64,000 nucleotides of DNA. Origin: a virus. Taxonomy: Duplodnaviria; Caudoviricetes. The position numbers were made by a program, and so were the translations under genes. The notes below the pieces were generated by a model. The model saw only the letters and a list, made by a program, of their open reading frames with translations, was not told the origin of the DNA and did not search any database. The DNA lies in the IMG/VR virus record IMGVR_UViG_3300047157_000186. One strand, 5' to 3'. This document shows, piece after piece, positions 1-64,000 of this stretch. Every line of letters starts with the position of its first letter. The first letter of the stretch is position 1.

Positions 1-2
1 AT

Positions 3-497
3 AATAATAATGAATTAGTAAAAGCAGATTCTGCAAAAGATACTGGTATAGTTGGTATTTTATGGCTAGAAGTTGATTATTCTTTAAAACCAAGTCCATT
101 AGATAAACACTTTAGTGAACCTAGAGTATATGTAGAAAAAGATCATCATTATAGAGATTCATTTGGTGTTAAATTAGCAGAAGCTGATAGAGATACTAAA
201 ACTATTTGGAGAGTTGCTTCATTAGGTGATTCAATTGAAGGATCGCTATTAGGTATGAAAGTATGTAATCAAAATGGTGAAGTAGCTATTGGAGACCTTT
301 TATGTTCTTCAGATACACCAGGTTATCTTATGAAACAACCAGTTGAATATGCAGTTGTTAACATTGAAGATGGCACTCCACAATATGAAGAAAGACAAGT
401 GATTAATTCATTTACAGTAGGTAAATGTATGTCATCTGTTAATTTTGATGGAAATGGCAAAGCAGAAGGCGTTTATGGATACCTTTATTGCGGATAA
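3..497 (+). CDS. 3' part of a virion/tail-fibre protein (5'-truncated by window); C-terminus resembles fibre intramolecular-chaperone-like domains
   Basis: Frame is open from nt 3 through the tracked ORF 255..497. Motif VASLGD...VCNQNGEVAIGDLLCSSDTPGYLMKQ...VGKC is typical of phage fibre C-termini (recalled, not searched). Confidence 0.5.
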   Translation, partial: NNNELVKADSAKDTGIVGILWLEVDYSLKPSPLDKHFSEPRVYVEKDHHYRDSFGVKLAEADRDTKTIWRVASLGDSIEGSLLGMKVCNQNGEVAIGDLLCSSDTPGYLMKQPVEYAVVNIEDGTPQYEERQVINSFTVGKCMSSVNFDGNGKAEGVYGYLYCG

Positions 498-541
498 TAC
501 TAAATAAATGAATATATAAATAAATAAAACAAAGATAAATA

Positions 542-2176
542 ATGGCAAACATTACAAATGGAACAGTATCAGTAACAGTATCTGGAGGAGTCGGACCTTA
601 CCAGTATACTTTATTGAACGCAGGGAATAATTTACCTGTACCACAAAACGCATATCCGACGTTTCAAAATCCTGTAAATTCAGTTGTATCAAACTCATTT
701 ACTTTTGGAAACGCTACAGATTATTCAGGTAACAGTGGAGTTGTTGCAGGTGATTATAAAATAAAAATAGTCGACGGAAATGGTTGTGAAACTTTTACTA
801 ATGTTTTAACTGTTAATGCCAATACTCCTTCGCCAACTGCGACACCAGCTCCGACTGCAGTTCCAACTGCAACGCCAGTGCCAGATCCGACTGCAACGCC
901 AGTGCCAGATCCGACTGCAACGCCAGTTCCAGATCCTACAGCAACAGCTATACCAGATCCGACTGCAACGCCAGTTCCAGATCCTACAGCAACAGCTATA
1001 CCAGATCCAACTGCAACGCCAGTTCCGACTGCAATACCAACTGCAACGCCAGTTCCGACTGCTGAACCATTATTATTACAACCACAGAGACATGTTGTTT
1101 CTGGATGGAATCTAATGGCAGGTGAACCTGAAGAATTCATAAATGGATTACTTGATAAGAATGAAGAAGAACATCGTGATTTCTTCTGTAATGCACAAGA
1201 TATTAGTGGTGTATCTCATCAAGCAGGAGACGAAGCTAGACCATATGTATTATGGACCGCTGAAGAAGAGGCGTTAACTATGCCTGAAGTTGGAAACGTA
1301 TTTTACGCAGATCAAAATGGAGATGAATTCTTTACAAATAGTGGATTCCTTTGGTGGAATTCTGAAACACCATCATCAGAACCTACAAATTACTTCTGGG
1401 TTACTATAGGATCTGAAGGTGTAGCTACTAAAGTTTTACAATGGACAGAATGTCCACCAGATCCAACTGCAACGCCAGTTCCACCAACTGCAACGCCAGT
1501 TCCAACAGCTGAACCAACTGCAACGCCAGTTCCAACAGCTGAACCAACTGCAACGCCAGTTCCAACAGCTGAACCGACTGCAACGCCAGTTCCACCAACT
1601 GCAACGCCAGTTCCAACAGCTGAACCGACTGCAACGCCAGTTCCACCAACTGCAACGCCAGTTCCAACAGCTGAACCAACTGCAACGCCAGTTCCAACAG
1701 CTGAACCAACTGCAACGCCAGTTCCACCAACTGCAACGCCAGAACCAGAACAAGCTGATGCATATTACTTCCACTTAGGATCAGGAGGATATCCTTACGC
1801 ACAAGATCTAATTGGAGGAACTTTATATAAAGCTGATAATAGTGTAGCTGCTAATTATGATGAATCATTCGCAGATATGTTAGCTAACCCTGGATCATAT
1901 GAACAAGTAAACTCACTATCTGAAATAGTTGATGGTACTAGTTTTACAATTCCGGCAAGTAGTTCAGCTAACTTCTATTGGCTAGCAATTCCAGTAGATA
2001 TGATAGGTGATGACTTAACAGTTCATAAAAGATTTGAAATCGATGGAGCACCAGCAGATAATTGTTCAGAAAAATTAGCATTTGTTGGACCAAATGGAAC
2101 TAATTATAATTTGTATAAATTAAACACTGTTCCAATGACTATTGAATTACCTATAGTTTACGTTGTAAATAGCTAA
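542..2176 (+). CDS. Pro/Thr-rich (PTATP repeat) putative virion surface protein
   Basis: Two blocks of PTATPVP(D/TAE) tandem repeats separate globular beta-rich domains. Confidence 0.7.
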   Translation: MANITNGTVSVTVSGGVGPYQYTLLNAGNNLPVPQNAYPTFQNPVNSVVSNSFTFGNATDYSGNSGVVAGDYKIKIVDGNGCETFTNVLTVNANTPSPTATPAPTAVPTATPVPDPTATPVPDPTATPVPDPTATAIPDPTATPVPDPTATAIPDPTATPVPTAIPTATPVPTAEPLLLQPQRHVVSGWNLMAGEPEEFINGLLDKNEEEHRDFFCNAQDISGVSHQAGDEARPYVLWTAEEEALTMPEVGNVFYADQNGDEFFTNSGFLWWNSETPSSEPTNYFWVTIGSEGVATKVLQWTECPPDPTATPVPPTATPVPTAEPTATPVPTAEPTATPVPTAEPTATPVPPTATPVPTAEPTATPVPPTATPVPTAEPTATPVPTAEPTATPVPPTATPEPEQADAYYFHLGSGGYPYAQDLIGGTLYKADNSVAANYDESFADMLANPGSYEQVNSLSEIVDGTSFTIPASSSANFYWLAIPVDMIGDDLTVHKRFEIDGAPADNCSEKLAFVGPNGTNYNLYKLNTVPMTIELPIVYVVNS

Positions 2177-2204
2177 AATAAATAATAAAAATAAATAATA
2201 AAAA

Positions 2205-4097
2205 ATGGCACTACCACAAGGAATACAAAGAGTTAACTTTTTATCAGCATCCGCTCCAAGTGATGGAATAATACATTCTATTGCACAAAAGGGTGGATAT
2301 CAAGAAATCTATCATCAGAATGATTTCCCTACAATTACATGTTTTGAAAACAGTGATTCAGCATATACTGGTTTCACTTTATCAGATGACATATGGTCTT
2401 CAGGTAGAAGAAGAGCCGGTATGTTGGTTTTTGTAATGAAAACAAAACAATTTTTTAATTTAATTCCAGTAGGTTTTGTTGGAAACGGAGGAGATTTACT
2501 TGAAGCTGATTGGATTAATATGCCTGAGTGGGAAAGAGCATTGAGAATTGATCCTTCAGGAACTTATTGTTCTGAAGGAGCAACTCCAGCAAATGGTTTT
2601 ACTGCTGTACAAAAAACAGCTGCAGATATAGGAATATCTGCAGATCCAATGGGATGTTGGATAGAAACAAGTATCGGAACTAATGGAGTTGATGGAGCAG
2701 ACGGAGCTGATGGAGCACCAGGAGCTGATGGAGCCGATGGAGCACCAGGAGCCAATGGAGTTGATGGAGCTGATGGAGCACCAGGAGCCGATGGAGCCGA
2801 TGGAGCTGATGGTCAAGATTATGAAAAAGTATTAGATTTCTGGTCTGAAGGAGCAGAATTCTATAAAGTAGGTCAAGATTCAGAATATGAAAATAGTGTT
2901 AACAATAGAAATCCTAACTTATATGTATGTAAAGGTGAAACTTATACATTTAGAAGATCTACTGGAGGGCATCCATTAAATATTTTTAGTCAAAACGGTA
3001 ATATCGCTGCAGGAATTGTTAGTGGTAGTTTACCAGTTGTTGAAAATGCAGATTTAGTGTGGAAAGTACCACAAGATGCGTTTGGAACATATACATATGT
3101 GTGTACTGCACATGCAGGTATGACAGGAACAATAACAGTATGTTGTGCTGACGGAACTCCGGCTCCAGATCCAACTGCAACACCAGTTCCTCAACCAGAT
3201 CCAACTGCAACGCCAGTTCCTCAACCGGATCCAACTGCAACGCCAGTTCCAGATCCAACTGCAACACCAGTTCCTGAGCCAACTGCAACACCAGAAGCAC
3301 CTAAAGATGTGTATACATTTGGTGTAAATGTAGCTGACGGTGCAGGAGATATTGAAAATAAAGAAGCATGTGAAGATTTAAAACATCCAATATATACTTC
3401 AGATAAAGCAGATCCAATGCAATTAACTATAGGTGATCGTTTATGGCAAGACGTTGAAACAAGTGTGCCATTTAATGGTAGCGACAGATGGTATGATATA
3501 GGAAATGAAGGAATTCCAAAATTAAAAGTTAAAGTTAGAGGCGGTGAAATAGTATCAGTTGCTGATTGTCCAGGAGATTCTCCGGATCCAACACCGCAAC
3601 CAGATCCAACTGCAACACCGCAACCAGATCCAACTGCAACACCGATTCCACCAACACCTCAACCAACTGATAGTTCAGGTGATGGAAACGGTCCAACACC
3701 AACTGCAACACCAGATAGACCTGAGGATAAATACACAACTACATGGACATTTGAAGAAGCTTCACAAGATCCAACTTATAAAATAGTTTCAGGTACAGGT
3801 AGTAGTAGAAATGAGGAAGAAGATCTAACATCATTTAGAACTCCTGCAGTAAGTAAAGAAACTTCTACTAACCATTACTTATGGATTGTTAGAAGAGACG
3901 GACAACCTATTACTAATTCGGCAGTTGCACGTCTAGAACTAGAAGGTTCTGCTCAACAACATATTGTTAATCAAAATGCTATAAGAGTACAAATACCAAT
4001 TACTCAAGCAGAAGGAGATAGAACATACACTGGAACATTAATTACAAATCCTGAAGGAGGCGAAGGAGGCGAAGGAGAAGGAGATGATCCAAGGTAA
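2205..4097 (+). CDS. Modular virion protein: shared MALPQG N-domain, short collagen, cupredoxin-like domain, PTATP linkers
   Basis: GAD/GAP Gly-X-Y run; GGHP...YVCTAHAGM motif; PDPTATP repeats; N-terminal ~150 aa paralogous to the 4206 ORF. Confidence 0.7.
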   Translation: MALPQGIQRVNFLSASAPSDGIIHSIAQKGGYQEIYHQNDFPTITCFENSDSAYTGFTLSDDIWSSGRRRAGMLVFVMKTKQFFNLIPVGFVGNGGDLLEADWINMPEWERALRIDPSGTYCSEGATPANGFTAVQKTAADIGISADPMGCWIETSIGTNGVDGADGADGAPGADGADGAPGANGVDGADGAPGADGADGADGQDYEKVLDFWSEGAEFYKVGQDSEYENSVNNRNPNLYVCKGETYTFRRSTGGHPLNIFSQNGNIAAGIVSGSLPVVENADLVWKVPQDAFGTYTYVCTAHAGMTGTITVCCADGTPAPDPTATPVPQPDPTATPVPQPDPTATPVPDPTATPVPEPTATPEAPKDVYTFGVNVADGAGDIENKEACEDLKHPIYTSDKADPMQLTIGDRLWQDVETSVPFNGSDRWYDIGNEGIPKLKVKVRGGEIVSVADCPGDSPDPTPQPDPTATPQPDPTATPIPPTPQPTDSSGDGNGPTPTATPDRPEDKYTTTWTFEEASQDPTYKIVSGTGSSRNEEEDLTSFRTPAVSKETSTNHYLWIVRRDGQPITNSAVARLELEGSAQQHIVNQNAIRVQIPITQAEGDRTYTGTLITNPEGGEGGEGEGDDPR

Positions 4098-4121
4098 TTA
4101 ATTAATTAAATTAATTTTATT

Positions 4122-4151
4122 AAAAGAGAGGCTTTTTGCCTCTCTTTTTTT
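4122..4151 (+). terminator. Rho-independent terminator (probably bidirectional)
   Basis: AAAAGAGAGGC-TTTTT-GCCTCTCTTTT followed by a T-run. Confidence 0.85.
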
Positions 4152-4205
4152 GTTTCCACGTTTTTAATTTAGATATATAAAAAAAGAAAAATAATTTAAT
4201 TTATA

Positions 4206-7200
4206 ATGGCTTTACCACAAGGAATACAAAGAGTTAACTTTTTATCTCATTCAGCACCATCTGAAGGTTTAATACATTCTATCGCACAAAAGGGTGGTTA
4301 TCAAGAAATGATAACAGTTGGAGAAAGAAATAGTATACCTCTTTTTGAAAATGGAGTTTCAACATATACAGGTTTTACAATATCGGATGACATTTGGTCA
4401 TCAGGTAGAAGAAGAGTTGGTATGATGATTCATGTTGTAGAAGATAAAAAAATATTTAATTTAATTCCCGTTGGTTTCTTTGGAAACGGTGGTGATTTAG
4501 GAGAAGCTGATTGGTTAGCTTTACCAGAATGGGAAAGAGCATTAAGAATAGATCCTGCAGGAACTTACTGTGCTGCGGGTGCAACTCCAGCAAATGGTTT
4601 TACTGCTGAACAAAAAACGGCTGCAGATATAGGAATATCTAATGATCCTAATGGATGTTGGGTAGAATTATCATTATCTGGAGAAAGCGGAGCTGATGGA
4701 ACTTCAGGTGTAGATGGAGCTGATGGAGCACAAGGAGTAAATGGGAACGATGGAACTTCAGGTGTAGATGGATCCTCAGTAAATTTCATGACTACTTCAA
4801 CTGATATACACTCAAATAATGCAAACGGTACTTTAACAGTAGATCCTGGATTATCTTATATAGGTGGCGAATATATTTCGATTACACAACCATTAGATAT
4901 GACTAATGTACAAATTGCAATAGTAACTGCTTACAGTAATACGCAATTAACATTTTCACACGTATCAAATAACGGTAACTTATTAAATAGTAACGGTCCT
5001 TGGATTATTAATCTAAGTAGTGTACCTGGTCAAACAGGAGCAGATGGAACATCAGGAGTTGATGGAAACGATGGAACTTCTGGTAGTAATGGAACTTCTG
5101 GTATTAATGGACTCGCTGGAACTTCAGGAAATGACGGTGTTAATGGAACATCAGGAGTTGATGGAACATCAGGAAAAGATGGTTCTAATGGAGAAGATGG
5201 TGAAGATGGAGTTAATGGAACTTCTGGTATCAATGGAACTTCTGGTATCGATGGAACTTCTGGTATCGATGGAGTTAGTGGAACTTCTGGTATAGATGGA
5301 ACTTCTGGTATAGATGGAACTTCTGGTATTAATGGAACTTCAGGAGTTGATGGAAACGCTGGAACTTCTGGTGTAGATGGAACTTCTGGAACAGATGGAG
5401 ATTCAATAGAATTTGCAACTTCATTTAATGGTCCACATAGTCTCGGTGAAGACAGAAATCCAGGTAACCAAGATTTAGGTTCGGTAACAGTAGATACTGG
5501 TTTATCATATCAAGGTGGTGAATACGTTATAGTATCTTTAGATGCCAGTCCGGATGATTTTGATATAGTACAAGTAACTTCATATGATAGTTCTACTGGT
5601 GTAATGATGTGGAATAACGTTTATCAAAGTACAGAATCTTCATTTAGTTCTAATTGGAATATCAACTTAACTGGTATACCAGGTATTAAAGGTGATGATG
5701 GAGCTACAGGTGCCGATGGTGTTGATGGTAGAGGAATCTCTTCTATTACAATAGACGACGATGGTAACATGATAATTGTTTATACGAACGGTGATGGTGC
5801 TACTTTACCAAATGTTGGCGGTGAAGATGGAACATCTGGAGTAGATGGAACTTCTGGTGCAGATGGAACTTCAGGAGTTGATGGAACTTCAGGTATTAAA
5901 GGAGAAGATGGAACTTCAGGAATTAATGGTATAGATGGAACTTCAGGTGTAACACCAATAAAAGGTGAAGATTATACTGATGGAACTTCAGGAAAAGACG
6001 GTGCAGATGGAACTTCAGGAGTTGATGGAAACAATGGAACTTCTGGTGCAGATGGAACTTCAGGAGTTGATGGAACTTCAGGTATTAAAGGAGAAGATGG
6101 AACTTCAGGAGTTGATGGTCCACGAGGTGGAGTAGGACCAGGTGTTAATTTTAAAGGAGAAGTTGAAACAGAAGCAAATTTACCGGAAGAAGGCAATCAA
6201 CAAGGTGACGCATATATTGTACAAGCAGATGATAGTTTCTGGATGTGGAACGGAACAAATTGGATTAATGGTGGATCAATACAAGGTGCATCAGGAACTT
6301 CAGGTAAAGATGGAACCTCAGGAGTTGATGGAAACGATGGAACTTCAGGAGTAGATGGAACTTCAGGAAAAGACGGTGAAGATGGAACTTCAGGTAGAGA
6401 TGGCGCAGATGGTACATCTGGAGCTGATGGTGCTGATGGTGATCATGGAACATCAGGTATAAGCGGAACTTCAGGTACAACTCCAATAAAAGGTGAAGAT
6501 TATGTAGATGGAACTTCAGGAAAAGACGGTGAAGATGGAACTTCAGGAGTAAGCGGAACTTCAGGAGTTGATGGAACTTCAGGAGTTGATGGAACTTCAG
6601 GTAGAGATGGAACATCTGGAATTAATGGTACATCAGGTGCAACACCAATAAAAGGTGAAGATTATAACGATGGAACTTCAGGAATTAATGGAACATCAGG
6701 TGTAACACCAATAAAAGGTGAAGATTATGTAGATGGAACTTCAGGAAAAGACGGCGAAGATGGAACTTCAGGTAGAGATGGAACTTCAGGAATTAATGGT
6801 ACATCTGGAATTAACGGTACATCTGGAATTAACGGTGTAAACGGAACTTCAGGTGTAAACGGAACATCTGGAATTAATGGTACATCAGGTATAAGTGGAA
6901 CTTCAGGTGTAACACCAATAAAAGGTGAAGATTATACTGATGGAACTTCAGGAAAAGACGGTGAAAATGGAACTTCAGGTAGAGATGGAACAAGTGGATC
7001 TTCAGGAGTAACTGGTAATCCAGGAACATCAGGTGTAAGTGGAACTTCTGGTGTAAGTGGATCAAGTGGATCTTCAGGAACTGATGGATCGAGCGGATCT
7101 TCGGGAAGAAATGGAACTTCAGGTATAACGCCAATAAAGGGTGAAGATTATGTAGATGGAACTTCAGGAAAAGACGGTGAAGATGGAACTTCTGGTATAG

Positions 7201-8939
7201 ACGGAACATCTGGAACTAATGGTTCTTCTGGATCTTCAGGTGAAGATGGTGGTAGAGGAAATGATGGAAGTTCAGGAACTGATGGAACTTCAGGTAAAGA
7301 TGGATCAAGTGGAACTTCAGGATCAAGTGGTTCTTCAGGAACTAATGGATCAAGTGGAACTAATGGTACATCAGGTACAACACCAATAAAAGGTGAAGAT
7401 TATGTAGATGGTGAAAACGGCACATCAGGTAAAGATGGAACTTCAGGTAGAAATGGTGAAAATGGAACATCAGGATCAAGTGGAACTAACGGAACTTCTG
7501 GTACAGATGGTAGTTCAGGTTCGAGTGGAAGCTCAGGAACTAATGGAAGTTCAGGAACTAATGGTACAAGTGGAACTAATGGAACTAGCGGAAGCTCAGG
7601 TTCATCAGGAACTAACGGAACTTCAGGTATAACACCAATAAAAGGTGAAGATTACACTGATGGAACTTCTGGAAAAGATGGAACTTCTGGAACTTCTGGA
7701 ACTAACGGAACTTCTGGTACAGATGGTAGTTCAGGTTCGAGTGGAAGCTCAGGAACTGATGGAAGTTCAGGAACTGATGGAACTTCTGGTTTAGCTGGAA
7801 CTTCAGGTAAAGATGGAACTTCAGGTATAACACCAATAAAAGGTGAAGATTATACTGATGGAACTTCAGGTAAAGATGGAACTTCAGGTACAAATGGTAC
7901 TTCTGGAACAAATGGTACAAGTGGAACTGACGGTTCTTCTGGAACAAATGGTACAAGTGGAACTGACGGAACAAGTGGAACTGACGGAACTTCTGGTACT
8001 AATGGTAGTTCAGGTACAACTCCAATAAAAGATGAAGATTATACTGATGGAACTTCAGGTAAAGATGGAACTTCAGGAACTGATGGAACTTCAGGTAAAG
8101 ATGGAACTTCAGGAACTGATGGATCAAGTGGAACTGACGGGACTTCAGGAACTGATGGAACTTCAGGAACTGATGGAACTTCAGGAACTGATGGAACAAG
8201 TGGAACTGATGGAACTTCAGGTGTAACACCAATAAAAGGTGAAGATTATACTGATGGAACTTCAGGTAAAAACGGAGACCCTGGAACTTCAGGTACAAAT
8301 GGATCAAGTGGAACTGACGGAACTTCAGGAACTGACGGAACTTCAGGAACTGATGGAACAAGTGGAACTGACGGAACTTCAGGAACAAACGGTACATCAG
8401 GTAAAACACCAGTAAAAGGTGAAGATTATACAAATGGAACTTCAGGAACAAACGGAAGCTCAGGTACAAATGGAACTTCAGGAAGAGATGGTAGTGGAAC
8501 TAGTGGAACTTCAGGTAATTCTGGATCGCGTGGAACAGGATCATGTTGGGAACATATAGCTCTTAATCCAGTTGCAAGAGACGTAACAGTCACAAATAAT
8601 GGATTGCAAAAGGCATTCGTAAAGGTGCCATTTACATTTGAAAATGAAGGATATGAATTAAGATGGATAGAATCATCATATGGTACTGTTAATAACACAG
8701 CTAACGTAGTATATACTTTAAACGGTGTAAGTAGCAACGGTGCAGTAAGTAGCATTGCAACATGGACACATAGTGCTAATAATAAATTTGCAATTTCACC
8801 GGTAATGGAAAAAGTAAATACTGACTCTAAATATTTATATGTTACAGCTTCAAATCAAGACTTTTCAGCAAAAGGATTTACTGTAACCTTAGAGTTTGTG
8901 AACAATGATAGTGACTGTTATGATTACACAGATATGTAA
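4206..8939 (+). CDS. 1577-aa collagen-like fibre protein with Gly-Thr-Ser repeats
   Basis: Hundreds of Gly-X-Y triplets (GTS/GxD/GxN); 12 TP(I/V)K(G/D)EDY interruptions; one GDAYIV..W knot module; globular ends. Confidence 0.8.
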
Positions 8940-8962
8940 TAAAAATAGAATATATAATTAAC

Positions 8963-9280
8963 ATGGTAAAATTATTTGAAGATTTTTTAAATGAGAAGAA
9001 TTTACAAGTCCAAGTTAGAGATCACGTTATTAGATATAGGTTAACATATCAATATGGTAAAGGTGGATTTATAACAATGGCAAGTAATAGCAAAGAATTA
9101 GATAAACAAATAGAGATTGACAATCCAATGGAAATAGGCAAGGCTATTGAAAATTCTATTAATGCGGAGCTTAAAAAACTTAGACAATTATTTACTGTAG
9201 AAGAAGATCATGGTTATCAAGGAGCTGGATATGCTTTTTATATTGTATTTGATGATCTATTAAAATTATTAAATAAGTAA
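8963..9280 (+). CDS. Hypothetical protein with N-terminal KLFEDFLNE motif (possible capsid-targeting signal)
   Basis: ORF track; N-terminus resembles the T4 internal-protein CTS MKTYQEFIAE. Confidence 0.6.
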   Translation: MVKLFEDFLNEKNLQVQVRDHVIRYRLTYQYGKGGFITMASNSKELDKQIEIDNPMEIGKAIENSINAELKKLRQLFTVEEDHGYQGAGYAFYIVFDDLLKLLNK

Positions 9281-9283
9281 ATT

Positions 9284-10825
9284 ATGATAACAGTATTTGG
9301 CGATTTTGAACCAACACCAACACCAACTGCGACATCAATTCCAACAGGTAATTGTCAGCATTCATGGTTTTCAATAGAAGTAGATCAAAATAAGTACGGC
9401 ATACGTTACAAATCAATAGAAACTGGAAATTATGTAACAACACGCCTTACTATGGCAATAAGTACTGCAAATGTATGGCGCTTTGGACAGGAAGGTTATG
9501 TTGTTTCTGTATGTTCACAAGAAGTAGTAAATGTATATGATTTTAATAATAACGCAATCGTCAGTGGTATTGATGGTTTTGAAAGATTAGCTTCAGGTGG
9601 TTCATGTTCTAATGATGGTCCATGTTCTTATGATGCTCCTAACCCAACTGCAACACCAGTACCAACTGCAACACCAGTTCCAACACCCTCACCTACTCAA
9701 ACACCAGATTGTCTATATTATACTTTAGTACCTAGTTCTGGTGAAACAACTGCAACTTATGCTTGGATAGCATGTGGAGGAGGAACTCAATTTAGTACTT
9801 GGACAGGTTTATCTGGAGATCAAAGAATTGTTTGTGCTAAATATGGTACAGTAAGAAAAACTAGTGGAAGCGGATCGATATTTGTTGGTAGTGAATGTGA
9901 ATTACCACCACCTTCTCCAACACCAACTGCAACACCAGTTCCAACATCGAGACCAACTGCAACACCATATCCAACTGCAACACCTAATCCAACTGCTGCA
10001 CCACCTACAGCAACACCTATACCATTTCCAACTGCAACACCAGTTCCAACACCAAACAAAGACTCAGGTGGAGGTTCAGGACCTGTAGAACCAACACCGT
10101 TGCCAACGCCGGTTCCACCAACTGCAACACCATCATATTATGTATATGAATTGAGTTCATGTAATTCTGAACAATCAAATGTTAAAGCTAGATCTAATAC
10201 TCAACTAGTAATAGGAGGCAAATATGAACTTACTGGTTCTAGTTACCAAAGTGGATCACCATGGACTATTTTAAGAACAAGAACTGGTTTTTACGAAACA
10301 TGGATTGGCAATGTAACGAGAGATGCATGTGACAGTGGAGGTGAATGTTTATTAGAAGGAACACAAATTAAATTACCTAATGGAACGTCTACACAAATAG
10401 AAACATTAAAAATAGGTGATACTTTAGCTTCTAATAACATAGGTAATATGCCAAATACTGATAATGTACTTGAATTATTAACATGGGAAGAAACTGATCC
10501 ATCAGTTTCAAGTACAACTACAACTATTGTAGGTATAGAATTAAATACTGTTACTAGAGTTTTAAACTTTAATCAAGGATTATTAACATCAACAGTAGCA
10601 CATTTACATATTATTAAAAGAGATAATTTATGGATGGTTACCCAAGCAATAAATATCAAAGAAGGTGATATCTTTATAGATGATAGTGGTACAGAACATA
10701 TTATCAATTCAATCGAAGATATGTCTGGAACTTTCAATACTTATAAAATAGATGTTGAAGAGAATGATACATATATCGCTAATAATATTATTACACATAA
10801 TAGGAAATTACAGGATCCAGTCTAA
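9284..10825 (+). CDS. Pro/Thr-repeat, Cys-rich protein with C-terminal Hint (intein-like) domain
   Basis: PTATP repeats; Hint block A CLLEGT (nt 10346), block B TVAH, block F YKIDVE, terminal THN (nt 10801) then RKLQDPV. Confidence 0.8.
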   Translation: MITVFGDFEPTPTPTATSIPTGNCQHSWFSIEVDQNKYGIRYKSIETGNYVTTRLTMAISTANVWRFGQEGYVVSVCSQEVVNVYDFNNNAIVSGIDGFERLASGGSCSNDGPCSYDAPNPTATPVPTATPVPTPSPTQTPDCLYYTLVPSSGETTATYAWIACGGGTQFSTWTGLSGDQRIVCAKYGTVRKTSGSGSIFVGSECELPPPSPTPTATPVPTSRPTATPYPTATPNPTAAPPTATPIPFPTATPVPTPNKDSGGGSGPVEPTPLPTPVPPTATPSYYVYELSSCNSEQSNVKARSNTQLVIGGKYELTGSSYQSGSPWTILRTRTGFYETWIGNVTRDACDSGGECLLEGTQIKLPNGTSTQIETLKIGDTLASNNIGNMPNTDNVLELLTWEETDPSVSSTTTTIVGIELNTVTRVLNFNQGLLTSTVAHLHIIKRDNLWMVTQAINIKEGDIFIDDSGTEHIINSIEDMSGTFNTYKIDVEENDTYIANNIITHNRKLQDPV

Positions 10826-10889
10826 TCTCATTGGACATGTAAACAAAACGTTGATATATAATATAACTACTAATTAACGTTATAATTAC

Positions 10890-20251: not shown

Positions 20252-20275
20252 AATTTTTATTTTTAAGATTAATAA

Positions 20276-20734
20276 TTAGGCGGCAACTGCAGCCTTAGGT
20301 TCATTCTGAGTAAAGGCTTTAGAAGCCCAAGATGATGCTCCAACCAATTTATATTGAGACATATCCATAAGGTTGGTATTATCATACATACCGTTAATAG
20401 TACCAACAGTTAAGTTAGCCAAGATAGATTCATCGATCAGCTTAACCTTCTTACCAGTTCTTGAGAAGACAGTCAACCAAAAGCTTGAACCTTCAGGTTT
20501 GAACTGAACAGTCTGTAAGGCACCTCTCTTATAACCACTAATGGCCATTTCAGGATTCTCTTTTATTCTTGGATTATCAAAATCTCTGGCATCACAGACA
20601 GTCATACCTAATTTGGTTTTAACTACCATTCTAAATTCACCTGGATTGAAATACTCTGAAAGTATATCAGTGACTATAAGTTCTGATTGAAGACCGTAGG
20701 TCATCTGGATTGATTTGTTTTTGAATTCTTTCAT
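20276..20734 (-). CDS. Hypothetical early protein
   Basis: ORF track; first gene after promoter copy 4. Confidence 0.7.
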   Translation of the reverse strand: MKEFKNKSIQMTYGLQSELIVTDILSEYFNPGEFRMVVKTKLGMTVCDARDFDNPRIKENPEMAISGYKRGALQTVQFKPEGSSFWLTVFSRTGKKVKLIDESILANLTVGTINGMYDNTNLMDMSQYKLVGASSWASKAFTQNEPKAAVAA

Positions 20735-20772
20735 AATTTGCTTTTAATTAGTGAGGTATTAACCTCCATTAG

Positions 20773-20804
20773 TATACTACTAATATACCACAAATAGTTG
20801 ACAA
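20773..20804 (-). promoter_or_regulatory. Repeated early promoter, copy 4 (leader hairpin 20753-20766)
   Basis: TTGTCAACTATTTGTGGTATATTAGTAGTATA. Confidence 0.8.
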
Positions 20805-20849
20805 TAAAAAGCCTTTTAGCGTTTATTTTAAAAAAAGTTACGAACAATA

Positions 20850-20944
20850 CACTAAACGCGGGGTGGGTAACACACAGGGCGGAGTCTACTCTTCCAGCTC
20901 CGAAAAAAAGCTACGCCCCTAAGGAAGGTCTCTGCCTTCAACCT
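20850..20944 (-). ncRNA. Candidate small RNA with its own early promoter
   Basis: No minus-strand ORF between promoter copies 5 and 4; GC-rich stems GAAGG/CCTTC and AGGG(G)CG/CGCCCT. Confidence 0.4.
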
Positions 20945-20975
20945 ATACTACTAATATACACGAAAAGAATGACAA
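20944..20975 (-). promoter_or_regulatory. Repeated early promoter, copy 5
   Basis: TTGTCATTCTTTTCGTGTATATTAGTAGTATA; shares the upstream CCCAGATTTTGGG flank with copy 1. Confidence 0.75.
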
Positions 20976-21056
20976 CCCAAAATCTGGGCTGCCATACTTA
21001 CGAGTTAGTTGCGAACAAAGTTATTAACAATGCGTTGCGAACAGGTTTGCGAACAA

Positions 21057-21449
21057 TTAAAGAGCCGATTGCACCATGCTCACTGACACTTTATAAGTAG
21101 AGCCATTGCTTACTTTAGTCACCAACACAGGAGACTTCTTAGAACGCGGCTTATAACCAGCGATGGTATACTCATTACCTTGGATAGTAATAGTATCGCC
21201 TACATTAAGCTCACCAAGACCAACCAAGCTCTTGTAGCGATCAAAGTCTTTGGCCTCTTTAGTAACAGTAACTCCGCTCGCGTTAATCACACCAGCATTA
21301 AGTTTAATAGTAGCAGTCTCAGAGGTAAACGAAATGTTACCAGCTGAAATAGAAATACCGTGCTCAGCAGCAACCTTAGCCAATGCAGAGTCAAGAGATA
21401 CACGAAGAGCTTTAAGGGCAGGACGGTCAAAAGATTTAATTTTACTCAT
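21057..21449 (-). CDS. Hypothetical early protein
   Basis: ORF track; first gene of the minus-strand cassette. Confidence 0.75.
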   Translation of the reverse strand: MSKIKSFDRPALKALRVSLDSALAKVAAEHGISISAGNISFTSETATIKLNAGVINASGVTVTKEAKDFDRYKSLVGLGELNVGDTITIQGNEYTIAGYKPRSKKSPVLVTKVSNGSTYKVSVSMVQSAL

Positions 21450-21484
21450 TTGTTTTAGTTTAGTGAGGTATTAACCTCCATTAG

Positions 21485-21516
21485 TATACTACTAATATAC
21501 CACAAATAATCGACAT
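21485..21516 (-). promoter_or_regulatory. Repeated early promoter, copy 6 (leader hairpin 21465-21478)
   Basis: ATGTCGATTATTTGTGGTATATTAGTAGTATA. Confidence 0.8.
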
Positions 21517-21579
21517 AAAAAAATTATTGAGCGTTTATTTTCAATTTATTTTCGCGCAAAGGCCCCTCACTGACTAAAC

Positions 21580-22880
21580 TAATACCAGAGACTTGAAACA
21601 AAAGGGGACCAGGAGCATATAAAACATGTCTTTAAGCCAAAAGTAAGATAGGGTCCCCAGAGTAAGCCAGAGGTAAAAGTATCCCCAGAGCATATATTAG
21701 TCCCAGAGCGTTCCCCAGAAGCTTCCCAGGAGAAGTCCCCAGAAGAGCTCCCCAGAAGCTTTGCCAGAGTAAGTCCCCAGAAGCTTCCAGGAGCGCTAAA
21801 TAGCTTCCCAGGAGCGCTCAGGGAGCTACTTCCGGCGGATCACTACCAGCGAGCTCTGCATAGACTACTATGGCATCAACTCGCCTATGCGCACCAAGAG
21901 CACCAACGTACTGGTGAGCTGAGCACGCAACCAACACACCATCATCATATTACACAATAGAGACTATAGAGACTCAAGACACATAGAGAGCATAGTGAGT
22001 CAGAGCTCTACAGCCTTAGGCGCCTAAGCTTAGGGAGCTAATGGTACCTTAAACACCATAGGGACCAGAGGGACAAGGGATCACCAAACACATATGACTC
22101 ATTAACACATATGGTACACCACCACACCGAGGCTTCAATGAGTCCGAGCTCAGAGACTGAGAGCGTCAGAGTCATTCAGAGCTCATGCCCACCCAGAAGT
22201 CAAAACGCGTTAGTATGCGCACGCCCGGATGAAGCGCCGAATTATATAGGTATACCTTAAGTAAGTATATTAGCTATAGCTTAATTTTTGTGTCGCTTTT
22301 GTGAACACACTATCTCACCCCGGGGAATGGACTGCCCAAGCCCTCAAACTCGTCAGAGTAATCTATTCATTCCCAATCACTTACACACCGAATAAAGATG
22401 ACTCATGGGTGGAGAGAGGCCCTAATAGAATCGCGACCATTTTTAATGTCGTCGGTTCCCCAAATATTGGGTCCCCGGGGGACAGACTTACCAGGGCCCG
22501 TTTCGCGCCACTATCACTCGCACGCGCATGTAGACGTTTAGAGCCCTCAGAGTATACACCAAATAAATTAAATCTAATTACTCAGAGGGCTACATCTGGC
22601 CACGGATCACGTGAATGGTATTTTAGATAATTAGTGACTTAGAGTAACTCAGGTCAGAGCTCAGAGCCCAGAGACTCCATGTGGAATTGATCTCACGCGC
22701 GAACTCTGCAGTATCTGCAGTCTATTTAAAGAATCGCGCGCCCCCCGGGGGAGATGAGCCCGGGTCCAGACCGGGTCTGCGGTTAGGGCCTTAGCGGTAT
22801 TAAGAGTATATAGAGTGTGGGGGTTTTCCTTTAGTCGCTGAAAATTTTCCCAAAGTGGAATTTTCCCAAGGACCTTTAAT
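21580..22880. repeat. GC-rich non-coding region with polar CCAG(A/G)(A/G)G / CAGAGCT repeats and many palindromes (candidate origin or genome end)
   Basis: About 14 CCAG-purine repeats at 21583-21830; 6 GAGCTC and 4 AAGCTT; perfect 10-14 bp palindromes; lies at the divergence point of transcription. Confidence 0.7.
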
Positions 22881-22944
22881 TACTATGAGCGATGAAACAA
22901 ATCAACAAGTGGATTATATAAGGATTATAAAAGACGATTAAGAA

Positions 22945-23145
22945 ATGAACAAACAAGAAAGACCAGGCAACAAACGATTAAAGTGCATGAATCACGATCC
23001 AGAAAATTCAAAATGGGGTGAGTTTGCCCCTTTAGGTGGATGTGATGAAGTAGTTAGCGTTGATCAAAAGACTGACAAAGTTTTATGTTGGCGTTGCACC
23101 TCACAAAGCGTGTCTAATATCGGAGGCATCAGAAATCAAGAATAA
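22945..23145 (+). CDS. Small Cys-containing hypothetical protein
   Basis: ORF track; C..C..CWRC pattern, possibly Zn-binding. Confidence 0.6.
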   Translation: MNKQERPGNKRLKCMNHDPENSKWGEFAPLGGCDEVVSVDQKTDKVLCWRCTSQSVSNIGGIRNQE

Positions 23146-23170
23146 TTACTAACGTTCAAATAAGATACAA

Positions 23171-23404
23171 ATGGACAAGTTTAATGAAGAGCACATGCGT
23201 GCGTTAGAACAGAGATATAGTGAACTAGTTAATCCTAGAAAATTAATTGAGTATTTGTCTACTCCCGAGGAATTCGAAGATTGGGCAAGATTGGGAACAC
23301 CAAGCGATATTAGATCAGCCCTCATCGCATTTGAAAAAGAGGAATTATATGATCACTGTGCAATACTAAAGAAAGTATTGATTAGTATAGAATCAAATGA
23401 GTAG
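23171..23404 (+). CDS. Small protein with C-terminal UVR-like motif
   Basis: AFEKEELYDHCAIL. Confidence 0.55.
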   Translation: MDKFNEEHMRALEQRYSELVNPRKLIEYLSTPEEFEDWARLGTPSDIRSALIAFEKEELYDHCAILKKVLISIESNE

Positions 23405-24315
23405 TATAGAAGAACAATATCGTGGACTATTGGGTTCACTCTTACATAATTCAGTAAAAAAATCAGATCGCACTGGCACTGGAACACATTCTATTTTTGG
23501 AAGACAGATTAGACATGACATGAAACAAGGATTTCCTTTGTTAACTACTAAGCGTATGGCAGTCAAGACGATGATGACTGAATTAAAGTGGTTTCTTAAA
23601 GGTGATACTAATATTAAGTACCTTGTTGATAATGGGTGTAGCATTTGGAATGGTGATGCTTATAAAGCATTTAAGAGTACATTTTCGCCAATGCCCGGAA
23701 TTCAATCATCTTTACCCAGTCAAGATGAATTTATCAACAAAATCAAAACCGATAATGAGTTTGCTCAGAAGTGGGGTGAGTTAGGTCCTATTTATGGAAA
23801 GCAATGGAGAGGTTGGTTTGGTTATGATAAAAATGTAGATCCTGTTTTTGTAGATCAAATCGCAAACCTCATCGAAGAACTAAAAACAAATCCAGATTCT
23901 CGTAGACTTGATGGTTAATGCATGGAATGTTGGAGATTTACCAACTATGGCCCTTCCACCATGTCATTATGGATTTCAGTGTTACGTAAGAGATGGTAAA
24001 TATCTTTCATTAATGTGGAATCAAAGATCTGTAGATACTTTCTTAGGTCTTCCATTTAATATTGCTAGTTATGCGGCATTATTGTGTTTGATCGCAGAAG
24101 AAGTTAACATGATTCCAGATCAATTAATTGGAAACTTAGGTGATGTGCACTTATATTCTAATCATGTAGATCAAGCAATGGAACAGATTTCTAGAGAGAT
24201 TTATGATTTGCCTACTGTTTCATTTAAGAATGTAAATATATTAGATGGTGAATTTGATTACGAGGTACATGATTATAAATATCATCCAAGTATTAAAGCG
24301 CCATTAAGTAATTAA
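23397..24315 (+). CDS. thyA: Thymidylate synthase (split by a +1 nt indel near 23907)
   Basis: DRTGTGT, GFPLLTTK, ELKWFL, LGPIYGKQWR, PDSRR(L)MVNAWN, LPPCH, QRSVD.FLGLPFN, DVHLY.NH. One extra G in CTT-G-ATG. Confidence 0.92.
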
Positions 24316-24326
24316 ACTATAAAATT

Positions 24327-24425
24327 ATGAAAACTATTAAAAAAATATGGAACTATCTAATATGGTTAGAAGAGCAACGAATGAAAGCTGCAATCAAATC
24401 AGGAAGCGCTGGTCCATTAATGTAA
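24327..24425 (+). CDS. Possible 32-aa small protein
   Basis: MKTIKKIWNYLIWLEEQRMKAAIKSGSAGPLM with A-rich AAAATTATG start; read manually. Confidence 0.45.
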   Translation: MKTIKKIWNYLIWLEEQRMKAAIKSGSAGPLM

Positions 24426-24434
24426 TTTAAATTT

Positions 24435-24809
24435 ATGAAGATAGCATTAATAGCACACGATAATAAAAAAGCTGATATGGTCGCTTTTGTTTCTAAACGA
24501 TTACCATTCTTTAATAGAGAAGATGTTACGATTGTTACGACTGGTACAACTGGTAAACATTGTAAACATGCTGGCATCAAGAATTTAGAAACTGTATTAA
24601 GTGGACCATTAGGTGGTGACGCGCAGATTGCTGCAATGACAGTTGAAGGTAAAATAGATCTAGTTATTTTTATGAGAGATCCTTTAGATAAACATCCACA
24701 TGATGTAGATATTTCTATGTTGATGAGATTGTGTGATGTGCATAATATACCATTGGCTACAAATTACAAAACCGCAAGTTACTTAATTAAATACTTAAAA
24801 CAATCATGA
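24435..24809 (+). CDS. mgsA: Methylglyoxal synthase
   Basis: IALIAHD.KK, TGTTG, SGPLGGDAQI, FMRDP...HPHD.DI..L.R.CDV.NIPLATN. Confidence 0.92.
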   Translation: MKIALIAHDNKKADMVAFVSKRLPFFNREDVTIVTTGTTGKHCKHAGIKNLETVLSGPLGGDAQIAAMTVEGKIDLVIFMRDPLDKHPHDVDISMLMRLCDVHNIPLATNYKTASYLIKYLKQS

Positions 24810-25408
24810 AAAATAGTATCAAAGAACTTCTTAGGCTAGAAGTTGAAGCAATACAAAATATTCCAGTAAATGACTCGTTTGAGAACGCAGTGGATATAAT
24901 TAAGAATCATGTCCATTCGTCTGAAAAGAATGGGAAAGTAGTATTATCGGGAATGGGTAAAGCTGGTCAGATCGCATTGAATATCTCGACAACGCTTAGC
25001 TCTACAGGAACTCCATCGGTTTATTTACACCCAAGTGAAGCACAACATGGTGATTTAGGTATTTTATGCAAAGATGATGTATTAATATTATTGTCAAACT
25101 CTGGAAAAACTAGAGAAATATTAGAATTAATAATGTTATCTAGGATTTTGCACCCTGATGTTAAAGTCATTTCTATTACAGGAAAAACAAATAGTCCACT
25201 TGCAGAAAATTCAGATGTTGTATTACATACTGGAGATTCTGAAGAAATTTGCCCACTTGGATTAACGCCTACAATTTCAACAACACTGATGACAGTAATT
25301 GGTGATATGATTGTGGTTGAGCTTATGAAAAAAATCGGCTTCACTAAAAAAGAATATTCTAAAAGACATCATAGTGGGTATTTAGGTCAAAAAAGCAAAG
25401 AGCAATGA
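24806..25408 (+). CDS. kdsD: Arabinose-5-phosphate isomerase (SIS domain only, KdsD/GutQ family)
   Basis: GMGKAGQIA, LHPSEAQHGDLG, SNSGKTRE, E.CPLGLTPT.STT, H..G.LG. Confidence 0.85.
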   Translation: MKNSIKELLRLEVEAIQNIPVNDSFENAVDIIKNHVHSSEKNGKVVLSGMGKAGQIALNISTTLSSTGTPSVYLHPSEAQHGDLGILCKDDVLILLSNSGKTREILELIMLSRILHPDVKVISITGKTNSPLAENSDVVLHTGDSEEICPLGLTPTISTTLMTVIGDMIVVELMKKIGFTKKEYSKRHHSGYLGQKSKEQ

Positions 25409-25698
25409 AAGAGCAATATCCTAAATTAAATAAATTATTAAAGATATTTACGGTAGATAAAAAACTATCTCCATTAGAAAGACTTGCAAATAGATTAGCA
25501 TACGCTGGAACAACGCTTATTATAATTTCACCATATCTATTGAAGTATGACGATATTGGAGCATACACATATATCTTAGGTGGAATACTATCAATTCCAC
25601 AAGTATGGATTGCAAAACAATGGAACGTAGTTATTATTCACTCTAATTTAGTTTTTGGATATGGACTTTATATTTTAAGAAATACAATATGGCTATAG
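25405..25698 (+). CDS. Small membrane protein
   Basis: Three hydrophobic segments; overlapping start/stop coupling. Confidence 0.6.
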   Translation: MKEQYPKLNKLLKIFTVDKKLSPLERLANRLAYAGTTLIIISPYLLKYDDIGAYTYILGGILSIPQVWIAKQWNVVIIHSNLVFGYGLYILRNTIWL

Positions 25699-26030
25699 AA
25701 GAAAGACCGTGGGGAGAGTATGAAGTTATTTTAGATGCACCTGATGTAAAAATAAAACTAATAGAAGTTGCACCTAAACAAAGAATGTCATATCAATATC
25801 ATGAAAAACGGGCCGAAGTATGGACAATAATTCATGGAACATTAACCATTATACTAAATGATGAAACATTATACAGAGGTCCTGGACAATCAATCAAAAT
25901 TCCATTAGGTGCAAAACACAGAGCATGGAATAATACTGATTTGCCAGTTCATTTTGTTGAAGTTCAAACGGGAACTTATTTTGGTGAAGATGACATAATT
26001 AGAATTGAAGACGATTATAAAAGAATATAA
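25689..26030 (+). CDS. Cupin, mannose-6-phosphate isomerase type II C-terminal-like
   Basis: ERPWG.Y, SYQYHEKRAEVW, HR..N, EVQTG.YFGEDDI.R.EDDY. Confidence 0.85.
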   Translation: MAIEERPWGEYEVILDAPDVKIKLIEVAPKQRMSYQYHEKRAEVWTIIHGTLTIILNDETLYRGPGQSIKIPLGAKHRAWNNTDLPVHFVEVQTGTYFGEDDIIRIEDDYKRI

Positions 26031-26735
26031 ATGAAATCACTTGTAATAATTCCAGCGAGATGGAACTCGACCAGATTTCCAGGAAAACCATTAGAATTAA
26101 TAGGTGAAAAACCTATGATTCAACATGTTTGGGAAAAAGCATCAAGATCAAATGCTGATGAGGTGTGGATTGCAACAGATGATCAAAGAATATTTGACTG
26201 TGCTAAATCATTTGGAGCCGAAGTTATGATGACTACTAATTGTGATACCGGGACTGACAGAGTTATTGAAGTTCAACAAACATTAGGTAGTGATATAGTG
26301 GTAAATGTACAAGGTGATGAGCCATTTATAAATCCAAAAGATATTGATCACGTTATTAGTTTGATAAAATCAAATCCTACAAATACTGTAGCCACATTAA
26401 AATCAGATCTAATAGAAAACGAAGCAAACGATAAAAACACAGTTAAGATTATGTCAAATCATGATTCAGGTTCAGTGATAGAGTTTACAAGAAATAATGT
26501 AAATGGAAAATCATGGTTTAAACATATAGGAATTTATGGATATTCCTCCAATGTATTAGATAAAATTGCAATATTGTACCCTACAGAAAACGCGATAAAT
26601 AAATCATTAGAGCAATTGACGTGGATGGAGAATGAAATAGAAATGGTTGCAGGATATACAACATATAAATCATTTGGTATTGACACGCCATCAGATCTAA
26701 AACGAGCAAATAATTTTTTAAAATCAAATAAATGA
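26031..26735 (+). CDS. kdsB: CMP-Kdo synthetase (3-deoxy-manno-octulosonate cytidylyltransferase)
   Basis: IIPARWNSTRFPGKPL, ATDD.RI, GTDR, VNVQGDEP, KHIGIYGY, SLEQL, IDTP.DL. Confidence 0.85.
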   Translation: MKSLVIIPARWNSTRFPGKPLELIGEKPMIQHVWEKASRSNADEVWIATDDQRIFDCAKSFGAEVMMTTNCDTGTDRVIEVQQTLGSDIVVNVQGDEPFINPKDIDHVISLIKSNPTNTVATLKSDLIENEANDKNTVKIMSNHDSGSVIEFTRNNVNGKSWFKHIGIYGYSSNVLDKIAILYPTENAINKSLEQLTWMENEIEMVAGYTTYKSFGIDTPSDLKRANNFLKSNK

Positions 26736-27298
26736 TATTACCAACTATTGAACACACTTCGCCATCTTTTATTATGGCATATCAAATGGATGAAAAAATA
26801 TGTGACATGATTGTCGATAATTTTGACGATCTTCCTAAACTTACTAACTTTGATGATTTACGAGGATATCACAGGTTATCAAATGGTAACTTAGATCCAG
26901 ATATTTTAGAAGAATATATGTCTAAAGTTAATGAAGCATTTAAGGCATATATAAAAGAATATGAATGGTGTAATATCATGACAACTCAATGGAGTTTCTT
27001 TCCTCCATTCAATATACAGAAATATGAACCTGGGCAAGCATATAATCCAACACACATAGAATGCGGTGGCCCAAGAAAGGGTAAAATACAAAGAAAACTA
27101 GCATTCACAACATATCTCAATGATGTTGAAGAAGGTGGAGAAACTGAATTTGTATTACAAGGAATAAAAGTAAAACCAAAAAAAGGACTTACAATTATTT
27201 GGCCAGCAGGTTGGACACATCCTCATCATGGACTTCCAGCACCTAATGAAATCAAGTATATCGCTACTGGTTGGGCAGGATATCACCATAGAGACTAA
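26732..27298 (+). CDS. 2OG-Fe(II) oxygenase (P4H-like superfamily)
   Basis: IQKY, HxE, YLNDVEEGGETEF, WPA.WTH.H, KYIATGW. Confidence 0.8.
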   Translation: MILPTIEHTSPSFIMAYQMDEKICDMIVDNFDDLPKLTNFDDLRGYHRLSNGNLDPDILEEYMSKVNEAFKAYIKEYEWCNIMTTQWSFFPPFNIQKYEPGQAYNPTHIECGGPRKGKIQRKLAFTTYLNDVEEGGETEFVLQGIKVKPKKGLTIIWPAGWTHPHHGLPAPNEIKYIATGWAGYHHRD

Positions 27299-27304
27299 TA
27301 CTTT

Positions 27305-27760
27305 ATGAAGTTCAAAAAATTAACAGGACCACCTAAATTTGAACTTGCACCTTACGTTAAAGAATTTATTGAAAACAACAAAGGATTCGATATGAAAATA
27401 TATTTAGGGTGTGATAGTCAAAATAAGGCTATTAAAACAGTGTATGCAACTACATTAGTTTTTCATGTTGCGTCAGCAGGATGCCACGTGATATATAAAA
27501 AGGAGGAGGTTCCAATTATAAAAGATATGTGGACTAGATTGTGGAAAGAAACTGAAAAATCATGTGAAGTAGCTCTTTATTTAAGAGAACATGGCATAGA
27601 AGTTTCTACTATAGATTTAGATTATAATACAGATCCACAGAAAAAATCAAATAAATTAGTTAAAGCTGCAGTTGGATATGTTGAGTCGATGGGATTCAAA
27701 GCTAGATGTAAGCCCGATCTTTTACCTGGAGTTTATGCTGCAGATAATATCGTAAACTAA
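27305..27760 (+). CDS. YkuK/DUF458 RNase H-like protein
   Basis: [12 protein letters not shown]...S, IDLDYN, AAD motifs. Confidence 0.7.
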
Positions 27761-27804
27761 TTTTAATAAATACATATAAGAATAGTAAAACAAATATACA
27801 ATAT

Positions 27805-29848
27805 ATGTCATTAGCAGACGGATACGAAAACGAGAAAAATAGAAAAGGAAGTTCAAAGAAAAAAACTACTCCATTCTTAGATGAATTTGGGGAAGATTTA
27901 ACTTTGGCAGCATCTGAAGGTAAATTAGACCCGATTATCGGGAGAGATAAAGAGATTTATAGAATTTGCCAGATATTAGCTCGTAGAAAGAAAAATAATC
28001 CTATTATATTAGGTGACCCAGGAGTTGGTAAAACTGCAATTGTTGAAGCAATTGCTCAACGAATTATTGATAAGAAAGTTGCAAGAGTTTTGATAAACAA
28101 ACGACTTATCTCTATCAACATGACAACTATTGTTGCAGGAACCAAATATCGTGGAGAATTTGAAGAGAGAATGAAAAACATTGTCGAAGAACTTAAAAAC
28201 AATGACAATATTATTGTATTCATCGATGAATTACACACTATTGTTGGTGCAGGTGGAGTGAGTGGTGCATTAGATGCATCAAACATTCTTAAACCAGCTT
28301 TAGCAAGAGGACAAGTTCAATGTATCGGTGCAACAACATTAGATGAATATAGAGAAAACGTTGAAGATGATGGAGCACTTACTCGTAGATTCCAAGAAGT
28401 GTTTGTAGACGCACCATCAGTAGATGATACTATTAATATATTAATGCGTATCAAACATAACTACGAAGAATATCACTCTGTAGAATACACAGATGAAGCA
28501 ATTGACGCATGTGTTAGAATGAGTGATCGTTACATTAAACAACGTGAATTACCTGATAAAGCTATTGATTTATTAGATGAGGCTGGAGCAAGAACACATT
28601 TATTAGAAGTTAAAGTTCCTTCAAGAATCAAAACACTTGAGAAGCAAGCTGAAGAAATAAAATCAGAAAAGAAAGCTGCAGTTGAAAAACAAGATTATGA
28701 AGTTGCAGCGAGACTTAGAGATGATCAAATTTCTATAGAAAGCAGAATATTAAGTGAGACTAAAGATTGGGAAGAATCTCTTAAGAAATCAAAAAGACAA
28801 ATTAATATTTCAGACATAGCTGAAACTATTTCAACACAAACAGGAATTCCTGTTAATAAATTAGGAACTGATGATCTTAAGATGATTAAAGCAATGTCTT
28901 CAGAAATCAAGAATATGATTATCGGCCAAGACAGAGCAGTAGATGCATTATGTAAAGTAATTAAAAGATCTAGAACTGGAGTTGCAAGTCACAAAAAACC
29001 AAGTGGTTCATTTATGTTTTTAGGTCCAACTGGTGTTGGTAAAACTGAAACAGTCAAAGCCCTAGCAGAATATATGTTCGGAGATACTGATGCAATGATT
29101 AGAATTGATATGTCAGAGTATCAAGAAAAGTTTAATGTATCTAGATTGATTGGAGCTCCTCCGGGATATGTAGGTCATGAAGATGGTGGTCAATTAACTG
29201 AAGCAGTAAGACGTAAACCTTATTCTGTAGTCTTATTCGATGAGGTTGAAAAAGCACACCCAGATATTTTCAATACTTGCTTCAAGTCTTAGATGAAGGT
29301 AGATTAACAGATTCTAATGGTAGAGTTGTAGACTTTACAATACACTATCATTGTAATGACATCTAATGTTGGTGCAAGAAAGGTTGCAGACTTTGGAACT
29401 GGTATTGGATTCTCAACCTCAAATCTAATGTTGCAGAAGACAAGCAAAAAGATGGATGGTATTATTAAGAAAGAATTAAAGAATAAATTTAGTCCTGAAT
29501 TTTTAAATAGATTAGATGATATTATTTTATTTGACCAATTACAATCTGAGACATTTTAAAAATTGTAGATATTGAACTTAATAATTTTATTGAAAGAATG
29601 TCAATAGAAGATTATACATTTAAGTTTCTAAACCAGCAAAAGATTTTTAGCTAAAAGAAGGTTACGATCAAGCATATGGTGCAAGACCCATTAAAAGAGC
29701 TATTCAAAGATATGTTGAAGATATAGTTGCTGATGCAATACTAGATGCTTTGACAAAAGGTAAAGAATATACTATTACAAAAAACAAAGACGAAGATAAA
29801 CTAACTTTAGTAAATTATCATATAATAACTACTATAAACACAAGGTAA
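27805..29848 (+). CDS. clpC: ClpC/ClpB-type AAA+ chaperone lacking the N-domain, with UVR M-domain; C-terminal part broken by several indels (29277-29660)
   Basis: Walker A GDPGVGKT and GPTGVGKT; IDELH; [11 protein letters not shown]; [11 protein letters not shown]; RIDMSEY; GYVG; PEFLNRLD; YGARP. The end coordinate depends on manual frame correction. Confidence 0.85.
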
Positions 29849-30703
29849 ATGACAGACTTTTCAAAAACATTCAAAGAACTAATAACACAAATTGATATAC
29901 ACGGCGATGTATCGAAACCAAGAGATTTAGAAGTTAAAGAACTTCTTCTAAATAGAGTTGATATAAATCCAACAAAACCTATTGCTCATTTTGAAGCAAG
30001 ATCTTTTAATTGGAAATACTTTGCAGGTGAAATGGCATGGTATTTACACAGAGATACAGATGTAGATTATATAGGTCAATACTCTGGAATGTGGTCTACA
30101 TTAACAAATCCAGGTACTAATGAAATCAATTCAAATTATGGTGCATTAGTTCTTAATACAGAACAAATAGGTTGGGTTGTAGATTCACTTTTAGCCGATG
30201 ACAATAGTCGTCAAGCTATTATGTTTTTTAATCAACCTAAGTTTCAATTTAAAGGCAATAAAGATTTCGTATGTACAATGTATGCAAACTTTTTTATTAG
30301 AAATAATAAATTAAACATGAAAATACAAATGAGATCTAATGATATATTTTATGGTCTTACTTTTGATGCACCGTTCTTTTCATTTTTAATGCAATCAGTT
30401 TATTTGATTCTTAAAAAACATGACAAATACAAAGATTTAGAGTTAGGTACATATCATCACTTTGCAGATAACATTCATTTTTATGAAAGACATTTTGAAT
30501 TAGCAAAGAAAATTAAATCTGAAGATGATGCACTAGAATCTAATATTAATACATTAATTTTAGAAAAACCATTAGTAGATTATAATGGCACAGATGTGTT
30601 CTTAACCGATGAAGGTCTCGAGTTTACACAAAGATTAGATCAAGCACAAGGATCAAAAGAAGTTAATTACAAAAACATTTTAAAAGATTATTTTACAATA
30701 TAA
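29849..30703 (+). CDS. Thymidylate-synthase-family dCMP hydroxymethylase-like enzyme (T4 gp42-like)
   Basis: INSNYG, DFVCT, MRSND, and Asp (GLTFD) at the position that is Asn (GLPFN) in ThyA. Confidence 0.72.
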   Translation: MTDFSKTFKELITQIDIHGDVSKPRDLEVKELLLNRVDINPTKPIAHFEARSFNWKYFAGEMAWYLHRDTDVDYIGQYSGMWSTLTNPGTNEINSNYGALVLNTEQIGWVVDSLLADDNSRQAIMFFNQPKFQFKGNKDFVCTMYANFFIRNNKLNMKIQMRSNDIFYGLTFDAPFFSFLMQSVYLILKKHDKYKDLELGTYHHFADNIHFYERHFELAKKIKSEDDALESNINTLILEKPLVDYNGTDVFLTDEGLEFTQRLDQAQGSKEVNYKNILKDYFTI

Positions 30704-30704
30704 T

Positions 30705-31010
30705 ATGGAACCACCTAAAATATACATAGATCCTCAGAGAATTCTGGCAGAAGATTTTGAAAAGGTTTTGATTTCTAAATATGATATATTTTACAGGCGT
30801 ATTGTCGAATATATACTAAACATAATAGAAAACAAAGAAGAATCTAATATACTAGCAATTCTTGTAGATGATGAAGGTAGAGAATATGATATGACATTAC
30901 CAAGAGATGGTTACGAGAAATCATTATTCAAAGCTAAAGAATACTTTACAATGATAGAAGAATATGAGACGTGTGATCTAATTAAACAAATACAAAAACA
31001 AATAGCTTAA
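30705..31010 (+). CDS. Hypothetical protein with C-terminal UVR-like motif
   Basis: YFTMIEEYETCDLI. Confidence 0.6.
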   Translation: MEPPKIYIDPQRILAEDFEKVLISKYDIFYRRIVEYILNIIENKEESNILAILVDDEGREYDMTLPRDGYEKSLFKAKEYFTMIEEYETCDLIKQIQKQIA

Positions 31011-31699
31011 TGAATTACTACCCAAATGATAAAGAATTTCAAAGATTTGCAAAATCTGAGTTTAATATAAGTGGATCTCACATAGATCGGTTTTCTAAAC
31101 ATGTTGAAAAACAAAACTCAATGACGCCATATATTCTTGAAGAAAGAGAAATGAGAGTTACTCAAATGGATATATTTTCTAGATTGATGGCCGATAGATT
31201 ATTGTGGGTTGCAGGTCCAGTTAATGATGCTATGAGTACTGTTGTTCAAGCACAATTAATGTTTCTATCTAATAATGCAGCAGATGATATCACAATGCAT
31301 ATTGATTCTCCAGGTGGATCAGTTAAATCAGGATTATCTATGGTGGACGTGATGGAATATATACCTTGTGATATACGTACAGTTAACACTGGAATGGCAG
31401 CTTCAATGGGATCAGTATTATTAGGAGCTGGAACAAAGGGTAAAAGAGCGTCACTTAGACACTCAACTACAATGTTACATCAATCTTCAGGAGGATTCAG
31501 TGGAAATATTCAAGACGCTGAGGTTGATTGGGCAGAGTGGAAAAAAGTAAATGTAGAATTATTTAATTTACTAGGAGAGTATTGCGGAAAGAAACCAGAA
31601 AGAGTAATGAAAGATGCAACACGTGATTTTTGGTTAAATGCAGAAGAAGCAGTTAAGTATGGAATCATAGACGAAATCATAAAACCAAAACAAAGTTAA
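31010..31699 (+). CDS. clpP: ATP-dependent Clp protease proteolytic subunit
   Basis: MDIFSRL, IDSPGGSV, AASMGS (catalytic Ser), MLHQ, RD.WL.AEEA..YG.ID. Confidence 0.92.
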   Translation: MNYYPNDKEFQRFAKSEFNISGSHIDRFSKHVEKQNSMTPYILEEREMRVTQMDIFSRLMADRLLWVAGPVNDAMSTVVQAQLMFLSNNAADDITMHIDSPGGSVKSGLSMVDVMEYIPCDIRTVNTGMAASMGSVLLGAGTKGKRASLRHSTTMLHQSSGGFSGNIQDAEVDWAEWKKVNVELFNLLGEYCGKKPERVMKDATRDFWLNAEEAVKYGIIDEIIKPKQS

Positions 31700-31709
31700 T
31701 ATATAGATT

Positions 31710-32033
31710 ATGGCGAGTAGACAAAAAACTAAAGAAGTGTTTATTGAGTTGATTAATTTACAACTAAAACCACATGGTAAAACATATAAAGATGTTGTTA
31801 AAGAAAACGACTGGTATATGAAGTATAATACTACTAGAGAAAAGGAAGCATTGTTTATTAAAGAAGCAACTAAAATACTTAAAACAAAATTAAGAATGAG
31901 TAAAGCAGTTGCTGAAAAAGAAATCAGTTGGTTTATTTTACAGTGGGGATTAACTACAAATGCTGAAAATTATTCTGAAGAAACAACATTAGTAAAATCA
32001 AAATCTAAAAACACTAGAAAGAAGAGTAAATAA
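31710..32033 (+). CDS. Hypothetical basic protein
   Basis: ORF track. Confidence 0.65.
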   Translation: MASRQKTKEVFIELINLQLKPHGKTYKDVVKENDWYMKYNTTREKEALFIKEATKILKTKLRMSKAVAEKEISWFILQWGLTTNAENYSEETTLVKSKSKNTRKKSK

Positions 32034-32052
32034 TATAGGAATATTATAATAT

Positions 32053-32091
32053 AAAAAAAGGACATTATTAATTAAGATAATGTCCTTTTTT
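32053..32091 (+). terminator. Rho-independent terminator (bidirectional-type)
   Basis: AAAAAAAGGACATTAT ... ATAATGTCCTTTTTT. Confidence 0.75.
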
Positions 32092-32126
32092 AGTTTTTAT
32101 ACAATAGGCAATATGATAAATACAGT

Positions 32127-32834
32127 ATGAGTATTAAAACTAAAATACCGAAATGGTTTAATGAAGGACCAAATGATATTGAGTATCGCACATATAAATT
32201 AAAAAGTGCTGTTTCAAATATTAAGGCTACATTAGAATCAGGTGAATTAATTCCAGCATTGTTTGAAATAGACGATACGTTGGATTACTTATATAGATAT
32301 GACGCTGTTAGAATAACACAAAATCCAAATCCAATAGATCAAATAGTAAGTGGATTTGAAATTCCAGGATTAGAGATATTTTTTCCGGAAGAAGATTTAG
32401 AAACAGACGATGTATTAGATTCTATATTGGATGAAGCTATTGATGCGTTCGAAGAACTTCATTCAATGTGCAGAGAAAGATGGAGGCTGATTGAAGAAGG
32501 AACTTCATGTGTATATGTACCAAGTAAAAAGTACTTCTTAAACGATGGTTTTGTGTTTATTAAAACACCTGATAATATGTTACATGTATATCATTTTGTA
32601 AAACCAAATAAATATTTTACTAAAGATTGGAAAAAGTTTAATATGACACATATACAGTCTGAAAAATGGTCAGAAAATATTTATTTTAGTAGAATAGAAG
32701 AATTAATATCTAAAGATCCAGATAAAATAATAATCAGAACCGATTGCAAAACAGAAACAATATTAGAAAATAACGCAATAGGTGTAATTAATCAAATGAT
32801 ATTTTCTATGCTACATAGAGACTACTCATTTTAA
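32127..32834 (+). CDS. Hypothetical protein
   Basis: ORF track. Confidence 0.7.
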   Translation: MSIKTKIPKWFNEGPNDIEYRTYKLKSAVSNIKATLESGELIPALFEIDDTLDYLYRYDAVRITQNPNPIDQIVSGFEIPGLEIFFPEEDLETDDVLDSILDEAIDAFEELHSMCRERWRLIEEGTSCVYVPSKKYFLNDGFVFIKTPDNMLHVYHFVKPNKYFTKDWKKFNMTHIQSEKWSENIYFSRIEELISKDPDKIIIRTDCKTETILENNAIGVINQMIFSMLHRDYSF

Positions 32835-32873
32835 CACTGATATATAAACCAAAGAAAAAAACATAATAACAAC

Positions 32874-35800
32874 ATGCCAACTGTTTCAAATCAAAACTTA
32901 ATCGTAGTATTACCAGAATTAGCTAGGATAGTTAGAGGACAATCATCAAGTATTGGAATCACACTACACCAAGACCACGTAGGTAATCAACTAAACATCG
33001 GGGTAACCGATAACGTAATCGTAGATGTTTATAACGCTGAAAATCAATTAATATATTCAGTAAGTAAATCTAATGGTACCTTATTATTTGGTGCTGCAAA
33101 TACTGATTTACGAGGTGCTATATCACTTGAATTTAGTGCAGAACAAACTGCTGCATTACCATTTGGAGATTTAAATTTCCATGGTGCTATTAAATGTAAA
33201 ATCACAGTAGTTAGAGGAATTACACAAACACAACTACCAACATTAAAACTTGCCAACATCTATGATGCTGGTGATAAAATAGGTGATATAGTTGCAAGTA
33301 GATTCACATTACCAGGTGCTGTATATAAAGTTAAGTCTTTAAGTTCTACAGACAAACCTGCAGGAGGAGAATTAGTTGTAAATGATGAAGATCCTAATGG
33401 TGTTACTAAAATTAGAATTGCTTTAACAGACGATAAAGGATATAGAAATAATTATTTAGAGTCTATATTATTAAATAGAATCAATGTTGACGGAGTTAAA
33501 GTTTCTTTATTCTTAACTAACGTAAATAACAATAGTGAATATTCTGTATTTGAAATCAAAAGCTGGTCATATGTAGATGTATTAAATGTTAATCCTAGTA
33601 ATCCAATAAACAACGATTCAAGTGATGCTATTGAATTACAAGTACAATCAGAAGGAAATTCATTTATCCCTGGATCTGATTACAAGATCGGAGTAGGTGA
33701 TGAACTTGGTATATTTAGTGAATCTTATTCTTCACCTTCAGGTATTTCAATTATACCACAAGGCGCTGTAGCTATTGACGATGTTAATAGTCTTACGTTT
33801 TCAGGAGGTGCAGTTATTAATAATTTAAATGACGGAAAAGTTGAAGTTGTTTTCCCTTCAGTAACAGTTACAACTTCTGGAACATCTGGTTCTTCAGGAA
33901 TTGATGGTTCTTCAGGAATTGATGGTGCTAAAGGTGATCAAGGTGATGCTGGTGTTCAAGGTGAACAAGGTATAAGAGGATTAGATGGAACTTCAGGTAA
34001 AGATGGTGAAACTGGTGGAACTGGAGCACAAGGTCAAGACGGAACTTCAGGCACTGATGGAACAAGCGGAGTTGATGGAGCGCAAGGTCTAAGAGGATTA
34101 GATGGAACTTCAGGTAAAGACGGTTTAGCTGGAACATCTGGTATTAATGGAATTAACGGTCAAGCTGGAACTTCAGGACTTGATGGTGCTAAAGGTGACG
34201 ATGGAACTTCAGGTATTAACGGAGTTAATGGAGTTAATGGAGTTGACGGTGCTAAAGGTGATCAAGGTGAACAAGGTAATCAAGGACCGCAAGGACCTAA
34301 AGGAGATAAAGGTGACGCTGGAGCTAAAGGTGATATAGGTAATGCTGGAACATCTGGTATTAGTGGAACATCAGGAATTAATGGAACATCAGGAATTGAT
34401 GGAACAAGCGGAGTTAATGGAGTTGACGGTGTACAAGGTCTTAAAGGTGATCAAGGTGCAAGAGGTAATGACGGAACATCAGGTAAAGATGGAGCCAATG
34501 GAGTTGATGGAAACCATGGAACTTCAGGAGTTTCAGGTTCTTCAGGAGTTGATGGAACATCAGGTAAAGATGGAATAAACGGAAACGATGGAGCTAAAGG
34601 TGACAGAGGTGATCAAGGACTTCCAGGAAATAATGGTAACGATGGAACTTCAGGAGTTAACGGAACTTCAGGAGTTAACGGAACAAGTGGAGTTGACGGT
34701 GCTAAAGGTGATCAAGGTAATATTGGTAACAATGGTGTAGACGGAACTTCAGGAATTAGTGGAACATCTGGTATTGACGGAACTTCAGGAGTTAATGGAG
34801 TTGACGGAAACGACGGAACTTCAGGTGTTGATGGAACATCAGGAATTAATGGAGCTAAAGGTGATCAAGGTGATCAAGGACCTAAAGGTGATCAAGGCGA
34901 CGCTGGAGCTAATGGAGTTGACGGAAACAATGGAACTTCAGGAGTTAGTGGAACATCTGGTATTGACGGAACTTCAGGAGTTAATGGAGTTGACGGAAAC
35001 GACGGAACTTCAGGACTTTCTGGAACATCAGGAATTAATGGAACATCAGGAATTGATGGAGTTAAAGGTGATCAAGGTGACGCTGGAACTTCTGGAATTA
35101 ATGGAGTTAAAGGTGATCAAGGTGACGCTGGAACTTCAGGAGTTGATGGAACTTCAGGTGTTGATGGTGGCACTGGAACTTCAGGAGTTGATGGAACATC
35201 AGGAATTAATGGAGCTAAAGGTGATCAAGGTGACGCTGGAACTTCAGGAGTTGATGGAACTTCAGGTGTCGATGGAACTTCAGGTGCCGATGGTGGCGCT
35301 GGAACTTCAGGAGTTGATGGAACATCAGGAATTAATGGAGCTAAAGGTGATCAAGGTGACGCTGGAACTTCAGGAGTTAATGGAACATCTGGAACAAATG
35401 GAACTTCAGGAGTTAATGGAACATCAGGAATTAATGGAGTTAAAGGTGATCAAGGTGACGCTGGAACTTCAGGTATTGATGGTGTTGACGGAGCTAATGG
35501 ATCCACTGGACCACAAGGACCGGAAGGGCCGCAAGGGCCGACAGGAGCATCAGGTGCAAATGGATCTGGAATTGCAGGTGGAGGAACAACAGGACAAGCA
35601 CTTGTTAAATCTTCAAATGTTGATTACGAAGTTGAATGGTCAGACGTTGCAACTGGATCAGGTGGAACTTATTACTGTGTAAGAGCAGAATATACTTCAA
35701 CGCAAGCTTTAGGTGGATGTGAATTTATCGATCCAAGTGGATCAGGTGTATTTGAAACATCTAACGCAACTATAGGAACACGTGCTGGTGATAATCAAGA

Positions 35801-36119
35801 ATTTTCATTCAGTGGTCAAAATCAACCACCAAGAGCAATTCTTGTATATGCATATCAAGCCAACAATTCAAGATACGTTATAACGCATTTAGATGGTGGT
35901 GGTAACAACGCATCATTCTATGCACAAGGTATTACAGAATCTGCACACACATCTAACTTTAGTATTGGTAATCAAGTTACAACTGATTTATTCACTAACT
36001 TCAGTGCAGCTAAAATTAAATTAGATTTAAGTATGGGTAATATTGATGCCATAAGAAATGCTGGTGGATTTGGTCAAACAACTAAAGAAGCTCACGCATT
36101 TATAATATTCAAATTTTAA
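32874..36119 (+). CDS. 1081-aa collagen-like fibre protein rich in G-X-K-G
   Basis: Globular N-part, ~570-aa Gly-X-Y region with about 16 G-X-K-G sites, GTTGQALVKSS motif, C-terminal head. Confidence 0.8.
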   Translation: MPTVSNQNLIVVLPELARIVRGQSSSIGITLHQDHVGNQLNIGVTDNVIVDVYNAENQLIYSVSKSNGTLLFGAANTDLRGAISLEFSAEQTAALPFGDLNFHGAIKCKITVVRGITQTQLPTLKLANIYDAGDKIGDIVASRFTLPGAVYKVKSLSSTDKPAGGELVVNDEDPNGVTKIRIALTDDKGYRNNYLESILLNRINVDGVKVSLFLTNVNNNSEYSVFEIKSWSYVDVLNVNPSNPINNDSSDAIELQVQSEGNSFIPGSDYKIGVGDELGIFSESYSSPSGISIIPQGAVAIDDVNSLTFSGGAVINNLNDGKVEVVFPSVTVTTSGTSGSSGIDGSSGIDGAKGDQGDAGVQGEQGIRGLDGTSGKDGETGGTGAQGQDGTSGTDGTSGVDGAQGLRGLDGTSGKDGLAGTSGINGINGQAGTSGLDGAKGDDGTSGINGVNGVNGVDGAKGDQGEQGNQGPQGPKGDKGDAGAKGDIGNAGTSGISGTSGINGTSGIDGTSGVNGVDGVQGLKGDQGARGNDGTSGKDGANGVDGNHGTSGVSGSSGVDGTSGKDGINGNDGAKGDRGDQGLPGNNGNDGTSGVNGTSGVNGTSGVDGAKGDQGNIGNNGVDGTSGISGTSGIDGTSGVNGVDGNDGTSGVDGTSGINGAKGDQGDQGPKGDQGDAGANGVDGNNGTSGVSGTSGIDGTSGVNGVDGNDGTSGLSGTSGINGTSGIDGVKGDQGDAGTSGINGVKGDQGDAGTSGVDGTSGVDGGTGTSGVDGTSGINGAKGDQGDAGTSGVDGTSGVDGTSGADGGAGTSGVDGTSGINGAKGDQGDAGTSGVNGTSGTNGTSGVNGTSGINGVKGDQGDAGTSGIDGVDGANGSTGPQGPEGPQGPTGASGANGSGIAGGGTTGQALVKSSNVDYEVEWSDVATGSGGTYYCVRAEYTSTQALGGCEFIDPSGSGVFETSNATIGTRAGDNQEFSFSGQNQPPRAILVYAYQANNSRYVITHLDGGGNNASFYAQGITESAHTSNFSIGNQVTTDLFTNFSAAKIKLDLSMGNIDAIRNAGGFGQTTKEAHAFIIFKF

Positions 36120-36132
36120 TAAACTAAACTAA

Positions 36133-36150
36133 GGGCGACTTCGGTCGCCC
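36133..36150. other. GC-rich UUCG tetraloop hairpin
   Basis: GGGCGAC-TTCG-GTCGCCC; no U-tract on the plus strand. Confidence 0.7.
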
Positions 36151-36174
36151 AAATAATAATATAGAAAGCAAACT

Positions 36175-38055
36175 ATGTCAACATTTACACCAATAACCTT
36201 AAACGGAACTGTATCCTCAATTAGTGGCCAATTGGCTTATGGAGAAAACGATGGAACAGGAATGTCTTTACAGAATCAAACTTATAACATAACGATTTCT
36301 GTAAATGCACAATCAACTGGAGATGGTTCCTCTAGAAAAGCAAATGAATATAATGGTATCGATGTTTCTGAAGGAATGTGGATGTCAGATGCTCAAGGTC
36401 AAACAATCTTAAGAATTAAATCAATCTCAGCTAAAACTGAAGGTATTGTAGAATTAATTGCAGAAGATGTAGATATGTTATCTTTTAGATTAAATAACAT
36501 TAATTCTTTTGCACAAGGTGGAGGTATTATTGTATTTAGTAATAATTCTGAAGGAGAAGCAATCATTACTGATACTAGTGCATTTGCTGCAGGAGGTTTA
36601 GATAAAGTACAAAGTAGATTTGTTGTAAACGAAGCTGACGATAGAGTTAAATTTTCACATACTTCTGCACCTGCTGTTGACAAAGGTGATGTAGTAACAA
36701 TTAATGCAAGTGGAGATTTAGTAAAATTTGGAGCAGTTGGTGCTATAAATCAAAAATTAGGTACGGTATTAGATAGTATCAGAAGTGGTAAAGATGTATT
36801 CGTAAAACCATTTAACGATATTATTAGAAATTATAAAAATCCAGAAGCATTAACAGGTTCACCAGGTTCTATTTATTATACAGACTTAAATAATCCAGGT
36901 GAAATCACAACAGTTACTGGAGGTAAAGCAAGTTATTTACAATTAAATAATAAAATAGCTTCTTCTAAAATAGTAGGAACTGCACTTCCAGGATCTAATG
37001 ATGTTGTTATTATTAATGGTAATACTGTACACAACGGTCCTAATGGAGATAGTGTAGCTTCTATTAATGATTTTAAAACAAATATCAATAATCTTGGATT
37101 AGATGTTACTGCGACTGCATCAGCAACTCCAGTAAGTATTCAAGGTGGTGATTTTGAACCTAACTATGCAAGTAATGATTATTATGCTGTAAGTGATTCT
37201 TATATTGTAACAGGTATACAAGGACAGACTCCTGCAATTGGTGAAATTACAATAGGTGATGGTGTAAATCCACCACAGACTATCTTATTTGATAATCCAG
37301 ATGATACATTAAACTTAGGGGATACTTACGATGTAATTTCTCCAACTGCAATATTAGCTAAATTTCAAGCGGCTATTAATGCAGGTGGTTTAGATCTTGT
37401 AGCTGGATTAGTAACTATGTCTGCATATGATGGACAAACTGTAAAAATCTCAACAACGGGATCAGCTACTCAAGTTATTTTAACTAATGTAAATCCAGCA
37501 GCATTTGGTAATAATGTTGTAGGTGCTAACTCATGGACAGGAATTGGAATGTCAGCTACTGTTGGTTCTCCAGTTTTAACTTTGAACAGAGCAGCTGGTG
37601 GTCCAATTGAAATTACTGGTTCACCTATTACTGGTGGATGGATTAATTCTAATGGAGCGGTTTCTTCAAATTCAGGTAGAGTTCCTTATTTATTATTAAT
37701 CGAATCAAGCGGAGGTTCAACAGGATCAACTGCACGTGGTGTTAATACATCTACAGATTTAAATAAAACATCTAATGTTACAGCTAATGATGGAGATTCA
37801 ACAGGAATTAATATAACATATACTCCATTTGATGATTCAGTAGTAACTATTAAAGTAAATGGTATGGAAATTAATTTAGGTGACGGAGTTAAAACAGAAG
37901 CATCTTATTTTTCAAATGACGGTGGAACATCTGCAAGATTAATTGCAGATATTGAAGCTGGAGATACTCTTTACTGGAACGGCTCGATAGCGGGATATGA
38001 GTTAGATGCAACCGATGATATTGACGTTGGATATGAAAAATCTAGCTTAGATTAA
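36175..38055 (+). CDS. Putative virion structural protein (beta-rich)
   Basis: Gly/Thr/Asn-rich; C-terminal VNG...GYEL...DDI.V motif shared with the 38184 ORF. Confidence 0.6.
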   Translation: MSTFTPITLNGTVSSISGQLAYGENDGTGMSLQNQTYNITISVNAQSTGDGSSRKANEYNGIDVSEGMWMSDAQGQTILRIKSISAKTEGIVELIAEDVDMLSFRLNNINSFAQGGGIIVFSNNSEGEAIITDTSAFAAGGLDKVQSRFVVNEADDRVKFSHTSAPAVDKGDVVTINASGDLVKFGAVGAINQKLGTVLDSIRSGKDVFVKPFNDIIRNYKNPEALTGSPGSIYYTDLNNPGEITTVTGGKASYLQLNNKIASSKIVGTALPGSNDVVIINGNTVHNGPNGDSVASINDFKTNINNLGLDVTATASATPVSIQGGDFEPNYASNDYYAVSDSYIVTGIQGQTPAIGEITIGDGVNPPQTILFDNPDDTLNLGDTYDVISPTAILAKFQAAINAGGLDLVAGLVTMSAYDGQTVKISTTGSATQVILTNVNPAAFGNNVVGANSWTGIGMSATVGSPVLTLNRAAGGPIEITGSPITGGWINSNGAVSSNSGRVPYLLLIESSGGSTGSTARGVNTSTDLNKTSNVTANDGDSTGINITYTPFDDSVVTIKVNGMEINLGDGVKTEASYFSNDGGTSARLIADIEAGDTLYWNGSIAGYELDATDDIDVGYEKSSLD

Positions 38056-38090
38056 CATATTATAAAATAGTATAAATAAAATTAAAAATT

Positions 38091-38125
38091 GCGCCGGACA
38101 TAACTAAAAATGTTCGGCGTTTTTT
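38091..38125 (+). terminator. Rho-independent terminator
   Basis: CGCCGGACAT ... ATGTTCGGCG followed by TTTTTT. Confidence 0.75.
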
Positions 38126-38183
38126 ATATATAATATCAAGAGGACAATAATGTCCTTAGGCCTAAAAATAACACATATAAAAC

Positions 38184-39452
38184 ATGGCACAATTAAAAGT
38201 AAAACAAATTTCTGATTTCGTATCTGCAGTTGCGGCTGTACATAACGGAGCAATCGGAACGGATACCGTAACGGGTATTTCAGTTGCAAAATCTGAAGCA
38301 ATTTCATCTGCAGTTTCTGCGGATGTTGTAATTCTTTCTTCTGCAAAGTCTTACGCTGACGTTGCTGAAGCTGACGCAATTTCTACTGCTGCTGGTGATG
38401 CAACAACAAAAGCTGACGCTGCATTAGCATCTGCTAAAACTTACGCTGATCAAGCTGAACTAGATGCTGAAGCTGAAGCTGGAAGATTGGATGCAATCGT
38501 TCTTTCTTCTGCAAAGTCTTACGCTGATGTTGCTGAAGCTGATGCAATTACTGAAGCTGGAAGATTAGATGCTGTAGTTCTTTCTTCTGCAAAGTCTCAC
38601 TCTAACTTACAAAAAGATAGAATTGATGCATTATTATTGGATTCTGACTCTACGTTAGATACATTTGCTGAGATTAAGTCTTTCGTAGATGGATTAGACA
38701 CTAGTGATGTTGACGGATTATCTGCTGCAATTTCAACAGGTGATTCTACAGCAATTTCAACTGCAGTTTCTGCGGATGCTGTTGTTCTTTCTTCTGCTAA
38801 GTCTTACGCTGACGTTGCTGAAGCTGACGCAATTTCTGCTGCTGGAACAGCTGCTGTAAATTACGCTGATGGTTTAGCTGGAAACTATGATGCTGCTGGC
38901 TCTGCCGCTGCTGCATTAGCTTCTGCTAAAACTTATGCTGACACTGCTGAATCAGATGCAATCGCTTCTGCTAATACTGAAGCTGCAAGATTAGATGTAA
39001 TCGTTCTTTCTTCTGCTAAGTCTTACGCTGACGTTGCTGAAGCTGACGCTGTATCTACTGCTGCTGCTGATGCAACATCAAAAGCTAACGCTGCACAATC
39101 TGCTGCTGAAACAAATGCTGCTGCTGATGCAACATCAAAAGCAAACAGTGCATTAGTTGATGGAAAGTCTTACACTGATGGTAGAGAAACTAGTATTTTA
39201 TCTACATTAAGAGGTGAAATTTCTGGACTTGCTGGAACTGATAAGCTTGAGCAAACTGGAACATTTGGTAGTACAACTACGTTTAGTGTTGCAACTGAAA
39301 TCGACTTAGACAATGACGATATCTTAGTATTCGTTAACGGTTTACAGATTACAGATTACACAACTACAGATGGTGAAAACTTCACTGTTTCTGGTTTAGG
39401 TTATGACTTAGAAAACTCTGATGACATTATCGTTATCGGTGTTGCTGAGTAA
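38184..39452 (+). CDS. Ala-rich repetitive coiled-coil fibre protein
   Basis: Repeats VLSSAKSYADVAEADA; N-terminal QLKVKQI motif shared with the 41467 ORF. Confidence 0.7.
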   Translation: MAQLKVKQISDFVSAVAAVHNGAIGTDTVTGISVAKSEAISSAVSADVVILSSAKSYADVAEADAISTAAGDATTKADAALASAKTYADQAELDAEAEAGRLDAIVLSSAKSYADVAEADAITEAGRLDAVVLSSAKSHSNLQKDRIDALLLDSDSTLDTFAEIKSFVDGLDTSDVDGLSAAISTGDSTAISTAVSADAVVLSSAKSYADVAEADAISAAGTAAVNYADGLAGNYDAAGSAAAALASAKTYADTAESDAIASANTEAARLDVIVLSSAKSYADVAEADAVSTAAADATSKANAAQSAAETNAAADATSKANSALVDGKSYTDGRETSILSTLRGEISGLAGTDKLEQTGTFGSTTTFSVATEIDLDNDDILVFVNGLQITDYTTTDGENFTVSGLGYDLENSDDIIVIGVAE

Positions 39453-39493
39453 TAACTCAATCTACAATACTTAATTTAAGTATTAATTATTTT

Positions 39494-39523
39494 AAAGGCT
39501 CGCCCAATCGGGCGGGCCTTTTT
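39494..39523 (+). terminator. Rho-independent terminator
   Basis: AAAGGCTCGCCC-AATC-GGGCGGGCCTTT-TT. Confidence 0.85.
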
Positions 39524-39560
39524 AATTAAATCTAATATATAATAAAAACCAAATATCGAT

Positions 39561-40772
39561 ATGAACATAGGAATTACTATAAGCTTAGGGTCAGAGAATG
39601 AAAGTCTTTGGATAAATGGTATAAAGTTAAACGCACTTTATTTATTAAAAGCCCTGAAAGAAATAGGATATAATGCATATTTATTAAATGCAAGTGAGGT
39701 CAAAGCTCCTTATGAAAACAAAGTAACATGGGACATTGAACAATTTCCAATATATGATTATTATGACAAGTATGCAGATACAGATCTTATGATTTGGTTG
39801 GGTGCAACTTATGGAGATAAAACTATAGAAGAGTTCAAGAAAACTGGTTATGGTAAAAAGGTAGTCAAGTATATTTGTGGTAATAATTATATGAATGATT
39901 TAGAAGGTTCTATGTTTAATAGTGGGCCAAATGCTACAGGATATAATCAATTATTAGATGAAGCGTGGTATGTTCCACAGCAAGGAGAATTAAACATTGA
40001 ATATTATAGAGTAATGCACAATTTACCAGCAAATAAAGTAAGGCCAGTTCCTTTTATATGGGATCCTATATTTTTAGATGATACTTGTCAAGTCTATAAT
40101 AACCCAAAAACAGTAATTGAAAATAGACCAATTCCAGTGTATGTTCCTGGAAAAGAAAATAAAGACAAACAAATTGCATGTTTTGAACCTAATATTGGCA
40201 CACAAAAATGGCACTTTATAAATTTATTAATAGCAGAAGAGTATCATAATAATGGAGGTAAATTTAAAAAATTAAATATCATGTGCGGCGAAGACATGTT
40301 AAAAAACAAATATTATCAATCTTTATTAACTCACCTTTCATTGTATAAATTATCAGGAACAAAAGATCATAAGCTATCATATCTTCCTAGATTAAGGGCT
40401 ATTGATGCCATGGCACAATTAACAGATATAGTTATTGCACATCAATATGACAATCCATTAAATTATTCATATTTAGATGCACTCTATTTACAGTTTCCAT
40501 TAGTACATAACGCAACTATGATTAAAGACGCCGGATATTATTATGATGGTAATTTAATTGGACAGGGTTCTCGACAACTTAAACAGGCTATCGAAAATCA
40601 TGACAATAACATAGAATCATATAATGAAAATAGTGAAAGAGTTTTAACTAGATATACTGTGTTTAATGATGGTTTAATAGAAACTTATAAACAATTAATT
40701 GAAACTACAATGGGAATTAAAGATCATAAATTAAGTGCTATGTATGATTGGAAAACAAATCTATATAAGTAA
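39561..40772 (+). CDS. DUF2827-family protein (putative glycosyltransferase)
   Basis: IGIT...S.W.NG..N, PFIWDP, FEPNI, AHQYDNPLNY.Y.D.L, PLVHN..M....GYYY. Confidence 0.7.
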   Translation: MNIGITISLGSENESLWINGIKLNALYLLKALKEIGYNAYLLNASEVKAPYENKVTWDIEQFPIYDYYDKYADTDLMIWLGATYGDKTIEEFKKTGYGKKVVKYICGNNYMNDLEGSMFNSGPNATGYNQLLDEAWYVPQQGELNIEYYRVMHNLPANKVRPVPFIWDPIFLDDTCQVYNNPKTVIENRPIPVYVPGKENKDKQIACFEPNIGTQKWHFINLLIAEEYHNNGGKFKKLNIMCGEDMLKNKYYQSLLTHLSLYKLSGTKDHKLSYLPRLRAIDAMAQLTDIVIAHQYDNPLNYSYLDALYLQFPLVHNATMIKDAGYYYDGNLIGQGSRQLKQAIENHDNNIESYNENSERVLTRYTVFNDGLIETYKQLIETTMGIKDHKLSAMYDWKTNLYK

Positions 40773-40775
40773 CAT

Positions 40776-41381
40776 ATGTCTATTGATCCTAACAAAATAA
40801 TTTTTAAAAGATTAATTAGAGAGTATGAATTTTTATTAGAAGATTTAGAAGATATAAAAACTGCTAATTCTGAAATAAAAAATAAATTTATGCAAGAACT
40901 TTCAGAGATTGATAATGATGGTATATTAGAATCTGAAGAAATGGAAACAGCTGCAGATTCATGGGCAAGTAGCAAGAAAGAAGAAGAGTCTTTAGAAAAA
41001 GAAACTAATAAACACCCAGATTTTAAAAAATTATTTAGAAAGGCGGTTGTAAAATGCCACCCTGATAAATTAACACAAGATATTACTCAAGATAAAAAAG
41101 ATAAATACAAAAAGATATATGAGGATTTGGTAGATGCCAATGAAACTGAAGATTGGGCAAGTTTAATAACATGTGCAGTTAAATTAGAAATAGAATTACC
41201 TTCTTCGGCATATGATCAAATTAAATCTATAGAAAAAAGTATATTAAAACTAAAAAATAAACAAGAAAATATATTAAACTCAACACCATGGAACTGGTAT
41301 AAAACGATAAACAATGATTCAAAATTAGATATATTAAAACAGCATCTTAATTTTATGTCATTATTAACACGAAAAAAATAA
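40776..41381 (+). CDS. Coiled-coil protein with internal J-domain-like HPD motif
   Basis: KKLFRKAVVKCHPDKL. Confidence 0.6.
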   Translation: MSIDPNKIIFKRLIREYEFLLEDLEDIKTANSEIKNKFMQELSEIDNDGILESEEMETAADSWASSKKEEESLEKETNKHPDFKKLFRKAVVKCHPDKLTQDITQDKKDKYKKIYEDLVDANETEDWASLITCAVKLEIELPSSAYDQIKSIEKSILKLKNKQENILNSTPWNWYKTINNDSKLDILKQHLNFMSLLTRKK

Positions 41382-41466
41382 TTTTTTTTGTTAGTTTTTC
41401 CCAGGGACTAATAAGTTGGTACATTAACAAGATATATAATATAACGTAAAAAAGAATAAATCATTC

Positions 41467-44190
41467 ATGTCTCAATTGAAACTAAAACAAATACTTGACT
41501 TTTTATCTTCTTCACCAACAACAGGTGAGGTATTGTCATATAATTCAAGTACCGGAAAGTATGAAAACCAACAATTACCAAACACGTTTGGTCTTCCTTA
41601 TGTTTATAATAGCGCAACAAATCCCACGACAGTTTCTTCTGGTGATTTAGCGTTTGATAATCCTAGTAATCCTAGTAAAATAATTATAAGTGAAACTAAT
41701 GCTAGAGGTGGTTCTGCAACTGTAACATTAAATGCTGCAGTCGCTTCATCGAATAATTATAAATCTATTATTGTATTAGCAAAATCAACTGACGGTAATG
41801 CAAATAAATCATTCTATGTAACAGGAAACACAACTGCTTCTGGACAAAGAACATTTAGCTTACAACCTATTTCAAGTTCTAATTGGAACAATGTTAGTGA
41901 TAATGATTCTTTGTTTATGTTTATCCAACCTATCGGTGATGTTGGAACATCAGGAACTTCAGGATCAAATGGTTCAAGTGGAAGTTCAGGAACTAATGGA
42001 ACGAGCGGTGTAAGTGGAACTTCAGGTTCTTCAGGAACTAATGGATCAAGTGGATCTTCAGGAACTAATGGAACTTCAGGAACTGATGGAACTAGCGGAT
42101 CTTCAGGTTCAAGTGGAAGTTCAGGAACAGATGGAACTTCAGGAACGAATGGAACTTCAGGTACTAATGGATCAAGTGGATCTTCAGGAACTGATGGAAC
42201 AAGTGGAGTTAAAGGTGATCAAGGTGATAATTATAGTGGAGCAACTTTATCTGGGAATAATTTAATATTGACGCATTCTGTCAATGGAGCTGAAAATGTA
42301 GGTAGAGTAGTATATGTTGGAACTTCAGGAACTGATGGTTCAAGCGGAAGTTCAGGTTCAAGCGGATCTTCAGGAATTACAGGTACAATTGCAGTAGGAA
42401 CAGTATCTACTGGTTTAGAAAATACTCCAGTAAGTGTTACTAATACTGGAACATCAACTGCAGCAGAATTTGATTTTACTATTCCTGTTGGTGCAACTGG
42501 AGCAAAAGGTGCTCCTGGAACTCCAGCTATTAATGGAACTAGTGGATCTTCTGGATCTAGTGGTGTTAAAGGAGACAAAGGAGCTCCAGGTACAAGTGGT
42601 ACTGATGGAACTTCAGGAACTAACGGAAGTTCAGGAACTGACGGTTCAAGTGGAAGTTCAGGTTCAAGTGGAAGTTCAGGAACTGATGGAACTTCAGGAA
42701 CGAATGGAACTTCAGGAACGAATGGAACTTCAGGAACTGATGGATCAAGTGGTTCTTCTGGAACTGATGGAAGTTCAGGAACTGACGGAACTTCAGGAAC
42801 GAATGGAACTTCAGGAACGAATGGAACTAGCGGATCTTCAGGTTCAAGTGGAAGTTCAGGTACTGATGGAACTTCAGGAACTAATGGAACTTCAGGAACG
42901 AATGGAACTAGTGGAACTAATGGAAGTTCAGGTTCTTCAGGAACTGACGGAACTAGTGGAACTAACGGAAGTTCAGGAACTGATGGAACTTCTGGTACAA
43001 ATGGTACAAGTGGAACGAATGGAACAAACGGAAGTTCAGGTTCTTCAGGAACAAATGGAACAAACGGATCTTCAGGATCAAGTGGATCTTCAGGTGCACA
43101 AGGTAATCCAGGTTGGGGTGTTTCAATGCAAGGACAAGTAGCTACATCATCAAATTTACCAACATCTGGTAATTCAGATGGTGATGCATATATAGTACAA
43201 TCAGACGATTCTCTTTGGGTATTTACACAAGCAGACGGTTGGATTGGCGGTGGTTCTATTCAAGGACCAGCTGGTTCTTCAGGAACTAATGGAACAAATG
43301 GAAGTTCAGGTTCTTCAGGAACTGATGGAACTTCAGGATCAAGTGGAAGTTCAGGTACTGATGGAACTTCAGGAACGAATGGAACAAGTGGAACTGATGG
43401 AACTTCAGGATCAAGTGGATCAAGTGGAAGTTCAGGTACTGATGGAACTTCAGGAACGAATGGAACAAGTGGTACTGATGGAACTTCAGGATCAAGTGGA
43501 TCAAGTGGAAGTTCAGGTACTGACGGAACCTCAGGAACGAATGGAACTTCAGGTTCTTCAGGAACTGATGGAACAAGTGGAACTAATGGAACTTCAGGAT
43601 CAAGTGGATCAAGCGGAACTTCAGGAACGAATGGAACTAGTGGAACGAATGGAACTTCAGGAACGAATGGAACTTCAGGAACGAATGGAACTTCAGGTTC
43701 TTCAGGAACGAATGGAACAAACGGATCTTCTGGATCGAGTGGTTCTTCAGGTTCTTCAGGTCTAAAAGGTAATACTGGTACTTCTAATACCTATGCAACT
43801 GCGATGAATCAACATACAAAAACAGATTCAAATGTTGAGCATCATGATTTATATTTAACAGGTGCTTTAAAAAGAGATTTTATATCTGTTAACGGTGTTG
43901 GCGGTGTTTATGACATCAAACCTGATCAAGGTGACGCATTCGTATTTACAGCAACTGGTTTAATTGATATCACAATGTCTAATATAGGTTCTGACAACGT
44001 AGGTCAATCTGGAACTATAGTAATCATAAACGGTGCAGGTGCAGGATACAATGCATTACCATCTTATATGAAAACACCTTCAGGTGCTGACATTCAATGG
44101 GTAACTACTCAAGGTGCAGTATCTATTATATCGTATATTATAATAGATGTTGACGCTGTATTAGTTAACTACATTGGAAATTTTGCGTAA
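41467..44190 (+). CDS. 907-aa Gly-Ser/Thr collagen-like fibre protein
   Basis: [12 protein letters not shown] triplets; knot module GDAYIVQSDDSLW; N-terminal QLKLKQI. Confidence 0.8.
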   Translation: MSQLKLKQILDFLSSSPTTGEVLSYNSSTGKYENQQLPNTFGLPYVYNSATNPTTVSSGDLAFDNPSNPSKIIISETNARGGSATVTLNAAVASSNNYKSIIVLAKSTDGNANKSFYVTGNTTASGQRTFSLQPISSSNWNNVSDNDSLFMFIQPIGDVGTSGTSGSNGSSGSSGTNGTSGVSGTSGSSGTNGSSGSSGTNGTSGTDGTSGSSGSSGSSGTDGTSGTNGTSGTNGSSGSSGTDGTSGVKGDQGDNYSGATLSGNNLILTHSVNGAENVGRVVYVGTSGTDGSSGSSGSSGSSGITGTIAVGTVSTGLENTPVSVTNTGTSTAAEFDFTIPVGATGAKGAPGTPAINGTSGSSGSSGVKGDKGAPGTSGTDGTSGTNGSSGTDGSSGSSGSSGSSGTDGTSGTNGTSGTNGTSGTDGSSGSSGTDGSSGTDGTSGTNGTSGTNGTSGSSGSSGSSGTDGTSGTNGTSGTNGTSGTNGSSGSSGTDGTSGTNGSSGTDGTSGTNGTSGTNGTNGSSGSSGTNGTNGSSGSSGSSGAQGNPGWGVSMQGQVATSSNLPTSGNSDGDAYIVQSDDSLWVFTQADGWIGGGSIQGPAGSSGTNGTNGSSGSSGTDGTSGSSGSSGTDGTSGTNGTSGTDGTSGSSGSSGSSGTDGTSGTNGTSGTDGTSGSSGSSGSSGTDGTSGTNGTSGSSGTDGTSGTNGTSGSSGSSGTSGTNGTSGTNGTSGTNGTSGTNGTSGSSGTNGTNGSSGSSGSSGSSGLKGNTGTSNTYATAMNQHTKTDSNVEHHDLYLTGALKRDFISVNGVGGVYDIKPDQGDAFVFTATGLIDITMSNIGSDNVGQSGTIVIINGAGAGYNALPSYMKTPSGADIQWVTTQGAVSIISYIIIDVDAVLVNYIGNFA

Positions 44191-44215
44191 TAATAGAATA
44201 AATTAGAGGAACAAT

Positions 44216-47200
44216 ATGAAGAATATAGGATTTTCAAGAATCGACTTTTGGAGTACCGGAAGTGCACAGAATACATCTAAGGGTACACTTGTAGCTAAGA
44301 ATACTACTTGGGCTACTTCTAAAACTACATCTGAAAATAGAAATACTTCGAGAACTACTGAAAAGGTACGTAATACTAGTCAATCTACAACAACAACGTG
44401 GATAACTACATGGTCAACTAGTAAATCAACTACAACAACTTTCAATACATCTCGTAGTACTAGTACTGTATATGCAACTTCAAGATCAACGACAACATCA
44501 TGGACAACATCATGGAACACATCTAGAGAAACATCTTTAGAAACTGATAGAACTACAACAACAACATGGTCGACTTCTAAAAACACGTCGCAATCAACTG
44601 AGAGAACTACAACTACTACATGGACAACTAGTTGGACAACTAGTCAATCTACATTGTACCCTGTTGAAACTACTTGGAACACAAGTCAATCCACATCTAG
44701 AACGACAACTACAGTATACACTACATATTGGACCACTTCTTGGAATACAAGTAAATCAACGATTACTTCTTATATTACTACATATACAACAACGTGGTCA
44801 ACTACTAGAGCTACGACAACGTCATATAATACAACTTGGACAACTAGTAAATCGACAACTAGATCTACTAGTCGTGACACTACAACAACTTTTAATACAA
44901 ATCAGTCAACGTCTAGAAGCACAACGACTGTATATAATACAACTTGGATTACAAGTCAGACAACGTCTAGAAGTACTGAACATTCAACAATAACTAAATT
45001 TAGTACAAGTCAGTCAACGTCTCATTCGACAACGACCGTATATAATACAACTTGGATTACAAGTCAGACAACAAGTAGAGGAACAGAACATTCGACAACG
45101 ACTACGTTTAATACAAGTCAGTCAACTACTAAATCTACGACGACTACATTTACAACAACATGGTCAACTAGCAAATCAACTTCTAGATCTACTACTAAAT
45201 CGACAACGACAACGTTTAATACAAACCAATCGACAAGTAGATCCACTAAAACAACATGGACTACTACTTGGTCGACTAGTAAATCAACATCTAAAGGAAC
45301 TACAAGAAATACCACAACAACATGGGTAACAAGTAGACCAACTGAACATACAACGACAACTACATTTAATACGACGTGGTCAACTAGTAAATCGACAACT
45401 ACTACTTTTAACACTACATGGAAAACTTCATGGAACACAACTAGAAGTACTAATCGTTCTACAACAACTACATTCAATACTAGTCAATCAACTTCGCATT
45501 CTACAACAACTGCGTGGACAACTACTTGGGTGACAAGTCAAGGAACTAGTAGAGAAACAAGTAAGAATACAACAACTAGATTTATTACTAGTAGAAGTAC
45601 AGAACATGTCACTACTACGACGTTTAATACAACATGGGCAACTAGTAAATCTACTACAACTTCATGGACTACAACTTTTGGTACAACTTTCAATACAACT
45701 AGATCTACTAATAAAAGTACAACGACTACGTTTAATACAACATGGTCAACTAGTAGAGCAACAACAACTTCATGGACAACTTCATGGAACACAACTGTAC
45801 TGACTTCCAGATCTACTTATAAAAACACAACGACTACGTTTAATACAACATGGTCAACTAGCAGATCGACAACGACAACGTTTAATACGACTAGATCAAC
45901 TACGACTACATTTAATACAAGTCAATCAACTAATAAGAATACAACAACTAGTTGGAATACGACTAGATCAACGACAACGACTTGGAACACAACTAGGGCT
46001 ACGACGACTGTATATAATACATCATGGAATACAACTAAGTCAACGACGACTACGTTCAATACAACTAGGTCAACAACAACGACGTTTAATACAAATAAGT
46101 CAACGACAACTGTATTTAATACATCTTGGAATACAACTAGATCTACTACAACTACATTTGCAACCAGTAAATCGACAACAACAACATTTGTAACTAGTAG
46201 AGGTACAGAACATTCGACAACAACAACTTATAATACAACTAGATCTACATCAACTAGTTGGAATACAACTAAGTCAACAACGACTGTGTATAATACTTCA
46301 TGGAATACAACTAAGTCAACGACAACAACGTTTTCAACTAGTAAATCGACGACAACAACGTTTTCAACTAGCCAATCAACTAATAAGAATACGACAACAA
46401 CGTTTAATACGACTAGATCTACATTAACTACATGGATTACAAGTAGATCAACTGAACGTGTGACAACAACAACATGGAATACAACGCGTTCAACAACGAC
46501 TACGTTTAATACAACGCGTTCAACAACGACTACGTTTGCAACTAGTAAATCTACAACGACTACGTTTAATACATCTTGGAATACAAGTAAGAATACAACA
46601 ACAACGTTTGCAACGAGTAAATCCACTAGAACTACTTGGACAACTTCATGGAACACTGCGCGAAATACAACGACAACATGGAATACAACTAAGTCAACGA
46701 CAACTACGTTTGCAACAAGTAGAGGTACATCACGTGCTACGACAACAACATGGATAACTAGTAAGAATACAACGACAACGTTTGCAACTAGTAAATCTAC
46801 AACGACAACGTTTGCAACTAGTAAATCTACGACAACAACATATAAAACAAGTTGGAATACTGCAATATCAACGACAACAACATTTGCCACGTCTAGAGTA
46901 ACTGATAGAAATACTAGTAAATCGACAACAACAACGTTTAATACTGGATACTCTAGATCAACAACTAAATCAACATCATGGAGTACATTAGTTCCTGCAG
47001 ATAATAGTTCAGGTGGAGGTGCAGGTGTTTTGACTTATTGGAACACAACAGTTACATATAACACATCTTTTTCAACCGCGTTATACGTCAATACATCTAG
47101 AGGAACTTCTAGAAACACTGTTGAAGAATGTATAGTTGAAGGAACACTAGTTCATATTGCCGAAGGTGAACAAAGACTAGTTGAAACTTTAGTACATGGT

Positions 47201-47665
47201 CAAAGTATTTTAACTATGGATGGATCGTTTAATGTAGATAACGTTAGTGATTTAAGTCTTATCAGAGAAGAAGAAGTATACACGAATTCATTATCTAATG
47301 AACATACTGCTGTAAATATTTGGAGAGCAGATGTTATAGGAACGGTTAATATAAATGACGGACAATTAAGAACTACCATGGGACACATACACATCATAAA
47401 AAGAGATGGTGAGTGGCAAGCAAGGACAGCGGATCAGTTAGAAATTGGTGATGTTATGTTTAAGCTTGACTATGGAGAATTTTTGATAGAGTCTTTAGAA
47501 ATGGATGAAGTTAATCAATATACAGTTTATAAATTAGACGTAGAACCTAACGATACATTCTTTGCAAATGGAATTTTAACACATAATAAAAAAGATGCAT
47601 TATGTTCACACGAGGATAAATGTACGCGAGGGCATCCATGTGAGGATAGATTTTACCCTTGTTAA
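44216..47665 (+). CDS. 1149-aa Thr-rich repeat protein with C-terminal Hint domain and Cys-rich tail
   Basis: TTT(F/W)NT(S/T)(R/K)ST repeats; Hint CIVEGT (47129), TMGH, YKLDVE, THN (47587), then a 25-aa tail with 4 Cys. Confidence 0.8.
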   Translation: MKNIGFSRIDFWSTGSAQNTSKGTLVAKNTTWATSKTTSENRNTSRTTEKVRNTSQSTTTTWITTWSTSKSTTTTFNTSRSTSTVYATSRSTTTSWTTSWNTSRETSLETDRTTTTTWSTSKNTSQSTERTTTTTWTTSWTTSQSTLYPVETTWNTSQSTSRTTTTVYTTYWTTSWNTSKSTITSYITTYTTTWSTTRATTTSYNTTWTTSKSTTRSTSRDTTTTFNTNQSTSRSTTTVYNTTWITSQTTSRSTEHSTITKFSTSQSTSHSTTTVYNTTWITSQTTSRGTEHSTTTTFNTSQSTTKSTTTTFTTTWSTSKSTSRSTTKSTTTTFNTNQSTSRSTKTTWTTTWSTSKSTSKGTTRNTTTTWVTSRPTEHTTTTTFNTTWSTSKSTTTTFNTTWKTSWNTTRSTNRSTTTTFNTSQSTSHSTTTAWTTTWVTSQGTSRETSKNTTTRFITSRSTEHVTTTTFNTTWATSKSTTTSWTTTFGTTFNTTRSTNKSTTTTFNTTWSTSRATTTSWTTSWNTTVLTSRSTYKNTTTTFNTTWSTSRSTTTTFNTTRSTTTTFNTSQSTNKNTTTSWNTTRSTTTTWNTTRATTTVYNTSWNTTKSTTTTFNTTRSTTTTFNTNKSTTTVFNTSWNTTRSTTTTFATSKSTTTTFVTSRGTEHSTTTTYNTTRSTSTSWNTTKSTTTVYNTSWNTTKSTTTTFSTSKSTTTTFSTSQSTNKNTTTTFNTTRSTLTTWITSRSTERVTTTTWNTTRSTTTTFNTTRSTTTTFATSKSTTTTFNTSWNTSKNTTTTFATSKSTRTTWTTSWNTARNTTTTWNTTKSTTTTFATSRGTSRATTTTWITSKNTTTTFATSKSTTTTFATSKSTTTTYKTSWNTAISTTTTFATSRVTDRNTSKSTTTTFNTGYSRSTTKSTSWSTLVPADNSSGGGAGVLTYWNTTVTYNTSFSTALYVNTSRGTSRNTVEECIVEGTLVHIAEGEQRLVETLVHGQSILTMDGSFNVDNVSDLSLIREEEVYTNSLSNEHTAVNIWRADVIGTVNINDGQLRTTMGHIHIIKRDGEWQARTADQLEIGDVMFKLDYGEFLIESLEMDEVNQYTVYKLDVEPNDTFFANGILTHNKKDALCSHEDKCTRGHPCEDRFYPC

Positions 47666-47724
47666 TAGAGAATAATCTAGAAGATAAAGAAATGAAATAT
47701 ATAAAAAAATAACAGAGATAGAAA

Positions 47725-50649
47725 ATGCCTACTACTTATTTTAATACAACATGGTTAACTGCTGGCTCTAGAAATACGTACGTATCTACTACAAAGACTA
47801 GGTCTACTTCCAGATACACGTCATATAATAGGGTAACTTCGAGAAATACGGCGAAGACTACATATTGGAACGTAAGTACAAGTAAGGCAACGACAACATC
47901 ATGGACTACTAAAGTTACTACTTCATGGAACACAACTAGGGGAACAACGACATCGAGAAGCACAAACCAACAAACATCTCATGCAACAACAACTACATGG
48001 AATACAACTAGAGCTACAACGACTACATGGAATACAACTAGAACAACCGAAACAAAATGGAACACAACTAAGTCAACGACTACATCATTTAATACATCTT
48101 GGAATACAACTCGAGCTACAACTACAACGTTTGCAACTAGTAAGGCAACGGCAACAACATTTAGTACAAGTCAGTCAACTGCTAAAGACACAACGACAAC
48201 ATGGAATACAACTAGAGCAACATTAACAACATGGGTCACAAGTAGATCAACTGAACGTGCTACGACAACAACATGGAATACAACTCGAGCTACGACAACA
48301 ACGTTCAATACAACTCGTGCAACGACAACTACATTTGCAACTAGTAAATCGACAACGACTGTATTTAATACATCTTGGAATACAAGTAAGAATACGACTA
48401 CTACATTTGCAACTAGTAAATCCACTAGAACTACTTGGACAACTTCATGGAATACAACTCGAGCTACAACTACAACGTTTAATACAACTCGAGCTACAAC
48501 TACCACGTGGTCTACAAGTCAGTCAACGTCTCATTCGACAACGACTACGTTTGTAACTAGTAAAAATACAACGACTACGTTTAAAACTAGTAAATCAACG
48601 ACTACATCGTATAACACATCTTGGAATACAACTAGGTCAACGACAACAACGTTTAATACTTCCAAGTCAACAACGACTACGTTTATAACTAGTAGGTCAA
48701 CAGAGCGTGTTACTACAACTACATGGGCAACTAGTAAATCTACGACTACTACATTTGCAACAAGTAAATCTACTACAACAACATTTGTAACTAGTAGAGG
48801 AACAGAACATTCCACGACTACTACATTTGCAACTAGTAAATCGACAACAACTACGTTTATAACTAGCCAGTCAACTAGAACTACTTGGACTACAACATGG
48901 TCAACTAATAGATCAACGACAACAACGTTCAATACAACTCGTGCAACGACAACTACATTTAACACAAGTCAATCGACAAGTAAATCCACTAAAACAACAT
49001 GGACAACTTCTTGGAATACTGTCAGAGGAACTAGTAAAGTAACTAGTAAATCGACAACGACTACGTTTAACACAAGTCAATCGACGAGTAGAGCAACTAC
49101 AACAACATGGACTACTACTTGGGCAACATCAAGAAATACAACTAGAGGAACTAGTAAAACGACAACGACTACGTTTAACACAAGTCAATCGACTGAAAGA
49201 GAAACGACTACTGTTTATAACACGTCATGGAACACAACGAGAACTACGATAACTTCATACACTACTTCATGGACTACTTCATGGAATACAAGTAGAGGCA
49301 CATCGAAAACTACAACAACAGTTTATAATACATCATGGTCAACTAGTAAATCAACTGTAACTACATTCAATACTACTTGGATAACAAATCAGAATACAAC
49401 GAGATCTACTTCTAGAACAACAACTACTACTTTTAATACAAGTCAGTCAACTTCTAGAACAACGACTACGTCGTATAACACATCTTGGAACACTACAAGA
49501 TCCACTGAAACTGCATGGACTACTTCATGGGTGACAACGTTTAATACAAACAGGTCAACGTATAAAAATACAACGACTACGTTTACAACAACATGGTCAA
49601 CTAGTAAATCTACAACGACTACGTTTACAACTACGTTCACAACAACGTTTAATACTAATCAGTCAACAAGTAAATCTACAACGACTACATTTAATACAAC
49701 GTGGTCAACTAGTAGAGCAACGACTACGAGTTATACAACTTCATGGACTACTTCATGGAACACAACTAGAGGAACAGAACATGTGACTACTACTGTTTAT
49801 AACACGTCATGGAACACAACTAGATCGACAACTACAGTTTACAATACTTCATGGACAACTTCATGGAACACAACTAGAGGAACAGAACATTCGACTACGA
49901 CTACGTTTACAACAACATGGTCAACTAGTAAATCAACTGTAACTACGTTCAACACTACTTGGACTACGTCATGGAACACAACTTATGGAACGTCTCATTC
50001 AACTACGACAACGTTTAATACGTCTCAGTCTACAAATCATGGAACGTCTCATTCGACAGTAACTATATGGAGTACATCTAGAGGAACTAACAAAGGAACA
50101 GAACACGCAACGACAACTGCATGGACAACGACTTGGGAAACTAGTAGAATTACGAACTATTCACGTACGACATCATGGACTACGCAATATCAAACTAGTC
50201 AGTCAACGGTAACTACATTTAACACAACGTGGTTAACAACATTTAATACCAATCAGTCAACAACAACTGCATGGGTGACATCGTGGGTGACAACATTTAG
50301 TACGTCTCAAACAACGTCTAAAACGACAACGACTACATTTAACACAAGTCACTCGACAACGACAACGTTTAATACGACTAGATCAACTACGACTACATTC
50401 AATACGAATGCAGCTACATCTAAATCGACAACGACAACGTGGTCAACTATTTATAGTGTTACTACTTCGTGGAATACTGCATGGAACACAACAACAACGT
50501 GGAACACGACGAGATCTACAACAAGTGCTATTACTACAACGTGGAGTACAGATTACGAAGTGCAAGAAACTTGGTATTCAACTAACGCACCATTAGATGT
50601 TTATAATACAAATAGACAATGGAGAGTAAACAGTTATAACGGTAACTAG
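47725..50649 (+). CDS. 974-aa Thr-rich repeat protein
   Basis: Same repeat grammar as the 44216 ORF, with no Hint domain. Confidence 0.8.
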   Translation: MPTTYFNTTWLTAGSRNTYVSTTKTRSTSRYTSYNRVTSRNTAKTTYWNVSTSKATTTSWTTKVTTSWNTTRGTTTSRSTNQQTSHATTTTWNTTRATTTTWNTTRTTETKWNTTKSTTTSFNTSWNTTRATTTTFATSKATATTFSTSQSTAKDTTTTWNTTRATLTTWVTSRSTERATTTTWNTTRATTTTFNTTRATTTTFATSKSTTTVFNTSWNTSKNTTTTFATSKSTRTTWTTSWNTTRATTTTFNTTRATTTTWSTSQSTSHSTTTTFVTSKNTTTTFKTSKSTTTSYNTSWNTTRSTTTTFNTSKSTTTTFITSRSTERVTTTTWATSKSTTTTFATSKSTTTTFVTSRGTEHSTTTTFATSKSTTTTFITSQSTRTTWTTTWSTNRSTTTTFNTTRATTTTFNTSQSTSKSTKTTWTTSWNTVRGTSKVTSKSTTTTFNTSQSTSRATTTTWTTTWATSRNTTRGTSKTTTTTFNTSQSTERETTTVYNTSWNTTRTTITSYTTSWTTSWNTSRGTSKTTTTVYNTSWSTSKSTVTTFNTTWITNQNTTRSTSRTTTTTFNTSQSTSRTTTTSYNTSWNTTRSTETAWTTSWVTTFNTNRSTYKNTTTTFTTTWSTSKSTTTTFTTTFTTTFNTNQSTSKSTTTTFNTTWSTSRATTTSYTTSWTTSWNTTRGTEHVTTTVYNTSWNTTRSTTTVYNTSWTTSWNTTRGTEHSTTTTFTTTWSTSKSTVTTFNTTWTTSWNTTYGTSHSTTTTFNTSQSTNHGTSHSTVTIWSTSRGTNKGTEHATTTAWTTTWETSRITNYSRTTSWTTQYQTSQSTVTTFNTTWLTTFNTNQSTTTAWVTSWVTTFSTSQTTSKTTTTTFNTSHSTTTTFNTTRSTTTTFNTNAATSKSTTTTWSTIYSVTTSWNTAWNTTTTWNTTRSTTSAITTTWSTDYEVQETWYSTNAPLDVYNTNRQWRVNSYNGN

Positions 50650-50667
50650 AAATAACTCAATTAATTT

Positions 50668-50697
50668 AAAAAGCATACTTCGGTATGCTTTTTTTTT
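50668..50697 (+). terminator. Rho-independent terminator
   Basis: AAAAAGCATAC-TTCG-GTATGCTTTTT plus T-run. Confidence 0.9.
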
Positions 50698-50771
50698 GCT
50701 CTAAAATAAATGAGATAAATAATTAAACAAACACAGATTATTGTGTATAACTATTAAATTACTTTTTATAT

Positions 50772-51683
50772 ATGGAAATGTTTAACAAAAAGGTTCTAGA
50801 TGAAAGAATTGGGCCTCTAAAGAAAAACACAAAATTAGAACCGCTTGAACAAGTAGAGCGATACGTTTTAAGAAAATGTAGAGAACTTGGATTAGAACAC
50901 AGTTATGATGTTATAGCAGAAGAAATGCCATACTTCAAAACAATGGGATATACAGAATATGCCACTTGTTTTTTACTGCAACCACTAAACCTTAAAATGA
51001 GAAGAGAACAAGTAGCCGACGCTTTAGCACATGATGTCGAACACGTTTCTGATTGGGTATCTTATTTTAGAGAAAACATAGAAAAAGACCAAGCTAATAA
51101 ATATCAAAAGCGCAACAAAGACTTCGACAGATATGAAGATAAAAGCACTTTGGTTATTTTACCAGGTTCAAATAAGCTTAAAGAAAACTGTTGTTTAAAT
51201 AAATTAATTGAAGTTGCTGATAAACACAAAGGTGATGTTTATTTTAAACCACATCCTATTACTACACATGCAGTCATAGGCGAAATTAAAGATTTATTTG
51301 GTGAAGAATCTATTTTACCTAGAGACATAGATCTTTATTACTTTTTACAAAAAGCTAAAACAGTATATAGCACACATATTAGTGAAAGCGCATTATATTC
51401 TGTTGTCCTTGAAAAAGAAGTTTATCCAATGGATGTGTGGAATAATATAAGTAGAGGATCTTTTTATACTATAAACTCCAGTCTTTATGATAATAAAGAA
51501 AGAGGCGCAGAATGGATTAATCAAGTATTTTCTAGTTACAAATCTGGAATTATAAATCCAGCTATTGATGAAGATTGGAAAGGTAAAGTAGATGATTACA
51601 TGAATTATATGTATGAAAAAAGAGAATATTACAAAGGTTGGTTTATAGACGCTCCACCTAAAGTTAAAAGAAATAAGAACTAA
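50772..51683 (+). CDS. Capsule-synthesis (KpsS/KpsC-like) GT-B domain protein
   Basis: VYFKPHP and V.STH.SESAL..VVLEKEV resemble the KxHP / T.NS..G.EA.L..KPV motifs. Confidence 0.45.
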   Translation: MEMFNKKVLDERIGPLKKNTKLEPLEQVERYVLRKCRELGLEHSYDVIAEEMPYFKTMGYTEYATCFLLQPLNLKMRREQVADALAHDVEHVSDWVSYFRENIEKDQANKYQKRNKDFDRYEDKSTLVILPGSNKLKENCCLNKLIEVADKHKGDVYFKPHPITTHAVIGEIKDLFGEESILPRDIDLYYFLQKAKTVYSTHISESALYSVVLEKEVYPMDVWNNISRGSFYTINSSLYDNKERGAEWINQVFSSYKSGIINPAIDEDWKGKVDDYMNYMYEKREYYKGWFIDAPPKVKRNKN

Positions 51684-51693
51684 ATTATAAATT

Positions 51694-51720
51694 AAACCTA
51701 CACTCGTGTGGGTTTTTTTT
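51694..51720 (+). terminator. Rho-independent terminator
   Basis: AAACCTACA-CTCG-TGTGGGTTT followed by a T-run. Confidence 0.6.
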
Positions 51721-51732
51721 GCTACATTAATA

Positions 51733-52752
51733 ATGAGAATATTATTTTATGCGGGCTATCAAAAGAATAAATTTGATGGTGATACAAATGAAGGATTAGC
51801 AGGAACTGAAATTGCTATAATTAATATAGCCGAAGAGATGGTTAAATTTGGTTATAAGGTTGTGGTTTCTGGTGAAGTAAAAGATTCTGGTTTAATTAAT
51901 GGAGTAGAATGGATATCAACACATGAATTACATGAAAAATATTTTGATCAGTTTGATTATATTATATCTGCAAGTTATATTCATTTTTTAAAAGAGTTTG
52001 AAAAATATTCAGCAAAGAAAGTATTTTGGGCACATAATACACATCATCACCCATGGTGGAATCACGAAGTGTTAGAAGACGCAAACCTTTTAACACAACA
52101 AGTTGATCATACAATTTGTTTGACTAATTGGCATAAGAATCACTGGGCACATACATATAATATACCTTTAAATAAAATCTCGGTGATTGGTAATGCCATT
52201 GATCCTTCAACATTTAGTGGTACTCCTGAAAAAGTTAAAGGTAAATTCATATATAGTTCTGCACCCGAACGTGGCTTATTGGAATTATTAAAAAACTGGC
52301 CAAAGATAAAAACTATAATGCCACATGCAACACTAGACATTTATTCTCCTGGATATTCTATAGCAAATCATACTGACTATTCATTTAATAAGTTTAAAGA
52401 AGTAACATGTCACGGTAGTGTAGATCAAAAAACATTACATAATGCCATGCTACGTGCAGAATATTGGTGTTATATAACTGATTATGAAGAAACATATTGT
52501 ATAACTGCACTTGAAATGCAATATGCCAAAGTATTACCTATTGTTACTAAAGTTGCTGCATTAAAAGAAACTGTAAATAGTGGAGTTATCTTAGAAAGAA
52601 ATGAAACAAATTGGAATCAGGCTATACAAATACTAGGTACACTAAGTAGTGGACTTAAGGATAAATCAATTAATGATGCATATAAATGGTCTAAACAACA
52701 AACATGGAATGTTAGATCATATGATTGGAAAAACATATTAGAATCTATATGA
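51733..52752 (+). CDS. GT4-family (GT-B) glycosyltransferase
   Basis: GLAGTE, IGNAID, YSSAPERGL, ETYCI.ALE.Q. Start moved to ATG 51733 because the tracked GTG lies inside the terminator. Confidence 0.8.
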   Translation: MRILFYAGYQKNKFDGDTNEGLAGTEIAIINIAEEMVKFGYKVVVSGEVKDSGLINGVEWISTHELHEKYFDQFDYIISASYIHFLKEFEKYSAKKVFWAHNTHHHPWWNHEVLEDANLLTQQVDHTICLTNWHKNHWAHTYNIPLNKISVIGNAIDPSTFSGTPEKVKGKFIYSSAPERGLLELLKNWPKIKTIMPHATLDIYSPGYSIANHTDYSFNKFKEVTCHGSVDQKTLHNAMLRAEYWCYITDYEETYCITALEMQYAKVLPIVTKVAALKETVNSGVILERNETNWNQAIQILGTLSSGLKDKSINDAYKWSKQQTWNVRSYDWKNILESI

Positions 52753-54083
52753 AAATAGATAAAATTTATATTATAAGCTTGAACGCTGGAGATCCAAGCA
52801 TTCAAAGAAGTATTGCCGAGAGGGTAGATCAACTTGGTATGCCATATTCTGTAGCGTGGGAAATAGTTCAAGGTTTTGATGGAACTTCAGGCAATTTATT
52901 AGATGGACACAGTGTATATAATTTATGGAATTTAGGATCTGATTCATGGAATGATTGGTGGAAAAGAGATGTTACTGGCGGAGAAGCAGGTTGTGCAATT
53001 AGTCACTTAAATATATGGAAAAATATAATAGAAGACAATATCAATTGTGCATTAATACTAGAAGATGATTTTGTTTCAGTAGCTCCACTTACAAATCCAG
53101 TTATTCCAAACACAGAATGGGATATTGCATTTTTAGGTAGAAATGCTATATGTCCTAAGGATGAAAAAAGAATTGATGTAAGTAATAAATGGGTAACAGC
53201 ACTTAGTAGTTATAATACACATGCATATGTAATTAAAAGAGACGCTGCGAAAACGCTAGTCAATGATTACAACTTTCAACAAAATCTAATTGCGCCCGAT
53301 GAATTCTTAACGGCAACATATACAGATCATAGAAGACAAGATATTAATATACTGTTTCCACCAAAACTTAAAGCGATAGCTCCAGTTAATAATTGGATAG
53401 AACAAAATAGACCACACGAAAAATCCACGACAGAACCAAATGATGCCAATATTAATTTATTGAAAAAACAACCTTATTTCGAAATACTAGATGACAGTGA
53501 TTGGGATTCATGGAAATCAAAGTATGTAAACGAAACAGTGGCTAAGGGTGAATATGATTTAATGATAGATGATATAGGAAATAATATATATGAATTTCCA
53601 TTATTTACCGAAAAGTTCTGTAAAGAAGCAGTTGCTTTAGCAGAGGTTATGAATAAGTGGACAAAAGATAGACATGAATTTTATCCAACAAATGATGTCT
53701 TATTACCAGAAATAGGATTAGATAATATTTATAATAGAGTTATAAAAGAAATAGTTTCCCCACTTTGTATACATTTATGGGAATTAGAAGGTGCAGGTTG
53801 GGATAATATGAATACCGAAAACTTTATGGTAAGATATACTACTGATAGACAATCTCATTTAAGTTTACATCATGACTTTAGTCATATTACAATGGTAGTA
53901 AAATTAAATGATGAGTTTGATGGTGGCGGCACGTGGTTTCCAAAATATAAAATATTAGCAAATCCAAAATTAGTAGGTACTGCAACTATTCACCCTGGAA
54001 TGATCACACATAAACATGGTGCCAGACCAATACATAGTGGGAAAAGATACATCAACGTATCATTTATGAGAAAGAATAATTAA
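52749..54083 (+). CDS. Fusion of GT25 (collagen/LOS galactosyltransferase-like) and PLOD-type lysyl hydroxylase domain
   Basis: N: IYIISL, GEAGCAISH..IW, LILEDD, HAYVI. C: FPLFTEKFC, PTND, NFMVRY, SLHHD, GGGTWF, HPG.ITH.H, GKRYI.VSF. Confidence 0.8.
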   Translation: MKIDKIYIISLNAGDPSIQRSIAERVDQLGMPYSVAWEIVQGFDGTSGNLLDGHSVYNLWNLGSDSWNDWWKRDVTGGEAGCAISHLNIWKNIIEDNINCALILEDDFVSVAPLTNPVIPNTEWDIAFLGRNAICPKDEKRIDVSNKWVTALSSYNTHAYVIKRDAAKTLVNDYNFQQNLIAPDEFLTATYTDHRRQDINILFPPKLKAIAPVNNWIEQNRPHEKSTTEPNDANINLLKKQPYFEILDDSDWDSWKSKYVNETVAKGEYDLMIDDIGNNIYEFPLFTEKFCKEAVALAEVMNKWTKDRHEFYPTNDVLLPEIGLDNIYNRVIKEIVSPLCIHLWELEGAGWDNMNTENFMVRYTTDRQSHLSLHHDFSHITMVVKLNDEFDGGGTWFPKYKILANPKLVGTATIHPGMITHKHGARPIHSGKRYINVSFMRKNN

Positions 54084-54097
54084 CAAAACAAAACAAT

Positions 54098-54526
54098 ATG
54101 AAAAAAGAGATTACGTTTAACGAGATCATTGGAGATGACGGGCATTTAGTGTCACCTGTCTTAAAAAATGGCGCTAAGAATTATTTAATTGATATTGACG
54201 GTACAATTACTGATGATGTACCAAATGAAGAACCAGAAAGAATGTCAGTAGTTTTACCATATACTGGTGCTGTAGAAACACTTAACAGATGGTTTGACGA
54301 AGGACATGTAGTTACATTCTTTACATCAAGAACCGAAGAAGTTAGAGATATCACAGAAACTTGGCTAAATAAACATGGTTTTAAATATCATGGTCTATTA
54401 ATGGGTAAACCAAGAGGTGGAAATTATCATTGGGTTGATAACCACATTGTCAAGGGTACAAGATATGAAGGTAAGTGGGCAGATTTAGTTAGAGAAGAAA
54501 GAACGATAGAAGTGTTTCCTTCGTAG
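54098..54526 (+). CDS. Small HAD-superfamily phosphatase
   Basis: IDIDGT, FTSR, GKP, VD. Confidence 0.75.
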   Translation: MKKEITFNEIIGDDGHLVSPVLKNGAKNYLIDIDGTITDDVPNEEPERMSVVLPYTGAVETLNRWFDEGHVVTFFTSRTEEVRDITETWLNKHGFKYHGLLMGKPRGGNYHWVDNHIVKGTRYEGKWADLVREERTIEVFPS

Positions 54527-54537
54527 ATATATATTAA

Positions 54538-55470
54538 ATGAGAAGCATATACACATTTGAAGATTTTCTTTTAGAAGCTGATGAAACTGATCAGCTTAAA
54601 AAAATCTGTATCGCAGTTTCTGTAGAAATGCCAGATAATAAGTATGTATATGATTCTAAATATAACGTCTCTAAGGTATTTGAATTATTAGATAAAAATA
54701 AAAAAGCAGAACCTTCTGAAACACCAGTTCTTAATTATGCCAATTGGAAAATTGAGAAAATGATAAAAGACGGATGGGATTCTAAATTTATTTATAATTC
54801 AATTGAAGCTAAACAAAGAGTTTCTTCCAAAGTAAAATGGTGCAAAACTCATGAAGAATCTGAGCATACACCTAAAGTAGTTTTTGATAAATCAAATTTA
54901 AAAGAACTTAAATATCCTATCATAGCTAAACCAGATAATAGATATAGTGGACAGGGTATTATGGTTTTTAAAGAAGAAAAGGATTTAGAAGGTGTTGATT
55001 TAGATCAGTTTTCAGTTTTCTCAGAAAAGATAAATATCGTAGATGAACTTAGAATTTATTGTTGGAAAGGAAAACCTTTGATGCTAGTACATAGAGTGCC
55101 TGCAAATGAAGAAACAAAAAATCTATCTAAAAAAGCAGATGATAAACTGGTATTTAATTACGAATTATCAAAGTCACCTATAACAGAAAATTTAGTTAGT
55201 GTTGTTGAAGAATTTTCAAAAGAACATAATGATTTAGATTTTTATTCGGTAGATATTGTTATAGATGATAAAGATCATCCTTATGTTATTGAAATGTCAT
55301 CAGAACCTGGACCAGTTTTCGGTGTTATGGGACATGTATATAAAGAAATGTATAAGGACTATTATGGAGAAGATGTTTCGGATAAAACTAATAAAATAAT
55401 TGACGCTTATATAGAAGAGGACATTAATACAACGATTGCTTCAGATGAATCTAGATTCAAAAGAAGATAA
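54538..55470 (+). CDS. ATP-grasp (RimK-like) protein with N-terminal TFEDFLLE motif
   Basis: PIIAKP...SGQGI, E.RIY, YSVD, VIEM.S.PG. Confidence 0.65.
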   Translation: MRSIYTFEDFLLEADETDQLKKICIAVSVEMPDNKYVYDSKYNVSKVFELLDKNKKAEPSETPVLNYANWKIEKMIKDGWDSKFIYNSIEAKQRVSSKVKWCKTHEESEHTPKVVFDKSNLKELKYPIIAKPDNRYSGQGIMVFKEEKDLEGVDLDQFSVFSEKINIVDELRIYCWKGKPLMLVHRVPANEETKNLSKKADDKLVFNYELSKSPITENLVSVVEEFSKEHNDLDFYSVDIVIDDKDHPYVIEMSSEPGPVFGVMGHVYKEMYKDYYGEDVSDKTNKIIDAYIEEDINTTIASDESRFKRR

Positions 55471-55515
55471 ATCGAATAAATAAAAAGATAAATAGAAAGA
55501 ATTAAAAATAGAATT

Positions 55516-55758
55516 ATGGCAGAACCTAATATGAACTGTATGATTATTAATGTGTGGATACATCACATGCAAATAGATGAACTATTCGATTTCTTGAATA
55601 TGAGAATAGATCGTGCACCATTTTATTGGTTAAATGAAGCATCAGTGCCTACATCAATCACGGGTGGTTATGTTATGATTTCGTTAACTTATGATTCTTA
55701 TTCTCATTTATCTTCTAACAGAAACTGGGACGAAGCTCCTGGTTGGATAAAACAATAA
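55516..55758 (+). CDS. Hypothetical protein
   Basis: ORF track. Confidence 0.6.
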   Translation: MAEPNMNCMIINVWIHHMQIDELFDFLNMRIDRAPFYWLNEASVPTSITGGYVMISLTYDSYSHLSSNRNWDEAPGWIKQ

Positions 55759-55759
55759 T

Positions 55760-55870
55760 ATGAAAAAACAAACAAACATGAAAGCGTTTCTTTTAAATTA
55801 TAAAGGAACGAAGTACAAAGCGAACACCCTTATTGGTGTTATTTGGAAGTTTATTACTAAGAAGAAATAA
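55760..55870 (+). CDS. Possible 36-aa basic protein
   Basis: Manually read ORF directly after the previous stop. Confidence 0.35.
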   Translation: MKKQTNMKAFLLNYKGTKYKANTLIGVIWKFITKKK

Positions 55871-55896
55871 ACAAATCCTAAAAAGAGAGTATAAAG

Positions 55897-55924
55897 AACG
55901 TCTAGATTAATCTAGGCGTTTTTT
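55897..55924 (+). terminator. Rho-independent terminator
   Basis: AACGTCTAGA...TCTAGGCGTT followed by TTTT. Confidence 0.65.
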
Positions 55925-55941
55925 AGGATTAAAACAAATAT

Positions 55942-56685
55942 ATGTATACACTAAGCGAACTTCAACAGATGATCTTCATTGACATCGAAACTAGTACACA
56001 AAAAGAAACATTCCAGGAGATCATAGATGATAACCCTGCTCTTGAAGAGTATTGGAATATAAAATCTACGCAACTTATTGAAAGTCAGCCAGAAACTCTT
56101 AAAGACTTTACTGATCCACATAAAATGTGGTCTCGTATGGCAGGACTTTATCCAGAATGGGGTAAAATAGTTTGTATTTCTGTAGGTCAATTAAAGTTTG
56201 ATGAGACTGGATTTCCTAATGACTTTAAAGCAATGTCATTTAGTGGAACAGATGAGGCTCAGGTTCTTAAAGACTTTTCACAAACTGCTGCCAAGATTAT
56301 GCAGAAATATCCTAAAATGAAATGGGTCGGCCATAATATTAAAGGATTTGATTTACCTTATATTATTAAGAGATCATTAATCAATGAGATACAGGTTCCT
56401 TCTGCATTTCATTTACACAAACAAAAACCATGGGAAAACTGTTTACTAGACACACAAGATGTTTGGAAATTTGGCGGATGGAACTCTGCTAAATTAGGTT
56501 TAATTTCAGAACTCTTAGGTATTCCATCTCCTAAAGATGCAATGTCAGGTCCAGAAGTAAATGAATATTATTGGAACGATAGGTTAGAAGAAATAAAAAC
56601 ATATTGTGAAAAAGATATTCAAGCGACCGCTAACATTATGTTAAAAATGAGTGGTATGCCAATTATAGAAGCTCTTCCATTTTAA
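55942..56685 (+). CDS. 3'-5' exonuclease, PolB/DnaQ-like standalone
   Basis: FIDIET, GKIVCIS, GHNIKGFDLPY, DT..VW, YCE.D. Confidence 0.85.
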   Translation: MYTLSELQQMIFIDIETSTQKETFQEIIDDNPALEEYWNIKSTQLIESQPETLKDFTDPHKMWSRMAGLYPEWGKIVCISVGQLKFDETGFPNDFKAMSFSGTDEAQVLKDFSQTAAKIMQKYPKMKWVGHNIKGFDLPYIIKRSLINEIQVPSAFHLHKQKPWENCLLDTQDVWKFGGWNSAKLGLISELLGIPSPKDAMSGPEVNEYYWNDRLEEIKTYCEKDIQATANIMLKMSGMPIIEALPF

Positions 56686-56703
56686 AATGACAACATGTCA
56701 TTT
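56685..56703. promoter_or_regulatory. Inverted repeat upstream of Hsp20 (possible operator)
   Basis: AAATGACA-ACA-TGTCATTT. Confidence 0.5.
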
Positions 56704-56808
56704 AATTTGTAAAATATATGACACTAAGTCTTAATGCTTAGTTTGGTATAATATTTTCAGTATACTATACGAGCACGTTGCTCAAATAATTATAAAAAAA
56801 ATTAAACT

Positions 56809-57168
56809 ATGTTTTACACAACAAACGACCACATTGACAACATTTTCAGGGGAATACAAGAACCTCTATGGAAAACTGGAAAATTAATAAGCGATCATCT
56901 TACTGATTTTCATTACGAAGACGGAGTATTTACTATGGCACTTCCTGGATTTTCTAAAAAAGATTTAGACATTGAAATGGAAGGATCTACATTAAAGATC
57001 TCTGCAGACATTAAAGAAAAAGATGAAACGCTATATAAGAAATCATTTGAAAAGAAATTTAGAGCATCTAATATTGATGTTGAAAGTGTTACAGCAAACA
57101 TGTCAGACGGTATCCTAACTATTATGTTAGATAAGAAAGTTAATCCAAAGAAGATTAAAGTAATATAA
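56809..57168 (+). CDS. Small heat-shock protein (Hsp20)
   Basis: ALPGF.K.D..IE.EG..L.IS, F...F, A.M.DGIL.I.L.K. Confidence 0.85.
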   Translation: MFYTTNDHIDNIFRGIQEPLWKTGKLISDHLTDFHYEDGVFTMALPGFSKKDLDIEMEGSTLKISADIKEKDETLYKKSFEKKFRASNIDVESVTANMSDGILTIMLDKKVNPKKIKVI

Positions 57169-57170
57169 TT

Positions 57171-57195
57171 AAAGCGGCTTATGCCGCTTTTTTTT
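57171..57195 (+). terminator. Rho-independent terminator
   Basis: AAAGCGGC-TTAT-GCCGCTTT plus T-run. Confidence 0.9.
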
Positions 57196-57220
57196 GAAAA
57201 TAAATCACCCAGATTTTTTT

Positions 57221-57252
57221 ATGTCATTTATTTGTGGTATATTAGCAGTATA
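57221..57252 (+). promoter_or_regulatory. Repeated early promoter, copy 7
   Basis: ATGTCATTTATTTGTGGTATATTAGCAGTATA. Confidence 0.8.
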
Positions 57253-57268
57253 ATTAAACACATAAGAT

Positions 57269-57463
57269 ATGATAAATTTAGATTACGCTAAGATTAGCGA
57301 CGTAGAAGTAGACGGAATAGACACCGCAGATTATCCAGATTTTTGTGATGCATTTATTGCATACGCAGAATATGATGGTAAAGAAATGACAGATGAACAA
57401 TTAGATGCGTTAAACGAAGACGGCGATTTTGTTTATGAAGCTGTACAAAATTATTTATTTTAA
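57269..57463 (+). CDS. Small acidic hypothetical early protein
   Basis: ORF immediately downstream of the promoter. Confidence 0.7.
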   Translation: MINLDYAKISDVEVDGIDTADYPDFCDAFIAYAEYDGKEMTDEQLDALNEDGDFVYEAVQNYLF

Positions 57464-57473
57464 TATATAATAC

Positions 57474-57785
57474 ATGAAAGAAGACGATTTCAATTTTGAT
57501 GAATTTATGGAAAATAGCAATAGTGATTTCGAAATGAAACTTGAAGAATACAAGGATCGTATGATTCGATTAGCTATTGAAACTAATTATGCACAAATAG
57601 AAAAGAACGGTATTAATGATTGGCATCTTAGGCATATGGATCCTGCAGAATTAATTTCATTAAACGGAACTTTTAAAATGATGCTTGATTATTTTGAAGA
57701 AAATGAAGAGTACGAGAAGTGTGCTAATATCATGAAACAATTAAATACTATAGATTCTATTATGTCTCCAAAGCGAGATATATAA
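57474..57785 (+). CDS. Hypothetical protein with C-terminal UVR-like motif
   Basis: YFEENEEYEKCANI. Confidence 0.65.
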   Translation: MKEDDFNFDEFMENSNSDFEMKLEEYKDRMIRLAIETNYAQIEKNGINDWHLRHMDPAELISLNGTFKMMLDYFEENEEYEKCANIMKQLNTIDSIMSPKRDI

Positions 57786-57788
57786 AGT

Positions 57789-58046
57789 ATGAAGTATATA
57801 AAATTATTTGAAGAGGATAGGGTAGATCTTAAAAACGAAAATCCTCTTTTAATTAAAATAAGGCATTTTGGTGGAAGTGTTAAAAGCCTAGATGATTGGT
57901 TACGATCAAAGATAGGTGAAACAAATCCGTACAAAGACACTATAATGGTAAACGGTCCACATATGGGAAAGAAAGATAAATCTTTGCCATATCAAGATTT
58001 CCAAAATGGAGAATCGGATTTAGTAAAGAATAATCATGGAAGATAA
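57789..58046 (+). CDS. Hypothetical protein with N-terminal IKLFEE motif
   Basis: MKYIKLFEED. Confidence 0.55.
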   Translation: MKYIKLFEEDRVDLKNENPLLIKIRHFGGSVKSLDDWLRSKIGETNPYKDTIMVNGPHMGKKDKSLPYQDFQNGESDLVKNNHGR

Positions 58047-58266
58047 AATAGCAAAAGAAATAGCGGTTCAATTAAAAAGAATAGCAGACGCATTAGAAAA
58101 ATCTAATAAAAATTCAGAAACATCTGAAAAAAGAAATGCTGTTATTGGTAAACTTCAAGAAAAAAATCTAAAAGCAGATCTAAGAGAAAAACTTAATTTA
58201 GATCAAGCAGATTACACGCCACATCCTAATTCTCCTAGATTTAAAACAGATGATGGATCCTTATAG
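58036..58266 (+). CDS. Hypothetical protein
   Basis: ORF track; overlaps its neighbours. Confidence 0.6.
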   Translation: MEDKIAKEIAVQLKRIADALEKSNKNSETSEKRNAVIGKLQEKNLKADLREKLNLDQADYTPHPNSPRFKTDDGSL

Positions 58267-59056
58267 TGTATTAGGTGTCGATAAAACATCTTCACAAGAT
58301 GACATTAAAAAAGCATATAGGAAACTAGCCAAAGAATATCATCCTGATAAAAACGATGGCAATGACGAAAGATTTAAAGAGATTGCTGACGCTTATGAAA
58401 AAATAGGCGATGATTCTTCGAGGCAAAAATATGACTCAGCTTCTAACTTTCAAAATTTTAACGGATTTGGTGATGGAAATATTAACATGTCAGATCTTTT
58501 TGATCAAGTATTTGGTAATGCATTTGGATCCAGACAATCATCTAAGGGCCAAGATTTAAGATTAGATTTACATTTAAGTTTTGATGAAGCTTACGCTGGA
58601 ACTTCTAAAAAGTTTGCAGTTAATGGTCAAGATATTAAAGTTGATTTTAAAGCTGGACTTAAAACAGGAATGAAACTAAGAGTCGCAGGAAAGGGACAAC
58701 CTCATCAATATAATTCTACACTACCAAACGGCGATCTAATTATTCACATACATGTGATGCATAATAGTAATTGGATTTTACAAGACAATGATATTTGGTT
58801 AGATTTAAATTTATCATGGGAAGATATATTTTTAGGAACTAAAATAAATGTAAATACACCTGAAGGTCCACTTTATATTAATGTACCTAAGAATAGTTAT
58901 CCTGGAAAAGTTCTTAGAATCAGAGATCGAGGATATCCAATATATGGCACCGAAAAAAAAGGTGCACTTTTATGTAAATTAAATGCTTCTTATTTTGAAC
59001 TTAATTCCGAACAACTGGAATATATAAAGAAAGTAAAGAGCATAAAAGATGAATGA
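58250..59056 (+). CDS. dnaJ: DnaJ-class co-chaperone (J domain plus C-domain, no Zn finger; CbpA-like)
   Basis: DPY.VLGV...IKKAYRKLA.EYHPDKN; G.KLRV.GKG; GDL.I.I. Confidence 0.9.
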   Translation: MMDPYSVLGVDKTSSQDDIKKAYRKLAKEYHPDKNDGNDERFKEIADAYEKIGDDSSRQKYDSASNFQNFNGFGDGNINMSDLFDQVFGNAFGSRQSSKGQDLRLDLHLSFDEAYAGTSKKFAVNGQDIKVDFKAGLKTGMKLRVAGKGQPHQYNSTLPNGDLIIHIHVMHNSNWILQDNDIWLDLNLSWEDIFLGTKINVNTPEGPLYINVPKNSYPGKVLRIRDRGYPIYGTEKKGALLCKLNASYFELNSEQLEYIKKVKSIKDE

Positions 59057-59312
59057 TTACACATTTAGCGACGATAGTAAAAAATGGTTTAGAATATTCG
59101 ATGGACTCATAGTTAATAATGAGGACATGTTTTTCAATGCATTGTATATGGCCATCACACATCATCCAACTTATGTAATTGCTTCAGATTTAGAAGACGA
59201 GCGCAAGATCACTATTTTAGGTGCAATGTTAAAGCACTTTGAAGAAAAAGAAGAATTCGAAAAATGCGCCAGTATTTATAACATTAAAAAACAGATTAAA
59301 ACAATATGCTAA
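59049..59312 (+). CDS. Hypothetical protein with C-terminal UVR-like motif
   Basis: HFEEKEEFEKCASI. Confidence 0.65.
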   Translation: MNDYTFSDDSKKWFRIFDGLIVNNEDMFFNALYMAITHHPTYVIASDLEDERKITILGAMLKHFEEKEEFEKCASIYNIKKQIKTIC

Positions 59313-59491
59313 TAATAGAAGTAGATAAGGGAAATATAGAGAAGGCACTGAAACAATATAAAAGAAAGGTTAGAAATACTAAACAAATAAATCACTTAAG
59401 AGATCAACAAGATTTCACCAAGCCATCAGCAAAGAAACGTCTTAAGATGCAAAAAGCCAAGTACTTACAATCTAAAAATCAACCGGAATGA
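59306..59491 (+). CDS. rpsU: Ribosomal protein bS21
   Basis: MLIIEV..GNIEKALK.YKRK...K....LR..Q.F.KPS.K.R, the Bacteroidota-type bS21 signature. Confidence 0.88.
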   Translation: MLIIEVDKGNIEKALKQYKRKVRNTKQINHLRDQQDFTKPSAKKRLKMQKAKYLQSKNQPE

Positions 59492-59604
59492 TATATTAAT
59501 AAATTATCCTAATATATTGATTCAATTTCTATATTAGGTAAATCGTATATTAATATATACAAAGGAGCAACTAAGTTGCAACTAAAAACAAAAGGTAATT
59601 TAAG

Positions 59605-59865
59605 ATGGCAGGCTTTATTTCAAGTTCAGATAAAGATAGTTTGATGAGAGCTAGTTATTACCAGATAACTAGAAATTTTACTAAGACAGTAAATAGATTC
59701 ATCGCATTCAAGGATACAGATCGTATCGTTGAAATTCCTCATGGAATAAAACAGCGTTCTAAATTTATTGACCTAATGATCAAATACTTCGAATCATTAG
59801 AAGAGTACGAAAAATGTACTAAGCTGGTAAAACTAAAAGAACTTGTCATAATGGCAGGGGATTAA
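59605..59865 (+). CDS. Hypothetical protein with C-terminal UVR-like motif
   Basis: YFESLEEYEKCTKL. Confidence 0.65.
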   Translation: MAGFISSSDKDSLMRASYYQITRNFTKTVNRFIAFKDTDRIVEIPHGIKQRSKFIDLMIKYFESLEEYEKCTKLVKLKELVIMAGD

Positions 59866-59884
59866 TTATAAAAACAATTATTAA

Positions 59885-60592
59885 ATGAGTAGAGGAACAG
59901 AAAAGCAAACAAGACAATCTAAAAACGGAACAATAGATTCCGGATTAAAACGAGTTACACTTAGACAATCCCAACATAAATACGTAAAACAAATAGAAGA
60001 AAACGAAATAACATTTTGCTACGGTCCAGCAGGAACATCAAAAACATTTACGGCATGTTTCGTAGCACTTAAATTACTACAAGAAAAGAAAATAAAAGAA
60101 ATTATCCTTTGTAAACCAATACAAGAAGCAGGTGAAAAGTTAGGATTTTTACCAGGAACAAAAGAAGAAAAGATCGACCCTTATATGAATTCGTATATTT
60201 CGAATATCACTAAAATAGTAGGAGGTCAACAAGCAAAATATTTATTTGATAGCAAAACAATTAGATTTGAGCCACTTGCATACATGAGAGGTGATACGTT
60301 TGATGATGCTCTTATGGTTTTAGATGAAGCACAAAATGCAACATTTAAACAATTAATGTTATTTGTAACTAGAATGGGTAAATCAAGTAAAGTTGTAGTT
60401 ACAGGTGATGTCAGCCAACATGATATTGCTAAACAACATGTAGGTTTACCAGGATTCATAGAGATTATGCAGGGTGTAAAAGGAATTGGTGTACATATAT
60501 TTAGTAATAAAGATATTGTAAGAGCTAAGATCTTACAGGAAGTTGTACAGAGATACGATGAATGGAAATCAAAAAACGAAAACAAATTTTAG
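59885..60592 (+). CDS. phoH: PhoH-family ATPase
   Basis: GPAGTSKT, EAGEKLGFLPG, PLAYMRG.TF, DEAQN, TR.G..SK.V.TGD..Q.D. Confidence 0.92.
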   Translation: MSRGTEKQTRQSKNGTIDSGLKRVTLRQSQHKYVKQIEENEITFCYGPAGTSKTFTACFVALKLLQEKKIKEIILCKPIQEAGEKLGFLPGTKEEKIDPYMNSYISNITKIVGGQQAKYLFDSKTIRFEPLAYMRGDTFDDALMVLDEAQNATFKQLMLFVTRMGKSSKVVVTGDVSQHDIAKQHVGLPGFIEIMQGVKGIGVHIFSNKDIVRAKILQEVVQRYDEWKSKNENKF

Positions 60593-60636
60593 AAACATTT
60601 TAATGATTCCGTATATAAGTACTAAACATACTATAT

Positions 60637-61272
60637 ATGGAATCATATCAAATCTTATTAAAGCACAGCCACTCAGGAAATCCAGACATAACTGAAATCG
60701 GATTAGACGAAGCTGGAAGAGGTGCTTTATCAGGGCCAGTAACCGTAGCAGCATGTATCATGCCATATGGATTTCAACACGAACTTGTTAAAGACTCAAA
60801 ATTATTAAGTGAGCCCCAAAGAGTAGCTGCAAGACAATTGGTTTTAGATAACTGTATTGCATACTCTATTAAACACGTCAGTGTTGAAGACATTGAAAAT
60901 ACTAATATTTTAAAAGCAACATTAGAAGGTATGCGCAGGTGCCTAGAAGATGTAAAGGATAATTTAATTGATTTTGATTTTATTCTTGTAGACGGAGATC
61001 AATTCCATGGATTTGATGGAATTCCATTTGAAACAGTAGTAGGTGGAGATAATACATATGTATCAATTGCTGCGGCTTCTATTCTGGCCAAAACAGAAAG
61101 AGACTTGCTTATGAAAGAATTAAGCACTGATTTTCCAGCATATGGTTGGGGGTCAAACAAAGGATATGGTACTAAACAACATAGAGATGCTATATTAAGT
61201 GAAGGTGCTACACCTCATCATAGAAATTCCTTTATAAGCCATATGTTAACTAAAACCAACACATTATTTTGA
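60637..61272 (+). CDS. rnhB: Ribonuclease HII
   Basis: GLDEAGRG.L.GPV, VKDSK.L, LVDG, SIAAASILAK, NKGYGT..H. Confidence 0.92.
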   Translation: MESYQILLKHSHSGNPDITEIGLDEAGRGALSGPVTVAACIMPYGFQHELVKDSKLLSEPQRVAARQLVLDNCIAYSIKHVSVEDIENTNILKATLEGMRRCLEDVKDNLIDFDFILVDGDQFHGFDGIPFETVVGGDNTYVSIAAASILAKTERDLLMKELSTDFPAYGWGSNKGYGTKQHRDAILSEGATPHHRNSFISHMLTKTNTLF

Positions 61273-61613
61273 GAGGATTATTAATAGGAATGTTATTGTT
61301 CCTTGGTGGACAAACATTAATTTGGTTTCAAACAAACGGTCAATTTATAAATCCTTGGATGAAGAAAAATCCACTAGCGATCAGTATCTTGGGAGGTACA
61401 ATTATTAGTTATATGTTTATTAAAGCAACTGCACTAATTGCGGGTTATTATGACGGAGCGTTATGGCCAGGAAGATTTATAGGATTTTCAATGGGCATAA
61501 CATCATTTGCGTTTTTAACATGGTACTTTTTAAATGAAGGTATTAATATTAAAACTGCAGTTTCTTTGTGTTTAGCATTCGCACTTATTTCAGTACAATT
61601 ATTCTGGAAATGA
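61269..61613 (+). CDS. Four-TM membrane protein (DMT-like)
   Basis: Four hydrophobic helices in 114 aa. Confidence 0.55.
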   Translation: MRGLLIGMLLFLGGQTLIWFQTNGQFINPWMKKNPLAISILGGTIISYMFIKATALIAGYYDGALWPGRFIGFSMGITSFAFLTWYFLNEGINIKTAVSLCLAFALISVQLFWK

Positions 61614-61864
61614 AGAAATTAAAATTACCTTGGTTAGAAAATGATAAACCTACAAATGTAGTAGTTTATAGAAAACAAAAGAATAGTAGCACATACTATA
61701 TGATTGTCACCAATATTCACGTTGACGTTATTAATAACGGAAGAGCAACGAAACCAATCGTAGATCATAAATATGAAATTGTAGAATTAGGAATAGGTTT
61801 TAATTTCATAGAGGAATGGGCTAGAAAATATAATATAAAAACCCCAAAGGTTTTAGTTAAATAA
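61610..61864 (+). CDS. Hypothetical protein
   Basis: ATGA overlap with the previous stop gives start 61610. Confidence 0.6.
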   Translation: MKKLKLPWLENDKPTNVVVYRKQKNSSTYYMIVTNIHVDVINNGRATKPIVDHKYEIVELGIGFNFIEEWARKYNIKTPKVLVK

Positions 61865-61869
61865 ATTTT

Positions 61870-62097
61870 ATGAAAAGATCAATTAATATTATTAGCACTT
61901 GGATAGGTGTATTGTTAGGATTAGTTATAATAGCAACTGTATTAACAATACCAACACAATATTTATGGAACACGTGTTTAGTTCCAGCAATAGATGGCAT
62001 AAATGCTATAGGATTTTGGCAGGCATTAGGACTTAATGTGTTATCTACTATCTTATTTAAGGGTTCGGGTACTCCTAAAACTAATCCTGAAAAATAA
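61870..62097 (+). CDS. Small two-TM membrane protein
   Basis: LWN......I.FWQALGL..L pattern. Confidence 0.65.
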   Translation: MKRSINIISTWIGVLLGLVIIATVLTIPTQYLWNTCLVPAIDGINAIGFWQALGLNVLSTILFKGSGTPKTNPEK

Positions 62098-62125
62098 ATT
62101 AAAAAAAGTGCTCTCAGATTTTTTT

Positions 62126-62157
62126 ATGTCATTTATTTGTGGTATATTAGTACTATA
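62126..62157 (+). promoter_or_regulatory. Repeated early promoter, copy 8
   Basis: ATGTCATTTATTTGTGGTATATTAGTACTATA. Confidence 0.8.
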
Positions 62158-62174
62158 ATTAAAAAGCGAAAGAT

Positions 62175-62435
62175 ATGAGTTACACAAGATTTGACAGACA
62201 TAGCTGTTTTACTTCAGAAATGAGAACTATGACAATGGACATTATCAATGCCACTGAAAACGACGAGTTTACAAACATGGCCTATGGGCTTTTTGATGGA
62301 TATTTATATGATGCTCTTTTACCTAAAGCTATAAAATTAGGTGTGAGTAAAGATATAGAAAACAAAATCAAAGGCTTGATCAAAGCCATTGAGATGTATT
62401 TACTTTTAACAAAACCAACAATAAAAACCACATAA
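62175..62435 (+). CDS. Hypothetical early protein
   Basis: ORF downstream of the promoter. Confidence 0.65.
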   Translation: MSYTRFDRHSCFTSEMRTMTMDIINATENDEFTNMAYGLFDGYLYDALLPKAIKLGVSKDIENKIKGLIKAIEMYLLLTKPTIKTT

Positions 62436-62436
62436 T

Positions 62437-62892
62437 ATGGCAACAAAGAAAATAATGTACTTGGATATGGACGGAGTATTAGTCGATATATTTAAAGCGT
62501 GCGAAACAAAATATGGTAAAGACTTAGTTCCAAATATAGGTGAAATTCTAGATGCAGATCCTGAATTATTCTATGAAGCTGAGCCAATTCCTGGAGCTAT
62601 TGAAGCTTTTAATAAATTAGTAGAAGTATTCGACGTTTATTTATTGACGACTGCACCATGGGAAAGTTTAGGTTCTGTTAAAGCAAAAAGATTATGGGTT
62701 AGAAAATACTTAGGTAAACCTGCTTATAAGAGAATTATAACTAGTCATCATAAAAACTTAATGATTGGCGATTATTTAATCGATGATAGAACTGCAAATG
62801 GTGCAGGAGAATTCAAAGGAGAATTAATTCAATTTGGTACAGAAAAATTCCCGAACTGGGAAGTTGTATTAGATTATTTAAAAGTTAACTAA
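62437..62892 (+). CDS. 5'(3')-deoxyribonucleotidase (NT5C, HAD)
   Basis: YLDMDGVL, PIPGA, K..WV..YLG, K.L..GDYLIDD. Confidence 0.85.
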   Translation: MATKKIMYLDMDGVLVDIFKACETKYGKDLVPNIGEILDADPELFYEAEPIPGAIEAFNKLVEVFDVYLLTTAPWESLGSVKAKRLWVRKYLGKPAYKRIITSHHKNLMIGDYLIDDRTANGAGEFKGELIQFGTEKFPNWEVVLDYLKVN

Positions 62893-62893
62893 A

Positions 62894-63136
62894 ATGATAT
62901 TTAAAGAAAACACAGACGTGTTGTTTGACACACACAAAAAAACAAATAAGATTACATTATCTTGTACTAACGAAGTACAAATTGAAGGTGCTAGGAATTT
63001 CATAGAAAATTTTAGAAGTTGGTTATCATGTTTCGAATGTGAAGATGAAGTACAAACAGATTTATTAAAACAAATAATAGATGATGTTGAAATTACTTTT
63101 AGAAAGAAGTACCAGGAAATTGTTCGTAACTTTTAA
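62894..63136 (+). CDS. Hypothetical protein
   Basis: ORF track. Confidence 0.6.
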   Translation: MIFKENTDVLFDTHKKTNKITLSCTNEVQIEGARNFIENFRSWLSCFECEDEVQTDLLKQIIDDVEITFRKKYQEIVRNF

Positions 63137-63160
63137 AAATAAATCACACCAGATTTTTTT

Positions 63161-63192
63161 ATGTCAAATATTTGTGGTATATTAGTAGTATA
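63161..63192 (+). promoter_or_regulatory. Repeated early promoter, copy 9 (upstream TTGTTCGTAAC at 63120-63130)
   Basis: ATGTCAAATATTTGTGGTATATTAGTAGTATA. Confidence 0.8.
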
Positions 63193-63208
63193 ATTAAAAG
63201 TTAAAAAT

Positions 63209-63607
63209 ATGAATAAATTTAATGTAAATGAAGTAAGGTGTAACGGAGTCGGTGGCTCAGGTTACCAAGCAGTTCTTAAACACAAAGACGCAATCCAAGG
63301 GATTTGTCAAGATGTTAGAGATCTTATAGGTATTGAAAAACTATGGGAACTAGCAACGGCAGAACCTAATGTTGATTATCATCAAGGAACAAGATTTAAT
63401 TCTGTAGAAGATAATGCGTATAGACTTATTACTGGAATTGCAAACCACGTCTCGGAATACATTCCAACAAGTGAATTGATCGAGATGCACGTAGGAGCTA
63501 TTTTACCGATGTTAACTATGGAAGAAAAGGTAACACTTGTTGCTGATGCATGTAGAGATTGCGCTAGCGCAGATCATTGGTACACTTTCGAAAAAGATTG
63601 GGGATAA
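63209..63607 (+). CDS. Hypothetical early protein
   Basis: ORF downstream of the promoter. Confidence 0.7.
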   Translation: MNKFNVNEVRCNGVGGSGYQAVLKHKDAIQGICQDVRDLIGIEKLWELATAEPNVDYHQGTRFNSVEDNAYRLITGIANHVSEYIPTSELIEMHVGAILPMLTMEEKVTLVADACRDCASADHWYTFEKDWG

Positions 63608-63608
63608 G

Positions 63609-63821
63609 ATGACTATTGAAGAAAGATACGATCGTATAGACTCTGCACCATACGTTATATTTCAAGACGATAAAACAGTACACACTGTTGAAAGTATAGA
63701 AATATTTGAAGACATGGTTATTGTAGAAACAAATACAGGTTGGTTATTTAACGATATGGATTTATTTACCCTAGAGGAAATGGTAGATATCGAAGAAAAA
63801 ATAAAAGATTTATTAAAATAA
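63609..63821 (+). CDS. Hypothetical acidic protein
   Basis: In-frame ATG 63609 right after the previous stop. Confidence 0.55.
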   Translation: MTIEERYDRIDSAPYVIFQDDKTVHTVESIEIFEDMVIVETNTGWLFNDMDLFTLEEMVDIEEKIKDLLK

Positions 63822-63839
63822 ACGCACAAATACTTTTTT

Positions 63840-63871
63840 ATGTCAAATATTTGTGGTATATTAGTAGTATA
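63840..63871 (+). promoter_or_regulatory. Repeated early promoter, copy 10
   Basis: ATGTCAAATATTTGTGGTATATTAGTAGTATA. Confidence 0.8.
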
Positions 63872-63887
63872 ATTAAAAGCAAAAGAA

Positions 63888-64000
63888 ATGAAAAAAGTAA
63901 TATTTGATTTAGACGGAACTTTGGCTCTCATCGATAAGCGAAGAGCTATTTCTACAAAAGACAATGGAAAAATAGATTGGGATACATTCTTTGATCCTAA
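63888..64000 (+). CDS. HAD phosphatase, polynucleotide kinase-phosphatase (PseT) phosphatase-like; 3'-truncated
   Basis: MKKVIFDLDGTLA...R...DWDTFF, read manually. Confidence 0.65.
   Translation, partial: MKKVIFDLDGTLALIDKRRAISTKDNGKIDWDTFFDP

Follow-up and report, generated by a model that had tools for sequence, protein, structure and literature searches.

The A-type bacterial intein-like domains (BILs; Amitai 2003, Dassa 2004 and Aranko 2013, as summarised in PMC4031507 and PMC7765530) form a thioester at their first cysteine (Cys1), cyclise an Asn at their C-terminal end and give mainly cleavage products, and they can also ligate, through an attack on the thioester by the C-flank amine that has been set free (PMC4031507, PMC7664689, PMC7765530). 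By definition they end in His-Asn and have no nucleophile at position +1 (PMC4031507, PMC7765530). In the eukaryotic BIL2 of Tetrahymena thermophila BUBL1 (6tmm, 6y75), located between two ubiquitin-like domains, the N-flank becomes joined by an isopeptide bond, without ATP, to a Lys of the C-flank or of other proteins, lysine being the acceptor reported in the account of PMC8616854, which cites Chiarini 2021. Hedgehog proteins (Hog; 1at0) have the order cargo-then-Hint with the thioester at the cargo C-terminus, use the N-S acyl shift only (PMC7664689) and carry a sterol-recognition region after the Hint. The pre-toxin HINT of polymorphic toxins (PF07591; PMC3482391) is a BIL-like Hint of long filamentous, variable proteins, where it directly precedes the C-terminal toxin domain that it releases. 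Phage tail fibres and endosialidases have another self-cleaving C-terminal module, the Peptidase_S74 chaperone, whose fold and chemistry are unrelated to those of Hint. Its chemistry is that of a Ser-Lys dyad.

The window analysed here (the whole stretch of 64,000 nucleotides) contains an ORF, P0001, whose C-terminal domain has, with certainty, the Hint fold. Its features are collected in Table 1. An earlier note, made from the letters of the sequence, had described a 152-aa Hint with Cys1, a block-B TxxH and a terminal His-Asn, and both coordinates and residues are as it gave them: checked codon by codon, the translation of 10346-10825 reads CLLEGT...STVAHLH...NNIITHN, then RKLQDPV and the stop. 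The same note had counted seven residues beyond the Arg; it was right that Arg occupies +1 and that almost nothing comes after, but seven is the total with the Arg included.

The horseshoe-like, all-beta Hint fold, the N-terminal Cys and the block-B [TS]xxH are those of the Hint superfamily. With the A-type BILs (solved: 2lwy) the domain shares the mini Hint fold, Cys1, the block-B His, the His-Asn end, a +1 residue that is not a nucleophile, the absence of an endonuclease and the location in variable, non-conserved proteins, and in sequence it is closer to the BILs than to inteins or Hog. Unlike them, the phage Hint stands at the extreme C-terminus of fibre- or adhesin-like proteins, sometimes in tandem arrays, with a Gly run before it, a conserved Lys after it and a short tail, generally of 1-10 aa. 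It shares with BIL2 an N-flank that ends in small residues, although the acceptor Lys of BIL2 belongs to a folded C-flank or to other proteins and the sequence identity is only about 20%, the likeness being one of profile and fold. With Hog it shares the order of cargo and Hint and the predicted thioester at the end of the cargo; the adduct-recruiting region of Hog is absent, only seven residues following an invariant His-Asn. Of the two relatives proposed in the earlier note, then, the A-type BIL stands, being the closest by profile and fold and having the catalytic positions invariant, whereas the Hedgehog likeness fails. No domain comes after the phage Hint that it could release as PT-HINT releases its toxin. 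It has in common with Peptidase_S74 (PF13884, without a match in P0001 at E<=1) the C-terminal location and, as a prediction, the self-cleavage.

Table 1. Position of P0001, its domains and predicted catalytic residues, and of the second Hint, in the window.
Feature	Position	Strand	Remarks
Whole ORF P0001, 513 aa	9284..10825	+	Three small Cys-containing domains on Pro/Thr linkers, Hint, 7-aa tail
Cargo domain D1 (aa 22-117)	9347..9634	+	Conserved beta-sandwich, four conserved Cys; alignment A3
Pro/Thr linker 1 (APNPTATPVPTATPVPTPSPTQTP)	9635..9706	+	
Cargo domain D2 (aa 142-205)	9707..9898	+	Shufflable module; missing from the closest orthologue, P0003
Pro/Thr linker 2	9899..10132	+	
Cargo domain D3 (aa 284-354)	10133..10345	+	Ends ...ACDSGGE, the N-flank of the Hint
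Hint (A-type BIL-like), Cys355 to Asn506, 152 aa	10346..10801	+	Endonuclease insert absent
Cys355 (Cys1), predicted thioester nucleophile	10346..10348	+	Family-invariant: 156/156 domains; 101/101 in alignment A1
Block B, T437-V-A-H440	10592..10603	+	His 101/101; position -3 Ser 52/101, Thr 49/101
His505-Asn506, predicted succinimide-forming C-terminal junction	10796..10801	+	HN in 155/156
C-flank RKLQDPV; Arg507 = +1, Lys508 = +2	10802..10822	+	LQDPV homologous to the C-terminus of Hint-less orthologues
Stop codon of P0001	10823-10825	+	
Second Hint, same family, 37% identical to the first	47129..47587	+	End of Thr-rich fibre ORF 44216-47665
25-aa Cys-rich C-flank of the second Hint (KKDALCSHEDKCTRGHPCEDRFYPC)	47588..47662	+	Conserved in related phages

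The Hint domain and its family

Taken alone, P0001 falls under the Pfam thresholds for Intein_splicing (PF14890; 19.6 bits, gathering threshold 35.8), PT-HINT (PF07591; 15.1 bits where 27.7 are needed) and Hint_2 (PF13403; 13.7 against 28.4), and scores 14.9 with TIGR01443, just short of the cutoff of 15.6. The best match of the single sequence among PDB sequences was a DnaX mini-intein (E=0.079). For the profile of 101 family sequences (alignment A1) the best was Tetrahymena BIL2 (4.6e-17), followed by the Clostridium thermocellum BIL (2lwy; 8.9e-12), the best intein being found at 2.6e-8. An AlphaFold2 (AF2) model of the Hint built on A1 reached a pLDDT of 92.2, with low confidence for the tail (~55 in the last block), and Foldseek, which matched the Hint fold with a probability of 1.00, ranked BIL2 first (E 1.6e-8) and 2lwy after it. 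In the VIA-align superpositions the BIL2 of BUBL1 gave Z 19.5 (rmsd 1.8 A, 138 residues), 2lwy 18.8 (1.6 A, 132 residues), mini-inteins 17-18 and Hedgehog 1at0 17.0, and 81 solved Hint chains superposed on the model at Z>=8, with 19.5 as the top value. The fold values of BILs, inteins and Hog are tied to within about 1-2 units, and the kinship with the A-type BILs comes mainly from the profile scores.

An exhaustive HMMER search detected the domain in 668 clusters (50% identity level) at E<=1e-3 and in 198 at E<=1e-10, almost always at the very end of the host protein. Conservation was counted over 156 full-length domains and over the 101 sequences of A1. At a mean column identity of ~40% across the family, four columns of A1 are invariant, namely those of Cys355, His440, His505 and Asn506. 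None of the proteins terminates at the Asn (0/156), the tail that follows having a median length of 7 aa and being of 30 aa or less in 147/156. Position +1 is mostly Lys, Ala, Val, Ile, Leu or Arg, and is Cys, Ser or Thr in 8/156 only; the same HMM also recovers 25 inteins in UvrD/PcrA-like helicases of bacterial genomes, which provide an internal contrast because they have Ser or Cys at +1 in 25/25. Lys is found at +2 in 105/156 and at +1 or +2 in 132/156, the background of Lys in the cargo being 2.1%, and many members end exactly in HN-K, or have only two residues after HN, the second being Lys (e.g., IK). From +3 onwards the tails are acid-rich (23.5% Asp+Glu vs 8.1% in the cargo), indicating that they are not random leftovers. 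On the other side of the domain, about half of the members have Gly at -1 to -3.

Pfam was also applied to 73 members. Their cargo contained BACON (16), DUF5977 (5), collagen (5), VWA (4) and fn3 (3) domains, plus PKD and Big_9, while the Hint itself was matched by Intein_splicing in 30/73 and by PT-HINT in 9/73 (E<=1e-3; best PT-HINT 2.1e-13). The architecture of a terminal Gly-run, Hint and x-Lys on phage surface proteins escapes Pfam for the most part, and we found no description of it in the searchable literature, where phage or tail-fibre Hint and intein-like C-terminal domains are represented only by ordinary inteins in terminase, helicase, RNR and similar genes.

Distribution, tandem copies and the second Hint of the window

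The family was found in 47 loci of IMG/VR, several of them on contigs of 235-330 kb. A close relative, P0017, is encoded on a contig of 255 kb that also has gp32 and UvsW, its neighbours being very large structural genes. Among phages that have been cultured or deposited, two have the Hint module, in both cases in tail-fibre neighbourhoods. In Erwinia phage pEa_SNUABM_5 it forms the C-terminus of a 478-aa "putative tail fiber protein", and in the record of phage NCTB the Hint protein is already annotated as "large intein domain protein". Flavobacterium chromosomes contain proteins made of DUF5977, a Gly run, the Hint and a YK tail; at one of these loci (L057) the Hint-capped protein has as neighbours a baseplate-like gene and a tail fibre whose cap is Peptidase_S74 (PF13884).

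Many viral proteins of ~900 aa finish in two to four Hints, with joints of 1-4 residues and the pattern HN-[KR]-x-C. One protein (P0113) consists of eight consecutive Hints, and another from an archaeal MAG contains about ten. Such arrays are easier to understand with a self-removing domain than with a stoichiometric structural role.

The window itself contains a second member of the family, in the first of two Thr-rich 1000-aa proteins (1149 aa; 6.9e-36 with the family HMM). The tail after this Hint is near-identical at three other loci (L012, L107, L108), and a fourth (L109) has a related, Cys-rich tail that is more diverged.

Cargo and Hint-less orthologues

The cargo of P0001 is a modular Pro/Thr-linked protein, probably of the surface or adhesin type. 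D1, found in many proteins both with and without Hint, is predicted as a confident beta-sandwich (AF2 pLDDT 87.8) that has no relative among PDB structures (Foldseek best E 0.48, VIA wide best Z 4.4), and the ESM Atlas gave no usable match for residues 140-354. The cargo is named by no PHROG or Pfam family, and neither P0001 nor its orthologues are assigned to a family by PHROGs or NCBIfam. When positions 8900-13000 were compared with deposited phages by Megablast, no match was obtained; tblastn of P0001 detected two deposited phages only, both distant, in three records. A part of ~470 aa at the N-terminus of the orthologues P0003 and P0008 is missing from P0001, and no virion-attachment domain can be recognised in it. 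Its neighbours are collagen-like proteins with tail-fibre PHROG matches and a baseplate-connector-like domain, with glycosyltransferases directly downstream of the gene. The designation of the protein as a fibre in the earlier note is supported by this neighbourhood only. The gene order of a ~105-aa ORF, the P0001-type gene, a GlcNAc transferase and the following genes is common to the window and three other loci (L005, L110, L112).

Nine homologues with D1 and D3 have no Hint (P0008, P0013, P0015, P0018, P0022, P0023, P0025, P0029 and P0030), and their C-termini read, for example, ...C-GGGK-DG-LEEEPR, ...C-EGGKAGLKEAP or ...CPPSGGGGGKPGDGFEEEIAP. Two of them, P0008 and P0025, are positional orthologues of P0001 with the same gene order, having upstream the same small ORF as the window (partial, at the contig end, in the case of P0025) and downstream the same run of GlcNAc transferase, 273-aa, 241-aa, HtrL_YibB and epimerase genes. 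When the Hint was excised in silico from five proteins (P0001, P0003, P0004, P0005 and P0010), sequences such as ...AC-DSGGE|RKLQDPV and ...LC-EGGKDE|RKIEEEEPR were left, whose alignment with the Hint-less proteins runs from end to end. The sole extra columns of this alignment are "RK", which goes with the Hint rather than with the host tail, and the inserted unit appears to be the stretch from Cys to His-Asn plus x-Lys. Since the tails of the Hint-less orthologues are colinear with both Hint flanks, the residues after the Asn are the protein's own C-terminus. We take the Hint to be an optional module inserted in a short, Gly-rich and acidic C-terminal tail.

In the tree of D3, four Hint-bearing proteins form one clade (support 95/95), and the fifth, P0010, is located among Hint-less ones on a long branch. 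The most parsimonious number of changes in Hint state is two, although long branches would also allow one origin. This presence or absence of the Hint was followed in one cargo lineage; the orthologue search for P0212, the second Hint protein, provided three loci only, with Hint in 3/3. Because Hint-less orthologues exist, the Hint could be a neutral passenger.

Predicted chemistry and possible outcomes

We consider it likely, from the pattern of conserved residues, that the P0001 domain is an active, self-excising Hint module of the A-type BIL kind, optionally inserted in the C-terminal tail of its cargo. In the predicted reaction, Cys355 would attack the carbonyl of Glu354 (N-S acyl shift) with the assistance of His440, leaving the cargo on a thioester, and Asn506, assisted by His505, would form a succinimide, by which the Asn506-Arg507 bond would be cut. 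The thioester might then be resolved by water or a cellular thiol, and the cargo would end at Glu354, or it might be taken by the alpha-amine of Arg507 or the epsilon-amine of Lys508 of the released RKLQDPV, and the tail would be re-attached. By either route the mature protein would be without the 152-aa Hint. That the P0001 Hint is chemically active we infer from conservation alone.

The use of the C-terminal junction as well as the N-terminal one is suggested by the invariant Asn together with the lack of members that end at it, and also by the Lys conserved just after the Asn and the homology of the tail with the end of the orthologues. Plain cleavage is expected to be common, since +1 is not a nucleophile and BILs are known from publications to behave in this way. 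Roughly, we would assign somewhat less than half of the weight to plain cleavage, about a third to re-ligation of the tail and the remainder to other outcomes. The earlier statement that such domains cleave or ligate rather than splice was too firm here, as the colinear Hint-less tails keep a re-ligation of the flanks, of the kind found in A-type BILs, in play. As side observations, cleavage at the N-terminal junction alone would leave the invariant Asn and the conserved Lys without explanation, and the absent +1 nucleophile would be odd if clean splicing were the purpose.

A broader and less probable idea, conceivable by analogy with BIL2, is that Gly-run, Hint and x-Lys make up an ATP-independent, ubiquitin-like conjugation device of phages, which would join the C-terminus of a fibre or adhesin by an isopeptide bond either to Lys508 in the tail of the same protein or to a lysine of another virion or host-surface protein. 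The C-terminus would be handed over by the Hint thioester, as BIL2 does with ubiquitin-like domains in Tetrahymena, in this case during virion assembly or attachment.

Two specific alternatives appear each rather improbable. In the first, an isopeptide "lariat" splice, the epsilon-amine of Lys508 would attack the thioester and Asn506 would then cyclise, so that the tail would be held by a Glu354-(epsilon)Lys508 isopeptide. The enrichment of Lys at +1/+2 over the background, the many members that stop right at this Lys and the association of "RK" with the Hint in the alignment with Hint-less orthologues would all be expected, and BIL2 forms exactly such a bond to a Lys of its C-flank according to the account in PMC8616854. 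However, the bond is purely inferred in the phage proteins, about 15% of the members have no Lys at these positions, the Lys could serve catalysis or solubility instead, and the tail is precisely the part of the AF2 model with low pLDDT. In the second, a transfer in the style of Hedgehog as the earlier note had supposed, an external nucleophile (a Lys of a virion protein, a glycan or a lipid) would resolve the Cys355 thioester, anchoring the C-terminus of the cargo covalently. Here too BIL2, the closest solved relative, offers a precedent, as PMC8616854 describes the ATP-free conjugation of its N-flank to lysines of other proteins; the Gly-rich N-flanks resemble the C-termini of ubiquitin-like proteins, and the shortened N-terminus of P0001, its lack of a recognisable attachment domain and the glycosyltransferases downstream would fit a protein anchored in this way. 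Against this, the seven residues after the Hint contain no region to recruit an adduct, a pure transfer would need no invariant Asn, and orthologues have the same cargo without Hint, so that C-terminal anchoring is not essential to this cargo.

Very improbable is a catalytically silent Hint fold, retained at the end of the protein as a structural or binding domain. The tandem arrays do contain degenerate copies, in which the first unit begins with Gly in place of Cys, but the invariance of Cys1, of the block-B His and of His-Asn over 101-156 diverse sequences is what would be expected of chemistry and not of a scaffold. Canonical class-1 intein splicing through a Cys, Ser or Thr at +1 can be practically dismissed: Hint-free alleles colinear with both flanks are found, as for inteins, and Intein_splicing matches part of the family, but the +1 residue is Arg507 and is seldom a nucleophile elsewhere in the family, as opposed to the helicase inteins, the endonuclease is absent, and the host site is a variable tail and not a conserved active site.

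The self-excising BIL-like module that we prefer is not categorically new, since fold and reaction type are already known. What is new are positional orthologues that lack the Hint and are colinear with its flanks, a second copy, carried by a Thr-rich fibre, and the link to BIL2 and isopeptide chemistry as the nearest solved relative. If active, these domains would form a very large branch of Hint, borne mostly by viruses, whose thioester chemistry would take place where phage surface proteins end. In the searchable literature we found no description of such a step in the maturation or coupling of phage fibres. The invariant Asn and the conserved Lys point to an outcome unlike those of Hedgehog and of classical inteins, and a clean test is offered by sister phages that have this gene with and without Hint. 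Protein engineering would also profit from small terminal Hints as tools that yield C-terminal thioesters or lysine ligation.

A minor peculiarity of P0001 concerns position -1 of the Hint, where it has Glu354 and the family norm is Gly (44/101). A Glu at this position could slow the first step of the reaction.

Cargo modules upstream of the first Hint domain

The protein P0001 (window ORF 9284-10825, 513 aa), which ends in the first copy of the predicted self-processing Hint domain, carries three small Cys-containing cargo domains joined by Pro/Thr linkers. The first of them, D1 (window 9347-9634), is a conserved beta-sandwich of ca. 95 aa with four conserved Cys, confidently predicted as a structure (pLDDT 87.8) and common to many metagenomic proteins. 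A search of the PDB with the D1 model retrieved no relative (top Z 4.4). Compared with its positional orthologues in three related phage loci (L005:1205-3835, L110:6001-8466 and L112:577-3012), the window gene has gained the second module, D2, and is missing an N-terminal region of ca. 470 aa (MALSVFAHDEEC...) that is present in all three. The Pro/Thr linkers are points of cargo module shuffling, while the Hint has remained 92% identical.

A second Hint copy and its Cys-rich tail

Another Hint of the same family is found at the C-terminus of a Thr-rich protein, and is absent from the partner gene of the latter (47725-50649). The short peptide that follows this second Hint is nearly identical across the related phages L012, L107 and L108; a related tail is also found in L109, yet more diverged.

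Features of the second Hint copy in the window
Feature	Position	Remarks
Thr-rich protein ORF	44216-47665	first of two of ~1000 aa; C-terminal second Hint
Second Hint	47129-47587	same family as first copy, 37% identical to it
Cys-rich peptide after second Hint	47588-47662	25 aa

Hint domains in other contexts and other window genes

Hint domains also occur in tandem, from 2 to ~10 per array, in six IMG/VR loci (L034, L036, L037, L046, L049 and L051), in the protein P0113 and in a Thermoplasmata MAG (L064). The arrayed units are spaced by only 1-4 residues, with the pattern HN-[KR]-x-C, and several viral arrays start with a degenerate unit in which Gly takes the place of the initial Cys.

In the chromosome of Flavobacterium sp. 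LPB0248 (L057:4760-9791) a Hint-less DUF5977 protein, a protein made of DUF5977, a Gly-run and a Hint, and a tail fibre that bears a Peptidase_S74 chaperone adjoin one another. This is a prophage-like fibre module with two different self-cleaving C-terminal caps, the cleavage of the Hint cap being predicted.

Within the window, two collagen-like proteins (2205-4097 and 4206-8939) have their first ~150 residues in common, and resemble paralogous fibres that share a single attachment domain. Several collagen-like genes are also found near a Glyco_transf_25 fused to an OGFOD2-like 2OG oxygenase (52725-54083). The gene at 27805-29292 codes for an FtsH-like ATP-dependent protease (phrog_4871, E 1e-183); a 642-kb record of an uncultured phage contains a gene 54% identical to it.

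Follow-up and report, generated by a model that had tools for sequence, protein, structure and literature searches.

A Cys-type helical hairpin at the C-terminus of small phage proteins and its possible connection with a phage-encoded ClpC-ClpP protease

UVR-type motifs and ClpC in described systems

ClpC normally depends on adaptors that grip its N-domain, and many large phages carry a ClpC from which this domain is missing. The C-terminal domain of UvrB dimerises, and in UVR structures an Ala/Ala pair serves as the helix-packing pair. UvrB and UvrC pair via their UVR domains, and in Arabidopsis the CLPC1 traps are enriched in the UVR-domain proteins EXE1, EXE2, UVR2-4 and CLPF (PMC8889267). 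Gp53 of phage SPO1 is a phage adaptor-like protein which acts on ClpC (PMC6873191).

The window analysed here, a stretch of 64,000 nucleotides from a large, T4-like marine phage of the Caudoviricetes (IMG/VR record IMGVR_UViG_3300047157_000186), encodes a ClpC, a ClpP and five small ORFs that end in a common motif (Table 1), which a preliminary description put forward as a possible private family of interchangeable, UVR-type adaptors of the phage ClpC. Such a set would resemble the plant plastid proteins CLPF, EXE1/EXE2 and UVR2-4, in which unrelated other domains are likewise combined with a common UVR-type motif. In the plastid proteins, however, the UVR motifs are canonical and trapping experiments have measured the association with CLPC1 (PMC8889267), whereas for the phage proteins an association with ClpC is a proposal; furthermore, CLPC1 has an N-domain, unlike the phage ClpC. 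SPO1 Gp53 offers a similar case, in which a ClpC-ClpP protease is modulated by a phage protein, but it is a 25-kDa protein acting on the full-length ClpC of the host (PMC6873191), while the N-less ClpC of the window is encoded by the phage itself. An unrelated phage lineage independently has a small UVR-type protein, confined to phages, next to an N-less phage ClpC: in L054 and G064 a protein of 134 aa carrying two canonical UVR motifs (L054:9357-9761) is divergently paired with the ClpC. These tandem motifs are, however, of the Ala/Ser type with Arg-Asp, the proteins fall outside the Cys-type family described below and their genes are arranged head-to-head with clpC.

Table 1. Positions of the hairpin-family ORFs and of the neighbouring features in the window
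Feature	Position	Strand	Basis or remark
Hairpin-family ORF, marginal member, 77 aa	23171..23404	+	motif; 8-nt overlap with the thyA start
N-less ClpC, codons 1-495, with AAA-1, the UVR-type M-domain and the beginning of AAA-2	27805..29292	+	Pfam AAA, AAA_lid_9, AAA_2, UVR
clpC remainder with the IGF-loop part, distributed among three frames	29250..29850	+	about nine indels, not multiples of three
Divergent thymidylate-synthase (TS)-family gene between clpC and ORF 30705	29849..30703	+	PF00303, 67 bits
Hairpin-family ORF of the ClpC/ClpP-linked subfamily, 101 aa	30705..31010	+	motif, AlphaFold2 model, conserved block
ClpP, 229 aa, N-terminal extension of ~35 residues	31010..31699	+	PF00574, 191.9 bits
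Promoter-like repeat with extended TATAAT box	57191..57276	+	conserved; seven copies in the window
Hairpin-family ORF, all-helical, 103 aa	57474..57785	+	motif, AlphaFold2 model, orthologues
DnaJ	58250-59056		Pfam
Hairpin-family ORF, 87 aa	59049..59312	+	motif; overlaps the dnaJ end and the S21 gene start
Ribosomal protein S21	59306-59491		Pfam
Hairpin-family ORF, 86 aa	59605..59865	+	motif; directly upstream of phoH
PhoH	59885-60592

The C-terminal hairpin and its family

All five ORFs are present on the plus strand where they had been described, and in each of them the motif falls within the last ~30 residues. The pattern F/Y-x3-E-x-[YF]-[ED]-x-C-x2-[LIV], which was drawn up after the five ORFs were known, is matched five times in the six-frame translation of the window, compared to a mean of 0.01 and a maximum of 1 in 200 shuffles, and no sixth copy of the motif was found within the window. 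Profiles built with one subfamily left out recovered four of the five ORFs (57474, E = 1.4e-7; 59049, E = 6e-6; 59605, E = 8e-6; 30705, E = 2e-4), and the same four score 44-48 bits against a 33-column motif profile. Where family membership is taken as a significant match to this profile, situated C-terminally in a protein 40-180 aa long, ORFs 30705, 57474, 59049 and 59605 can be regarded as certain members. The observation of five ORFs with the same ending is confirmed. ORF 23171 was missed by the profile built without its own subfamily and attains 13.7 bits (E = 0.012 among 6066 ORFs, aligned in register) against a profile of 150 representatives, and is thus considered a marginal member; its conservation in the relative G001 amounts to 99-100%, and that of the five ORFs together to ~99%. 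The N-terminal parts had been described as unrelated, which is borne out when the profiles of the 30705 and 57474 families are compared with each other: the alignment is confined to the C-terminal 44 columns (probability 90.5%, E = 1.4e-6), and no similarity was detected between the N-terminal parts. ORF 57474 has 24 orthologues (57-97% identity), with conservation extending over the whole length of the protein.

Among 1.84 billion representatives, the 33-column profile matched 438 clusters (50% identity) at E <= 1e-3, nearly all of which comprise proteins of 40-150 aa that end in the motif. The Cys-type hairpin, consisting of ~33 residues in two antiparallel helices, is the only part common to the proteins of this family, which spans many different N-termini and genome contexts and includes one member fused to an LPD38 polyvalent-protein domain. 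Residues E18, E21 and C23 occur in 146 of the 146 matched representative segments and Y20 in 143 of them. All family members of known taxon come from viruses, as do the nearest ESM Atlas clusters without exception, and 79 of the 80 IMG/VR loci retrieved by means of an EEYEKC DNA pattern hold true members. No paper on the Cys-type hairpin (EEYExC) family was found in the literature. Given that the invariant E-x-Y-E-x-C hairpin is found in hundreds of clusters whose function is undescribed, the identification of a partner would annotate a common component of viral dark matter.

The AlphaFold2 models of 57474 (pLDDT 86) and 30705 (pLDDT 85) both predict a helix-turn-helix, formed by helices 57-76 and 80-101 in the former and by helices 67-83 and 87-100, following an alpha/beta N-terminal part, in the latter. 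The pLDDT exceeds 90 across both predicted hairpins, in which the two helices run antiparallel and the turn occurs at an x-E-E triplet, just before the segment that corresponds to [FY]-E-x-A of UVR. The hairpin postulated in the preliminary description is therefore reproduced at the level of structure prediction.

With the UVR motif of PF02151, as it occurs in UvrB/UvrC, the ClpC M-domain and McsA, this element has in common the ~33-residue antiparallel helical hairpin, the spacing of hydrophobic residues (-16, -12, -9, -3, 0, +3, +7 and +10 from the Cys/Ala) and an acidic turn followed by [YF]-E. It differs in that an invariant Cys replaces the first Ala of the Ala-Ala pair, a Phe replaces the packing Ala of helix 1, Arg-Asp is usually missing, and the motif occupies the C-terminal end of very small proteins that are confined to viruses. 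The UVR signature A-A-x-[LF]-R-D of helix 2 is absent in all five window copies, which from the Cys onwards read C-A-N-I-M-K, C-A-S-I-Y-N, C-T-K-L-V-K, C-D-L-I-K-Q and C-A-I-L-K-K. The Phe/Cys pair co-varies, and its substitution for the helix-packing Ala/Ala pair points to a structural role for the Cys. When scanned with PF02151, none of the five ORFs gave a match at E <= 1 and none of 25 motif segments at E <= 10, while in G001 only ClpC was matched. Family members reading C-A/S-x-x-R-D do, however, match PF02151 in the same register as the Cys-type motif, with L097:552-890 reaching 21.6 bits (E = 1.8e-4; curated cut-off 21.5 bits) and three further members ~17 bits; UVR matches were obtained for five of 135 family representatives. 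A hhalign alignment of the motif profile with 52 phage ClpC UVR segments places columns 17-29 on 17-29 (P = 0.017), at a probability of only 2.7%. The motif profile found no UvrB, UvrC or ClpC in PDB sequences or among the best 150 representatives, and fold searches returned only generic hairpins and three-helix bundles. The hairpin may be read as a divergent, Cys-type form of the UVR motif. The earlier assignment to the UVR motif is consistent with the modelled fold and with the bridge to PF02151 through intermediate members, but does not extend to a direct match of the five ORFs or to the canonical Ala and Arg-Asp residues.

The clpC-clpP block and the distribution of the family

In the ClpC of the window, residues 279-312 match Pfam UVR with 25.7 bits. 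The protein begins only 44 residues ahead of the first AAA module, which leaves no room for an N-domain. The UVR-bearing, N-less ClpC of the preliminary description is thus recovered, but the gene is frameshifted, with at least four frame changes after residue 495, and its remainder is 89.5% identical to that of G001, compared to ~99% in the flanks. This relative, which is 95% identical to the window, encodes an intact ClpC orthologue of 671 aa (P0025) with two AAA modules, a PF02151 match of 30.7 bits, a GIGF loop and no N-domain. Contigs from four public runs likewise contain an intact clpC; they differ from the window at the clpC remainder and carry several of the G001-type indels (29341, 29418/29420 and 29629). 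In the record with the broken ClpC, clpP and all five small ORFs are intact, and the ClpP motifs GxAASMG, MLHQ and RDFW are legible in the translation.

ORF 30705 lies immediately before clpP, as had been noted, its TAA stop codon overlapping the ATG of clpP (TAATG). The block clpC, TS-like gene, 30705-type ORF and clpP is found in ~70 of the 74 loci that were retrieved via the ORF itself, with protein identities within the 30705 subfamily ranging from 28 to 99% across the block loci, and a 30705-type ORF is present in all 23 close ClpC loci. A phage contig of 59.9 kb contains ClpC and a 30705-type ORF with no ClpP anywhere on the contig. In two more distant ClpC phages a family member is encoded on the clpC strand, 1-2.5 kb downstream of that gene. 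In phage L083 the order is clpC, an MGS-like gene and clpP, and the interval lacks a family member. T4-like phages generally show a strongly conserved gene order, and a functionally unrelated TS-family gene resides within the same block, so that synteny alone is weak evidence of partnership. Only the 30705 subfamily shows conserved linkage to clpC/clpP, which was found neither for the wider family nor for the remaining four copies of the window. These four are situated beside thyA or in a gene string with DnaJ, Hsp20 and S21; taken together, the hairpin copies sit among the proteostasis genes DnaJ, Hsp20 and ClpP. The promoter-like repeat upstream of the string holding 57474, 59049 and 59605 may represent an early promoter, to judge from its consensus.

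Every close-clade genome searched encodes ClpC and ClpP alongside three to five family copies, or just one copy in the case of a fragment. ClpC is lacking from G024, G026, G036 and G038, four near-complete phages that do encode a family member, and the hairpin family is absent from three complete ClpC-bearing phage genomes (G008, G011 and G016), where at least two of the ClpCs look full-length, rather than N-less, from their ORF starts. Taken as a whole, the hairpin family is no accessory of ClpC.

Possible roles of the hairpin proteins

The explanation that best accommodates these data, to which we attach an even chance, is that the Cys-type hairpin represents a docking module, that the 30705 subfamily is a cofactor of ClpC-ClpP and that the remaining four copies have no specific tie to ClpC. 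The hairpin would act as a common protein-protein docking module, while the unrelated N-terminal parts would give every paralogue its own job. The protein encoded by ORF 30705, whose subfamily appears to be translationally coupled to clpP as a fixed member of the clpC-TS-like-ORF-clpP block, would most likely function as an activator, adaptor or regulator of the N-less ClpC-ClpP, possibly contacting ClpC through the UVR-type M-domain. Candidate partners of the other four copies may include each other, DnaJ/Hsp20-related clients and host UVR-bearing proteins.

The original proposal went further, with all five proteins as interchangeable adaptors that dock on the M-domain and supply a private phage ClpCP with a different host protein each, which appears improbable. 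One hairpin is indeed joined to unrelated N-termini, the ClpC is N-less yet keeps the UVR M-domain and the IGF loop, the several copies per close-clade genome are paired with ClpC and ClpP and lie among DnaJ, Hsp20 and ClpP genes, and plant UVR proteins co-purify with CLPC1 (PMC8889267); the block-embedded ORF 30705 and the parallel tandem-UVR lineage likewise agree with the proposal. The family and ClpC nevertheless occur without each other in both directions, four of the copies are unlinked to clpC/clpP, and ClpC is frameshifted in a record in which the five ORFs are ~99% conserved. The hairpin could alternatively be a self-association or purely structural module, comparable to the dimerising C-terminal domain of UvrB, that stabilises or dimerises many unrelated small early phage proteins, with the adjacency of 30705 and clpP a frozen T4-like gene order. 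This is rather unlikely in our assessment, but would be in keeping with the hundreds of clusters in many contexts, the LPD38 fusion, the members in phages without ClpC, the unrelated TS-family gene inside the block and the Phe/Cys pair in place of the UVR Ala/Ala. Against it stand the persistence of clpP coupling down to 28% protein identity, the genome that keeps the ORF with ClpC after loss of the neighbouring clpP, the recurrence of a second, unrelated UVR protein beside an N-less ClpC, and an invariance of E18, E21 and C23 (and nearly of Y20) that is stricter than packing alone usually demands.

A slim chance is given to mimicry of host UVR domains, by which the hairpins would act as takeover factors on host UvrB/UvrC (nucleotide excision repair) or host ClpC. 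While members in phages without their own ClpC, the pairing of UvrB with UvrC via UVR domains (PMC8889267) and the location of the 57474-59865 string downstream of a conserved early-type promoter-like repeat would suit such a role, a CMP-KDO synthetase scan gave no host signal, no profile similarity to UvrB or UvrC was detectable and the ClpC/ClpP linkage of the 30705 subfamily is left unexplained. That the invariant Cys with Glu/Tyr makes up a site for metal binding or redox sensing, perhaps one spanning a dimer, as the real function of the family is very improbable: the strict conservation of Cys, E18 and E21 and near-invariance of Y20 are compatible with this, but the Cys is single and occupies the position of a buried UVR packing Ala, there is no second conserved ligand-type residue (Cys or His), and the searches pointed to no metal or redox family.

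The docking-module explanation also has a broader form, which we hold to be unlikely, where N-less phage ClpCs would be both controlled and aimed by small UVR-type hairpin proteins docked on the M-domain, in an N-domain-independent manner that would have arisen at least twice. The two origins would then be represented by the Cys-type protein between clpC and clpP in this block and by the tandem canonical-UVR proteins beside clpC elsewhere, with the wider Cys-hairpin family constituting a toolbox for docking on the UVR-type coiled coils of phage or host proteins. As to how an N-less ClpC is switched on or aimed, the 30705-type protein and the tandem-UVR neighbour offer a concrete test case.

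A family of small phage proteins with a common C-terminal motif

Five plus-strand ORFs of this large uncultured marine phage (window G+C 34.8%), named here by their start coordinates, each close with the motif F-x3-E-x-[YF]-[ED]-x-C-x2-[LIV], as the preliminary description had reported for all five positions. A loose pattern fitted to the five copies occurs five times in the six-frame translation, against a mean of 0.01 in 200 shuffles. Profiles built without the copy's own subfamily recover 57474 (E 1.4e-7), 59049 (6e-6), 59605 (8e-6) and 30705 (2e-4). For 23171, a profile of 150 representatives gives an in-register match that is weak (13.7 bits, E 0.012), and this copy is therefore considered a marginal member. 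The N-termini had been described as unrelated, and the 30705 and 57474 families indeed align only over their last 44 columns (probability 90.5%, E 1.4e-6), with no alignment between their N-terminal halves.

At E <= 1e-3, a 33-column profile of the motif collects 438 clusters of 50% identity, nearly all of them made up of proteins of 40-150 aa that carry the motif C-terminally. Of the 146 segments matched, every one has E18, E21 and C23, and 143 have Y20. A DNA pattern for F-x3-EEYEKC, scanned over IMG/VR, is found in more than 120 stretches, and of the 80 loci fetched, 79 have the match within a true member. The Atlas clusters nearest the family are 100% viral, and an LPD38 polyvalent-protein domain is present in one member. 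No significant family emerged from PHROGs. Against the cultured phages of INPHARED, tblastn with three members and megablast with the ClpC region returned no match or one weak match, and no relevant paper turned up in a literature search for the motif.

The predicted hairpin and its probable kinship with the UVR motif

AlphaFold2 models built with orthologue alignments predict a two-helix hairpin in both proteins modelled, in keeping with the fold originally supposed. The 57474 model (pLDDT 86) is all-helical, with the hairpin formed by helices 57-76 and 80-101, while in 30705 (pLDDT 85) a small alpha/beta part precedes helices 67-83 and 87-100; the turn falls at the x-E-E triplet, immediately before Y-E-x-C, in both. 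Foldseek searches of the PDB with both models and a VIA-align wide search with 30705 retrieve generic helical hairpins and three-helix bundles (E > 0.2, Z <= 5.6). Neither UvrB nor the ClpC M-domain is among the fold-search matches listed, the fold being too small to be informative.

The motif had also been identified as UVR, an idea that proves right in spirit, although the five copies themselves fail the Pfam model. In the scan that the preliminary description had proposed, PF02151 does not match any of the five window ORFs at E <= 1. At E <= 10 it likewise misses all 25 of the motif segments searched, and in the 95% identical relative G001 its sole match is ClpC. Likewise, UvrB, UvrC and ClpC are absent from the best 150 matches of the motif profile among 1.84 billion representatives, and its search of PDB sequences returned none of the three and nothing relevant. 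Kinship is indicated by a bridge of members that possess every family hallmark but read C-A/S-x-x-R-D, and which match PF02151 in the same register. One of these, in IMG/VR locus L097, scores 21.6 bits (E 1.8e-4) against a curated cut-off of 21.5, and three further R-D-bearing members score about 17 bits. PF02151 matches five of 135 family representatives and 13-57% of the members of the Atlas clusters near the 30705 protein. When the motif profile is aligned by hhalign with 52 UVR segments of phage ClpC, columns 17-29 fall on columns 17-29, again the same register (P 0.017), but at low probability. The hydrophobic positions of the two motifs coincide, whereas in the family a Cys takes the first position of the Ala-Ala pair found in UVR, a Phe replaces the helix 1 Ala nine residues upstream and the Arg-Asp is usually absent, and these departures are systematic. 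On these sequence comparisons, we read the hairpin as a divergent, Cys-type UVR hairpin, kin to the Pfam family and outside its definition. Nineteen representatives match DHR-2_Lobe_A below threshold, at <= 18 bits against a cut-off of 26, an effect attributed to composition.

The 30705 subfamily and the phage ClpC-ClpP

The ClpC orthologue of G001 is intact (671 aa) and comprises two AAA modules, a UVR-type M-domain and a GIGF ClpP-docking loop without an N-domain; the UVR-type segment and the missing N-domain agree with the preliminary description. ClpC relatives are encoded in more than 590 IMG/VR stretches, part of them full-length and part without the N-domain. In all 23 close relatives, clpC is followed by a thymidylate-synthase-family gene (PF00303), a 30705-type ORF and clpP. 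The same block is present in about 70 of 74 loci retrieved independently of ClpC via the 30705 ORF (28-99% ORF identity), the four exceptions being marginal matches of another subfamily with no Clp gene at all. The placement of 30705 immediately before clpP is confirmed by the overlap of its stop with the clpP start (TAATG) in the window. The two genes abut or overlap in most relatives, one subclade having an insert of ~875 bp between them. One 59.9-kb fragment retains clpC and the 30705-type ORF with clpP absent, and in two more distant ClpC phages the gene for a family member follows clpC at a distance of 1-2.5 kb. Complex prediction for G001 ClpC and the 30705 protein gives a score of 0.31 against a mark of 0.32, with controls at 0.00-0.01, and carries no weight for or against the pairing. 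Phage locus L054 and genome G064 share a different arrangement, in which a 134-aa protein with tandem canonical UVR motifs is encoded divergently from an N-less ClpC; though unrelated, it points the same way.

The mechanism judged most likely is that of a shared docking hairpin carried on variable heads, in which the 30705 subfamily would serve the phage ClpC-ClpP and the remaining members would have other partners. The assignment of the 30705 subfamily is itself tentative, and we rate it somewhat below an even chance. Since the thymidylate-synthase-family gene shares the block, gene order in this clade is kept regardless of function, and locus L083, with clpC, an MGS-like gene and then clpP, lacks a family member between these genes. 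Considerably less probable is the private adaptor family originally envisaged, in which all five copies would deliver to the phage ClpC: the co-occurrence of ClpC and the family fails both ways. The complete, ClpC-bearing genomes G008, G011 and G016 encode no family member (at least two of them have a full-length rather than an N-less ClpC, judging by ORF starts), and ClpC is absent from four of the five near-complete genomes with a family member (G024, G026, G036 and G038). Genome-wide counts were made on relatives G001-G006 and G018-G022. The other window copies lie away from the block: 23171 overlaps thyA, while 57474, 59049 and 59605 lie in one gene string with Hsp20, DnaJ, ribosomal protein S21 and PhoH, behind a conserved promoter-like repeat, a context that recurs in close relatives only. 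The S21 gene overlaps the end of the 59049 ORF, which in turn overlaps the end of dnaJ, and from these overlaps the three genes look translationally coupled.

Interrupted genes and other features of the window

A broken clpC stands next to an intact clpP, and the five small ORFs are likewise intact. After codon 495, clpC has at least four frame changes; relative to G001, about nine indels of lengths not divisible by three fall in 29277-29804, and identity to G001 drops to 89.5% in 29250-29850, compared with ~99% in the flanks. In the flanks, contigs from four public runs (three DNA, one RNA-library) agree almost perfectly with the window, but all four depart from it in 29050-29900, with several G001 indels in common. 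The broken gene therefore reflects either decay specific to this strain or a fault of assembly where the sequence varies between strains. The RNA-library contig (run X15) spans 29277-31100, which does not in itself establish transcription. A second record with interrupted block genes is L210, in which clpC and the thymidylate-synthase-family gene are each in two ORFs.

Coordinates of features in the window and in other phage sequences
Feature	Location	Strand	Remarks
Hairpin ORFs (starts)	23171, 30705, 57474, 59049, 59605	+	
Canonical thyA	23397-24315		1-nt insertion at 23910 relative to G001
MGS-like domain protein, SIS-domain protein, mannose-6-phosphate isomerase-type cupin	24435-27298		Sugar-metabolism genes
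CMP-KDO-synthetase-like cytidylyltransferase, 2OG-Fe(II) oxygenase	24435-27298		Further genes of the same run
Second thymidylate-synthase-family gene	29849-30703		PF00303
Ribosomal protein S21	59306-59491		PF01165, 50 bits
Intergenic element	17894-17988, 20736-20832, 21446-21544	-	
Intergenic element	57191-57276, 62090-62178, 63118-63217, 63804-63891	+	
Junction opposite extra G001 DNA	near 57189-57258		
Extra DNA	G001:7680-9780		About 2 kb
ORF-poor region	21700-22900		1.2 kb
Tandem-UVR protein, 134 aa	L054:9357-9761	-	Two canonical UVR motifs (31.4 and 28.6 bits)
clpC without N-domain	L054:9950-11965		Divergent from the 134-aa protein gene, 188 bp apart
R-D-bearing family member	L097:552-890		
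Interrupted clpC and thymidylate-synthase-family gene	L210:2062-4966		

The canonical thyA is split in two by its insertion, and the greater divergence lies in the 3' half (90-97% identity). The second, divergent thymidylate-synthase-family gene is intact and may be of the dCMP hydroxymethylase type. Directly upstream of clpC is the sugar-metabolism gene run, of which the CMP-KDO synthetase gene is uninformative on the host because its best matches in bacteria reach 34-43% identity and come from many different phyla.

Seven copies of a conserved intergenic element of ~60-90 bp, ending GTATATTAGTAGTATAAT, are located upstream of gene strings, and the element resembles an early-type promoter of phages whose upstream part is conserved as well. 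The extra G001 DNA occurs at this repeat upstream of the 57269/57474 genes, as an indel at one of the copies. The ORF-poor region has 46-57% G+C (genome 35%) and many small indels relative to G001; ARAGORN found no tRNA and Rfam no family within it, and it may be a site of structured RNAs of an unusual, tRNA-like kind.

Follow-up and report, generated by a model that had tools for sequence, protein, structure and literature searches.

Phage fibres are usually trimeric. In phage T4, gp37 (PDB 2XGF) forms the needle in which the long tail fibre ends. Bartual et al. 2010 reportedly described this needle as a six-stranded antiparallel fold-back, a homotrimer of single fold-back chains that is ~15 nm long and held together by His-x-His iron sites. 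Several phage tailspikes and fibres, such as the K1F endosialidase and the T5 L-shaped fibre, carry C-terminal intramolecular chaperones that self-cleave. OspA and SasG are single-layer beta-sheet rods; in designed beta-hairpins, such as tryptophan zippers and hairpins with Trp-Lys/Arg pairs, aromatic and cation-pi pairs across the strands provide stability. BIL domains without a +1 nucleophile mainly cleave (PMC7664689).

Here, we describe a locus within a 64,000-nucleotide stretch of DNA (the window) from an uncultured marine phage (Caudoviricetes), which encodes two Thr-rich proteins, P1 and P2. Judging from their sequences, the two proteins probably form a two-chain antiparallel beta-ribbon fibre, processed by a Hint domain and possibly glycosylated. 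A very long, zipper-like beta fibre made of two chains was not found in the literature searched.

Two Thr-rich proteins with an even-numbered repeat grammar

The initial annotation described two giant Thr-rich proteins at 44216-50649, and both ORFs are present there on the + strand, at 44216-47665 (P1) and 47725-50649 (P2). The locus comprises the following features:

41467..44190, + strand: collagen-like fibre protein, 907 aa, upstream neighbour (Pfam Collagen, E 7e-70)
44216..47665, + strand: P1 gene (ORF and translation), 1149 aa, with Thr-rich arm, Hint domain and Cys-rich tail
44216..44266, + strand: P1 residues 1-17, N-terminal cap MKNIGFS(R/K)IDFWSTGSA, outside the paired code
44267..46990, + strand: P1 residues 18-925, arm opposite P2 residues 944-37 (i + j = 962)
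46991..47026, + strand: P1 residues 926-937 (VPADNSSGGGAG), bulge with a register shift of 10
47027..47128, + strand: P1 residues 938-971, end of arm, opposite P2 residues 34-1 (i + j = 972)
47129..47587, + strand: Hint domain (BIL-type), P1 residues 972-1124, with Cys972, T1054-x-x-H1057, H1123-N1124 and Lys1125 at +1
47588..47665, + strand: P1 tail, 25 aa with four Cys, plus stop codon
47725..50649, + strand: P2 gene (ORF and translation), 974 aa, complementary Thr-rich arm
47833..50556, + strand: P2 residues 37-944, arm opposite P1 residues 925-18
50557..50646, + strand: P2 residues 945-974, conserved C-terminal tail …ETWYSTN.PL…NRQWR.NSYNGN
50668..50693, + strand: terminator-like hairpin, 11-bp stem and T run, just 3' of P2 (none was found between P1 and P2)
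50772..51683, + strand: 303-aa neighbour with a GT-B-like fold that comes closest to the beta-Kdo transferases KpsC/WbbB, and with an invariant KPHP motif
51706-52752, + strand: GT4-type glycosyltransferase, conserved in 11-13 loci
52725-54083, + strand: GT25 and 2OG-oxygenase fusion, conserved in 11-13 loci

As noted initially, Thr dominates the repeat parts (43.0% in P1, 45.2% in P2) and Pro (0.3/0.1%), Gly (1.5/1.3%) and acidic residues (D+E ~2/1.3%) are almost absent; Ser accounts for 16.9% and 14.8%, Asn for 7.2% in each protein, aromatics for ~10-11% and R+K for ~9%. The sequons of the type N-T-(T/S) do recur, with 59 N-x-S/T motifs in P1 and 54 in P2 (113 in total). Most N-T-(S/T) sequons belong to Ar-N-T-(S/T)-(K/R), a motif that pairs with itself and places Asn opposite Ser across the pair, and they are hence weak evidence for N-glycosylation; 91 of 129 Asn residues directly follow an aromatic residue. 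The proposed grammar of ~10 residues survives only in part: there is no fixed decamer, and the distances between aromatics are almost only 4, 10, 14 and 18. The repeat units are thus of even but variable length, and super-repeats of 24/34/36/50 aa are also found.

Both proteins follow a strict two-residue register, with T/R/W/K/F/Q/Y/H in one parity class and S/T/N/A/V/G/E in the other, which runs without a break over ~940 residues. The arms contain 114 and 120 TxT motifs, no Cys and no HxH metal sites of the gp37 kind (0 in both). Extended beta strands would fit the strict period of 2, the Thr content of 43-45%, the near absence of Pro and Gly, and the lack of Cys in the arms. A single-sequence AF2 model of the P1 end has a pLDDT of 30. 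DNA-level identity between the repeats is only 60-75%, and dN/dS against orthologues is 0.15-0.38 for P1 and 0.11-0.29 for P2 (0.11-0.38 overall), which argues for selected coding sequences and against recent slippage.

Mirror complementarity of P1 and P2

When P1 is read from N to C and P2 from C to N, the two sequences match without gaps in a single antiparallel register, i + j = 962, over ~900 residues, a complementarity that is new relative to the initial annotation. Over P1 residues 18-925, the Thr/non-Thr pattern on the bulky face agrees at 453 of 454 positions; the pairs include 254 T:T and 186 aromatic:K/R/H/Q, with only 2 aromatic:aromatic and 1 basic:basic. W is paired with R/K/Q, F with R/K and Y with H, while Q occurs opposite W only and H opposite Y only. 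At i + j = 962, the net aromatic-basic score reaches 180 (z ~15.6), compared with at most 65 in other antiparallel registers, 39 in parallel ones and 69 for self-pairing. On the small face, N:S pairs occur at 2x and E:N pairs at ~4x the expected frequency, consistent with neighbours in one sheet. The last extein residue of P1, E971, is located opposite Met1 of P2, and the ends of P1 arm and P2 are likewise flush (within ~2 residues) in many other loci.

Conservation and covariation across loci

Marine metagenomes supplied a comparison set of ~25 distinct P1/P2 gene pairs, in which P2 measures 213-1042 aa. The mirror pattern, with ~200-1000 paired residues, is common to these pairs, and antiparallel alignments of 25 of them span 87-990 columns with 0-4 tiny gaps. 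The gene order P1 to P2 is invariant and cognate partners score above non-cognate ones. P1 arm length and P2 length are correlated with r = 0.998 among 30 complete pairs, a value that overstates the number of independent events since the loci share a phylogeny. Pooled pair counts from 17 diverse pairs are W-R 377, W-Q 349, F-K 255, Y-H 252, W-K 207 and F-R 192. In the orthologous locus L004, P1 and P2 are each 34 aa shorter, with indels at positions that mirror each other, and one register without gaps (928) again accounts for 183 pairs. Substitutions are also paired: aromatic-basic pairs have shifted by two residues in both chains together (748/750 and 840/842), W:Q is swapped for R:W at position 812, and almost no one-sided pair breaks are seen among the orthologue substitutions. 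The P1 N-terminal cap is nearly invariant in large-arm loci (first 50 columns 98% identical to L004); together with the P2 C-terminal tail it marks the conserved end of the predicted duplex, where a 13-residue overhang is kept in large-arm loci.

No P1/P2 pair was found in deposited phage genomes. A C-terminal Thr-rich shaft that weakly resembles P2 (identity 31-38%, E-values as low as 2e-17, in a comparison that also takes in its metagenomic relatives) is present in AMQ65900.1, which in Stenotrophomonas phage vB_SmaS-DLP_6 is the 'baseplate wedge subunit' at the gp7 position. This shaft, for which no published description was found in the literature searched, contains the mirror code inside one chain, with a fold-back at ~residue 974 (z = 10). 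A mirror-coded shaft on a baseplate protein suggests that the design is tied to tail structure, and a tail-fibre role for P1 and P2 rests on their context and on the annotation of this distant relative.

A C-terminal Hint domain in P1

The final 178 residues of P1, whose nature was missed initially, are not repeat and consist of a Hint domain and a 25-aa tail with four Cys; such tails are kept in large-arm relatives and absent from small-arm ones. A profile of the Hint domain has matches among solved Hint/intein chains, with E 2e-12 to 1e-7. The Cys1, TxxH and HN motifs are intact, and invariant or nearly so in relatives; the +1 residue is Lys and not Cys, Ser or Thr, with a conserved Lys at +1/+2 in relatives, and no homing endonuclease was found in the domain. 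In nearly all of the best 150 of 696 relatives, Hint is located at the extreme C-terminus. Hint keeps its place opposite P2 residue 1 across loci, and its dN/dS is 0.22-0.23. A second Hint-capped protein is encoded within the same window.

Neighbouring genes and possible glycosylation

The three glycosyltransferase genes reported initially are indeed directly 3' of the pair and code for a protein with a KpsC/WbbB-like fold (303 aa), a GT4 protein and a GT25-2OG oxygenase fusion. The KpsC/WbbB-like gene directly follows P2 in 24 loci and is the most conserved neighbour; the 303-aa protein is represented by 379 clusters, and its model (AF2 pLDDT 83) matches 6mgb with a Z of 11.1 over 222 residues. 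Since the most conserved neighbour has a glycosyltransferase fold, glycosylation of the fibre is plausible, and this protein may decorate it. In 27 loci the collagen-like gene lies upstream of P1; the length of its product shows no relation to that of the arms.

A proposed fibre and alternative models

We propose that the P1 arm (~18-971) is arranged antiparallel and in register with P2 (~944-1), forming a continuous two-chain beta-ribbon. One face would display Thr:Thr pairs alternating with aromatic:basic/polar pairs in a fixed code and the opposite face small polar residues (S/T/N/A), with N opposite S. The irregular sequence of 4/10/14/18-residue units could serve as a bar code permitting a single register, and ~940 paired residues, fully extended, would reach roughly 300-310 nm. 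The fibre is probably attached to the virion through its conserved end, formed by the P1 N-terminus and the P2 C-terminal tail, with the more variable half leading to a blunt tip at which the last P1 arm residue would face the first residue of P2. At this tip, the Hint domain would, based on its motifs, most likely form a thioester at Cys972 and, once the duplex has nucleated there, may remove itself through hydrolysis, transfer to a nearby nucleophile or a BIL-type ligation to the Cys-rich tail.

Since a two-stranded ribbon 1 nm thick and 300 nm long is physically unusual, it may coil, bundle or assemble into a multi-strand needle. That several P1:P2 duplexes join in a bundle, with the code setting the register between neighbouring strands, is possible, if somewhat doubtful; such a bundle could take the form of three heterodimers in a six-stranded antiparallel needle like the T4 tip or of a wider, alternating P1/P2 sheet closed into a tube. 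It would accord with the trimeric habit of phage fibres and with the fold-back reported for gp37, would have one face buried and exceed a 1-nm ribbon in stiffness, and the code could be satisfied on both strand edges if neighbours share the register; however, the sequence gives no stoichiometry, the gp37-like metal sites are lacking, and with each face either polar or bearing Lys/Arg there is no obvious core. It appears very unlikely that Hint, as a canonical intein or a decayed remnant, plays no part in fibre maturation: mobility and occasional degeneration are known from Hint domains, but this one lacks both the endonuclease and a +1 Cys/Ser/Thr, keeps its motifs, has a dN/dS of 0.22-0.23, and retains its extreme C-terminal place opposite P2 residue 1, and the window holds another protein capped in the same way.

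The initial annotation offered two further readings, a beta-solenoid or cross-beta fibre and a heavily glycosylated brush. A disordered, O-/N-glycosylated mucin-like virion brush, in which the periodicity merely spaces glycosylation sites, is very unlikely, even though the arms are 60% Ser+Thr with 113 sequons and three glycosyltransferase-type genes follow, one constantly linked to the pair. It leaves the mirror agreement, the compensatory indels and the W/F/Y to R/K/Q/H code without a reason; Pro is nearly absent, ~10% of residues are aromatic, and the Asn residues that follow aromatics belong to the pairing motif. A glycosylated folded ribbon, on the other hand, is compatible with the P1:P2 model. 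From the other reading, the beta-rich fibre is retained, in keeping with the strict period of 2. A solenoid, which needs a constant coil and like-on-like stacking, is not supported, as the signal is one of antiparallel complementarity between different chains. It is exceedingly improbable that P1 and P2 each form their own solenoid or cross-beta homo-oligomer with flat, ice-binding or amyloid-like Thr arrays and no mutual contact; TxT motifs are abundant and insect antifreeze solenoids typically carry Thr ladders, but the coil length is not constant, the antiparallel P1:P2 register far outscores parallel and self registers, and the covariation of length and indels between two separate genes would not be explained.

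Comparison with known systems

Like the gp37 needle, the proposed P1/P2 fibre would be an elongated antiparallel beta shaft of out-and-back chains in a phage adsorption organelle. However, the two directions are supplied by two gene products with ~940-residue arms, and the register would be set by an aromatic/basic/Thr code in place of HxH sites. The DLP_6 shaft likewise places aromatics opposite R/K/Q/H and Thr opposite Thr, but it is one chain with ~250 residues per arm and no Hint domain, and, unlike P1/P2, it is fused to a baseplate-wedge domain within a baseplate gene cluster. The P1 Hint domain shares Cys1, TxxH and the lack of an endonuclease and +1 nucleophile with BIL domains and the C-terminal Hint of Hedgehog, and a C-terminal His-Asn with A-type BIL domains. 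The same chemistry would be expected, that is, an N-S acyl shift to a thioester followed by cleavage or transfer, whereas its place, capping a fibre arm at the blunt duplex end beside the partner's free N-terminus, differs. As proposed for P1 Hint, intramolecular chaperones are C-terminal domains that aid in-register assembly and are then self-removed, but they use a Ser-Lys dyad and not a thioester, are trimeric, serve parallel homotrimers and have an unrelated fold. Designed hairpins, OspA and SasG resemble the P1/P2 model in their coreless two- or three-stranded sheets with cross-strand aromatic/cationic and Thr pairs, yet these consist of 12-20 residues or of globular repeats, while P1/P2 would be a natural, bar-coded hetero-duplex of 900 residues. 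Finally, insect TxT antifreeze solenoids and serine-rich-repeat or mucin-type glycoproteins are similarly Thr-rich, with flat Thr arrays or dense Ser/Thr; P1/P2 have neither a constant coil length nor Pro-rich disorder, and it is the complementarity of the two chains that defines them.

Two Thr-rich genes and their setting

The two giant Thr-rich proteins P1 and P2 are predicted to form a single object, a mirror-coded two-chain fibre with a Hint cap. Their genes lie head to tail, P1 and then P2, with 59 nt between them, and a strong terminator-like hairpin follows P2 only. The relevant features are:

44216-47665 (+), P1, 1149 aa: Thr-rich arm, Hint domain and Cys-rich tail
47725-50649 (+), P2, 974 aa: complementary Thr-rich arm
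45767-46894 and 48016-48969, the two B arms, in P1 and P2, respectively
Upstream of P1, a collagen-like protein of 907 aa
50772-51683 (+), a 303-aa ORF directly downstream of P2
Also downstream of P2, a GT4 gene, a GT25-2OG oxygenase fusion, a small HAD phosphatase and an ATP-grasp protein

The window is densely packed with genes, mostly on one strand, at about 32–40% G+C, and it is most closely related to IMG/VR viral contigs and to marine metagenome contigs that reach 174 kb. The P2 clusters in the ESM Atlas contain viral hypothetical proteins only and carry the label Uroviricota. The two-gene form was not found in deposited phage genomes by blastn with the whole region or by tblastn with the Hint domain or P2 441-974, searches in which the low-complexity filter may hide arm matches, and the P2 tail (860-974) gave no match at E <= 0.001 in a word-indexed search. 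The T4 late-promoter motif TATAAATA shows no enrichment and does not occur upstream of P1 or P2. Another collagen-like protein, encoded at window 2205-4097 (+), shows a weak match to plastocyanin/azurin-type copper-binding domains (PF00127, E 0.002, below the cut-off).

A mirror code between P1 and P2

The initial annotation described both proteins as Thr-rich and built from a grammar of about ten residues. The composition is confirmed and the repetitive make-up stands, but the fixed decamer does not, as aromatic residues are spaced almost only 4, 10, 14 or 18 residues apart. At the DNA level, super-repeats of 24/34 aa (type B) and 36/50 aa (type A) are found, arranged as A then B in P1 and as B then A in P2. 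Because all repeat units are of even length, about 940 residues share one continuous dipeptide register, and the arms fall into two parity classes, one made of T/R/W/K/F/Q/Y/H and the other of S/T/N/A/V/G/E. Repeat copies share a DNA identity of only 60–75%, and dN/dS against two orthologues is 0.11–0.38; on these grounds, P1 and P2 are genuine proteins under selection.

P1 and P2 were scored in every antiparallel, parallel and self register. The gapless antiparallel register i+j=962, in which P1 residue i stands opposite P2 residue 962-i, reaches a net score of 180, and any other antiparallel register scores 65 or less (z about 15.6). On the bulky face, the parity class with Thr, aromatic and basic residues, the Thr/non-Thr pattern of P1 18-925 agrees with that of P2 at 453 of 454 positions, with 254 T:T pairs, 186 pairs of an aromatic residue with K/R/H/Q, and only three like-with-like pairs. 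The pairs follow a code: W is opposite R, K or Q, F opposite R or K, and Y opposite H, while Q occurs only opposite W and H only opposite Y, and this also holds when 17 diverse pairs are pooled. On the small face, N:S pairs reach twice and E:N pairs about four times the expected number, as expected if the residues are lateral neighbours in one sheet, but not if two sheets are stacked. Under two-fold symmetry, the five-residue motif Ar-N-T-(S/T)-(K/R) is its own partner, which explains why most Asn residues, and hence most apparent sequons, come right after an aromatic residue. A direct antiparallel contact of the P1 and P2 chains, in register, would account for this pattern and for the covariation described below, and we could think of no other explanation. 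Structure prediction weighs neither for nor against pairing, since the complex of P1 560-760 with P2 202-402 received a score of 0.00 in a run made without controls; a single-sequence AF2 model of P1 900-1149 was unusable (pLDDT 30).

Several other arrangements can be set against this pairing. Intramolecular hairpins or homodimers would place each chain opposite itself, and self-pairing of P1 or P2 was rejected, with scores of at most 69 versus 180 for P1:P2. An origin of the mirror by inversion at the DNA level was rejected by reasoning: DNA inversion cannot yield a mirrored peptide, because Thr codons (ACN) read as NGT on the opposite strand, where they specify Ser, Gly, Cys or Arg and not Thr. 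A collagen-like neighbour running alongside the duplex was also considered and dropped; its length does not track arm length.

The initial annotation had offered a beta-solenoid of the ice-binding type, a cross-beta fibre or a heavily glycosylated brush. The beta fibre is retained from this reading, while the antiparallel two-chain mirror code speaks against the solenoid, the cross-beta fibre and the mucin-like brush. For the solenoid, the arms lack a single period, given their four aromatic spacings, and no parallel P1:P2 register scores above 39, compared with 180 for the antiparallel one. For a mucin-type or serine-rich-repeat brush, the adjoining glycosyltransferase genes are the only pointer to dense Ser/Thr glycosylation, and against it stand a Pro content of 0.1–0.3%, about 10% aromatic residues and the intact dipeptide register.

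Covariation and distribution of the module

Orthologous loci preserve the pairing through matched changes in both genes. In the orthologous locus L004, the P1 and P2 genes are each 34 aa shorter, and the indels are mirror-matched, with P1 648-671 and 780-789 corresponding to P2 276-299 and 171-180; for P1 780-789, the register predicts P2 173-182 as partners. The two genes thereby return to a single register without gaps (928), with 183 pairs. Compensating substitutions are also seen, in which aromatic-basic pairs shift by two residues in both chains at once and one such pair reverses its orientation, and one-sided breaks are rare.

A metagenome scan seeded with the Hint domain yielded 67 loci; wherever the contig allows, the Thr-rich gene with the Hint cap has a second Thr-rich gene behind it. 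Antiparallel alignment of 25 distinct complete pairs (P2 of 213–1042 aa) extends over 87–990 columns with at most four one-residue gaps. P1 arm length and P2 length are correlated at r = 0.998 across 30 complete, phylogenetically non-independent pairs, and cognate partners outscore non-cognate ones, close relatives excepted.

Ends of the proposed duplex and the Hint cap

The N-terminus of P1 (MKNIGFS...) and the C-terminal tail of P2 (about 30 aa) are highly conserved and come together at one end of the duplex. The half at the other end, formed by the two B arms, is the most divergent part of both genes (pS 0.55–0.61 versus 0.34 for the A arms). As these mutually pairing arms diverge together, the Hint-proximal half of the duplex appears to be exchanged or to evolve as one unit. 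The variable end of phage fibres is usually the distal, host-facing one, and by analogy the B-arm end would be distal and host-facing here. Near this blunt end, P1 has a 12-residue bulge that moves the register by 10, and beyond it Glu971, the last arm residue, stands opposite Met1 of P2; many of the other loci have ends that are flush to within about two residues.

The Hint domain occupies P1 972-1124 and is followed by a Lys and a 25-aa tail with four Cys residues. Cys972, at position 1, directly follows ...NTVEE, and all untruncated relatives have a Cys in the aligned column. The block B Thr-x-x-His motif (T1054-M-G-H1057) and H1123-N1124 are present, and the His and the HN pair are invariant in the alignment of relatives. 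Against solved chains, a profile of 16 relatives matches 6y75/6tmm at E 2e-12 and the Pho RadA, Spl DnaX and gp41-1 inteins at E 1e-7 to 7e-4. Pfam matches of P1 itself are weak (Intein_splicing, Hint_2), and its relatives match PT-HINT at 2e-13. Based on the profile similarity, Cys1, TxxH and HN, the cap is assigned to the HINT superfamily as a putative autoprocessing domain of the BIL type.

The cap does not resemble a canonical class 1 intein, as its +1 residue is Lys1125 and the domain is C-terminal instead of inserted into a host protein. An exhaustive search returned 696 Hint relatives, and in nearly all of the best 150 of these the domain lies at the extreme C-terminus, typically followed by x-K, of varied host proteins (VWA, collagen-like, RHS/fn3 and Thr-rich). 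Among the relatives, the domain is followed by 0–50 residues and the +1 residue is K, A, R, I or similar and never C/S/T. The P1 domain is BIL-like because it lacks a +1 nucleophile, and BIL domains of this kind mainly cleave (PMC7664689). A passage in the same article, pointing to Aranko et al. 2013, indicates that ligation without a side-chain nucleophile is possible for such domains.

Assembly could begin at the blunt end. The gene order P1-P2 fits nucleation of a zipper there, because the last-made end of P1 meets the first-made end of P2, and we speculate that zippering could follow P2 synthesis. The Hint domain would remove itself once the zipper has nucleated. The zipper would also hold the N-terminal amine of P2 directly opposite the Glu971-Cys972 thioester; attack by this amine is chemically plausible, and as residue 2 of P2 is always Pro, Ala or Gly, its initiator Met should be removed. 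We consider it rather unlikely, though worth stating, that this amine does attack the thioester in a trans-ligation that yields one covalently closed beta-hairpin of ~1,900 residues. If so, the two genes would be the equivalent of the single-chain fold-back shafts of other phages, and the arms would be a natural protein 'duplex' with a readable and reprogrammable pairing alphabet (T:T, W:R/K/Q, F:R/K, Y:H). As pure speculation, the ClpB-like double-AAA protein and the full DnaJ (J domain and DnaJ_C) encoded at window 27805-29292 and 58250-59056 (+) might, as disaggregase and co-chaperone, help with the aggregation-prone beta arms.

No Hint-capped phage fibre is described in the full-text literature searched, where the sole 'Hint domain' match in a phage paper is a terminase intein. 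A second protein with the same Hint family at its C-terminus (…GGECLLEGT … IITHNRK…) is encoded in the window:

9284-10825 (+), 513 aa: Pro/Thr-rich linkers and small Cys-containing modules, then the Hint domain
4206-8939, directly before it: collagen-like protein of 1577 aa

Because of this second Hint-capped protein, C-terminal Hint capping seems to be a general device for fibre-like proteins of this phage.

A conserved putative glycosyltransferase

Of the neighbouring genes, the 303-aa ORF that follows P2 directly is the best conserved (24 loci, 58–99% identity). It has no Pfam or NCBIfam match, and its homologues form 379 clusters at 90% identity, all unnamed, that are very abundant in marine metagenomes on contigs of up to 260 kb. 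Its AF2 model (pLDDT 83) matches WbbB/KrkA in Foldseek (E 2e-4) and aligns by VIA-align with 6mgb (Z 11.1, rmsd 3.8, 222 residues); the nearest structures are the beta-Kdo transferases KpsC and WbbB (Z 11.1 and 9.5). The protein is thus predicted to adopt the GT-B-like two-domain fold of KpsC/WbbB, retaining beta-Kdo transferases of families GT99/GT107. K159-P-H-P162 (KPHP) is invariant in 20 homologues and is a candidate counterpart of the His-Pro motif of CMP-sugar transferases. Because this conserved neighbour has a KpsC/WbbB-like modelled fold, it is a reasonable idea that the fibre is glycosylated, possibly with a CMP-activated acidic sugar.

A sugar-related cluster at window 10890-15338 (+) encodes a PF11397 GlcNAc-transferase-like protein (E 1e-75), a YibB/HtrL-like protein and an NAD-dependent epimerase/dehydratase, and adds glycosylation capacity near the fibre genes. 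In Caulobacter phage Cr30 (L072 6673-8939), a 26%-identical homologue of the 303-aa gene lies just before the neck genes, with a 315-aa Thr/Asn-rich ORF and a 116-aa ORF (20% Thr, 19% Tyr) ahead of it; this set may be a miniature analogue.

Implications

Fully extended, the fibre would be about 310 nm long, and it could exist as a lone ribbon or in a bundle such as a six-stranded needle. No such shaft is described in the full-text literature searched, and we rate the proposed architecture, a two-chain Hint-capped mirror fibre, as categorically new. If the pairing is physical, it would be a protein analogue of the nucleic-acid duplex: two separately encoded chains with a unique register over about 900 residues, set by a small alphabet of side-chain pairs, in which substitutions and indels compensate one another during evolution, as in RNA stems. 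It would also join coiled coils, collagen and triple beta-helices as a new principle of fibre architecture, in a class that structure predictors now miss, and would provide a programmable, length-tunable beta scaffold, given that natural forms pair over about 200 to 1000 residues. The blunt-end position of the Hint cap points to a new role for intein chemistry in virion assembly. Uncultured marine phages carry the module widely, judging from the 67 loci of one scan and the 379 protein clusters of the linked glycosyltransferase, and it probably matters for the way abundant ocean phages get to their hosts.

Relation to known systems

Beta-solenoid ice-binding proteins have a constant coil length and stack like residues in parallel (TxT ladders), whereas the P1 and P2 arms have neither feature. 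Mucin-type and serine-rich-repeat glycoproteins are rich in Pro, Ser and Thr, without a fixed register or aromatic residues, and the arms, with little Pro, an unbroken register and many aromatic residues, differ from them on these points. In the T4 gp37-type needle, antiparallel strands run out and back along the fibre axis; P1 and P2 show antiparallel complementarity at the sequence level, but between two chains. The His-x-His metal-binding repeats of gp37-type needles have no counterpart, with no HxH in either arm.

A whole-protein search with P2 matches a 1288-aa 'baseplate wedge subunit' at the gp7 position of Stenotrophomonas phage DLP_6, and its relatives. The C-terminal Thr-rich part of the DLP_6 protein is self-mirrored about residue 974 (z = 10), as expected of a single-chain fold-back shaft:

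AMQ65900.1, L073 (the DLP_6 locus) 7001-10867: residues about 715-960 versus 1235-988, turn near 974

The gene sits in the baseplate cluster and is the sole link of the P1/P2 design to a cultured phage and to a tail location, which makes DLP_6 an experimentally tractable relative. In the DLP_6 shaft, the mirror code is held within a single chain, whereas in P1 and P2 it is divided between two genes.

Follow-up and report, generated by a model that had tools for sequence, protein, structure and literature searches.

The window, i.e. the whole 64,000-nucleotide stretch of viral DNA that was analysed, carries on its plus strand two overlapping enzyme genes. The second of them (52749..54083; ATG at 52749, TAA at 54081-54083) encodes the 444-aa protein P0001, a fusion of a GT25 glycosyltransferase domain and a PLOD-type lysyl hydroxylase (LH) domain. 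Its start codon overlaps the TGA stop of the upstream gene as ATGA, and its homologues share the start at MKIDKIYIISL. The upstream gene (51733..52752, plus strand) encodes a GT4 glycosyltransferase of the GT-B type, matched by Pfam Glyco_transf_4 and Glycos_transf_1. Its ATG at 51733 was preferred over the GTG at 51706, the latter being located inside a terminator-like hairpin (51694..51715, plus strand) directly before the pair. Another intrinsic-terminator-like hairpin with a T-run (50668..50693, plus strand) follows a group of Thr-rich genes and sets the structural genes apart from the enzyme genes. Downstream of the fusion gene and on the same strand lie genes for a HAD-type phosphatase (54098-54526) and an ATP-grasp ligase (54538-55470), both assigned on weak Pfam/NCBIfam matches; the two genes keep this place in the closer relatives and are found downstream in most loci with GT4 adjacent upstream. 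The T4 late-promoter motif TATAAATA was not enriched (10 found versus 10.8 expected).

An earlier note on this DNA, made from the letters alone, had proposed an N-terminal GT25 domain and a C-terminal PLOD-type LH domain, and this architecture was confirmed by Pfam, by phmmer against the PDB and by Foldseek. The AF2 model of P0001 (mean pLDDT 89.6) consists of two domains and a disordered linker at residues 231-240 (53439..53468, plus strand; pLDDT <50). The LH domain, supported by the 6ax6 alignment and Foldseek, comprises residues 245-444 (53481..54080, plus strand). In phmmer searches residues 253-440 matched the LH domain of mimivirus L230 (6ax6) at 2.4e-29, and human LH3 (6fxk) was found at 5.8e-23. 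[quoted passage not shown] LH3 was retrieved at E 3.6e-24; the rmsd of its full-length alignment was about 17 Å because only the LH part corresponds to P0001.

All the motifs listed in the note are present: FPLF at 283, FC at 290, PTND at 313, NFMVRY at 358, HHD at 374, GGGTWF at 392, HPGMITHKH at 415 and GKRYINVSF at 431. The H-x-D...H iron triad and the 2-oxoglutarate-binding Arg are likewise intact in the alignment to L230, since H374/D376/H423 of P0001 align with H825/D827/H877, and Y363 and R433 with the ligands of the 2-oxoglutarate C5-carboxylate, Y814 and R887 (residue roles in L230: PMC5802723). Among 42 homologues D376 is invariant and H374 and H423 are each kept in 40; for all the LH catalytic residues, Y363 and R433 included, and the E-D-D of the GT25 domain the figure is 39-42 of 42. 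LH domains of the PLOD/L230 type dimerize tail-to-tail through a conserved Leu (L873 in L230) inserted in an aromatic pocket; the aligned residue of P0001, I419, is V, I or L in 41/42 homologues.

The GT25 domain, residues 1-225 (52749..53423, plus strand), was supported by Pfam PF01755 (2.2e-16; residues 4-108; 60.8 bits, cut-off 24) and the alignment to COLGALT1. Its motifs GEAGCAISH (H86), LILEDDF (E105-D106-D107, DxD-type) and PDEFL (D184-E185) align with those of COLGALT1, and among the 42 homologues H86 and E105 are invariant and D107 is kept in 41. With phmmer, COLGALT1 matched residues 69-197 at about 2e-10 to 6e-10, and with Foldseek 9evk gave E 4.5e-15 and an rmsd of 3.1 Å over 236 columns. 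The comparison with PLOD and COLGALT by HMM and Foldseek, suggested in the note as a check, thus returned both families (the L230 LH domain, LH3 and COLGALT1). P0001 is under purifying selection: dN/dS was 0.15 against a 97%-identical relative and 0.10 against a 93%-identical one, and when the halves were analysed separately in close relatives it was 0.05 for LH and 0.17-0.18 for GT25.

L230 combines an N-terminal GLT25D1-like domain bearing E106-D107-D108 with a C-terminal LH domain, and in vitro it hydroxylates and glucosylates collagen lysines, according to a review in which Luther et al. 2011 is cited. The assertion that the domain pairing of P0001 differs from that of L230 was consequently wrong, as both proteins begin with GT25 and end with LH. 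The E-D-D motif even occupies nearly the same position (105-107 in P0001, 106-108 in L230), the LH domain of L230 (PDB 6ax6, 9nev) is the best PDB match with the same Fe and 2-oxoglutarate ligands, and the phage, like mimivirus, also encodes Pro-poor collagen-like proteins. Unlike the 895-aa L230, P0001 is devoid of the central PLOD GT/accessory region and gave no GT_PLOD match in Pfam. The L230 relatives of about 900 aa are built of GT25, GT_PLOD (at about 230-460) and LH, whereas in P0001 a linker of about 20 aa is all that stands between the two domains, which leaves the protein roughly 450 aa short of L230. P0001 is in effect a "mini-L230" without the PLOD GT/accessory middle part, and the true difference between the two proteins is the loss of this middle part and the recruitment of a GT4 (GT-B) partner, with which P0001, in contrast to L230, is coupled or fused. 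The carriers differ too, being a tailed phage and a giant virus, respectively. Galactose as the transferred sugar was an assumption; the GT25-like domain of L230 transfers glucose, using UDP-Glc, and either hexose may apply to P0001.

In the human LH3 and COLGALT1 pathway Lys is converted to Hyl, Gal-Hyl and finally Glc-Gal-Hyl. The LH domain of P0001 is homologous to residues about 516-713 of the crystallised LH3 (PLOD3) chain 6fxk and its GT25 domain to the catalytic C-terminal GT25 domain of COLGALT1 (GLT25D1; 9evj), at an identity of only about 20-30%. The putative target motif, X-K-G in G-X-Y repeats, is that of LH3 and COLGALT1 (complex 8zgc). In animals the activities reside on separate, complex-forming proteins of the ER lumen, whereas here they are predicted on one cytoplasmic polypeptide; P0001 lacks the PLOD GT and AC domains of LH3, has no signal peptide and contains no counterpart of the first, non-catalytic GT25 domain found in COLGALT1.

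The description of the enzyme as eukaryote-like was misleading, as hundreds of phage contigs, and some bacterial chromosomes too, carry homologues. These form 365 protein clusters at 90% identity, with 400 confirmed IMG/VR matches, and the module is common among uncultured phages of the sea. The designation is also contradicted by the LH tree, in which the query LH domain falls outside the clade with the long L230/LH3 motif (clade support 98) and belongs to a large phage and bacterial radiation. The LH domain of P0190, one of the phage and bacterial GT25, GT_PLOD and LH proteins of about 600-650 aa, groups with the query in this tree; the search with P0190 gave two loci. These proteins are viral too (Atlas clusters labelled Uroviricota) and have the GT25 and LH ends in common with P0001, but they retain the PLOD-type GT-A domain, which the query lineage lacks, being paired with GT4 instead. 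Among isolate phages megablast of the fusion gene found no match, and tblastn gave only partial matches of 28-30% in Roseobacter phage CRP-6 and Synechococcus S-CAM9. No paper on a phage PLOD-type hydroxylase was found in a literature search of incomplete coverage. The bacterial homologues in Cytophagales and Thiothrix have no adjoining collagen genes, and the neighbourhoods in Dawidia and Thiothrix consist of housekeeping genes and are uninformative. A scan of five carrier genomes gave Pfam Collagen above the cut-off in three, versus 4/14 control genomes, the matches in the controls making it weak evidence.

The virus is a tailed marine jumbo phage, which agrees with the assignment of the enzyme to a bacteriophage in the note. 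MAG binning alone points to Flavobacteriaceae as possible hosts. A syntenic relative with 56% identity lies on a 212-kb contig carrying a gp23-type capsid gene, whose nearest kin are those of huge phages and Lak phages, and Atlas clusters with such an architecture are labelled Uroviricota. PHROG tail and baseplate families match as well, the matches of the collagens arising through the G-X-Y repeats. A giant-virus (Mimiviridae-like) origin was rejected on the gp23-type capsid, the PHROG tail and baseplate matches and the Uroviricota labels; such an origin had been suspected from the collagens and the L230-like enzyme, together with low GC and a size of about 390 kb estimated by CheckV. The FtsH-like, PhoH and GT proteins of the window did not place the lineage in tblastn.

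The three long collagens announced for the window are real (Pfam Collagen 1e-118, 4e-82 and 7e-70), and all are encoded on the plus strand. The 1081-aa fibre protein encoded at 32874..36119 (Pfam Collagen 3.9e-82) has 188 uninterrupted G-X-Y triplets; the estimate of about 16 X-K-G sites proved correct, with 16 Y-position Lys counted, nearly all in G-[AVPL]-K-G-D. This collagen is the likeliest substrate within the window genome. The 1577-aa protein encoded at 4206..8939 comprises 19 G-X-Y runs; the TPIKG kinks noticed in it were recovered as ten TPIKGEDY interruptions, each offering one I-K-G-E site, and its in-run Lys are mostly at X (17 versus 3 at Y). The third protein (41467..44190; 907 aa, about 168 triplets) is G-T-S rich with 5 X-K-G and is encoded by the nearest collagen gene upstream of the enzyme genes, a position occupied by collagen genes in related loci too. 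Taken together, the window collagens hold 39 X-K-G sites, nearly all in the K-G-D/E context, and G-D or G-E comes directly after 22/23 of the Y-position Lys inside the runs. In adiponectin and collectins the hydroxylysines that become glycosylated lie in GXKG(E/D), and this match was counted in favour of a collagen substrate.

The neighbourhood of the enzyme was surveyed in 57 non-redundant IMG/VR loci. GT4 is fused to GT25-LH in 24/57 and adjacent upstream in 20/57; in many phage and database proteins GT4, GT25 and LH constitute a single polypeptide of roughly 740-860 aa. For example, the GT4 of the window aligns with the N-terminal third of an 824-aa protein from locus L014 (32% identity, E 1e-49), and the remainder of that protein is 42% identical to P0001. 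This triple fusion is newly noticed here and goes beyond the earlier note. Its occurrence in other phages suggests that GT4 and GT25-LH may form a three-enzyme module. As to the specificity of GT4, no relative was found in the PDB and the NCBIfam matches were far under the cut-off.

Synteny with collagens was scored in the loci where GT4 is part of the fusion or its direct upstream neighbour and the available upstream sequence is 3 kb or longer (n=36), a same-strand upstream collagen-like ORF of at least 40 triplets being required. Such an ORF was present in 35/36 eligible loci, often less than 1 kb away. In the 10,945 triplets of these collagens Lys occupies the Y position 1864 times versus 26 at X, and Arg 394 versus 35; in some collagens of the related loci G-X-K makes up 36-55%. 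A Lys or Arg at Y that precedes Asp or Glu also makes the triple helix more stable, and therefore the Y bias alone is no proof of modification.

P0001 is thus best read, with fair though incomplete confidence, as a minimal L230, a bifunctional enzyme by which a marine jumbo phage modifies collagen lysines in the cytoplasm, and the in vitro hydroxylation and glucosylation of collagen Lys by L230 was counted for this role. Collagen lysines appear to be the best-supported substrate; we infer this substrate, the order in which the reactions run, the sugar and what GT4 contributes. The Fe(II)/2-oxoglutarate dioxygenase at the C-terminus would hydroxylate Y-position Lys of G-X-K-G in new fibre chains, the target sites in the window genome being mostly G-x-K-G-D/E, and the N-terminal GT25 domain would then move a hexose (Gal or Glc) from a UDP-sugar onto the new hydroxyl. 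The translationally coupled GT4 would probably extend or complement the glycan, replacing the PLOD GT domain of LH3 and L230. A tentative and rather doubtful extension of the scheme is that GT4, GT25 and LH make up a self-contained pathway from Lys through Hyl and hexosyl-Hyl to dihexosyl-Hyl, with a GT-B enzyme in place of the PLOD GT-A.

Against collagens as the substrate count 11 of the 57 related loci, in which no collagen gene of at least 40 triplets lies within 10 kb, the bacterial homologues with their housekeeping neighbours, and GT4, for which no informative relative was found. In the phage's own sub-lineage, moreover, the nearest collagen is Lys-poor (5 in 168 triplets), and two Thr-rich genes (44216-50649) separate it from the enzyme cluster, directly upstream of which they lie. 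The enzyme could then modify other phage proteins, the candidates being these two roughly 1000-aa Thr-rich proteins, and not the collagens, with the glycosyltransferases decorating them as mucin-like proteins. In these proteins 38/78 Lys are followed by Ser, 28/78 in TSKST, and the T-S-K-S-T context of Lys is similar to X-K-S/A, the telopeptide sites accepted by LH2 and L230, the latter having telopeptidyl LH activity (PMC5802723). This alternative is considered unlikely: the Thr-rich genes are confined to the closest relatives (L002, L005-L007), but the pairing of the enzyme with collagens spans the whole family, and one and the same position of the repeat holds Lys in some copies and Arg in others (TSKST, TSRST, TTRST), so that Lys is not specifically required and the support from these sites is weak.

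The GT25 family also includes lipooligosaccharide (LOS) galactosyltransferases. It is quite unlikely, though, that P0001 targets the host, its GT25 domain remodelling envelope glycans and its oxygenase hydroxylating a host protein or small molecule. Homologues are annotated as 'GR25 family glycosyltransferase involved in LPS biosynthesis', PHROGs classes both halves as 'moron, auxiliary metabolic gene and host takeover', the terminator-like hairpins part the enzyme genes from the structural ones, and in 11/57 loci no collagen gene of at least 40 triplets was found within 10 kb; in those 11, GT4 is downstream, elsewhere in the locus or absent. The LOS beta-1,4-galactosyltransferases (8xlz, 8xc8), which act on LOS acceptors, and mimivirus R655 do have the GT-A GT25 fold and DxD region of P0001, but they match it much more weakly than COLGALT1 does (LOS enzymes 5e-8 versus 4.5e-15 in Foldseek, and 2e-4 versus about 2e-10 to 6e-10 in the sequence search) and carry no fused oxygenase. 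The oxygenase is specifically of the PLOD/L230 type, and its covalent fusion to GT25 agrees with Lys in a protein as the substrate, as does the synteny with Lys-rich collagens in 35/36 loci. The idea that the gene is a functionless relic in its own lineage, kept by linkage after G-T-S collagens replaced Lys-rich substrates, as the Y-position Lys density of 1-8.5% in the window collagens versus about 17% family-wide might suggest, is very improbable given the intact catalytic residues, the dN/dS of 0.05-0.18 against same-lineage relatives and the persistence of the 39 X-K-G sites.

To our knowledge, collagen hydroxylysine glycosylation is regarded as peculiar to animals, L230 of mimivirus being the sole viral exception. 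If the proposed collagen-modifying role is true, this family would put the modification into tailed phages, at scale. On the more doubtful reading of a three-step pathway, abundant marine phages would bear on their tail or head fibres hydroxylysine-linked glycans like those of animals, which in some phages would occupy over half of the triplets and would serve host recognition or fibre protection; the glycosylation of collagen lysines would then be an ancient phage and bacterial trait and not an animal or giant-virus invention. The GT4 fusion is a concrete candidate for a new enzyme extending the hydroxylysine glycan, and the 444-aa protein would provide an enzyme of the bacterial cytoplasm for making hydroxylated or glycosylated recombinant collagen. 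The family would bring a new post-translational modification to phage fibre biology and inform the origin of collagen modification enzymes.

The GT25-LH gene (52749-54083, + strand), coding for the 444-aa P0001, was confirmed as a real ORF with correct limits. Its ATG shares ATGA with the stop codon of the gene upstream, and a TTG at 52725 was rejected as the start since the homologues open with an identical MKIDKIYIISL. All eight motifs quoted in the earlier note were found, between residues 283 and 439. Pfam recognized GT25 at residues 4-108 (60.8 bits versus a cut-off of 24) and, below threshold, an OGFOD2-like match; the PHROGs matches were '2OG-Fe(II) oxygenase' (6e-25) and 'glucosyltransferase' (2e-11). 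Among PDB sequences, residues 253-440 matched the lysyl hydroxylase (LH) domain of L230, the mimivirus collagen-modifying enzyme (2.4e-29), and human LH3 (5.8e-23), and residues 69-197 matched the catalytic GT25 domain of human COLGALT1 (about 2e-10 to 7e-10).

The AF2 model, built with an alignment of 42 homologues, had a mean pLDDT of 89.6 and comprised two domains joined by a disordered linker (231-240). The proposed Foldseek comparison with PLOD and COLGALT structures bore out both assignments: the model matched the L230 LH domain (TM 0.87, rmsd 2.0 A, 36 % identity), LH3 (3.6e-24) and COLGALT1 (4.5e-15, rmsd 3.1 A across 236 columns), the last followed by mimivirus R655 and bacterial GT25 galactosyltransferases. 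In the alignment with L230 (numbered as the 6ax6 chain index + 660, an offset confirmed by the position of HHD), the Fe triad H825, D827 and H877 is matched by H374, D376 and H423, the 2OG ligands Y814 and R887 by Y363 and R433, and the dimer-interface residue L873 by I419. Of the 42 homologues, 39-42 conserve these positions, and the same holds for H86, E105, D107 and D184-E185 in the GT25 half. Against same-lineage relatives, dN/dS was 0.10-0.15 for the whole gene and about 0.05 for the LH half, and therefore the gene is under purifying selection.

In the full-text literature search, no account of a phage PLOD-type hydroxylase or GT25-LH fusion came up, and at source the P0001 homologues are annotated either as 'LPS biosynthesis' GT25 or as hypothetical. 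Iyer et al. 2010 predicted that collagen-like proteins of bacteria are hydroxylated, but by other dioxygenase families. The earlier interpretation was partly supported: the fusion of GT25 with a PLOD-type LH stood, but not the claims that its pairing differs from that of L230 and that it is eukaryote-like. A 2022 review, with reference to Luther et al. 2011, describes L230 as likewise combining a C-terminal LH domain with an N-terminal domain that shares 27.7 % identity with GLT25D1 and has a putative DXD motif (E106-D107-D108); by its account the enzyme hydroxylates Lys and adds glucose. Relatives of about 900 aa carry GT25, GT_PLOD and LH, and an 881-aa Atlas cluster of this kind is labelled Nucleocytoviricota. 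In comparison with L230 and these forms, P0001 is a short form that lacks the PLOD GT/accessory middle.

In the LH-domain tree (138 rows, quick IQ-TREE, with a midpoint root serving for drawing only) the long forms made a single clade (support 98) and architecture changed many times throughout. P0001 fell outside this clade; its neighbours were the homologue P0041, a GT25-GT_PLOD-LH protein of 641 aa and stand-alone LHs of bacteria. Cytophagales have chromosomal GT25-LH genes (30-33 % identity to P0001), and Thiotrichales and Aquimarina have LH-only genes (46-51 % across the LH half). The matches of 57 and 41 % in MAGs assigned to 'Flavobacteriaceae' probably come from phage contigs binned with them; the related locus L017 shows phage synteny. 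The tree position and the cellular homologues therefore indicate that 'eukaryote-like' reflects which members were studied first, not ancestry.

A giant virus was suspected first as the source of the window, but a tailed jumbo phage is better supported, in agreement with the bacteriophage setting assumed earlier. IMG/VR contains near-identical contigs (97 and 94 % identity). The 212-kb contig L010, with a 56 % identical P0001 homologue and the same gene order, encodes a Gp23-family capsid (154 bits) whose closest kin are in the metagenomic huge phages LR756500 (51 % identity), then LR745206, and Lak phages. The window itself contains a baseplate/tail-fibre-connector match, and ESM Atlas clusters with the P0001-type architecture are labelled Viruses/Uroviricota. 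The 78 %-identical syntenic locus L002 encodes HSP20, DnaJ, ribosomal protein S21 and PhoH, together with RNase HII, downstream of the enzyme cluster (14074-17853).

Two further database observations were made. A Uroviricota cluster of 533-aa proteins in the ESM Atlas joins GT25 to a Tet_JBP oxygenase domain and may represent an enzyme, similar in design to GT25-LH, that first hydroxylates and then glycosylates DNA bases. The homologue cluster P0059 is recorded on a contig of 104,430,999 bases, which may be a eukaryotic assembly that contains an insertion or is contaminated with phage or bacterial DNA.

The gene overlapping the P0001 start (51733-52752, + strand) encodes a GT-B glycosyltransferase of the GT4 family. 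Its start is likely ATG 51733, since GTG 51706 falls within a terminator-like hairpin; PDB and NCBIfam gave no informative relative. Many database relatives of 740-860 aa combine GT4, GT25 and LH in a single chain, and the first third of the 824-aa protein of locus L014 is 32 % identical to the window GT4 (1e-49) and the remainder 42 % identical to P0001 (4e-101). The IMG/VR profile scan gave 400 confirmed related matches (best 80 of 400 full-length), and 83 loci were analysed, collapsing to 57 non-redundant ones; 24 of these have GT4 fused, 20 have it as the adjacent upstream gene and 7 have it downstream. GT4-LH fusions occur in bacteria too: Granulosicoccaceae, a Chromatiales symbiont (ex Bugula neritina) and Aliishimia have chromosomal 560-580-aa proteins without GT25 (L038-L041) that form one well-supported clade (support 99). 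This fusion pattern argues that GT4 and GT25-LH work in one pathway, where GT4 might, tentatively, extend the glycan. The link of GT4 to P0001 is a new element, and the GT4-coupled short form is a variant found here.

Other genes surround the pair. A 303-aa ORF (50772-51683, phrog_26179, unknown function), with a terminator-like hairpin on either side, lies just upstream of GT4 and is limited to the nearest relatives. Two adjoining proteins of 1149 and 974 aa, encoded at 44216-50649 after the last collagen gene and before the enzyme genes, have 38-44 % Thr and periodic aromatic/basic residues (TSKST, TTRST); they had no match in Pfam or PHROG and are confined to the closest relatives (L002, L005-L007). 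Downstream of GT25-LH, a HAD-type phosphatase and an ATP-grasp ligase with weak R2K/TTL/D-Ala-D-Ala-ligase-like matches (54098-55470) are kept in most relatives with GT4 adjacent upstream and may carry out another step in the modification of proteins or glycans. A second glycan-related cluster (10890-15338 and 39561-40772) contains a glycosyltransferase (phrog_24687, 5e-175) 42-46 % identical to genes of the Xanthomonas/Stenotrophomonas jumbo phages XacN1, Xoo-sp13, CM1 and RAS14, an HtrL_YibB protein, an NAD-dependent epimerase/dehydratase and, further on, a DUF2827 protein (6e-77).

The three long collagens recognized earlier matched Pfam Collagen at 7e-70 to 1e-118, and a shorter protein (2205-4097) was also above threshold. 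Proline is nearly absent from the window collagens and G-T-S, G-T-D and G-T-N are abundant. The estimate of about 16 X-K-G sites in collagen 32874 proved exact, with 16 Y-position Lys in 188 triplets and 4 Lys at X; collagen 41467, the closest upstream of the enzyme genes, has 5 in 168 triplets. The largest, 4206-8939, has 314 triplets and differs from the others in that its in-run Lys are mostly at X (17 versus 3 at Y); the TPIKG kinks described in it are ten regularly spaced TPIKGEDY breaks in the G-X-Y register, each with an I-K-G-E site. The three long collagens have 39 K-G dipeptides in total, and 22 of the 23 in-run sites in the window collagens read K-G-D or K-G-E.

A same-strand upstream collagen-like ORF of at least 40 triplets was present in 35 of the 36 loci in which GT4 is fused or is the adjacent upstream gene and the DNA available upstream spans at least 3 kb, and in many GT4-fused loci only 14-60 bp separate collagen and enzyme. 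Not all loci show the association: of the 11 with GT4 downstream, elsewhere in the locus or absent, none had a collagen of at least 40 triplets within 10 kb. In the 10,945 triplets of the collagens of the 35 loci, Lys was found 1864 times at Y and 26 times at X, and Arg 394 and 35 times, respectively. A basic Y residue followed by an acidic one also stabilises the triple helix, so this Lys bias is supportive of modification but not proof. Single collagens reach 279 Y-position Lys in 509 triplets (L125, 2051-8764) and 189 in 520 (L127, 3003-8393), i.e. 36-55 % of triplets, an extreme density of potential hydroxylation sites. The most likely, though putative, role of P0001, which we consider probable, is to hydroxylate and glycosylate Lys at the Y position of the phage's collagen-like fibres.
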